A stretch of DNA of 64,000 nt from Mizuhopecten yessoensis (Eukaryota): contig NW_018408683.1 in assembly GCF_002113885.1 (NCBI RefSeq), forward strand, positions 242,144 through 306,143, read 5' to 3'. Position numbers and translations under genes: made by a program. A model generated the notes under the pieces. That model ran no database searches. It was not told where the DNA came from and saw only the letters and a list, made by a program, of their open reading frames with translations. Positions 1 through 64,000 of the stretch are shown here, piece after piece. The first letter of the stretch is position 1. Every line of letters starts with the position of its first letter.

Positions 1-344
1 TCTGTCTCACACCTTACATTGGTTTAAACTTGTTAGTCTTAGTTAACCAACTGAACTATTTTTTTCCTGGGACTCGTGTTTTGACACCTAGTTTTCTTAG
101 CTCACTTGGTACAAAGAACCTAGATGATCTTAACTTGTACCCTGGTGTCTGTTGTATGTCCATTTATCAACAATTTTTTGAAACAACAGAATTTTAACAA
201 CAGAATTTTACCAAATTACTTTGAAACATCTTTCAGTGAGGGGGATTCAAAAATGTACAAATGATGGAGTGGTGGACTCCTTTTTTGGGGAGGAGGGCCT
301 GAGGGACAGGACCAAACACAGTCCCTTGAAAAAATTTAAGTTCC

Positions 345-600
345 CCATACCTTCAGTGTGGCATTTCAGTGAGATAGCACTATAAAGTCGGCATCAGATC
401 TGCACTATCACATGGAGACAAGCACACCAACATATCCTGTCTCCTCGAGTGGAATGCTGTGCTGGGTGCCTTTGTCATGGTATTTCAGTTAGATAGCACT
501 ATACCCTGTCTCCTGCATACACACACGCAAGCACACATACACTACACACACAGAGGCACGTCTTTAAGATATACTACCAGGATTAGCCACCATTATTAGG
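345..600 (+). mobile_element. Degenerate SINE-like fragment with an internal duplication
   Basis: ATTTCAGT(G/T)AGATAGCACTATA occurs twice, followed by a (CA)n-like tract; a related inverted fragment with a (TTGA)n tail lies at ~20085-20360. Confidence 0.4.
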
Positions 601-3600
601 TCTGCCTCTGCTCTTGTAAACATTGTTCCTTGGTTATTACATAGAAACAATTGAGGTTCCCACCCTATAACTATATATTGTACATACATATGCTTCCAAG
701 ATTTGCCCCTGCAACTAGTCAAAGGTCATAACACCGAAATTGTTGAGATCCCAACCCTGGGGACTTAGTCATTTGGTCAAAACATTGAACAAGTTGAGAT
801 CACCATGCTGTATTCTGAAGCATTGTTGAAGACTTATTTGCCTTAAAACCTTTAATGGAAAGTTTCCTGATTTTTTTTTATATCCATGTGAGTGATATGA
901 GCCATCTGGGCCTTTTCCTGTAATGATTCTCAAAATAATGCAGATGGGGTTCCATTGCATGATGAAACAGTGCCATATTTAGGAATAATCAATATTAATG
1001 GACTTTTTATCAGTTTTTTTCTTGATGTACAAATGAAATTGTTAAGTGAGAAAGGTGTTCTATTGGTAGCCTTCACTTGGTATTATTTGTTGATAGCCGA
1101 AACGAGTTTTAACTCCGTTATGGTAAAGCTGCCTGTGTATGGATGGGAAATGATCTTATAAGTCAATAAACACAGGAACTACCTGTTGATTATAGGAATA
1201 AAATAGAGTACTTTCTGTACCATTTGAGCTGCCTGGTAACATGTGCCATAGTAAGAATGTTTGTAAAGGGAGATAATTCAGTATTGTTCCACACTTAGTA
1301 TTGGCGCAGGTTTCAATTCTTTCTCCCAGTCGGCATTGCATGTAATGTCATTGACTGGAGTAATTTCTGGTGTATCGTGTAACGTCATTGACTGGAGTAA
1401 TTTCTGGTGTATCATGTAACCAATGTATAGGTGATGATATTGTAGTGAATTTTGTTTTGTATTTTGGAGTACATTTTGTATTGTCATGGATTTTTAAAGG
1501 AAAGCAAGAAGCATTGATACATTAACATGGCATCCCAATTATTTGTCTAAATACCAAAAAATGTGTTTTTAGCAAATAAGATAATGTATAGTATAGAATT
1601 TCATTAAATGTGCTAGTTTAAATAAATCAAAAAAACAATATATCACCTTTCTCGTAGGTCCGACATCTTTGGAAAGCTTGCAGTTTGTTTTGATGCCACT
1701 TCACCTTGGATCAGATCTATCTGTGACATGTATGTAGTCACACTTCTATACCACGACATTAACTGTATAATCTATTATTGACCAACATGACTGCTGTGCC
1801 TAGATAGTGTCGACAACATTATCCTCAGTCTTAACCCAACCTACAGGTTTGTCACATTTGAAGGGCAATTTAGAGTTTTAGTGCCCATGAGCTTCTAAAT
1901 TATGCTAAAATGCAGTTTTTCAGTCTGCCTAGTAACAATTTTTGTTCACTAGCACAGAATCCCAATGCCTAGTCATGTTATTGGTCTGTAGCTTTCTGTG
2001 GTAAAGAACTACAAATTGTGTTGGAAATATGACTTTGACCCTCATCCATGGTTATTGGTAAGATCATGGGTCTGTCAGATGGGTTAAAACTTTAAATGAT
2101 TTAATGCATGCAATGAGATTAAAGATTGTAGTCATGATATATGTCTTGAAGCTTGCTCGGTAAGATAGCAGTATATCAATGTATAGCTATGAAAGTGACC
2201 CATTTGCAAGGTACAATGTCAAATGTTTAAAATATTAATTGAATGACTTATGCAGAGCTTTGAGACCATCTTTTATGATGGGATGTGAGAATGTATTGCC
2301 GTTGAATATAGTTTTTAGTGATGAATTGCCTCTCAATAGATGAAAACAAACGCTTTACTGTGTTTCAGTATTATATCTCTACTGTAGAGTTGACAACAAA
2401 ACATTATATATGTATCCCTCCTTTTCACATGATATTGTATACATGTACATGCAGTATTTGTTTACTAATAATTGTGATAACCCTTTTAAAAATATGAACA
2501 AATTGACCAGTTTTTGCAATACAAGCTTAGGTCAAGATGTTATCTATGAATCAAATTTCTAATGAGATTACAATTAAATGAATTTGATTGAGTTTCTCTA
2601 TCTGATTGCCCATCAATTCAGCTTTATATTATGTTAAAAGACAGTACTTGATTGTTATCACTCCTAATTCTTGTAGACCTCAGAATCTTTGCAAAGAAAT
2701 TTGGCAGACGTTTTTTTCCTGAAGACTTGTAAATCACCTCTGGATCTACCCCAGTTAAACACCTGAAATACAAGTATATTTTCAGCACAGTTTACAGTTT
2801 TGTATACATTTTTGGATCAATTTTTTCAAATGAGAACATTCCTTTAGAAAATTGAGTTTCATATAAATTTTGAATATCAAATTCAACACTATTTATCATA
2901 AGAAACATGCCCTATCAAAGGTTGGTTGTGATGTACTCGATATAGTACTCCATCATTTTCATTACATATTGTCAAATTTAACCATAATAAAGTGAGAAAT
3001 GTCTTTTTTTGAGAGATTTAATCTCCAATCTGTGTGTTATGATGTTCAGTACACTTAAGATCCAAGCGTTACTTTTTTGTTGATGATAATATTCGTCCTC
3101 GTTATATTTAGAAAGAGTCTTATTATTCCACATATCATAAACAACGAGACTAATTACTGTGTACATGATATTACTCTTGAGACATTCTATTTATCCCTTT
3201 ATCACAGAGAATCTAAATTCTTCCCTTATCCTAGACAACATGGCAGTCAAATTACTCCCCTTTAATACGACCAGAAGTCCCATTACGATCTGTAGCAGGC
3301 CTGTAATCACATGATTAAAACCCTGAACAATCAAAGCACCTATCTGATTATGTCTCCATTTCTGAGTAATTGCCTCCCCTGTCAGTTGGATTTCCTAACC
3401 ATTCCCTAATTGATGTAATAACTTCCCCTGACCCGTGTAATTACATGGAGGTAAATAGATTTTTACATTCATCCAGTAACTTAGAGTGATGGTGCACACT
3501 TGCAGTAAATTGTAGTTGTACATTTATGTACAAACCCAATCATAACTTTTTTGTACTTTTCCTGTATTTGCATTAGGTATTCATTAAAAAGTTGACTGGT

Positions 3601-4656
3601 GTAAAATTTTACATTTTGTATTAAAAATCAATGAAGTCTATGAATGCATTTGCCAATTTTAATTTTTACAATTCATATATGGTACCGGTTAGTGAATGAA
3701 AATGATCATCAAATTAAAACAATTATATCTTTTGAATCAAATAAGTCACTGTGTTTCATGATTGTTATTAGTTGTAATTTTGATAATATTTTACATCCGC
3801 ATTTACAGCTGTATCTTGCAAGAGTTGAGTTTATCAGGGTTGTTAAGATCCTACTGCCAAGCCTTAGTGATCCAGCCAGCACTGCTTGCAGCCAAAATAG
3901 ACAAATTATTAACACCTCATGTTGTACTCTAAGACACTGGGTGGCGACAGGTGAGTTGTCTGAAGGAGTGGTGGCAGGAATAACAAGGCTCCAGTACATG
4001 TTATTATTTCAAGTGTTTTTATGCTGTCTTTAGTGTGTCATTTATGTACATAATTCACCCTTTTTTCAATTTACTGCAAATATATACACTTGTAGTGTCA
4101 TTATACATGTTTTCATTAGCTTTTATTTTGTTGTCGATTTTTTACACCTTACATATTATGACACTATATTGAACTCTGTTGTTTTACACTCACTGTTGAT
4201 GCTTGTAGATGTTGTATGTATCTCTACACTAGGTAATTCTGCAATAAACTGAAATTGTTTTCATTTTTACTGACTTTTTTTTATCAAAGACCAAACTCCC
4301 AACATCAAAGATGACTGCCTGGAAGCCATCTTGTTCTTTCAATCAGTCTCAAAAACGAAACCACTTGTTCTTCTGGTCAGTCTCAAAATGAAACGTGAAT
4401 AACTACAAACCAAGGGAAACCTACATATATAATTTGAGAAAGATTCATCTGGTACTTCTTGAGAAATAGCAATTCAGGATGGACCTCGGGTAAAAGGCAA
4501 TTTCAACAGCCCACCCTCTAATGATTGATGAACTTAACATCTTGTTCTTCTGGTCAGTCTCAAAATAAAACAGGAATAATTACAAACCAATTGGAACCTA
4601 CATATGAAATTTTAGATAAAAAATCATCTAATACACATTATATCACATTTTCTTGT

Positions 4657-4662
4657 TTTATT
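4657..4662 (-). terminator. Candidate polyadenylation signal for VPS18
   Basis: First AATAAA noticed on the minus strand downstream of the stop codon, followed by TG-rich sequence. It would imply a ~2.9-kb 3' UTR that includes the 26-bp minisatellite. Confidence 0.35.
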
Positions 4663-5477
4663 ATCAAATAAATAGTATATGACTGTTGCACAATACATAC
4701 ATAAAAAACAATATATCACATCTTCACATTTGACAAACAATTTCTACGATTTTCCTGTCAAATAGGCTCATACAGACATGATTTTCTGATGTCAAACATG
4801 TTCACTCAGAAAATACATGTAATACAGCCAGACAAGAATGGCTGAACATCACATTTACCTTGGAGGACTGTTGGTTGAATCCATCTATTATCTCCCCCAC
4901 TCAAACATGACAAGCTTTCTTACTGACTCCTATACAAAATCTTTGTAAACATCAACATTACTCTCTCTAATATAGCACTAACAGTTTGTGAAGATTATAT
5001 CTTTGCTGTATCTTGTGGCATGAAAAACATAACAGGAAAATAAAAACTTTGTACCTCTAATACTGAATCAATTCAGGGAATCAGCTGTAAGTAGTGTCAC
5101 GCACCAAAAATTTACATCCCACAAATATGTCACAGGAACAAAGCCGTTACGATTAGACCCAGCAAGATTAAAGAGTTATACAGCATATTTTATATCCAGA
5201 ACTTCTCAACGCATCACAGCACCATCCAAGATAACGTGGGTTACTATTTTGATATTCAGCACTATCTACAATATATCCCCACATTAACAAATTGGAGATA
5301 CTACCTCTATATTATAAAGGTGATACCTAGTATCCAGATTGTTATACCATTAATAACAAAATCCTTTTCTTAATCGACACATACTGCTGCATCTAGTATT
5401 CTATGGTCAGAATAATATTTCGAGTAGATCTGTCAGCCATACTGTGTTAAAAGCTACCAATCCCCACCCAAGGTTAT

Positions 5478-7570
5478 AGCCATTCATTACTAGCCGGTAC
5501 TATGGCCATTTGTTACTATCTGTACTATGGCCATTTGTTACTAGCTGGTACTATGTCCATTTGTTACTAGCCGATACTATGTCCATTTGTTACTAGCCGG
5601 TACTATGACCATTTGTTACTAGCCGCCACTATGACCATTTGTTCCTAGCCGGTACTATGACCATTTGTTACTAGCCGGTACTATGGCCATTTGTTACTAG
5701 CCGCCACTATGGCCATTTGTTACTAGCCGGTACTATGGCCATTTGTTACTAGCCGCCACTATGGTCTTTTGTTACTAGCTGTACTATGGCCATTTGTTAC
5801 TAGCCGGTACTATGACAATTTGTTACTAGTCGTTACTATGGCCATTTGTTACTAGCTTGGTATGTCCATTTGTTACTAGCCGGTACTAAGGCCATTTGTT
5901 ACTAGCCGGTACGTACTATGACCATTTGTTACTAGCCGATACTATGTCCATTTGTTACTAGCCGGTAATATGGCCTTTTGTTACTATCTGTACTTTGGCC
6001 ATTTGTTACTAGCAGGCACTATGACCATTTGTTACTAGCCGGTACTATGGCCATTTGTTACTAGTTGTACTATGGCTTTTAGTTACTAGCCGGTACTATG
6101 GCCATTTGTTATTAGTTGTACTATGGCCTTTAGTTACTAGCCTGTACTATGACCATTTGTTACTAGCCGGTAATATGACCATTTGTTACTAGCCGGTACT
6201 AAGACCATTTGTTACTAGCCGGTACGTACTATGACCATTTGTTACTAGCCGAAACTATGGCCATTTGTTACTAGCCGGTACTATGCCCATTTGTTCCTAG
6301 CCGGTACTATGGCCATTTGTTACTAGCAGGTACTATGACCATGTGTTACTAGTCGCCACTATGACCATTTGTTACTAGCCAGTACTATGACCATTTGTTA
6401 CTAGCCGGTACTCTGGCCATTTGTTACTCGCCGGTACTATGACCATTTGTTACTAGCCGAAACTATGGCCATTTGTTACTAGCCGGTACTATGCCCATTT
6501 GTTCCTAGCCGGTACTATGGCCATTTGTTACTAGCCGCCGCTATGACCATTTGTTAGTAGCCGGTACTATGACCATTTGTTACTAGTCGCGACTTTGACC
6601 ATTTGTTACTAGCCGGTACTATGCCCATTTGTTCCTAGCCGGTACTATGGCCATTTGTTACTAGTTGTACTATGGCTTTTAGTTACTAGCCGGTACTATG
6701 ACCATTTGTTTCTAGCCGGTACTATGACCATTTGTTACTAGTCGCGACTTTGACCATTTGTTACTAGCCGGTACTATGCCCATTTGTTCCTAGCCGGTAC
6801 TAAGGCCTTTTGTTACTAGCCGGTACGTACTATGACCATTTGTTACTAGCTGATACTATTTCCATTTGTTACTAGCCGGTAATATGGCCTTTTTTTACTA
6901 TCTGTACTTTGGCCATTTGTTACTAGCAGGCACTATGCCCATTTGTTACTAGCCGGTACTCTGGCCATTTGTTACTCGCCGGTACTATGACCATTTGTTA
7001 CTAGTCGCGACTTTGACCATTTGTTACTAGCCGGTACTATGACCCTTTGTTACTAGCCGGTACTATGACCATTTGTACTAGTTTTACTATGGCCTTTAGT
7101 TACTAGCCGGTACTAAGGCCATTTGTTACTAGCCGGTACTATGCCCATTTGTTCCTAGCCGGTACTATGGCCATTTGTTACTAGTTGTATTATGGCCTTT
7201 AGTTACTAGCCGGTACTATGGCCATTTGTTATTAGTTGTACTATGGCCTTTAGTTACTAGCCGGTACTATGACCATCAACTCCTAGTTGAGGTATTAGCC
7301 ATCTGTTACAAGATGAGGTTATAACCATTCATTATAAACCGAGGTTATAACCATCCATTATTAGCCAATACAATTGTCATCCGTTCCTTGCCAAGGTTGT
7401 AGCCATCCATTACTAAGGTCACAGCCTTCCGTTACAAGCCGAGTTTCTAGCCATCCATTATTAGACAAAGTTACAGCCATCTGCTGCTAACGGAGGTTAT
7501 AGCCATCCTTTTCTAGCCGATACTATAACACTTGTGACTAGCTAAGGTTATAGCCATCCATTACTAGCCA
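5478..7570. repeat. 26-bp minisatellite array (~80 units) starting at the VPS18 stop codon
   Basis: Unit GCCATTTGTTACTAGCCGGTACTATG. Degenerate units at 7280-7570 grade into the last codons of VPS18. Confidence 0.95.
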
Positions 7571-10500
7571 GGTCCTCTTCCTCCTCCTCGATAAACAGCT
7601 TTTCCACAGACCTACACAGGGAAACAAAGGGGAGTAAAAACCACACAATCTATACATTTTTATATATAAATAAAATAAAACGCTGAAGACTAAATTTCGC
7701 AATTACTTTTGCCCATCTTGGGGCTCTTCAGGCGATTTTTTTTTTATATATATAAATGTATAAATAGAAGCTTTCTTTCTGAACCATAGAGTTTGGTTGA
7801 TTTACAGCCTCAAGCTCTACACCCAATGTTGCTTTCCACAAATAATTTGAACTAATGTGTAAATTTAGATTATTGATAACATCAAGGCATTTCACAAAAA
7901 CGTTTTACTGTACACATTAAGTAATTACATACCTTAACATCCAGTAAGTTGACAGAGTAATGTGAAGACAATACAATCTACATAGTGTCTGTACTCACCT
8001 CACCATCAAATCTCCACAGTAGATACACTCAGAGGCCACCAAATCATCCAACGCAGCCTGGCCAAAATAAAAGACATTAGTTATCATCCTCACTTTAAAA
8101 CCTACCCTAAAAGAAGGTCAGAGTTGGTCAACTATCACCCTAATCTCAATAAGATGATCAATTAACAATCACTCAGAGAGCTAATAATGTTTTGAATTTT
8201 TATCTTGAACATGGCTTCTTAGAATGATTTCCATTTCTTTGATAGTATGACCTTGACCTTGGTGACTACATACAGGTATATCATGAAGTTCTATGTCCCT
8301 GACCTGATATCCATTATACTGACATTATGACATTGACCTTGGTATCTAGATATGTCATGAAGTTCTATGTCCCTGACCTGATATCCATTATACTGACATT
8401 ATGACATTGACCTTGGTATCTAGATATGTCATGAAGTTCTATGTCCCTGACCTGATATCCATTATACTGACATTATGACCTTGACCTTGGTATCTAGATA
8501 TGTCATGAAGTCCTATGTCCCTGACCTGATATCAATTATACTGACATTATGACCTTGACCTTGGTGACTAGATATATCACAAAGTCCCATGTCCCTACCC
8601 TGATACCCATTATACTGAGGTTATGATCCTGACCGTGGTGACTAGATATGTCATGAAGTCCTATGCCCCTACCCTGACAGTCATTATACTGACATTATGA
8701 CCTTGACATTGAATAAGAGACGTATTACTTGGTTGTATTTCCCTTTACCTTGATCTCCATTATTTTTAGGTTGGGACCTTGCCCTTGGCGACTAGACATA
8801 TTATGTGGTCCTACGTCGTCGTGCTCTGCCAACTTTCTCTGTAAGTCTTCCACATGTGATCGCTTCTTGTTTGATAAATTAGGTACAACCTGACAAACAG
8901 ACAATACCAATTATTTAATGAGATTAAACACATCAAGTCAACAGAATTCATGTGTCTGATATTTCAAGAATACCTTACAGTGCTCTCATTTTGCAGGACC
9001 AAACTCTTATAGCATCAAACTGGAACCAAACTCACTTCCCTTATTAAGCACTCAGATTTACAAAATTGTCTGCATTATTAATTTTTTAGAATTGATGGAC
9101 TTATTTCTTCGATTGTAAAGACTTACCTCCCCAGATTTACAAAATTGTCTGCATTATTAATTTTTTAGAATTGATGGACTTATTTCTACGATTGTAAAGA
9201 CTTACCTCCCCTATTAAGCAGTCGGAGTGAAATTTATGTTGACATGGAAACAGGTAAAATCCACGGGTCATCAGAGGGAAACCACAGGCAGCACATTTGT
9301 CCACTGACTTCACAAATGCAAACCTGTAAGGTGTTATATTTGGGAAATATGTTGCATTGCCAGATATGACTTTCACATGTACAAAGCTAAAAATGCTGCT
9401 ACATCATTCTACAGTATATAGATTTGTATATTTGTATCTGGTACTCATCAACAGTTGCTCAATTCTGCTTTCTGTTGGTGTGCTTCTCAGGCTATGTGTT
9501 AATCTGTCTAAAATGTATTGATGTTACTTTTTGTTGGATATCTATGTAAAAACATAGATAAAAAGAACATGTAATTAAAATATAAAATACGTTCTTACTT
9601 GTTGCGAAAGCCCTGAATTTCCTTCCTGATCTCCTCTGCACTACCTGTCGCCTCGTCCATCTCCTCCTTGAGAGCTTCTATATGTTGGTTATACTCCTTC
9701 AGTGAGGTGATGATGGCATCCTGTCAAATCAATACCATTATTTAGTGCCCTCGATATTTCCTCATCACTAATTTCTCTCTGAGCTACACAAGTGTAAGCC
9801 TGGTCATACTGTAAACTGTAGACGAAAGCTACTCTTGGTTATATACCACCATGTTTTTCTAATGTAGATACTCACTTGCATCTTAAACAGAAATCCAAAT
9901 AGTTTTACAACTGGCTTTGACTGAGATTGGTTATGGTAGCCAACTTGTTACAAGGTTGGTCAAAGTAGCCTATTTGCTGAAGGATTGGTTACAATAGCCT
10001 ACTAGTTACTGGATTGGTCATGATAGCATACTAGTTACAAGCCTAGGATAGTATGATGGTCTGCTTCCTACTAGAAAGGAAGTGGTAGCCAACTTGTTAA
10101 ATGGTAGTGTTAGATACTACCATAGGTTGTTTCCACCTTACTTTAATGTTTGTAAGAATTGCTCCACTGTTTAGAAATGAATTAAAGCTACACTGTGAAA
10201 CGAGAGATCTTATAGCCTGCATACCTTGAAGTGGTCAATGGTGACAAAGTCAGGAAAAAATGGCAGGATGTCTTCTATTTTGAGGAGGTCACAATCATGG
10301 AGGAACTCCATTGCTCTCTTGACATCTTTCTCCTCCTCCACCACATGTCGGGCTATAAATAGACCAGGTTCAGACCATTCATGTTAATAGCTAGTGGGAA
10401 CATGTCTGGCTATAAATAGACCAGGATCAGACAATTCATGTTAAGAGCTGGTGGGAACATGTCGGGCTATAAATAAACCAGGATCAGACAATTCATGTTA

Positions 10501-13500
10501 AGAGTTGGTGGGAACATGGGCTATAAATAGACCAGGATCAGACAATTCATATTAATAGCTAGGGGGAACATGTTGGGCTATAAATAGACCAGGATCAGAT
10601 AATTCATGTTAAGAGTTGGTGGGAACATGGGCTATAAATAGACCAGGATCAGACAATTCATATTAATAGCTAGGGGGAACATGTCAGGCTATAAATAGAC
10701 CATGATCAGAAAATTCATGTTAATAGCTAGGGGGAACATGTTGGGCTACAAATAGACCATAATCAGACAATCCATGTTAAGAGTTTGTGGGAACATGTTG
10801 GGCTATATAGACCACGATCAGACAATTCATGTTAAGAGTTGGTGGGAACATGTCGGGCTATAAATAGACCATGATCAGACAATTCATATTAAGAGTTAGT
10901 GCAAGTTGGGCTATAAATAGACCATAACCAGACAATTCATGTTAATAGCTGATGAGAACATGTCATGCAATAAATAAACCACGATCAGACAATTCATGTT
11001 AAGAGCTGGTGGGAACATGTCGGGCTATAAATAGACCAGGATCAGACCATTCATGTTAATGGCTAGGGGGAACATGTCGGGCTATAAATAGACCAGGATC
11101 AGACAATTCATGTTAATAGCTGGTGGGAACATGTCGGGCTATAAATAGACCAGAATCAATTCATGTTAATAGCTAGGGGGAACATGTCGGGCTATAAATA
11201 GACCAGGATCAGACAATTCATGTTAATAGCTGGTGGGAACATGTCGGGCTATAAATAGACCAGGATCAGACAATTCATGTTAAGAGTTGGTGGGAACATG
11301 GGCTATAAATAGACCAGGATCAGACAATTCATATTAATAGCTAGGGGGAACATGTCAGGCTATAAATAGACCATGATCAGAAAATTCATGTTAATAGCTA
11401 GGGGGAACATGTTGGGCTACAAATAGACCATAATCAGACAATCCATGTTAAGAGTTTGTGGGAACATGTTGGGCTATATAGACCACGATCAGACAATTCA
11501 TGTTAAGAGTTGGTGGGAACATGTCGGGCTATAAATAGACCATGATCAGACAATTCATATTAAGAGTTAGTGCAAGTTGGGCTATAAATAGACCATAACC
11601 AGACAATTCATGTTAATAGCTGATGAGAACATGTCATGCAATAAATAAACCACGATCAGACAATTCATGTTAAGAGCTGGTGGGAACATGTCGGGCTATA
11701 AATAGACCAGGATCAGACCATTCATGTTAATGGCTAGGGGGAACATGTCGGGCTATAAATAGACCAGGATCAGACAATTCATGTTAATAGCTGGTGGGAA
11801 CATGTCGGGCTATAAATAGACCAGAATCAATTCATGTTAATAGCTAGGGGGAACATGTCGGGCTATAAATAGACCAGGATCAGACAATTCATGTTAATAG
11901 CTGGTGGGAACATGTCGGGCTATAAATAGACCAGGATCAGACAATTCATGTTAAGAGTTGGTGGGAACATGGGCTATAAATAGACCAGGATCAGACAATT
12001 CATATTAATAGCTAGGGGGAACATGTCAGGCTATAAATAGACCATGATCAGAAAATTCATGTTAATAGCTAGGGGGAACATGTTGGGCTACAAATAGACC
12101 ATAATCAGACAATCCATGTTAAGAGTTTGTGGGAACATGTTGGGCTATATAGACCACGATCAGACAATTCATGTTAAGAGTTGGTGGGAACATGTCGGGC
12201 TATAAATAGACCATGATCAGACAATTCATATTAAGAGTTAGTGCAAGTTGGGCTATAAATAGACCATAACCAGACAATTCATGTTAATAGCTGATGAGAA
12301 CATGTCATGCAATAAATAAACCACGATCAGACAATTCATGTTAAGAGCTGGTGGGAACATGTCGGGCTATAAATAGACCAGGATCAGACCATTCATGTTA
12401 ATGGCTAGGGGGAACATGTCGGGCTATAAATAGACCAGGATCAGACAATTCATGTTAATAGCTGGTGGGAACATGTCGGGCTATAAATAGACCAGAATCA
12501 ATTCATGTTAATAGCTAGGGGGAACATGTCGGGCTATAAATAGACCAGGATCAGACAATTCATGTTAATAGCTGGTGGGAACATGTCGGGCTATAAATAA
12601 ACCAGGATCAGACAATTCATGTTAAGAGTTGGTGGGAACATGGGCTATAAATAGACCAGGATCAGACAATTCATATTAATAGCTAGGGGGAACATGTCAG
12701 GCTATAAATAGACCATGATCAGAAAATTCATGTTAATAGCTAGGGGGAACATGTTGGGCTACAAATAGACCATAATCAGGCAATCCATGTTAAGAGTTTG
12801 TGGGAACATGTTGGGCTATATAGACCACGATCAGACAATTCATGTTAAGAGTTGGTGGGAACATGTCGGGCTATAAATAGACCATGATCAGACAATTCAT
12901 ATTAAGAGTTAGTGCAAGTTGGGCTATAAATAGACCATAACCAGACAATTCATGTTAATAGCTGATGAGAACATGTCGTGCAATAAATAAACCATGATCA
13001 GACAATTCATGTTAATAGCTGATGAGAACATGTCGTGCAATAAATAAACCATGATCAGACCATTCATGTTAAGAGTTGGTGCAAGTTGGGCTATAAATAG
13101 ACCATAATCGGTCAATTTATGTTAATAGCTGGTGGGAACATGTAGGGCTATAAATAAATCATGATCACACAATTCTTGTTGCTTATGGAAATTTGTATAT
13201 TGATATATTAATATATTGAACAATTAATTAGAGGTTGCAAAATGTCGTTAAACAATGATCAAGCTAATCACCTTCTGAACAACTGGGCCCAGATCTCTTA
13301 TGCTACACTTTAAACATTACAATCAATGAAAGCCAAATTCCATCGCATTATAAAAAGTTTTATGCTTCATAAACAAGTGAAACCTAGATCAACTGACCTA
13401 TCCTGAGCCAGAGTTTCTTTCGGAGGTCTAAATCATCCTCATCTGGTTTGTCTGCCTGACTTTTGGCCAATTCAACATCCACCTGTAATCAAAACAAAAA

Positions 13501-16500
13501 CAATTTTCATGCAATTGATATTTTATGCACTTGACCATGCCAATCAGCATGTAAATTAAACAAAAATAGAAAACAATAAAGGAAGCTCCAAATTCAATGT
13601 CATTTGACAGATGTGCAAGGACTACTCATATAAAATGAAAGTCATGACATTAGGAAATGATGACCCTCAGAAGTAGAGTGGCCTTTGGTGCGACTTACAG
13701 CCAGGGCGAGGTCAACAGCCTCCTCATACAGTCCCATCAGGGAGTAGATGTGGACACAGGCCTTCTTATGATCATGTTCTGCACACAAGCGCAGGGCATA
13801 CTTCAGGTCATAACAGATACTCTCCGGGTCCTGTCAACACAAACATGTTAATTTATGCCTTAGTCCATATATAAACATGGATCAAGTATATGCTTTCCGA
13901 AGTTAAAGAGTAGAGAAAATAGGGAATTAGCAATATAAGCTTCTGATTAAGTAATACCTGGCACTCCACTTTATCATGCAGGTGAATATGGCAAATAAGA
14001 TAAAATTGTTTCCACTGGAAAAGAAGTATTTTATACCTAGCAAAATGATGTTATTTGACTTTGACCTCTGACTTTCCAACTCAAAAACCCTGCATCTGTA
14101 GGTAGGCCATCAGTTTGTCAGGTTGTAGTAACACTTTACTTCTCATGAAATACTTACTGTACCCTGCATCTGCAGGTAAGTCATCAGTTTGTCTGATTGT
14201 AGCTTGGCATATAGAGACAGGAGGTAGTTGTGGATAGCTTGCTCCTTGTTCTGCATTTCCTGAATACAGAACTCAAGGTAGCGTATTGCCTCGTTACCCT
14301 GAAGGTATAAAAGGTATAAAAACAACATTATAAACATCTTACATCGTCTAACACTTCCCGAAGATCAAACCAAGATGCCTAAGTGGCCTGTATCCCATGT
14401 TATTTAGTGTTTTGTCAGGGTCATGAGAGACAAATTTGTTTTGAATTCTGCTACATAAAGATTGACAAACATTTGTATTAACTGAAATCAAAATTGGCTT
14501 GGCGGAATTTGTTGAAGAACCAATTAGTAGTGGGGTTTTTCAAAGAAACTTGATGTTAAAATATTGATAGTTTATAACAAATTTAGTGTGAAGTGTTTGG
14601 ATGTCAAATAAAATATAGACCAGTTGGAAAGATACCCTAAGGAAGCTGCCACTTTTCTTTACAAACAAAAATAAAGATAAACCAGAAAACTTCACGAGGT
14701 CAAGAATGCCCCCTCTCCCTGGCAAAGTTGTGTCATTGGTTGACAGATTTTGTGACCTTGGCCTTGACCCTAATCCCTGAAATAGGACCTTGGTTTTATA
14801 GTATTTTGTTTAACATCCTTTTTAACAGCTATGGTCATTTAAGGACATAAAAATAGGACCCCGTTTTAGTTATTCTCAGACTTGACCTTTATATAAAGTT
14901 TGATCAAAATCTGCTAGGAAAAATGCCACTAGAGTGATGTTCCTGAAAAATTTCTATAAATAGTAACAGTGACCTTGGTCTTGAACTTGAAGCCCTAAAA
15001 TACAAACTAAATTGAGGTATTCATGTACTTGACTTATGTAAATAGTTGGATCGAAATTAGCTAAAAATGAAGTTACTAGAGGGATGAGAATGAATTGAAA
15101 TCGGTTGGACATTGGTAGCACTATATGCTGACCTGCTGTCTGTATCTGTTATGGTCGTACTGTACGAGAGCCGGGATGAGACGGAGGGGTTCCAGGTTTC
15201 CCTTCTGTTTGATCCAATCCGTGACCGTCTCCTGTGGGATGTTCTGCATCAACAGGGGAGAGAACTTGTAGAATAGGTCCACATCTCCCGAACACTGCAA
15301 ATAATGGCAGACAAATCAGTGAGGCTATTAAACACTTCAAGTAAATGATTTGGTGAGAACTTCAAAGGCTGATGAGACATGATTTGTGAGTTCTTCAAAG
15401 GCTGATGAGACATGATTTGTGAGAACATTGAAGGCTGATGAGACAATTTTTGTGAGAACTTTTAAGGCTAAGGAGACATGACTTGTGAGAACTTCAAAGG
15501 CTGATGATACATGATTTGCGAGAACACTGAAGGCTTATGAGACAATTTTTGTAAGATCTTTGAGTGCTGATGAGACATGATTTGTGAGAACATTGAAGGC
15601 TGATGAGACATGATTTATGAGAACTTTGAAAGCTGATGCGACATGTTTTATGAGATCTTTCAAGCAGATAAGAGTTACATGTTTTGTGAGAATTGTAAAG
15701 GCTTATTAGACTTAAATCTTCTGTGAGAATTTTGAAGGTTGATGATACTTACATGTTTTGTGAGAACTTTGAGGGCATTCTTGTATTCATCATGTTGCAA
15801 ATAGTGTGTAATCACCTTCTCAAAGTCTGAAATGTATGATGAACAAAGCCATTATAGATACGTTGATGTACCTGAAATTTGAAATGACAGCACAGCTGTA
15901 GGTACAAAGTTTGTTTCTACAAATCAAGTTACAAAGCAGTAATAATTCCCTAGTTCGAAAAATCAATAGTCTTGAAAAATGAAACACCAATTACAATGCT
16001 TACCTTGCATTAGGAAGGCGAAGAAGACCATATCCTCCACATCTCCGTGACTGGCAATGAGGTCGTACACCACACCACGATTATTACTCACACACTCCTA
16101 CAGTATAAAGACCAGGGTTATCTCCCATTAACACTGCAACATACACTGTAATATACATTATGCCAGGTGCCACAATTAATATTTTAAAACTTCCTGATCC
16201 TGAACCTGTGGCTTGGTAGATGAACTTAACTTGACCTAGAAATACACCCAGATATACACAATTAAGTACTGACCTTTACTCTGCCTTGGTTAAGGAACAT
16301 TCGGAACTGGTCTTGTAGGTCCTCATATTCCTTTGTTTGGTCGCGGCCAGCCTCCTTCAGCTCGCCAAGCTGGTTCAGATAAATCTCTACCAGCCAGGTC
16401 ACCAACATGGTCAGCTGAGTCTTGTCCTGTATATACAATTTACACAGAAAAATCATGAGTTCAACTTGATGTGTAAAATATTCTTCCCAAGTCACCTCAT

Positions 16501-19500
16501 ATGCATGACAAACCTCTCCTTTGTCACCTCAGATATGCTGGAAACCTTTCCAGGTCAAATCTCATGTCCATATATCTACCTAAGCATGGTTAAGTTATTG
16601 CAATGTAAGGTTTAAGATAGTATTGGTGTCACAGCTTTATTTAAGAAATGAAGTTAAAATATAACCAGGCTAAGTTCATGATCCTAGTGACTTAGAGACT
16701 TGTTCAGCTTCCTAGATTTACCTGTGGTTTTAGGGACTCGAGCTTCTTAAGGATGAATGACTTGAGGGCATCTTTCTTGTCGAGTTTGATGAACCGGAGG
16801 GCTATTTCCTCAAAGGAGTTCTGTGTCTGAGCATACATCATGGCACTTTCCTCGTACCTAGAAATCAGGAATGACTGTAACTAGGTGCATGTACAATACA
16901 ACTTCAACAAGTTCCTTCACATAAAATTTGTATATGTATGTACTAGCATCAGACTTTGACAACAAATTACAAAAACAAATCAGAACTGTAAGTTTTTCAT
17001 TGTAATATGCTTCCAACTATAACATTCACAATGAAAATAGATTACAGAGTTAATTTAACAACTGTACACCGGGAAACTTTCGCACAGTCAAATATTCGCC
17101 CTTTGCCAATAAAATCTCAGTTTGGTCAGTGTTAATTTGGCCCTTCACAGGTCATTACTGCCCTTCACATGTCATTACTGCCCTACTGCCCTTCACCTGT
17201 CATTACTGCCCTTCACATGTCATTACTATTTATTGTATTTTGTGTACTAATATTTGCTGTCATGATAAAGTCACCCTAATTGGGGAGGGCAAAAGAGACG
17301 AAAGTTAACTGCAACGGAAAATTTCCGGTATACAGTACCTTGTATACTGATTAAATGTAAAATGTTTTAATGAAATCTAAGGAGTGCTTGAGAAGAAGTA
17401 ATCTGTATATACAACATATGCTCCAATCTACAGACAGATAAATGGACAGACACCCTGATTCTGGGATATGATTTTATGTGAAGCGTATGAAATAAAATTC
17501 AAAGAGTTGTGTCATATAACATACCTACTCTGCCTGTACCTACCTATCATTGGTAAATAAATACTCGGCCTGTTTGGTCAGTACACGGTCCATCTGGGCC
17601 ATGTTGTCCTGCAAGTAAATCCAAAGTGACACAATGATGAATCAACTTGCTTGACATCTTAGAAATATAAAGACATGACGGAAACACTGGTATCAAATTT
17701 AAATGTGCACCATCATGATAAAGTTAAATGACTCAAAGTTTCCTATCTACAGAAACATGTAACACATTACTCATGTCTAGACCTTAATAATGTACAGCAA
17801 TGATAACGGTTTACAATGATAATATATATAATGAACTTTACAGAATGTACAAACTCATTTGCACTTCTCTGAGCAATTTTAGACTATAAATTAAAGACAA
17901 TATTTATAGAAACATATCTTATAATGCGTCATCTGCAATCTACTGAGTTATTGATAACCAACAAAATTAAGTTTCATTTTCATATGTGCAAATCATTGAT
18001 GCTAATGAGGTGAAAAAATACACACCCGACAATATTCTTTGGCGAGGTCAAACTGGCCCATGTCAAGGTACATCTGCCAGACATCCCTATGGAGAAACAT
18101 ATCATCATGTTCAGGTCATCAGAACATCCACCCGTACAAAATTAACATAACACAAATACACAAGGAGAAATACATTATCGTATGTTAATATCATCAGAAA
18201 ACTCACAGGTGCAACAGTCAATTAACCAGAATTATAGATCGAGGATATTAACAAGAGGCCCATGGGCCTTAACGGTCACCTGATATATTTATACAGAGAG
18301 TTGATTTTGTTTTTAACATGAAGAGAAATGTTATTCAAAGTGACAAAAAACAATAAAACCACCTTACTCAATATCTAGCATACAGATTTCAGACTAAAAA
18401 GGATTTGAAACTAGCACCTACAGCCCTTGGGGGTAGGGCTGGCTCAAAATTTTCAAAGTATCAAACTGTCAATTCAAGGTTATAATTCCAATCAAGTTAT
18501 TAACATGTAATATTCAAAGTATCATTTGTCATTATAAACCATAATAAATTTTGCCCCCCCCCCCTCCTTCCCCAGGGGGTAAACGTGAGACCCTAGGGTC
18601 ATAAACCTTAAGACCCTTCCATCTATGAANNNNNNNNNNNNNNNNNNNNNNNNNNNNNNNNNNNNNNNNNNNNNNNNNNNNNNNNNNNNNNNNNNNNNNN
18701 NNNNNNNNNNNNNNNNNNNNNNNNNNNNNNNNNNNNNNNNNNNNNNNNNNNNNNNNNNNNNNNNNNNNNNNNNNNNNNNNNNNNNNNNNNNNNNNNNNNN
18801 NNNNNNNNNNNNNNNNNNNNNNNNNNNNNNNNNNNNNNNNNNNNNNNNNNNNNNNNNNNNNNNNNNNNNNNNNNNNNNNNNNNNNNNNNNNNNNNNNNNN
18901 NNNNNNNNNNNNNNNNNNNNNNNNNNNNNNNNNNNNNNNNNNNNNNNNNNNNNNNNNNNNNNNNNNNNNNNNNNNNNNNNNNNNNNNNNNNNNNNNNNNN
19001 NNNNNNNNNNNNNNNNNNNNNNNNNNNNNNNNNNNNNNNNNNNNNNNNNNNNNNNNNNNNNNNNNNNNNNNNNNNNNNNNNNNNNNNNNNNNNNNNNNNN
19101 NNNNNNNNNNNNNNNNNNNNNNNNNNNNNNNNNNNNNNNNNNNNNNNNNNNNNNNNNNNNNNNNNNNNNNNNNNNNNNNNNNNNNNNNNNNNNNNNNNNN
19201 NNNNNNNNNNNNNNNNNNNNNNNNNNNNNNNNNNNNNNNNNNNNNNNNNNNNNNNNNNNNNNNNNNNNNNNNNNNNNNNNNNNNNNNNNNNNNNNNNNNN
19301 NNNNNNNNNNNNNNNNNNNNNNNNNNNNNNNNNNNNNNNNNNNNNNNNNNNNNNCCTTTGTCCATGGAAGGTCCCTGCAAAATTTCATTGAAATTGGTTC
19401 AGGGGTTTTGGAGAAGAAGTCGAAAATGTAAATTGTTTACGGACGCACGACGGACGACGGACGACGACGGACAAAAGGCGATCGCAATAGGTCACTTGAG

Positions 19501-22500
19501 ACTTTGTCTCAGGTGACCTAAAAAAGCTTTTTCAGAATTAAGGACAAAAATAATATAGATATAACACTTAATTTAAAGCTTTGAAACCTCAATTGCCTTT
19601 CTGCCTAATAAATCTGAGGACAGAGTTTACAATGTGTTCTGTGACTGAGGTTTAAACTTACCTTGCCTCTCGGACAATTTTGTACTTGAAGACACTCTGG
19701 GATGTGAAAGTCCATAAGCTGCCTTTTAGAGGGTCTTTACAGAGTCCTAGCAATCGCCCCAATCTCTGTAAATATAATTTATAAAGTCAAAGTATAAATG
19801 ATATTGTTATATACTGTATCTGTACCTGTACAAGACCAATGAATTATAATTTTGTCTCTTTAAACAGCTGTGGGATTGCACAACTTGACATGATGTGCAG
19901 TGTGCACATCGAGTCTGCACAATGTGCACATCGATTTGTGACAGCTATTATGGTTTATAGTGAAATGAAAGGTTACTTACATCAGGGTATATATCATCAA
20001 AGATGGGCTGTTCATTCAGTACACACATAACCTTGATCCTGGAGGATAGATATGTTGACATGTATTATAGATATTATAGAAATGATTGAATGATTGATTG
20101 ATTAATTAATTGATTGACTGATTGACCGAGGGTCTTTTTTCAACAGTTACATTTGTATCAGATGGTGGGCGACTCAAGGACCACTTAAAAGTGTCATCAC
20201 ACTGAAATGTCATGTTAGCATGACACATCCCCAATCAGTTGTCACGCAGTCCTGACAACTGGCTATATAGCTAACAAGTCTCAGGAGATATCACTAGACA
20301 CCTTATAGATAGGAATAAAGGACAAAATGGACCATAAATAGAATCAAACATTGTCAACCCTGAGAAAGCTACTGTATGAACATTTATTTGATCACCTTGC
20401 AAAGTTATCTCCCTTCCATTGCTGACTACACAAATTTAAATGCTACAGAGTTGGTAGATATATGTTAGGCAAATGTATGATGTTTGTACAGATCACCGTA
20501 AATATGTAAGGTTTATGTTGAGAGGACAGAAAAATTGGGGGATGGTGTAAATGTGTAATCATTTTTACACAATACAGCACCACTTACCGGTCAGGGAAGA
20601 GCAGAAGGACGTGGAACTCTGTGAGAGCCATAGCCTGGGGTTTAGTGCCCCTATCGTCTGGGTCACTCGGGTAGTTCATCAGTTTTGTGTTGGTGGTGAC
20701 AGTGGAGGGGCCAGCTGCCCCTGTAAGTTCTACATCCCCGTAATACACTCCCGGCCCTGTAAAACGATAAGACCAAAATACACTCTTGATTTTATACAAT
20801 AATATTCAGTAATACACTGCATATACCAAAAGGTGACCTGCTTACTTGGCTTTTAGAACAGGTATTCTTCTAACGATAATGTCCCTGGCTTCTTACTTTT
20901 CCACTGGTCATTAAGCCCTTGAGACTACATACTGGTTATCCAGACATTAAATTAACATCCTGTCTTTACTCACCAGTCATCCATGCAAATTTCTTTGGTG
21001 CAGCTCGGAATCTTGGCAAATACAACTTCAGTTCACTATTCCCAAAGTCTCCCGGCAGTTCCAGAAACTGTTCTGTTGATCACAATTGTTTTTATTTTTA
21101 ATTTTATAAAACAAGATCCACGTAAATAGTTACATGAATGTCTCTAGGAGTACTGACCTCTAGGTATGACTCCTTGTCTACCTTTCTGGTACTACATACA
21201 AAATTTAACCCTTAGTGAAGATGCATAAATAATTCTCAAAGTTAAAGACAATATTCTAACTACCTACAGGCATAGCACCACACATACAAGTAAGCTGTGG
21301 CACACAATCATAGCTTAAAACTGTCTAACCTGAAAGATAGCTATGCCTTCAACTCAAACAAGCTTAAATTGCCGCCATTAAGAAATAACTTGTATCAAAA
21401 TCTGTTGTAATATAAATATGAATGTTGCTGTTTAACTGGTGTTGCCAATATAATACAAATTATACAGGCAGAGAGATATGCATTTCACACTGCCCAAAGT
21501 ACCTGGTTTGTTTTCATACTGCTGAAACAGAGGCTGGAACATCGGCGGCTCTGATGACTTGGACACATTTCCGATAAACTGGTACAGACGACTGAAATAA
21601 ACAGGTTGATACAGATATTACAAGTCAATTTACGAAGATGAATATACAAGATGCCAAGTTTTCATTGACAACCGACATCATTGTGGGGATCATATATAGA
21701 TACTGTAGTGTACTTATCTTCTAAGTCTGATAGTGAAAATGCATGTGTATGGGCAATCAAGCAGTCGAGGCTTTGGCATAAAGAAATATGAAGTGTTCCT
21801 ATCACTTTAACCATCAACATAAGACCTCTACATTCATTTGAGAACTAGAGATTGATATCATGAACATGGGTGTGAAATTTCATGAAATTTTGATAGACAC
21901 TTTAGTCAGGAGGCTGTGAACAAACCAACAGTTGTAAGACAGATTGGGGAGCGGACAGAACAAACGGGACGACCCCAATATACATTCCACCAAAAGATGG
22001 ACATTTTTCATTCAATTAATCATGCACATACTTTGTCTCTATAAATTATCACATATAATACAGCAATTTGTCAGAAAATTAATTACTTCATTGTTTACAT
22101 CAATATATATATAAGTTTATCTCCTCACAGAATTAACCTAGAAACCATTCCTTCATACATTACCAGCCAAATACTCACCCTGGTGTAGTTATCATGATGA
22201 AATAATTGTATTCTGTCATGGCATCAGATGGCATACGGTCAAACTCCAGTCCTGTGATGGCCACAGCCTTTGTTTTACCCAGATTGAACAGCTGTATCAC
22301 AATACATACAAAGTTATAGAACTATACTACAAACCTATCAGTGTACAATGATATAATAAATACAAAGTTATAGTACTATACTACAAACCGATCAGTGTAC
22401 AATAATACAATACATACAAAGTTATAGAACTATACTACAAACATATCAGTGTACAATGACATTGCTCCAAAGTACCTTCTAAAGTACAATTTAATTTTGA

Positions 22501-25500
22501 AACAACAACAAACTGGATATCATAAATCAAAATTGATCTTTTTTAATTTAACCAGGAAATGTAGACCACAAGTTGATACAATGCCGAATTCATCAAAACA
22601 CATTCATTTATAATACTTGTACATTTCCCTGATTTCAAGGTTTCATTTTCAACCACTCACAGCACCGTGGTAAAAATGGTTAAATGGCTCATGCATCCAT
22701 CACCTGTAATTTTTCAATAAACAGGCGCCATATCAGATAAATCAATGCTAATGGTTAGACATCAGCTTAAAGTTTGTACATGTTTTAGTGATGCCATGAT
22801 GCAGAAACATTGTTTCCTATCCACATTACAACCTAATATACATGTACAAAATTATTTAAAGATTGTAGAATTTGTACATATATTTTTGCCTCCTCGATAC
22901 TACAGGGATTATGCTCACTTTTGCTCTCTGCACCCCTGGAATATGTCATAGCAAAATTGAAGGCACGAAGATAGCTGTTTGATTAGTCTCATTTTGCGCT
23001 GACATATTCCAGGGTGCAGAGAACTCGAGTGAGGGTAACCCCTGGAGTATCGAGGATGATTGTTTTGATGAATTATAAGAGATGGTGATTAGACATTTTA
23101 AAGGTGGGACGTAAAGAAACAAGTGTTGGATAAATATCTATATAAACAGTTAGATTGATACCTTCATCTCTCCATGAAGTGATACATGTATTGATGTTTG
23201 ACATCAACTTAATAAAACAGGAGTGTTTTCACCACTTCACACATTTACTGTACTATATGAATGTGTGACATTGTAACAACCCTTTTTAAAAATAAAATGT
23301 ATAATCATGATACATTATTAATGAATAAATACCACTTACCGGTATATACAATACAAACTTATAAGTATTTTACAAGTTATATAAGATGCAGTGAAATTAA
23401 ATGTAATTTACAAGTAATATCAGATACAGGTGAACATTTTGAAATGAAATAAACTAAAAACACAGACAAACTTAATGTATTCTCATGTAAAAAAAATACC
23501 ACACAGGTACAAGTCAATTAAAGGTAATTAACAAGTTATATGAAAAACAGACAAACTTCAAAGCATTTGACGACTAAATATAAAATGCAGGCAAACTTAT
23601 TAGGTTTTTACAAGTAAATATGAAGTACAGGCAAAATTGTGGAAATTAAGATATTTTTTAAACCCTGCTTTATTAGTTGCAAAACTCAGTCAAATTCATA
23701 CTTTGTAACCAAACTCTCTAATTTACATAGAAAACCAACGATAATATTTTCATAGTCATATCTTTTTGCCATATATGGGAAGGAGGTAACTGAGCTCAGT
23801 TGTAAGTTTAAAATAACATCTAGGTGTAATTGCCAAATCTGTTTCAAGATTGATCACTATAAAGGGTCAGACAGAGGACCATTGATATAAGGCTATATGT
23901 ACCTAATATCTGTTAGTAGTCGGGGTCAGACAGAGGACCATTGATATAAGGCTATATGTACCTAATATCTGTTTCTAGTCAGGGTCAGACAGAGGGCCAT
24001 TGATATAAGGCTATATGTACCTAATATCTGTTTGTAGTCAGGGTCAGACAAAGGACCATTGATATAAGGCTATATGTACCTAATATCTGTTTCTAGTCAG
24101 GGTCAGACAGAGGGCCATTGATATAAGGCTATATGTACCTAATATCTGTTAGTAGTCGGGGTCAGGCAGAGGACCATTGATATAAGGCTATATGTACCTA
24201 ATATCTGTTAGTAGTCAGGGTCAGACAGAGGACCATTGATATAAGGCTATAAGTATGCTAACTAACATGCAGTTGTTTTACAAAAGATATCCACACTGAC
24301 TAAACAATAGTCATTCCAGCAGTTGATCATGTTTTACTGTAAAAATTGTATATATGTACCAATTCAATTATTACCAGTTAAATTGGTGAAAAGTTTGCAT
24401 CATATTTTGAAAGCATTTTTGTTTAACACGTTCCTTAATTACATATATTTTGACCCCCCGCCCCCCCCCCTCAAAAAAACAAACTTGAATCATATTCACT
24501 GTGTTTGAATATTACAATTTTTACAGTAAACAGTAGCTAGTACCTCCTCTGGACGAGCCAAAATTTTCAGCTGCATTCAAGAGGAACACAAAACATGTCA
24601 TTAAACACACAGTTACATTTCATCATTACAGACACAGTATCAGTTAACCCATTACAACAATGTCTATCTTATAACAACCATATACAATGATACCATCTTG
24701 TACTCATATTATTATGTTAAGGTTATTTAAAGTTTTATCCACTTACAAAAATACCCTGCATATGGTTGGCCTTACCTGTTTCAGATACTGGTCTAAGCTC
24801 CCCTGAAAAAAGCGGCTGTTTTCATTATCTGTTAATTCTGTCTCAAATATCAGACCTATGACAAAAAATAAAACAGAGTTCAAAAACCAAAAAACACAGG
24901 AACCAGAAATAAAGGAACTTCAAATTCAGAAATGTGAAATACATGAATATTAAATGCAGGAATCTAAAATACATAAATCTAAAATACATTAATCTTCAAT
25001 ATATGAATCTCAAATAGAGAAATTACCTCAACCAGTGAAATGTTCATGGGTGATGTTTCAATGACCCGTATATCATCTACTCTGTCACTTTCATCCGACA
25101 ATTATTCTGATGAAACTAACAAAGAACATATACTAGTCATCAAAAATAACTAGAATAATTGATATCTGGAATAGTCTCCCACAAGATGTTATTTCATCTT
25201 GTAATGTTTTTGACTAAGAGAAAAACTAGGACGAATTCTGGAAAAATCTGGAGTTGAAGTACGATCATACAGCGTTTTATATATAGGCTTATTTTATGTT
25301 TACCACAACGTATTTCAACTATATTGATGTGGATATGGAGGCAGTGATGCCTGCGTCCACTAATATCCTATCAAATCCTATTAAATAACAATCTCACTGG
25401 TTGTGCTATATAAGACTGTATACAAGAGATGATAGATATTTCCTAACTCAAGCATACCAAACAAAGACACTTAGCTATTCATCCTGGTCTTACCCTTACT

Positions 25501-37454: not shown

Positions 37455-40400
37455 ATGAAAGGGGTTTACCTCCTACTCGGCATTCTGGCGGTTGGAATAC
37501 CAGGTAAAGAAAATATTTATTATTGCAGGTTCCATTTTTTGCCATATCCCAAATCTTGCTTTTTATACAATGTCATTTTGTTTGAAAGGACCGCTACAGT
37601 TTTGGGCTCTTTGAAAAGAAGAGCAAAACATGTAATCAAAATATCGAGGATCCTTGAAAGTGATAACAAAACTACTTGGCCAATAAAGGAATACTTTCTT
37701 CCTTAACCAACCACTTATCATGTTATTTGGTATTCTATCAAATGTGCACATTTTTATATTCACAACACAATGTAATGTAAAACAAGCCTAGTAACAATCT
37801 CGCATTGTCTGTAACTCGTAATGTGAAAGATCATGAGTTGAGAACATTTTGATATTGTCAGAAGTGTATAATTCATGCAGACATCAGCTACATTAGATTA
37901 TGTTTATTACATTTTTCTTTATAAACACACAGACCTTCGTAAATAGAAAGTCCATCACCCGCCAAAAGCATGGAGTCTATGCTCAAACCAGCTTTCTTGT
38001 AACTCACTTAAATAATGTTAACGACCAAAAATTCAACATGGAAAACAGTATTCGGCTTCAAGTCTCTCCAATATTTTCCCAAAACTTTGACAAAATAATA
38101 TTTTTTGATGTAATTTATCACCGGAACAAGAAATAGTTAAGGTTTGAACACAAAATGCTTGAGCATGAGAACGGTTTCACAAATACGGGCCCGGGTAAGT
38201 TGTTTTACGGCCTGCCAATAAGACCTACCGGCTCGAACAGGGGGCGATTATTATTTTTTTTTTAGTTCATTTGGTAGGGCGTCGGTTTTGTAAACCAGAG
38301 GTCATGGGTTCGATATTAGCGGAGGTATTGACAAAAAATAATGATCTCTATTATAAAGAGTCTATCAAATTTGTAGGTATGGGGAACAGGGAAATCATAT
38401 CCGAGAATGTAGAATTTGAGGTATAACCGCGGTTCAGATCCCTTTCCCGTGGCATGCCAATATAATGTTGACTCTTTTTTCTCACTTCTTACACAGAAAA
38501 TATACTTCAGAGTATCGGTCAATAATAGTAGTAGTAAACGTTTTAATATAATATAGTAATATTGGAATCAGGCATTCTTATCTTTATATCCAGATCGAAT
38601 TAGCATCAATTAGTCCCGAATATGAATAAGTTAGCTGGTTGTTAAAATATTCGCTTTTTCATGCACTCCCTGCTCAAAACTTAGAAAAAAATACGTAGTT
38701 TCCGGCGAACCGGGGTCACCTGCTAGAAACGGCGGAAATGCCTATCTGCCTCTTCGACAGAAAAATGAGGTGATAAAAGGTTGCTTTCAGAAAAACAGCA
38801 TCTATAAAATGGACAAAGTTTCAATAAAATACCAACTACATCACATATGTTTTTTAACTAATTGAACAAATATCCCGTTCGCAATCGGCTGTGTGATTGA
38901 CCGGAAGTGAAGGAAGCGACTAGGCCGATGATGGGGAAGCTGATTTGCTGTTTGTTGTTGGTTGTGAATGTTTCTGTAAGCATTTTGAACGCACTAAAAT
39001 AATATAGACAAATAGTCATATGTATCAAGCGTGTTAAAAACCACGGGGTTTAGTTACAAGTATGCTGCGACCCGTTTTCATACTATAAAGCCTATCGGTA
39101 GCCTAACGAACCTTTCAATCTCATGTGCATGCATGACACTTCAGAAGAGAGAAGTGCGTCATACGGTGGTGGATTTTAACTGTTTTAATATTAGTCTACC
39201 AGAAGGCATCGCCGTTGTCAGAACAATTCAATTTGAAGCCTTACAAAAAGGCTCAAATAGGCCACATTATGTGGAACCAGGTATACCATCTACTGTCCGA
39301 TAAGGGGGATCGTAACGAAGGGAGATAATTGGATAACTAAAAAAACCGCTTGAAATACATTTGTAAGTTAATAAATTAACGTTAGATTTAAAAGGTGCAT
39401 AGAATTATTATTACGGGTAAATTCAAAAGCATTTTTTTGGTTATTAAAACTGAGCTCAAAACGTTTTTCAAATTAATATTTGAAGGACAAAGAAAAGTCT
39501 TTATTTTATTCCAATAAAATCATTTTATTCCAATAAAATGAAAGTCTTCATTTTATTCCGATAAAATGAAGAGAGATTATTTTACGAAGACTTCATAAAC
39601 ATGCTTTCAACCATTATTACGCAGTATTCCATGGGCCATTTCTAGGACCATCCAAAGTTAAGGTCACTAATTGAGTTCAAAGATCAAATAAGATATTTCT
39701 TGTGGAACATAATAGTTTTATCTATCATGCGGTGATGGAATAAATTGAATGAAATAAAAACTTCATATGTAAATAAACCATTAAAAAAGGATATATTATT
39801 TAAGACTTGTAACGTGAGGTCAGCTTATTAATGTGTGGTCAAAGGTAAACATCTTGTTTTTACTTGTGCCCGAATGCATGATATTTTCAAAAAGTATCAC
39901 TTAACTTTATAGCTAAAGGTGATGTGCATTTTCAGAATCAGTAGTTTATAGAACAGGACTAAAACTAATGAAGGTTTTTTGAGGGTAATTTTGGACATGT
40001 GTATTAATCAGAAACACTAGAATATGCCATGTATAATTCTATTAAAGCAAGTTCTTAAGGAAAGCTAACATTTTGAAACCTGTTTCGGGGTTAAATAAAG
40101 CAATAGGCATATTTTGTTCTACTTGTGGTACTTTTAATGAATAAAACTTGTTTTATACAAATCCAGGGGACAGTATGCTGTAAAAAGGTGTATTTAGTTT
40201 TGGGGTTTGATGTTCATAAGACAATTATTCGATAACAAACATAAATGTTCATGACTGTTCTGAGGAAGTTTGCTTTGATGAAAACTTCATAATTGATGTG
40301 ATTGTAGAAAACATGAGCTACTGTATAGATCACTGATTCAAGACTTCACTATGGAACTTTCAATAAATTTTAACTATTTCACAGCTGCAAGAGGCCAGAA

Positions 40401-43400
40401 CCTTAACTGCAATTTTGAACAAAACCTTTGCCAATGGACACAAGCAAGTACTGATAAAACGGACTGGCTCAGGATCAATGGTTCGACACCAACAGGGGCC
40501 ACCGGTCCACAACATGATCACACTACAGGACGTGAGTAGCAAATACAACACCAACAACAGAGTGTTCCTGTGTTTTTGGTGAATGGACCATAACCAGATT
40601 TAAAAACATCACTACATGATTAAACTGATTGCATAATTGGTAATTGGAACAAAATGACAGTGTATACGTACTTCAACTGTGACAATAATCAGCATGCTTC
40701 ATTTTAATCAATAATTGTCACATACTAATTTTAAAATTTAGCAAAAGCACTCTTTGAAAAATAAAAGGTTTTGCAGTTTTACCACTTGCTTAGAACTAAT
40801 CCTAAAACAAAACCCATTTGGGGATATTTTTCTAAATTTTGGAAAAATGAAGGTATTGTTCCATTAAAAGAACCGGTAGTGAAAGTGTCAAGCTATATAC
40901 AGTTATATAAACTTTTTTTATCGGAGTTCATTTGAGTAATTCTTATGAAAGTTTATGTTAAAAAAATAATTTCAATTACTTGTTTGATAAGCCATCTGGA
41001 CAAATGTGCACACTTCCAATTTTCTAGGTTCATGTCCATCTTGAGCTACAGTAAACGTATGGTAATTCATTGATATGAAACAATATCTTTGTAATGATTG
41101 TAAAACTGTGTCCAAGTTACTCAATGGTTCCTTTGTTTCAACTAATTAATACATTTGTATACCAAAAACGATTTACATGATTTTGTTTTTTGCAGATGGA
41201 AGTTATGTGTATTTTGAGACCAATTCAATAGCGGCAGGTTTTAATGCACAGCTGTTGAGTCCCCAGGTGAGGGTGTCAGGCCAAAGTAAAGCCTGCTTGT
41301 CATTCTGGTACTACATGTACGGCCAACATGTCAACAACCTAAATGTGTACCTACAGAAAAACAACAACAACGGTCAACCTGTATGGCATCGCTCTGGTAA
41401 CCAAGGAAACAGGTGGATAAATGGCCTTGTGGACATTCCAGTAAACACAAGGGCCAAGGTGGGTTCTGTGCATCGTTGATGTTACCTAATTAACTTTATA
41501 CATTTTTATAATTTTGAATGAAGGCAAACCTGGACTCAAAAAGAAACCTTGTAGACAAAAATATTGTGATCTCAAACGCTGTATCTGATTAAAGACTAAT
41601 AAAATCTTTTACCTGTAAATGAGCGAGATCGGGTTATCTCAGTCTCTGGTTAAGATTCTGTAACAAAATCCCAACCGAGGCATAAGCCAAGGTTGGGATG
41701 TTACAGAATCTTAGCCAGAGACTGAGATAACCCCATCTTGCTCAGTTACAGGTAATTGATTTTTTCTCTCGAACCTTTAGTTCGAAAAGAACTATTGAAT
41801 TTTGCTAAAAACTACAAGCATCCTGCCTTGGACCTCAAATGATAATGACCTCTTCACTACTAAAGGTACATTTGAATGCTTCCGCGTAAAAATGTAGTCC
41901 GTCCTTACATAGATTACAACGTATTTCACAGTGTAGATTATATTTTATCTACAACATCAAATATCTAACAACATCAAAACTATACATTTAATGACAAAAC
42001 AGAACATTTATAATGCAAATTGTCAATTTCAAGCAGTTAACGCGCGGATGAATACATCGCAGTGTAAAAATTCCGTGAAATGTTCCGTAAAGGTACAAGA
42101 CCGATTGGACGAGATAGAAAATTCTAGCGTGGGGTAAAACGTGGGATATTTCTGTCTGAGGTGCGAGAAAAATAATTGGGAACCATATGTTTGGGCCATA
42201 CTTATATCTCATACACTCCAGTGTAGTATACATTTTTCATATATGACAATATCATATTTATACCTTACAGTAGTATTAATATAATAATTTTCAGTAGTAA
42301 GTGTCATATTAGTACAAATGTCATATTCAGACACACATGATCCATATTAATTTCAGAAAACAAGTATTTACTAGGGGTGAAAAGATATACAGCAATGTCT
42401 ACCTCACGATGCAATACAGATCATGATATGATGCTTATGATATATCATGATATATATGTATATCTGCTTAGATATTCAACTTCATGTTTGAGCAAATATT
42501 TTACAGAATTTAAAATGAAATTAAAAAGTAAAAATCAAAATACATTTTTTGTATGATTTTCAATATTTTTGAATATGACTGCACAGTGGATCATATTTTT
42601 ACTGAAGGATTCCAAGGCAATAAGTACACTTGTTAAAATTTAAATAAAAAATTGGTTGATGATTTCAGTATTGTTAGTGTATTGCGATACAGGCAAGCAA
42701 AACAGTTTGGTACAATACACAAGAAATTATCTCAGTATTATATGATTTCATGAATCGTTTCAGCCTAGTATTTACAGTTCATGGGATATTTAAAGGTAAC
42801 ACCAATCAGTCCTATTTTCCATTATAGCTTCGCCTATATTATCCCAAGTTTTGTGTAAAAATAAGCAAAATAGTTGCAATATTATCCCATTTTTGAAAAG
42901 GCAATATCACTATATGGCATATTTGATATTGCGTTATATAATGGCATAATGTCAGTTTTAATAAGATTGTTATTTTTTTAGGTTTTACGAAGGTAGTGTT
43001 CGGTACATGATAATGAATGATTTTCAGATGCAAGATTGTTGATGTTTAAGGTTGTGTTAGAGGCAGTGCGTGGTAGGGGGTACAAAGGAGACATCGCTCT
43101 GGATGACATCACCTACACTAACAAACCTTGTCCACAGAGTGGTAAGTGAGTGACCTTTTAGGTCACCTGAGACAAAGTCTCAAGTGACCTATTGCGATCG
43201 CCTTTTGTCCGTCGTCGTCCATCGTCCGTTGTCCGTCCATAAACAATTTCAATGAAATTTTGCAGAAACCTTCCATGGCCAAAGGTCAACAAAAATAGTG
43301 GCTGATTTGGTCCCCAGCCCCCAGGGGCCTGAGGGGAGGGGCCAAAAAGGGTCAAATTGACTAAAATTTCAAAAATCTTCTCCTCAAGACCCAGATATGC

Positions 43401-46400
43401 TAGAATCAAATACTCTTCATATATGGAAGGGTCTTAAGGTGCTTTACCAAAATTGTGAATTTCTTGACCCTGGGGTCTCACGTTTCCCCCTCGGGAGGGG
43501 GTAAACTTTATTATAGTTTATATAGGGAAATCACATTTTGGACCAACATTTGTTTAATTTCCATTGGAAGTAATTCAATTTGGGTTAGCATTAAAAGGGT
43601 CGAATTGACTGAAATTCATTATGGCAAATGATACTATGAATATTACATGTTGATAACTTGATTGGAATTATAACCCTGAGTTGACAGTTTGATACTTTGA
43701 ACATTTGGAGCCAGCTCTACCCCCAAGGGTGCCCAAAGGAGTCCGTGTGCTAAAATTTCTTCATTTTCCTTGTTTAGAATCAGAGGTGCTAAATCCAAAT
43801 ACTTTTCAGTCTTAAATCTGTATGCTAGATATATTGAATAAGGTTGTTTTATTGTTTTTTTGTCACTTTGAATAATACTTCAGTTCATGTTTTAAAAACA
43901 AAAATCAACTCTCTGTATAAATATATCAGAACTCGGGTGACCGTAAAGGCCCATGGGCCTCTTGTTTTAAAGAGGCATTCATATTATTTCCATGTTTTGT
44001 GTGTGTCTACCACTCATTAAGTTCTTACTGTAATATTGTAATGGCAAGTGTGTGGTTTAGCTGTGAATAATATGGCCATGCCTGCATAGTGTTTGCATCC
44101 CCACCCCAGTATTCTAAGCCACATTATATTGGGTGGTGGTTGTTTTAGGTGTAAATACCAGCACTAGCATCCCCTGTAACTTTGAGGATGGCCGTATTTG
44201 TGGCTACAAACAGGACCAGACTGACAACATTGACTGGACACGGGCAGCAGGTGCTACACTGACGTCGGGGACTGGACCAAACAGTGACCACACCTATGGT
44301 ACTCAACAAGGTAAGGCCACTTGTTACCTTTTTATGTTAACATAAACCCACTTTGTATTATACACATGATTCACTGTTTCATATAGCTGTTATCTTCATG
44401 GTGATACAAATGTAGTTTTTCCAGAGATGCCCCTTTTATTTAAACAGATATATACTAGTGATTTTCTTTTTTAACATATGACGAGAAACATTATTAGTTT
44501 CTAGCAACATTGATATTAAACAGAGGTGATTTCTGGCAAAAACAACATTAAGCAAAAGTAGTTTTCTTGGGCCAGTACTGAGTTTATTGTGACATAAGAC
44601 TAATTTTCAAATAAACCCATTGTAGATATTGGCCCTCTTTCAACTCCTATTCCTATGGGTGGTACGATGGCTATTTCTCTTACATTACTCTGTAAATGGT
44701 TGTTTGCCAACTAAGCTAAAAACTGAGGATTGCTTCATTTCCAAAGATGAATATATATGTTGTGTTGTATACTTCATCATTAAAGAAAAATACATGCAAA
44801 CACTTTTCTGACCTATCTGCATGCCTACTTATGGGATACGAGTAAATTAACATGATCTCAGATGAGGGAAGTCTTTGAAATATAAGTTATTAACATGAAT
44901 GGAAATATTAATTAACACTTTGGCACTTTATAAATGTTTAATTCAGTTGACTTTTTTGAAGATATTAATAAAGGGGAGGAGGTCCTATTTGTGGTCAAAT
45001 ACTGTAGTACAATAATAGCCAAAGGTTAGTGGTAAATAAATCAGTGTGTCAGGACTCCCTATATGTGCATGTTATTGAGTATACTTTGAGGAACCTTTGC
45101 CACCGTGGAGTTTATATGATTTTATTTGAGGGTCACTGTGTATTATATATTTTTATTTGAGGGTCACTGTGTGTTTTGGTAAATGATTTTCTGAAGGCCA
45201 CTGTGCATTTTATATGATTTTATTTGAGGGTCACTGTGTATATTTGTAAATGATTTTCTGAAGGCCACTGTGTATTTTATATGATTTTATTTGAGGGTCA
45301 CTGTGTATAATTGTAAATGATTTTCTGAAGGCTTCTGTGTATTTTATATGATTTTATTTGAGGGTCACTGTGTATTATATATTTTTATTTGAGGGTCACT
45401 GTGTATATTTGTAAATGATTTTCTGAAGGCCACTGTGTATTTTATATGATTTTATTTGAGGGTCACTGTGTATTGTATATGATTTTCTGAAGGTCAGTTT
45501 TTGCATATTTATTTGAAGGTCACTACATGTACATTGATGCATCAAGTTCTCAGTCTGGTCAGAAGGCTCGCCTCATCAGTCCGTCCAGCAATGGTCAACA
45601 TTCCATGTGTATGACGTTTTACTACAGTATGTATGGAAATGGAGTAGACAGTCTCAATGTGTACGCCAAAGCTGGCAACTCACTTGGGCAGCCGATCTGG
45701 TCCCTCAGTGGTGATCAAGGGGTGGGCTGGTCCATTGCCCAAGTCAGACTCCGCCGGGGAAGTGCCTTCCAGGTATGTTTCAGGGAATTATCAACTATGT
45801 ACATTTTCATTTAGCTGAAATTTTAAGAACAAGATCGTATATCTCACTGCTGAAATTTACTTAATGCACAACCACTAGCAAGATATCTCTCATCAGTGAT
45901 AAATCTTCATACAAGTCCTATACTCATAGAATTTTGATGGGACTTGTAGAATTTCTGGAAATACTTAAAGTTAACATGGTAGGATCCATTGCTTTTAACA
46001 ATGTACATTGATCACTGCATTACAACAGGTTGTGTTTGAAGCAGTGCGAGGCCAAACCTTCAAGGGGGATATTGCTATTGATGATGTTAGTCTGACTCGG
46101 GGAAACTGTCCAGCAATTGGTAAGACAGTACACTATTGTAAAGATTATATAATCAGTTGATCAGACCCATTCTATATCTCATCACACAGAGTACTAAAGT
46201 AAGTTATCTATTTATCTTTGCATTCCGTACAATATTCTTAAAATGATAAACTTAGAACCACATTGGCAGTGATTGACAGAAGAAAAAGGTTAAACCAGTG
46301 ATGTCAGTATTGTTTGGATTGTAACCAGATTGGACACTGTGAGACAAATTGACTTTCCTTTCTATGTATGTCAATTTGTGTCCAATTGCATCATGTTAAC

Positions 46401-49400
46401 ATATTAGAAACTATTGTACTGACAAATTTATTTTACTTGACACAGGGGTATGCAACTTTGACAAAAATTTGTGTGGATGGACTAATGACAAGGAGGACGA
46501 TTTTGATTGGCTGCGTCATAATAGAGGAACAGGTACAAGTCAAACAGGACCCTCAGCGGACCACACTCATAACAACAATCGAGGTAGTGTATAGTCCAAA
46601 GTTTACAACCAGATAAAACAGTTAAACAATTATTACAAGAGTTCTTACTGTGTAAGTGATGTCAGTCCTCATTTCCGTTTTAACGCATCAGTTATCTAAG
46701 AGATCCAATAACAAGTTTTGGGATCTAATGGGATGGGAATCTAAGCTTATATACTACTTTCTACTGTCATTCATGGTCAAAATAAATGCCACCCATAAAT
46801 GACAAATTCCATAAAGTGCATTTAGTGCTTCATGTTAATAACATGTTGAATATATCGGTTATCAGTTGGCATTCATGTTAATTGCGAATGCCGATTATAA
46901 GCAGGTCAGTACTTATTTTAACATAATCATTAACATCTCATTTTCCAAATACATCATGGAAATGAAATTTCATTGATTTGAAGTTCAGCATTAATTCAAA
47001 TCACATTTCTTACCAGAATCTTGTAAACGTGTGTATTATGTACAGTCTACTTGTTCAAAAAATAGAACAGCTATCTTAAGGGAAGGGACTCTTTTGTGTC
47101 CAACTTTAGCGTTGTGATGTCATAGTTAAGATGCTGTTTACTGTTGGACAAACTTACTTTAATAGGGTTGTATACTGTATAGGTGCTCATTTTCGCAATG
47201 GATTTCATTTCACTATATTCGCAATCACCTAAGATAGAAATGAACTTTTCACCCGAATAATAAGATAAAACACCTATTCAGTATAGTATTTTAAATTATT
47301 CTGTTAATTCACTTGTACACTTAATTCTATCACCCAAATACAAAACAAATCCTCATTAATGCCATACTGTTACTTGGCAATGCTGAAGAAGGTACAATCA
47401 AGGTTCAGGTATCTCCTTGCCATGCATTCACCCGGTACTTGAAGCAGGAGTTGGTCACATGCACCACTGTGACAACTGTGAGAGAAAATGCACGGCCAGA
47501 CCAGGGTTTGAACTCGGGACCCTCTCAACTCTAGATGGGTGATCTACCCATTGAACTGCCTAGTCGCTGAGGATCGACCCAGTCAAGTTCCACTACATAT
47601 ATTCACAAAATCTTCAGAAGTATCAGAATTTATCTAAATAGAGAACCATATTTAGCACACAAGTTAATGATTATATTGAACATTTTTTGCTTTAGGTTAC
47701 TACCTATACATTGAGGCCAGTTCACCCAGACGACCTAATGACCGAGCTCGTTTGACTAGTCAGATTTTTCGGAAGTCCAACACCGCAAAATGTTTCCAGT
47801 TTTGGTACAACATGCAGGGGGCCAACATTGGAACACTCACAGTCATCATGAATGTCAACAGCGTGGACAGAACTATCTGGACACTGAGTGGCAGTCAGAC
47901 AGGCAACTGGATATTTGGGAGGGTGCCCATCACCAACAACAAGAACAACTTCAAGGTACATATTCCTACCAGAATGTCACACTTTGTCTGGAGTTATATT
48001 AGTATAATATCCATGTAACAATCCAATGAAGACACCCAAAAATTAACCGATCATCCAATTGTCTTTACATTGTGTGAGTAGAATTGGATAAGACTACATT
48101 TTCAGTTATTCGCTTTATTTATCAACTTTAAGATGAAATACTGTAAAAGTGGGAATGTAGAAATGATTGTGCATTACGCATTGAGTAAATCATTGCAAAA
48201 AAAATATCAAAAAAAAAATCATGCAGACATTAATTAAAAGATGTTATGGATTATAGTTACAAAATATAAATTTCAGAACCATGTGCAATGCAAAAGTTCC
48301 AAAAGTGTGATCTGTATGTATAAACTATCACAATGCAAATATTTTTACAGAATTTTTTTTACAGAAAAAAAACCTTAAGTTTGAAACAGTATAGAGGACG
48401 ACAATCAGAAACTGATCTTTACAACAAAAGGACACAATATGTGCCTTCTTTGGCCTACTGTTTACGCTCATGTCACTTTATAAATAAACTTTTGAACTGT
48501 AGCTGTTGATTTCGTTGTTAACTAAAGTATATGTTGTACAACTGTACCTGGAAACTTTCACCTAGTCATATGTTCATCTTCCACTGGGAAAATCCATACT
48601 TGCCCAGTGTTCATTTTGTCCTTTACATGTAATGACTATATGAGTGGTCGGGTGGTGCAGTGGATAGCGCACTTGCCTTTCACCAAGGCGGCCAGGGTTC
48701 GATTCCCCGATCGGACGTGAAAAGGTTGGGGTCACCTGCCCGACCACGTGGGTTTTCTCCGGGTACTATGGTTTCCTCCCACACTAAGACCCCCCCATGC
48801 GCTAACATCTGGGCCAACAAGAGTGATTAATATAAGTTGAAATAACTTGTTTCATAATTGTTGTTAAATAAATAAAGTTTATAATGACTATATGTAGTGT
48901 GTTGTGTATCAGTATTTGCATTCAGGATAAATTTGCCTTCTACCTCATTAATGGAGGGCAAAAATGGCGAAAGTTAAACTGCTGTGATAATTTCTTAGCA
49001 TACAGTATGTAGTTGTTGATTTAACTGTGATCTATATATAATATTGTTTGATTATAGCTGGCTATTGTTGGTACTCGTGGAAACGGTACAAAAGGGGACA
49101 TTGCCTTGGATGACTTCGCTGTGAGGAATTCTCGTTGCACAAGTAAGATACAAACTGAACAGAATTTTAAGAAAATCTTTGTTTTCTGAAAAGGTCCTTA
49201 TAATTTCAAAGATATTATCCTTTTCAATATGCTAGCAGCAATTTTTAAACTTATTTTTTCTCTGGCAGATTATCAGAGAAAGTTTGTATGTTCAATAAAG
49301 AATTAATAAAAAAAAATGAACATGTGTAGATATGAAAAGAAGTGCATTGATTAGGTTGCCTTACAAGCGTCAGCTGTAGGGAATTTCCCTTTAGCTCAGC

Positions 49401-52400
49401 GGTAGAGCATCGGGCTGGAGAGCCAAGTGTTGCGGGTTAGAGCCCCAGCGCCGACACTATCTTTATCACTATTCCTCGTCCTATTACAGATATACCTTTG
49501 GGTTGCTGCTTATTAAAATTAAATGAAAATAATACAATACATTTCAATATGATTAATCAGATGATATGTATTTGTTTTCATCAGTATCACCCAGCAGTGC
49601 CCAACCTTCGCAAGTCACAACAAAACCGCCAACGACTATAACAACAAAAGTGACAACACCTGGAACAACACCCTCATCAAGTTAGTTTTTATGTTACAAT
49701 AAGGTGAATAATTGTATGACTTAATTCTGTCTTACAATCAGGAGATGGTGGTGTTTGTGCATTCTGTATCAAAATCAGAAGGAAGTGGTGTGTGACTTCA
49801 TTCTGTTTCACCTCACTTGAATGTTGAAGCAGAGCACTGTAACGCCTGACTCCACCTTGTGTATTGGAGAACTGAATAGGAAAACGACAACTGATGTGAG
49901 TGTAACCTTGCTTTCTGTGTGGAAGCTGGCCTCAAGTTTAGCCACTCAGCCTGAATTTTGCACAATCACGAATACATCGATGTGATTTCATTCTGTCCCA
50001 AATCAGGGAAATAGCATTGTTAATTCATTTTGTCTCATTACCACGGTGGTAGCAATATGCGTGTCAAATTTGTGGTGATGGCAATTTGACTTTATTTCGT
50101 CTCATAGTAAGGAAGAGATATGTAAGTGTTTTTTAATTAGATGTTAGGATGAGTGTACTGGAATGAACTTTTCTGTCTGTTTGTCTGTCTGTGGATAAAA
50201 GGTAGTCCAGACAATTTCTACTTAACTGCAACGCTGATTTCAAGAAAACTTTAAATGCATGATCAATACATAATGGACTTGTACAACTAATATTTAATTT
50301 TCAATTTTGACCTTTTCCTCAGTGGTTATTACCCATTTTTTACTTGTATACATTAGTCATTTCAAACCCTGTCCAAACAAATTATCTGACTGACAATAAA
50401 CTTTTTGGCAATTTGTAGGATTCAAGATGGTCACCACAGTCTCTGATTGACTGACTTGAATGTTTTTGGTCAGCTTTGTTGATATTGGTTATTAAGCCTC
50501 TGACTTACAGTTCTAGTTTTAACAAGACTGGTTTTGCAGAAATGTACTTTTTGTTAATATCTTCATGAAAAGTTTGGGTTGAATTCTTAGGTGTTGTCTA
50601 GGTTTCAATGTTAATTTTATGTATAAAGAAGATTCCTGTCTTTAGGAATATGTTTAATGCCTTCTCTGCACACAAAAGGGCACTCAACTCAAATGTACCC
50701 TTTAATGGTAATCAATACATTCGTAGGGAGAACATACATGTAGTACTTATTGAGGCACAGAATACTTCCTTATCATCGTTGTCTGACAAGAACCTTTGAT
50801 GATAACACTGCTGAAAGGTGTACTTGACTTTGAAATTGACATCCTTGGCTTAAAACCATCACATTTACTACAAGATATCTAAACTAGTATTATATTAGGA
50901 AATTAGTTCACAACAATTTGGTTTGAATAATCAAACTGGAACCATTAATTTACAATAATTTAACAATTATGCTTATAGGTACAAACTCAGTCACATGCAA
51001 TTTTGACTATAACTTCTGTGGTTGGACAAATCCTAAGAATGATGATTTTGATTGGACAAGGCAGAGAGGGTCCACTGCAAGCTCCCACACTGGGCCCAGT
51101 ACTGACCATACTTCTGGACGTAAGTTAATCACAGTGTTATCACTAGATGCACATATAACAAAGAATCTTAATTTGGATTTATGGTCACAGCTTTATTGAA
51201 TAGATATGGCGGGCGGTCTGCCAATAGACCATAATGGCACACCATCAATAAATTTTAATTTCAACAACAATTTAATTGATTGATGCTGGGAAACAGTTCT
51301 CAACCAATTAAGCAATACAATTCAAATCAATTAATTATTGAAGAAAAAAAGTATTTAAGCTAGTAAATCTTTGATAAACTTAGCCTGATTTCACTCTGAC
51401 GGCTCTCTTCCAAATTGGTTTTCATTTAACAAGGGAGATAACCCCTTATTACTTCCACCAAGTAGGCTTCAATCATGGTTGCACAACACCAATTCAGCAT
51501 GCGCCCTCTGATAACGGAACTATATGGTGTTTTGCCATAAGTACTATTATATGTGTAGATCAGTCGAGGATTTCATCCTCATGTGTAATTCATCATTTTT
51601 GGTAATAGAAATATCACCATGACAACTTAGGAACCACAATCCTCTGCATACATTCTCTGACTAGATCTGTTGTAGCATTAACAAGTGTGTTACTTTGTCA
51701 TTATTATCTCCGCCAGTATGGTGTCTATATATATGCAGCAGGAAGTAGGAGAAGACCATCCTGGTCTATATAAAGTAATGAGAGTGCTATACTGTCTGAC
51801 CAGATACGATGCAGACCTGTCAAGTTCTTAAAAATTCTGATCTAGGTCATAACTAATAAATAGCAGTAGGTCATAGCACCATCAATGTAGGTCATTGTAT
51901 AAAGTAAAGTTTTGTAATGGATTACATGTGATAAAATTTAGAAATTTTACTTTGTCAACAAATTCAATAAAATCAATTGATTATCATTTCATCAATTTAA
52001 AATGTATTCTGTTTAACCAGAGATTAGTATTATAAACATTTTGATAAATGATACCCTCATTTAGTGAAATCAAGATAATATAGCATAATGCTTCCACCAA
52101 TTTTTTTGTACCTGGTATGATGTGATTGGGTCATTGACATTCTATCAAATGCGGTAAATTTCAATCATTTATAGAAACCCATTTCATTATTTCAAAACTT
52201 CTTTTCTTCACGTTTGTAAATATACATTTGAAAAGGTTTGTTGAATAACTTATTGATAATCCTTGTCAACCAAACGCTTGCTAATCAAGTTACTGATAAT
52301 CTTGTTTAATCAATTGCTTGTATTTAGAGGTATTCCTGGTCAACTACAAACTACTTAATCAATTTGTTGATATGTTTTAGTGTGTCTTAATGTCTATGAA

Positions 52401-55400
52401 CTTGTATTATTATGTAGATGGCTACTACATATTCACGGAATCATCAAATCGTCATGCCAATCAGAGGGCATTACTACAGAGCATCCTTGTGAGCCAGACT
52501 GGGCCTCATTGCTTGACATTCTGGTATCATTTGTATGGATCGAATATTGGAACCCTCAATCTGTATGTACAGACAGGGGCAACTCGTGGCTCCCCAGAAT
52601 GGACTCGTTCTGGTGAGCAAGGAAACCTCTGGAGGACATCAAATATAACCTTCACACCTACTGCTCCATTCAATGTGAGTACCAGGGTGAAATATGGTAA
52701 AGAAAGAGTAACATATCTGCTCCTTCAATGTAAGTGCTAACTTATAATGAAAACATTTAGCATCATCTCCAATCCATTCAATGTAGCATACATCATTTGC
52801 CTCCTGCTTGTGTATACATTGGAGATGCTTTGAGCCAAACTGTAAACATTTGCTAACTTTCCAAACCAAATAATTTAAGCAATTAACATTTACTACTTCT
52901 TCAATTTGAAAAAAATGTTATACCAAAATTTGGTTCCTCTATCAGTTTGACGTGGATTTTGAAAGTGAATTAATGAATTATTTTATTTCCATTTTAGCTC
53001 ATATTTGAGGGCGTCATGACAAATGGTTACCGTGGTGATATATCTATTGATGATGTATCTCTGACAAGTGGGACATGTTCAGGTACTGGTTCACTAGCAC
53101 AAACTATCGAATGTATTTCATCAAGTACAAGTTTGTAAACACAAAGTTTCTAGTGTGTTATATTAGGCACTGGTTCATAAACGCAATGTATCTAGTATGT
53201 CACATATATCTAATGTATCAAGTAGTATTTATCACAAACACAAAGTATCAAGTGTGTGACATCAGGTTCAGGTTCACTACACAAAATACAAGTACAACAA
53301 CAAGAACTGGTCCATAAACATAAAATATCTAGTGTGTTGGAGAGTTTATCTGCTTCTGGCTCATTGGCAATGAGTACATTCAGGTAAAAGCGTTTTCATA
53401 TCTAGTGATAAAATCAGATAAAACCTAGAAATGGTAAGGGAGATAATCATAAGCAATAAGGGAGATAATCATAAGCAATAAGGGAGATAATCATAAGCAA
53501 TAAAGGTTTCATTTGTTGAATCCATCTTTCATTGAATAATTTTTAATGAAATAAATTAATGTTTGTTAAAACGAGTGCTAATATATGCTAGTGCTTTAAT
53601 TGGTGTGAAGGGTCATCTGGGATGAGCGGAAGGACATGTGGTTTTGAGGACACTCATATCTGTGGATATACACAGGACCATTCTGATGTGTTTGACTGGA
53701 CAAGAAAATCAGGATCAACATCATCTACTGGCACCGGACCATCCAATGATCACACATATGGAACCAGTCAAGGTAAGGCATCTGATCCTTGAGTGAGTCC
53801 AATTACTGAACCAGTCGAGGTAAGCTTTCAGCCCTCTAGTGAGCCGAACTAAGAACCAGTCGAGGTAAGCTTTCAAACCCTCTAGTGAGCCGACCTAAGA
53901 ACCAGTCGAGGTAAGGTGTCAGATCCTTGAGTAAGTCCAATTACTGAATCAGTTGAGGAAAGCTTTCGAACCCTCTAGTGAGCTGACATAAGAACCAGTT
54001 ATGATAAGAAATCCTCTCGTGAGATGAACATGAACCAGTCTAGTTTAGTCACCAGACCCTATAGTGGGACAACATAGGAACCATTCAATATAAGGCACCA
54101 GACCCAACAGTGATCACACATAGAAACCATTCAATATAATGCATCAGGGCCCGTAATCATGAAACCGTTTTCATGCTCAGGCATGGATTCTGTGCTTAAA
54201 CCAGTATACTTGTAACTGGCTAAAATCAGACCTTCTGATGAGTCCACATATGGATTAGACAATGTAATCCATTAGACAAATACAGGACCAGTTAAGGTTA
54301 GGCATCAGATAATCCATACAAAGTAAGAAACCAGATTTTCTAATAACACATTGCTGTTTATAGGTGTGTAAAAGAAGTGCATTGATTAGGTTGCCTTACA
54401 AGCATCAGCTGTAGGGAATTTCCCTTTAGCTCAGCTGTAGAGCATCGGGCTGGAGAGTCGAGGGTTGCAGGTTCGAGGCCCAGCGACGGCACTATCTTTA
54501 TCACTATTTCTCGTCCTACTACAGGTGAATACTACTTGTAAGTTGTTGACTGTATGTAGCTACTTGTATATTGATGCTATACCTGGTTGATTGTAGGCCA
54601 TTATATGTACATTGAGGCATCACTGCCGCGGAAACTAGGCGACACAGCACGACTTATCTCGCCATCTTACACTGACAGCCAGGCCATGTGTGTCCAGTTC
54701 TACTACCATATGTATGGCAACAGTGCAGGGGCGCTCAACGTGTACATACAGGTAAGAGTAAGATCACTGTTGTTTTTACACCAACTGGTGTAAATGTATG
54801 TAGCCGAACTGGACTGGGTCGATTGCTGTTGTTTTTACACGTCGACAACCAGTAAGCTCAATTAGTTGAGCATCCATTTAGAATTTAGAGGGTGTTGGGT
54901 TCGTATCCCAGTCTGGCCATTGCATTTCTCTTCTCTTGTTACAAAATTTGCGAGCTTGCCAACACTTGTTTCAAGCGCTGGGTTAATACTTCACAAGGGG
55001 ACATCCAAATCTGGATTGTAGGTGATTCTGTCTTAGGGGACAAAGACTTAGAAAAAGGAGGGAGGAATGTAGCATAACTGGACTGGGTCAATTATTTGGT
55101 GATAAGGTAGCTCCATTTGACTAATATCATTGTTGTTTTACACACACGTTGCCATAGAACACTGTGGTATTATACAGACTTTAACATATTATATATTGAC
55201 TAATGTCACTGTTGTTTTTACACATCCTAATACATATATATCTTGACTAAGATACTCTGTTTTACACATTTTCGTGTTGATAAAGATCACATTGCTGAAG
55301 ATCACTATTATTTTGACACAGACTTATATGAATATATCACAAATGTTTTTAAAAATACTTCTGTATGTATATATAACATCACTGTTGTTTCCACACAGAC

Positions 55401-58400
55401 CAATGGACAGTTGGGAAGAGCTGGTTTTACCATGTCAAACAATGGAGGCAATAACTGGCACCTTGGGGAAATAACAGTCACATCTACAACAGCAAGTGCA
55501 GGTTACAAGGTAGCTTTTCAGTCATAAAACAGTTGTAGATGCATATTGCACACTCATATTTCACCAAAACGGCTGGTGTTTGACTCTGAGCTTGAGTGGG
55601 AAAAGGCAGTGGGTCACCTGCCCGACCACAGGACTTTTTCTCTGGGTACTTTGATTTCCTCCAACACTATTTTTCTACAGGCTTTCTTACAGGCCAGAAA
55701 GAGTACCAATGAATATTAAAAGTAAAAACTTGTTTCTTAATATTCCAGTCCCTTTTGGCATAAAGACCCGGTTTTTGTATCAATAACGAGGTACATAGGT
55801 ATCATTGCGACCTCTGTGGGAACTTAAGACGATTTATTATATTGAATTAGAAAATAACATGTAATATTTAGTTATTACTTGTAAGCTCACCTGGTACAAA
55901 AGACTAAGATGAGCATATTTAAGATCCAGGTGAGCAATACAGGCCCTGAATTTGAAATTCTATACGAACTTGGTAGATTGTTTTTGTGCTTATCAATGAA
56001 GCGTAAAATCTCAAACCAACTTAACAGGTTGTCTTTGAGGGAGTACGAGGACAAAATGCAAGAGGGGACATCGCTATTGATGACATCAAATTCAAAACCG
56101 GACGCTGTAACAACCCAGGTAAACAATATTTTAAGATGAAAAATGTTTTATATTACATGTATAAATTAAAAAATTGTTGTGTCTATATGTGACAATATAT
56201 AGAATAGCTGTCTTTCTATGTCGTTATATATAATTAGAGTGGTCTTTGATGCGACAGGTGTAATAGTTGTGTATGTATATGTTTTTGTGTAGAGTTTAAA
56301 ACTGTATGTATATGTGTTTTTGTAGAGTTTAAAACTATATGTATATGTTTTTGTGTAGAGTTTAAAACTGTATGTATATGTTTTTGTGTAGAGTTTAAAA
56401 CTGTATGTATATGTTTTTGTGTAGAGTTTAAAACTGTATGTATATGTTTTTGTGTAGAGTTTAAAACTGTATGTATATGTTTTTGTGTAGAGTTTAAAAC
56501 TGTATGTATATGTTTTTGTGTAGAGTTTAAAACTGTNTTTGTGTAGAGTTTAAAACTGTATGTATACGTTTTTGTGTAGAGTTTAAAACTGTATGTATAT
56601 GTTTTTGTGTAGAGTTTAAAACTGTATGTATATGTTTTTGTGTAGAGTTTAAAACTGTATGTATATGTTTTTGTGTAGAGTTTAAAACTGTATGTATATG
56701 TTTTTGTGTAGAGTTTAAAACTGTATGTATATGTTTTTGTGTAGAGTTTAAAACTGTATGTATATGTTTTTGTGTAGAGTTTAAAACTGTATGTATATGT
56801 TTTTGTGTACAGGAGAGTGTGACTTTGAGACAGGACTTTGTACCTGGGCCAACACACAGCAAGGAGATCAGTTTGATTGGACGATTCAACAGGGGCAAAC
56901 ATCGTCTGTGTCCACTGGTCCAAGTACTGACCACACAGTGGGGGACCCAACAGGTAACGACAGTGAGGGAGGGCTTTATACACTGTCTGTCTGTAGACAG
57001 AATCCTGTCTTGTTTACTCCCACTGTTCAGTCATCCAAATTTTTTGATACTTCACTGTTGTAGCTTAGACACTCTGAAATTGAGCATCTTTGCGTGTCAT
57101 TTTTTAATCTGGCAATTTTTTATGGGATTTGATACGCCTCTTTAACACCGTTATTCACCAAACCTTTTTCAACTGACGTCTAAAGTTTATTGAAACTCGA
57201 CTGATATAATTTGGCTCCACAATCTGAAGTTAAGCACTGAGCTTATGTTTTGGGTTTGGCTATTTTGATGGGATTTATTCCTGTTTTGTATAATCCTTAG
57301 GTAAAATTTCTTTAATCTTATTTACATATATGTTATTTCCAGAATATTGCTCTTCATGTTTTTAACACATTTTTATTAAACTTGCTACACATTATCATTA
57401 CTTAACAAATCTTTACCCAGTCCATTTCTTTATGTAAAGGTAATGCATACCCCTTTGGATGAAAGTACCGTGGTAATACACATCCTTTTGGTTTGAATAA
57501 TGTGATTTCCTTTGGCTACAAGTAATGTACTTTATATATAGTACAAGTTGTACAGATTCCTTTAGGTAGAAGTAATGCATACTCATTTTACTACAGTTAA
57601 TATGCATTCCTTAGAGCAAGTAATGTACATTCCTTTAGATAAGTGTAAAGCACACACGATTTTCATTCATATTTCATTGATCAACTAGTTAAACTCCAGT
57701 TTTTCTTCGTTATGAAATGATTTGAAGGGTGAAAGGAATAATGTGATATCTCCTAGTGCATTTATACTTGTATTATAGGTCACTACATGTACATAGAAAC
57801 ATCTGCACCGCGCTTGCAAGGGAACATTGCCTGGCTAGTGAGTGAGACTTTCCCACCAACGTCAGCATCTGGGCGCTGTATCTCTTTCTGGTACAACATG
57901 TATGGCCAGACCATTGACACACTCACAGTCCTTGTTAGGGCTCAAGGTCAGTTCAAAGTCAGGTTCAAGAGAAATATTTAGGCATGGCAAAATGTAACTT
58001 GATGTTCACTGTTATATGCCTATATTCCTCAGAATCAGACATTCAATGTGTTGAAGTAACTGGTCAGTATCAGGAGTAACGAGTCAATTTTGGTTTTAAG
58101 GTCTTGGAGGTCATTGGTCAAAATCAGGTTGGTATTGTCATAATCAAAGGTCACGCAATATCCTTAGTTTAGGTCACAGAGTGATTTGTAATGACGCTGT
58201 TAACAGGGGTTGCTGATCAGGCCATTTGGAGTCTGACTGGTAGCCAAGGACAACAGTGGATGTTTGCCAACGCCCCGATGAGCATGGCCAGTACAAGCTA
58301 CCAGATTGTTTTCCAGGGGCGCAGAGGGTCTGCTGTCACTGGTGATATCGCCATCGATGACATATCCTTCACAGAGTCCAGTTGTGGAGGTGAGCTTTAG

Positions 58401-61400
58401 ATAGTTAAAATATATCAAGATTGCATGATTGGTATGATAATGGAAATTTAGGATTCCTTGAATGCTGTGAAACCCTTTTATATGAACAATCCTGTTTTAA
58501 CAGAATTGATTACAATCAGTATAACAATGCCATTTCAAAATACCTATTCAAGATAAAAAAAAACCAACAATGTTTATAATATTCCTAATTTAGAACTTTG
58601 CTGCTTTCAAGAAAAGTGATGAAATTATATATCGGCTACCCCAGTTAATGTGTGTTGAGAGTTAAACCAATCCATACTCACCCTTTCTTAAGTCCTATAT
58701 GACCTTTTTCAGTTTCAGTTTGAAGTACAGTGTGTAGTATTTGGTTACTTATTTAACATCTAATGTTAGTGTTGTTTGGTTCAAAATGACTTTAATAATT
58801 ACAAAAACGAACACACCTAGTATCCCTGTGTTCATGTTTACGTTACGTTTCTTTAATAGTGAGACCAAGCCAGGCCCACCCTATCAACGGCCCTACAACC
58901 CTGCCCACTGCCAGTACAACACCCAGTGTCCAGGGCTCCTTCAACTGCAGCTTTGACACTAGCTTCTGTGGCTGGACCCAGGACCACACTGACAAGTTTG
59001 ATTGGACAAGACTACGGGGGCGGACTCAGAGTGTATCAACAGGCCCCAGCGCTGATCACACGAGTAAAAGTGAGTTGTCTTCTCGTAAAACAAGTTTTTT
59101 CTGTTGGCTGATTCTTCTATGACTTCTTTCATTTATTTCAGCAATTTAAAGCTTTTTTGCCTCAGTCTTAAATTATGAATTAGTTAAGACATGGGTTTAA
59201 GTTTTCTGAAATAGATGAACATGAAAATTTTCTGTAGTCTCGAAGGCTAAAAAAGTCAGACTGGCCAATGCCATTTGATTATCTGGAAAAACTTTTGGAT
59301 TAAGTGGATTTTTTAGATTTTACTCCTAGGTAAGGAAATAATAGGTAAATACTAAAATGTAGTGTTCATGTTTTCAAATGTTAACTTGGATATTGCTTAT
59401 ATCAGTATAGTGCAAAATTAACGGTTTTAAATTTGAAAATATTGTTTTTAAAAATTAGATATTTTTGCTGAGATTGAAGGCTAATGTGTAGCTCCTTTGA
59501 TAGGGGGCTATTATGTGTACACGGAGGCGTCTACTCCCAGAGTCCGTGGTGACAAAGCCCGACTGATCAGTCCTGATGTAACAGTCACTGGTACACAAAC
59601 CAAGTGTCTCACCTTTTGGTACTTCATGATGGGACGGAATGTGGCCCAGCTCAATGTCTATGCCAAGAGTGGTCTCGCACTACCCACTACCCCAGTCTGG
59701 AGGCGAAGTGGTAGCCAGGGCAACCAATGGTTGAAGGCTCAGGTTGACCTTACTGCCAAATCTGTCTTCAATGTAAGCATTGACATTAGGTTTCACTTTT
59801 TTTAATATTTTTAATAAAAATATACTTTGCGCATATCCCCTTGTAAAGACACATTTCTTGATTATATTATAATCCATAGACTATGATATCACATCATGTA
59901 TGTGAATCACTTCACTTTCTGTTATTTCATTTTCTTCTGAACACTTGGCTGCTTTTGCATAAAGCCAGAAAATATTCTATGAATGCACCACTTTGGCTTG
60001 ACGTGGAATTTTCTGTCAAATAAATATAAAAATAACCCAAGAGTTATGTACGCTTTATTCCCATATACTAAATGATAACATTTCTTCAAATATGTATATA
60101 TGTTGATCTTAATCTATGTAGAAATACTACAAACTAAGAATATTCAGCTGATGAGTTTAGCCCGGCATGGTGCTGTACCACTGGATTTAAATGAGTCACA
60201 TTGTATTTACAAGAAATTAGACTGATCAGGGAATGGGATCAACAAACACTAACATTGTTACGACGATGTAACTTTCTTTTTGTGAAGTTGTTCATGTTGT
60301 AGTTACTCTGGGTGAATTGCAAACACTTGTGTCAAGGTTTTATTATCCTGTTGTTATTTGTATGTTTATACAGATACATGTGGTGTAGGTGGTGTTGGAG
60401 AGTACGTGTGAGGTTGCCTATTGTAATGTTTATATCCAATGACCTGTCTGTTGAAGGTGGTGTTTGAGAGTACGTGTGAGGTTGCCTATTGTAATGTTTA
60501 TATCCACTGACCTGTCTGTTGTAGGTGGTGTTGGAGAGTACGTGTGAGGTTGCCTATTGTAATGTTCATATCCACTGACCTGTCTGTTGTAGGTGGTGTT
60601 TGAGAGTACATGTGAGGTTGCCTATTGTAATGTTTATATCCACTGACCTGTCTGTTGTAGGTGGTGTTTGAGAGTATGATAGGTGGTGCCTATGGTGATA
60701 TAGCTGTGGATGATGTGGGCATCTCTGATGGCAGTTGCACACAAGGTAGGTATTGAGACAGGTCACATTGATTCAGCTGATCCCGCGTTACATTTATCCG
60801 TATTATCACTGACCCTTTATATACTGATCCCTCAGAGTAATGATTGATATTGTTTTGACAGGCCCTGTTGCAATGTCATGTGATTTTGAGAGCACTACAG
60901 TGTGTGGATTTCAACAAGACCATACTGACCAATTTGATTGGACAAGGGGGAGTGGCTCGACTGGCTCAAGGGGAACTGGACCAAGCAATGACCACACCTA
61001 TGGAACATCCAGAGGTCGGTGTGCCATGTATAGGCCACCTACATAATGTTACGAAAAAATCCAAAAACACTTATAAACTGTGATAGATAGTATATATGGC
61101 AATTGTTTCGTTAAAAAGGAAATTATTTGTAATTGATGTTAATGATCATTGTAGTATATAAGTTTAATTGTATACAAATATAATTGTTGTAGCATATAGG
61201 TTATATATGTAGCTACATGTTTTAATCCTACCAGAAATAATTTGTCATTGTTTACTTACATTACCAACAAATTTAAATGTTCACTTCTTCTCTGATAGGA
61301 CATTACATGTTCACGGAGGCAAGTGGGCGTCATCCAGGAAACAAGGCCCGCTTAATCAGCCCCATCTACAAAGGTCCTAGTACACCCATGTGTCTCAAGT

Positions 61401-63306
61401 TCTGGTATCACATGTACGGAAGCTCGGGGCAGACTCTCAACATCTACCGGCTAACCCGTGGGGTTCTTGGCACTCCAATATGGTCCAAGTCAGGTAAGCT
61501 TAGGGTTATTTCCCCCTTGTGTGAAGTATGTAGTGATAACTGTCCTTGATGTTAATAAATTATTTTGCCATTGTGTGAAGAAATTGTGGTTCTTTTTATG
61601 TGAGGTAGGGCTCTAACCCCGACTTTTAGATACATGTGAGTACAGTAGCATATGGAGGCCTTGGGTGATATTTTTGTACAATGAGTAACCCCTGTAATAT
61701 TACAAGTATCAAGTATCATATTTTTTCAAGAAAAAACTTGCATTTGGATTGAGACTTAAGTTATGGCCATTTACATATCTGTGTTTACACAACAAAAGCT
61801 AGTTTTCATGTAGTCCACTGGAATGACATATGCTATTGGCATTTTTTGATGGTTTTCACAAGTCCAAAATAAGAGGAAAACAAAAGCGCCTTGTGTTTGG
61901 TAAGAGTAGTATCCCTTGTGTGAGGTAGGGTTAGATAGGGGTAGTCCTCCTTGTGTAAAGTATGATAAAATAATAACAATTTGACATTACAGTTCATTTA
62001 AAGTGATTCTCATTTCCAGGTTCCCAGGGCAACCCGTGGTTAGTGGCATCTGTCAGCATCCCAGTGGCTAGCCAGTCCAACTCACCTTACCAAGTTGTTT
62101 TTGAAGGCATTATAGGGAGAACCTTTCGCAGTGATATTGGTATTGACGACTTCTCCATTACAAGTGGGGCTTGTCCTTCAGAAGGTGAGCATTGGAAAGA
62201 AAACAAATCAAAATAATTTGTCATTGAATAGCAAATCCCAGTTATTTTTATATTAAGCCTAAAATCTTAATATTTCATTGAGGTAAATAATGATTATTCC
62301 TAACAGTTACTGAGTTAGGCCATTTTCGTTTATCAATATCCAAATGGTTGAACCAGTTGGAATATAGTTATTTGTTTATGAAAAAGGTTGGACCCAGTAA
62401 TCTAATGCTACTTTCAGACGAAAAATTTTGATCGTCTGCCAGGATTTATACCTAAAAATGTTACATTTTAAAAAGAACATAACGGTTGTTCCTCATAAAT
62501 CAGCAGGCCCTTAGTGTCAGTTGCATGAAGAAACTGTCATATCCTCAATTCAGTCAGATCCATGTTCTATTATGGTGTTAAATTGTGTAGTTTGTATTTG
62601 TGTTTATTTGTGTTCAAAATGCAACATGATGAATGCTGTGTATCCTTACACTAGAATTTCTCTCACAGGTACCTGTAACTTTGACAATGGGTTCTGTACC
62701 TGGACGAATGCCAAGACTGGTGACCAGTTTGACTGGACACTGGGGTCTAGTAGCACGTCTAGCTCATTTATGACTGCCTTCTCTGACCACACCAGTACCA
62801 AGGGTAGGTCTACCACCCCAGTGCTCATTCACAGTACCTGTACCAAACAGTAGGATCTAACACCTGAAAACCTCCCACATTAAATATAATACAATCAAGT
62901 CAACAATAAAACAAACGAATTCAAAAGACTTCAGTGAAATATTATTAAATTAAAGGGACAATGTTTTGTATGGAAGAAGAGATGTATTGATTGTAACAAT
63001 AAGGGTGTTTTAAGCGACGTTTTAGATCCATTGTACTCTGTTTTAGGACAATATGCCTACCTAGAGTCCTCCAACCCCAACCATCCTGGTTACGATGCCA
63101 AGCTCGTGAGTGAGAGTTTAAGTGCTCACACCCATAAGTGTATGTACTTCTGGTATAATGTCTACGGCAGCAACATTGGTAAGCTGCGTGTGTGGAGCAG
63201 CACTGCCACCAGTAACCCGAATCCTCTCTGGGAGATTTCTGGCAGCATGCAGAACCAGTGGTATCAGGGCATTATACCACTACAGAACCAAAACACTAGC
63301 TTCACG
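37455..63306 (+). CDS. Secreted/extracellular multi-MAM-domain protein (MALRD1-like), 5' part: signal peptide plus 9 MAM domains (the ninth incomplete), running off the window
   Basis: Signal exon 37455-37503 ([16 protein letters not shown], spliced to AARG-QNL). MAM1 40385-40531, 41196-41458, 43051-43141; MAM2 44149-44310, 45519-45772, 46029-46119; MAM3 46446-46583, 47696-47955, 49058-49142; T/P linker 49585-49680; MAM4 50979-51119, 52418-52674, 52998-53082; MAM5 53611-53772, 54597-54751, 55399-55509, 56028-56118; MAM6 56813-56953, 57779-57946, 58207-58389; MAM7 58860-59069, 59504-59772, 60661-60745; MAM8 60862-61014, 61299-61493, 62020-62184; MAM9 62669-62803, 63047-63306. All GT-AG and in frame. 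Repeated MAM motifs CxFE/D..LCxW, FDW..TGP..DHT, GxYxYxE, ARLxSP, CLxFWYxMYG, GDIAIDD. No LDLa module is visible in the window, so MALRD1 orthology is not established. Confidence 0.93.
37960..38191. mobile_element. Fragment of a GGGCCC-ended MITE (Harbinger-like, tentative); related fragment at 54147-54222
   Basis: GAGCATGAGAACGGTTTCACAAATACGGGCCC is the inverse of GGGCCCGTAATCATGAAACCGTTTTCATGCTC at 54147; the internal GCATGGA...GCT(C/T)AAACCAG...CTTGTAACT is shared. Confidence 0.5.
41601..42172. mobile_element. Palindrome-bearing non-autonomous element (Crypton-like, tentative)
   Basis: ~150-bp hairpin at 41609-41755, then TTTTCTCTCGAACCT with an inverted partner AGGTGCGAGAAAAA near 42159-42172. 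Confidence 0.5.
43156..43966 (+). mobile_element. Non-autonomous Helentron-type element (HINE), opposite orientation, 14 nt downstream of a donor site
   Basis: TTTTAGGTCACCTGAGACAAAGTCTCAAGTGACCTA...(CGTC)n...GGTGACCGTAAAGGCCCATGGGCCTCTTGTT; reverse complement of the 27117 copy. Confidence 0.85.
45110..45524. repeat. ~32-bp (dimeric) tandem repeat ending at the acceptor of exon 45519
   Basis: Alternating ATGATTTTATTTGAGGGTCACTGTG and ATGATTTTCTGAAGGCCACTGTG units. Confidence 0.9.
47385..47597 (-). mobile_element. Partial TRIM (family B): one LTR, PBS and part of the internal region
   Basis: Reverse complement reads TGTAGTGGAACTTGACTGGGTCGA...GTCACA (47468-47597), then GTGGTGCATGTGACC (PBS-like), then internal sequence alignable with 54950-55020. 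Confidence 0.75.
48541..49007. mobile_element. Same MITE family as 17061, interrupted by the V-type SINE
   Basis: ACTGTACCTGGAAACTTTC...GGAGGGCAAAAATGGCGAAAGTTAAACTGC...ATACAGTA aligns with 17061-17337. Confidence 0.6.
48643..48881 (+). mobile_element. tRNA-derived SINE with V-domain-like core, full-length, 13-bp TSD
   Basis: A box TGGTGCAGTGG, B box GGTTCGATTCC, V-like GGGTTTTCTCCGGGTACT..GGTTTCCTCCCACA, A-rich tail; TSD TAATGACTATATG at 48630-48642 and 48882-48894. Confidence 0.88.
49333..49488 (+). mobile_element. Solo LTR (family A), 156 bp, with an internal tRNA-like Pol III cassette
   Basis: TG...ACA ends, 4-bp TSD GATA (49329-49332 and 49489-49492), A box TAGCTCAGCGG, B-box-like GGTTAGAGCCC; near-identical to 54367-54523. 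Confidence 0.82.
53455..53503. repeat. 22-bp tandem repeat, ~3 units
   Basis: AAGGGAGATAATCATAAGCAAT repeated. Confidence 0.75.
53745..54310. repeat. 45-47-bp degenerate tandem repeat of the exon 53611-53772 donor junction
   Basis: GAACCAGTC(A/G)AGGTAAG at 53761, 53808, 53853 and 53899, then degenerating. Confidence 0.85.
54367..54523 (+). mobile_element. Solo LTR (family A), 157 bp, with an internal tRNA-like Pol III cassette
   Basis: TGTAAAAG...CTACTACA ends, 4-bp TSD GGTG (54363-54366 and 54524-54527), B box GGTTCGAGGCC. Confidence 0.85.
54799..55092 (+). mobile_element. TRIM-like miniature LTR retrotransposon (family B): tRNA-like LTR, short internal region, PPT, truncated second LTR
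   Basis: LTR1 54799-54943 (TGTAGCCGAACTGGACTGGGTC...GTTACA, with GGTTCGTATCC B box); polypurine tract AGAAAAAGGAGGGAGGAA; LTR2 restarts with TGTAGCATAACTGGACTGGGTC at 55068. Confidence 0.8.
55535..55740 (+). mobile_element. Degenerate copy of the same V-type SINE
   Basis: Shares GGGTCACCTGCCCGACCAC and CTGGGTACT...TTTCCTCC with 48643-48881. Confidence 0.65.
56268..56812. repeat. 33-bp near-perfect tandem repeat (~16 units)
   Basis: TGTATGTATATGTTTTTGTGTAGAGTTTAAAAC; one N at 56537 suggests an assembly join inside the array. Confidence 0.95.
60381..60697. repeat. 68-bp tandem repeat of the acceptor junction of exon 60661-60745
   Basis: AG|GTGGTGTT at 60389, 60457, 60525, 60593 and 60661 (the real exon). 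Confidence 0.93.
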
Positions 63307-64000
63307 GTAAGTTGCTTACTTCTTTGAAAAATCAATCACTCATTTCTAAATACATGAACAGACTCGATGGACACTGGATTGATCAGGAACTTATTTATAA
63401 CTACAGAGCTAACATAACTTGTTAAACATGTGATGTCCACACCCCAACTTTCATATATATATATTTAAAAAAAAACATGTTTGAGTCCGGTGGAGAGGGT
63501 TAAATAGATCCTGTAGCAGAAAATAACTAAACTAAACTAAACTATTCAGACAAGTTGCTATGCCCACACTGTGAAATTAGAGGGAGGTCATATAATAGTG
63601 TTTCCATGCCATCATCTCTCTTGCTCCTCTATTTGTGGTGGGATATTCCATGAAACTTCATATACAGGATTATGTTCCACCAAAAGTCAATCTAATTCAC
63701 TGTTAGGGTAGAAAGTAGATATGCCCTTGCCTTAGTGTTTTTATTTCATTTTCATGAAACTTTATGCAGAGAATAAATAGCAAGTTATCTTGAAAAAGTT
63801 TGTATTATAGTTTTTAACACCAAAAGTTAAGGTCACTAGTAATAAAAAATAGAAGAATGTTTCTATCACTGGCATCTTCATGTTGGTTTGGAGTTACATA
63901 ATGCCGCCTTCAAGGTTTAAGTACTAAGTAAGCTGATATGTGTTTCAGAATTTTGAACCAAAAGTCAAGGTCACTATTACTATAATTATATGAAACTAAC

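What the first reader, a model, noticed from the sequence alone, without database searches (positions are those of the whole stretch)
5478..60697. Window-wide pattern: tandem repeats are seeded from the host genes' own exon boundaries
Seen in sequence: about 16 tandem arrays or local duplications contain or abut the neighbouring exon edge and splice site and extend into the intron or UTR. In VPS18 these are the stop codon (5478-7570), donors (8245-8817, 9030-9223, 14087-14203, 15335-15775, 25488-25548) and acceptors (10343-13175, 22288-22460, 25603-25860, 28088-28132). In the MAM gene they are acceptors (45110-45524, 54763-55406, 56268-56820, 60381-60697) and donors (53070-53340, 53745-54310). 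Only a few arrays (e.g. 23864, 31120, 35700) lack an annotated exon. The exon copies encode family-conserved residues (ARHV, GHY, VVFE, DHTYGT, WL*), so the direction is exon to repeat. Units are unrelated to each other (26-79 bp), so this is not one transposon family. Inference: either a junction-biased duplication process (splicing/R-loop-coupled slippage or template switching) or selective retention of junction duplications. It builds introns full of decoy splice sites and may drive intron growth. I do not recall a described system of this density.
Basis: partly seen in the sequence, partly recalled or inferred. Interest (0 to 1): 0.82.

Follow-up and report, generated by a model that had tools for sequence, protein, structure and literature searches.

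The report
Exon-edge minisatellites ("mirages") in scallop-like genes
Many tandem repeats in the introns of these two genes really are built from copies of the neighbouring exon edge and its splice site, a kind of repeat already described as "mirages" in amphioxus, and here they are about two to three times more common than random duplication would give.

Summary
I modelled VPS18 (28 exons, minus strand) and 27 MAM-gene exons (plus strand). Of the 16 claimed sites, nine hold copies of exonic sequence scoring above all 5565 cross-intron controls, and one (45519) is borderline. Two arrays reach the acceptor or stop 7 nt short of it without exon letters. Four are weak or degenerate. The exon-to-repeat direction is supported by residues shared with orthologues and paralogues. 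The units are unrelated to each other, and the three arrays that were searched cleanly occur nowhere else in the genome. The assembly gap lies inside VPS18 intron 12 and hides no exon.

The interpretation needs tempering. The collapsed introns are short (median 330-520 nt), so uniform tandem duplication already predicts that 19-33% of arrays straddle a junction. In the window I observe 6 of 11 strong arrays (P 0.02-0.08). With 94.5 kb of unseen downstream sequence the count is 20 of 38 against 7-9 expected (P about 1e-5). That is a real but modest 2-3-fold excess of unknown cause.

The phenomenon is already described: "mirage" minisatellites in amphioxus and the human F7 intron-7 VNTR. This is a new member of a known kind.

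The parts
7548..28409 (-). VPS18 coding region, 28 exons (X1 28409-28326 to X28 7611-7548), 982 codons plus stop
   Evidence: Pfam Pep3_Vps18, Clathrin and RING hits on single exons. Exon-by-exon tblastn with full-length relatives P0139 and P0084. Splice sites and phases.
18630..19354 (.). Assembly gap inside VPS18 intron 12; no exon is lost, the intron length is uncertain
   Evidence: Orthologue residues 382-408 and 408-428 flank the gap without a break, and the phases 2+1 fit.
5475..7570 (-). 26-bp minisatellite (about 80 units) whose first unit holds the last 23 nt of the VPS18 coding sequence including the stop (7550-7548); the rest lies in the 3' flank
   Evidence: score 49 against a control maximum of 31; exon-proximal units are the most diverged. 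The C-terminal Trp is shared with orthologues.
8246..8810 (-). 74-bp array (6 units, 8246-8711) plus the founding unit, which is the last roughly 45-60 nt of exon X26 and its donor (last exon base 8749)
   Evidence: score 35, probe -45..+12; all 6 copies keep GT. Unique in the genome.
9030..9220 (-). 79-bp unit in 2 copies (98% identical) plus an older partial copy, each starting with the last 6-18 nt of exon X25 and an identical 9-nt donor site (last exon base 9206)
   Evidence: Unique in the genome.
10343..13180 (-). 57-bp array (about 50 units, higher-order period about 671 bp); every unit holds the acceptor and the first 10 nt of exon X23 (first exon base 10352, codons A-R-H-V)
   Evidence: 41 gapless copies; 46 of 51 keep AG. 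Only self hits in the genome.
14087..14203 (-). 1.5-copy local duplication (period about 64 nt) of the last 33-42 nt of exon X20; the second copy lies in intron 20 (last exon base 14158)
   Evidence: score 59.
15345..15776 (-). 33-bp array (about 13 units) that fills intron 18; its units derive from the last 24 nt of exon X18 plus the donor (last exon base 15753), and the decoy donors are weaker than the true one
   Evidence: the array translates like the exon end; score 37.
22299..22459 (-). 54-bp array with 3 units, ending 7 nt upstream of the exon X7 acceptor (22291); it holds no exon letters
23863..24255 (.). 59-bp array with 6.7 units in the interior of intron 6; not related to any exon edge (a counter-example)
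25605..25841 (-). 57-bp array with 4.2 units (96% identical); each unit holds the acceptor and the first 16-22 nt of exon X5 (first exon base 25620)
   Evidence: score 53; all copies keep AG.
25488..25548 (-). Single 15-nt look-alike of the exon X5 donor 36 nt downstream; not above control
   Evidence: score 25; control 99th percentile 24.
28088..28132 (-). Roughly 22-nt duplication of the pyrimidine tract and AG just upstream of exon X2 (first exon base 28085); intronic only
40402..63261 (+). 27 exons of a giant multi-MAM-domain gene (9 domains, each split a/b/c; the gene runs on for more than 110 kb beyond the window)
   Evidence: PF00629 matches.
45099..45535 (+). 67-bp array (period 67/98/165) ending 22 nt before exon b2 (first base 45519); its units resemble the acceptor plus the first 6-17 exon nt (F-E-G-H); borderline
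   Evidence: 7 gapless copies with up to 6 mismatches; score 30; only 2 of 9 keep AG.
53077..53338 (+). Degenerate 42-nt repeat (63-76% identity) starting about 6 nt inside the end of exon c4 (last base 53082)
   Evidence: (score 25).
53773..54147 (+). Two different 46-bp arrays (53808-53999 and 54050-54147), both derived from the end of exon a5 (last base 53772); the second holds up to 43 exon nt ([13 protein letters not shown])
   Evidence: (score 49).
54760..55414 (+). Five scattered 65-90% copies of the acceptor tract of exon d5 (first base 55399); at most 2-3 exon nt
56270..56812 (+). 33-bp array (about 16 units, 97% identical, with a single N at 56537) running up to the AG of exon a6 (first base 56813); no exon letters
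60384..60676 (+). 68-bp array with 4.3 units (96% identical); each unit holds the acceptor and the first 16 or more nt of exon c7 (first base 60661, V-V-F-E-S)
   Evidence: (score 64).

Best explanation
These are 'mirage' minisatellites. A local tandem duplication of 26-80 nt happened to straddle a coding boundary (a 5' splice site, a 3' splice site, or once the stop codon). It was then amplified on the non-coding side by slippage or unequal exchange.

The gene is not harmed because only the outermost copy stays joined to the exon body: the most upstream donor or the most downstream acceptor. The other copies lie in the intron or 3' flank as silent pseudo-sites. That they are silent is inferred from the human F7 and amphioxus experiments, not shown here.

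Much of the window-wide pattern is geometry. Introns without their arrays are only about 330-520 nt (median). Duplications wholly inside exons are removed by selection. So a fifth to a third of surviving arrays should contain an exon edge. On top of this there is a 2-3-fold excess whose cause is open: junction-proximal birth bias, better survival, or an intron interior that is partly young DNA.

Shown here: the arrays, their exon content, their local uniqueness, and the excess. Inferred: the mode of amplification and the silence of the decoys.
For:
- The copied letters code for residues conserved in relatives.
- The units are mutually unrelated, and the 57-, 74- and 79-bp arrays are locus-specific.
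- Donors, acceptors and a stop codon are all involved, as expected for duplications at any boundary of constraint.
- Uniform-duplication nulls give 2.5-3.6 of 11 arrays in the window and 7.2-9.4 of 38 overall, against 6 and 20 observed.
- Exon-proximal units are the most diverged in two of three long arrays, as reported for mirage clusters (PMC3087553, section 16).
- F7 IVS7 shows that the first of several identical 5' sites is the one used (PMC1557585).
Against: - The excess over the uniform null (P about 4e-6 to 4e-5 combined) is not explained by geometry.
- Decoy-bearing arrays should if anything be more harmful than inert ones.
- The same exon end seeded two distinct arrays at least twice (53808 and 54050 in the window; 40508 and 41904 downstream), which hints at a local hotspot.
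- There are no expression data to show that the decoys are silent.
- The out-of-sample stretch belongs to the same giant gene, so generality across genes rests on VPS18, this gene, and unchecked first-reader notes.
Confidence: 0.75

Rival explanations
1. A junction-coupled mutational process makes exon boundaries true hotspots for tandem duplication. Candidates are polymerase pausing at splice sites, R-loops, or replication conflicts at co-transcriptionally bound spliceosomes. Mirages would then be its footprint and a main driver of intron growth.
For: There is a 2-3-fold excess over uniform nulls in two data sets. The same exon ends were seeded repeatedly. Many further arrays end within 2-25 nt of a junction.
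Against: The excess is modest and depends on how much intron interior counts as target. The unit borders lie 6 to 45 or more nt inside exons with no fixed offset. One array is seeded at a stop codon, where no splicing occurs. Interior arrays also exist (23863; several downstream). No direct evidence bears on the mechanism.
Confidence: 0.2
2. The arrays are carried by transposons or belong to dispersed satellite families, as with MITE- or Helitron-linked satellites of bivalves, and only happen to resemble exon edges.
For: An 85-bp dispersed repeat lies next to the far end of the 57-bp array (window 13212-13296). Two other loci hold 26/27-bp arrays that share a 12-13-nt core with the 26-bp unit at 68% identity.
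Against: The 57-, 74- and 79-bp arrays give only self hits in 988 Mb. The units are unrelated to each other. The exon-like parts code for family-conserved residues and sit in register with the true junction. By my rough estimate, 68% matches between 26-bp arrays are expected by chance among the thousands of arrays in a genome of this size.
Confidence: 0.02
3. The arrays are assembly artefacts of a short-read, gap-rich assembly.
For: The genome is in 82,659 contigs. A single N lies inside one array (56537) and a 725-nt gap lies in intron 12. Copy numbers of long arrays are therefore uncertain.
Against: The units differ by substitutions (59-98% matches) and show higher-order structure. The arrays are flanked by unique sequence and leave all 28 VPS18 exons in frame. 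The same kind of array recurs at 25 junctions.
Confidence: 0.03
4. The arrays are kept by selection because they act, for instance as splice-site decoys or U1 landing pads that tune splicing, or as raw material for new exons and introns.
For: Most copies keep GT or AG (46 of 51 at exon X23, all at X5, c7 and X26). The amphioxus authors proposed intron gain from mirages (PMC3087553).
Against: GT and AG are kept about as well as the rest of the unit. At b2 only 2 of 9 copies keep AG, and at X18 the decoy donors are much weaker than the true site. The arrays differ between paralogous MAM introns, so they are young and not conserved. No expression data are at hand.
Confidence: 0.05

Closest known systems
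'Mirage' minisatellites of amphioxus (Adh3, troponin C, globins BflGb6/9, PGBD5). Sources: Canestro et al. 2002, cited in PMC3902484 as ref. 68; Ebner et al. 2010, PMC3087553; Pavelitz et al. 2013, PMC3902484.
   Same: They are tandem repeats whose unit spans an exon-intron boundary. Both 5' and 3' boundaries are affected. Units are 10-160 bp. Many but not all copies keep AG or GT. The cluster edges are less homogenised. The mechanism is stated to be unclear.
   Different: This is a different phylum (a bivalve-like genome, not a cephalochordate). The density is far higher here (about 9% of 287 junctions, with arrays of up to 50-80 units and 2.8 kb). One array is seeded at a stop codon. Splicing, haplotype and somatic instability were not testable here.
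Human F7 intron 7 37-bp VNTR, whose first element spans the exon 7 boundary (Borensztajn et al. 2006, PMC1557585)
   Same: The authentic donor is followed by identical pseudo 5' splice sites in tandem, as at exon X25 (an identical 9-nt site 79 nt downstream), a5 and X26. That work gives an experimentally supported reason why such arrays are tolerated: the most upstream site is the one chosen.
   Different: F7 is a single locus in a mammal, and only donors are involved. Here acceptors are equally frequent, and their tolerance is not explained by 5'-to-3' scanning.
Intron gain by tandem duplication of an AGGT-containing exon segment (Rogers model, as discussed in PMC3087553)
   Same: A duplication that includes exon sequence and splice signals adds intronic DNA.
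   Different: Here the introns already exist and are lengthened. No new intron position was shown. The predicted match between the intron's 3' end and the upstream exon end was not seen for intron 18.
Ordinary intronic minisatellites
   Same: Period, copy number, divergence and higher-order structure are the same, and interior examples are also present (23863-24255).
   Different: More than half of the strong arrays contain letters of the adjacent exon.

Membership tests
Mirage minisatellites (amphioxus type) | A tandem repeat whose unit spans an exon-intron boundary | tested here: met
   Nine junctions score above all controls and one is borderline. Direct reading confirms it. About 15 more junctions are positive downstream.
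Mirage minisatellites (amphioxus type) | Both 5' and 3' exon boundaries can be duplicated | tested here: met
   In the window there are 5 donors (X26, X25, X20, X18, a5) and 4-5 acceptors (X23, X5, c7, b2).
Mirage minisatellites (amphioxus type) | Many but not all units keep AG/GT signals | tested here: met
   46 of 51 copies at X23, all at X5, c7 and X26, 9 of 11 at X18, 6 of 10 at a5, 2 of 9 at b2.
Mirage minisatellites (amphioxus type) | Concerted evolution inside the cluster, with cluster edges left out of homogenisation | tested here: inconclusive
   Exon-proximal units are the most diverged in the 26-bp and 33-bp arrays but not in the 57-bp array.
Mirage minisatellites (amphioxus type) | Regular splicing is not disturbed | not testable with these tools
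   No transcript data are available. Only the outermost copy keeps the reading frame.
Mirage minisatellites (amphioxus type) | Length instability between haplotypes or in somatic tissue | not testable with these tools
   Only a single assembly is available.
F7 IVS7-type donor VNTR | The first repeat element spans the exon end, and the authentic 5' site is the most upstream of several like sites | tested here: met
   This holds at X25, X26, a5 and X18. The true site is the only one contiguous with the exon.
Transposon-borne or dispersed satellite arrays | The same unit is present at many other loci of the genome | tested here: not met
   The 57-, 74- and 79-bp arrays give only self hits. The other arrays gave no hits among the scored candidates, but those searches were swamped by nearby dispersed repeats.
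Intron created by tandem duplication (Rogers model) | The 3' end of the intron repeats the end of the upstream exon, and the intron position is lineage-specific | not tested
   No gene structures of relatives were at hand. By eye, the 3' end of intron 18 does not resemble the end of exon X18.

The most novel reading that the evidence does not exclude
Exon boundaries in this genome are true mutational hotspots for tandem duplication, through a process tied to transcription or splicing. Mirages then arise genome-wide at thousands of junctions and are a leading cause of intron growth in this lineage, and perhaps in other hyper-polymorphic marine invertebrates such as amphioxus.
Probability: 0.25. 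Interest if true: 0.8.

Novelty: new member of a known kind. Interest (0 to 1): 0.5.

Why it matters
Mirages have been reported for only a handful of amphioxus genes and one human intron, and their origin is called unclear. Consider a genome in which about 9% of junctions in two unrelated genes carry one, and in which they make up about a quarter of one gene's intron DNA. Such a genome would turn an anecdote into a data set. With annotation, long reads and RNA-seq one could measure three things:
- whether junctions are hotspots;
- how spliceosomes ignore dozens of perfect decoy sites, acceptors in particular;
- how much such arrays contribute to intron growth or gain.

There is also a practical side. 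These arrays are traps for gene predictors and for short-read assembly.

Tried and rejected
- A strict gapless 12+12-nt junction probe found only 8 sites and missed arrays with indels.
- My first Smith-Waterman run let the probe overlap its own target and gave trivial scores of 50. I discarded and repeated it.
- A back-of-envelope estimate of an 8-fold enrichment did not survive proper nulls. The conditional and unconditional uniform-duplication models give 2-3-fold.
- Transposon or satellite origin is rejected for the arrays that could be searched cleanly. The 68% matches of the 26-bp array to two other arrays share only a 12-13-nt core and are probably chance.
- Transposon content of the introns could only be bounded from below (4-10%).
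I redid it from TRF output on file.
- Canestro et al. 2002 could not be opened, so it is cited through PMC3902484 and PMC3087553.
Exons were handled one by one by reference, and only lengths and phases were summed.
- Nothing in the window looked human.
Full report
What is in the window. The window is G000:C5356:242144-306143 of a 987.6-Mb assembly in 82,659 contigs. From memory, that size and contig count match the Yesso scallop assembly; I did not test this. Two genes matter here.

VPS18 lies on the minus strand. Single exons hit Pfam Pep3_Vps18, Clathrin/VPS and RING models. A search with the RING exon returned full-length relatives of 961-985 aa. I aligned these to the window exon by exon with tblastn. 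With splice-site and phase scoring and direct reading of the 5' end, this gives 28 exons. All are GT-AG and sum to 2949 nt in one frame.

The plus strand from about 40.4 kb carries a multi-MAM-domain gene. Each domain is split into exons a, b and c with phases 1-0-1, giving 27 exons in the window. PF00629 matches confirm the family. I built and searched no joined spliced sequence; only exon lengths and phases were summed.

The gap. The N run 18630-19354 lies inside VPS18 intron 12 (19661..18087). Exon X12 ends in phase 2 and X13 begins with the missing base. Two relatives align across the pair without losing residues: P0139 382-408 then 408-428, and P0084 371-395 then 395-415. No exon is hidden there. 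Only the intron length is uncertain, and no claimed array touches the gap. A single N at 56537 sits inside the 33-bp array, so its copy number is uncertain.

Checking the observation. TRF reports every large array at the stated coordinates. Direct reading of the minus strand showed four things:
- The 79-bp unit begins with the last codons of exon X25 and an identical donor site.
- The 74-bp unit matches the last roughly 60 nt of exon X26 plus its donor.
- The first 26-bp unit contains the last seven codons and the stop of VPS18.
- The 57-bp unit ends with the acceptor and the first 10 nt of exon X23.

For an objective test I took, for each of 107 boundaries, 45 exonic plus 12 intronic nt. I aligned this probe to the rest of its own intron, with every other intron as control. 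The 5565 controls had a 99.9th percentile of 27 and a maximum of 31. Nine boundaries scored 35-64, with exon letters inside the copies: c7, X20, X5 acceptor, the stop codon, a5, X23, X18, X25 and X26. The b2 acceptor scored 30.

Two arrays reach the acceptor without exon letters: 56270-56809 runs up to the AG, and 22299-22459 ends 7 nt short. Four claimed sites are weak: a 15-nt donor look-alike at 25488-25548, a 22-nt intronic duplication at 28088-28132, and degenerate repeats at 53077-53338 and 54760-55414. So roughly 10 of the 16 claims are solid, 2 are abutting arrays, and 4 are marginal.

Direction and origin. The copied exon letters encode residues that relatives share:
- I-A-R-H-V-V at the start of X23, which is identical in P0084;
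- a Trp within one to three residues of the C-terminus in most full-length relatives;
- the G-x-Y, V-V-F-E and D-H-T-x-G motifs that recur in all MAM repeats.

The exon is therefore the source. The array consensus units are unrelated to each other apart from two neighbouring intergenic arrays. The 57-bp, 74-bp and 79-bp arrays have only self matches in the whole genome.

The 26-bp array matches two other 26/27-bp arrays at 68% through a shared 12-13-nt core. By my rough estimate, that is what chance would give among the many arrays of a genome this size. Searches for the remaining arrays were swamped by nearby dispersed repeats and showed no array matches among the scored candidates. A transposon or satellite origin is therefore rejected where it could be tested.

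Is it more than chance? Against a null of no duplication, obviously yes. The fair null, however, is that tandem duplications arise anywhere, that those inside exons are lost, and that the rest survive. With each array collapsed to one unit, the introns are short (median 327 nt in VPS18, 522 and 434 nt in the MAM stretches). A unit of 26-80 nt then straddles a junction in 19-33% of cases.

In the window, 6 of 11 strong intronic arrays (TRF score 200 or more) contain exon sequence. The expectation is 2.5 when placement is uniform over the gene, or 3.6 when uniform within the array's own intron. This gives P 0.02 and 0.08.

I modelled 90 further MAM introns and repeated both tests. There, 15-16 of 180 junctions scored above the 99.9% control level. 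Nearly all of them have copies that lie inside the protein-homology segment. In the same stretch, 14 of 27 strong arrays contain exon sequence against 4.8-5.9 expected (P 3e-5 to 1.5e-4).

Combined, the figures are 20 of 38 against 7.2-9.4 expected, P 4e-6 to 4e-5. The excess is real but only 2-3-fold. Four caveats apply:
- The extra stretch belongs to the same giant gene.
- Two pairs of arrays share one exon end.
- Young transposon DNA in intron interiors would inflate the null's target. I could only bound that fraction from below, at 4-10%.

Anatomy that bears on mechanism.
- Donors and acceptors are hit about equally, and one array starts at a stop codon, which is not a splicing site.
- The exon part of the unit ranges from 6 to more than 45 nt with no fixed offset.
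- Most decoys keep GT or AG (46 of 51 at X23; all at X5, c7 and X26). At X18 the decoy donors are much weaker than the true site, and at b2 only 2 of 9 keep AG.
- Units of 74 and 79 nt would shift the frame if a decoy were used. The 33-nt unit would not.
- In the 26-bp and 33-bp arrays the exon-proximal units are the most diverged from the array consensus; in the 57-bp array they are not.
- The same exon end seeded two different arrays at a5 and at one downstream exon. At X25 an older roughly 92-nt duplication was followed by a 79-nt one.
- Junction-derived arrays make up about 4.1 kb of the 17.9 kb of VPS18 intron DNA. Intron 22 is 93% array and intron 18 about 90% (coordinates).

What is known. 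Tandem repeats spanning exon-intron boundaries were named 'mirages' in amphioxus Adh3. They were later seen in troponin C, globin and PGBD5 genes. Their units are 10-160 bp, both boundaries can be affected, most copies keep splice signals, splicing is normal, and the mechanism is admitted to be unknown (PMC3087553 section 16; PMC3902484).

The human F7 gene has a 37-bp VNTR whose first element spans the exon 7 boundary. Experiments there showed that the most upstream of the identical 5' sites is chosen by a scanning-type process (PMC1557585). My literature searches found no report from molluscs.

Verdict. The arrays are real, locally born, exon-seeded minisatellites, that is, mirages. The exon-to-repeat direction and the 'not one transposon family' point are supported. 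The idea of a junction-specific process is neither needed for most of the pattern nor excluded, because a 2-3-fold excess remains unexplained. The claim of no described precedent is wrong in kind, although the density and the phylum are new.

Noticed in passing
G000:C5356 about 283-420 kb (window 40.4 kb onwards; loci L003-L032): The MAM gene is gigantic. PF00629 matches run for about 140 kb on one strand. At C5356:400.7-411 kb about 22 MAM domains lie in one uninterrupted 3566-aa open frame, whereas upstream every domain is split into three exons.
   Followed up: partly
window 25152-25390; 14868-15129; 13212-13296; 7650-7753: These are dispersed repeats inside VPS18 introns. One is a roughly 235-bp element with more than 3000 first-look candidates at 83-89% identity. 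One is a roughly 260-bp element at about 70% identity. Two are shorter, of 85-100 bp.
   Followed up: no
window 10343-13180: The 57-bp array has a higher-order period of about 671 bp, with 98% identity between blocks.
   Followed up: no
window 31163-34191 and 35748-37009: These are large intergenic arrays: a 37-bp unit in about 80 copies at about 50% GC, and 31/50-bp units that are related to each other. I could find no exon next to them.
   Followed up: partly
window 56537: A single N lies inside the 33-bp array, so an assembly join falls within a repeat.
   Followed up: no
downstream stretch, positions 61125-61259 and 61544-61669 (C5356:367268-367812): A whole MAM 'c' exon with its donor is duplicated about 420 nt apart, with further partial copies of its end.
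   Followed up: no
window 49254-49436, 54361-54531 (minus strand), 48526-48827: Open frames with near-identical translations recur in different MAM introns. They are probably copies of one short interspersed element.
   Followed up: no
C5356:202144-242143 (L039, L046, L038, L045): The 40 kb upstream hold a 450-aa reverse-transcriptase-like frame, an ankyrin-repeat frame just before the window, a Bcl-2-like exon with an NWGR motif, and a dozen long-period arrays.
   Followed up: no
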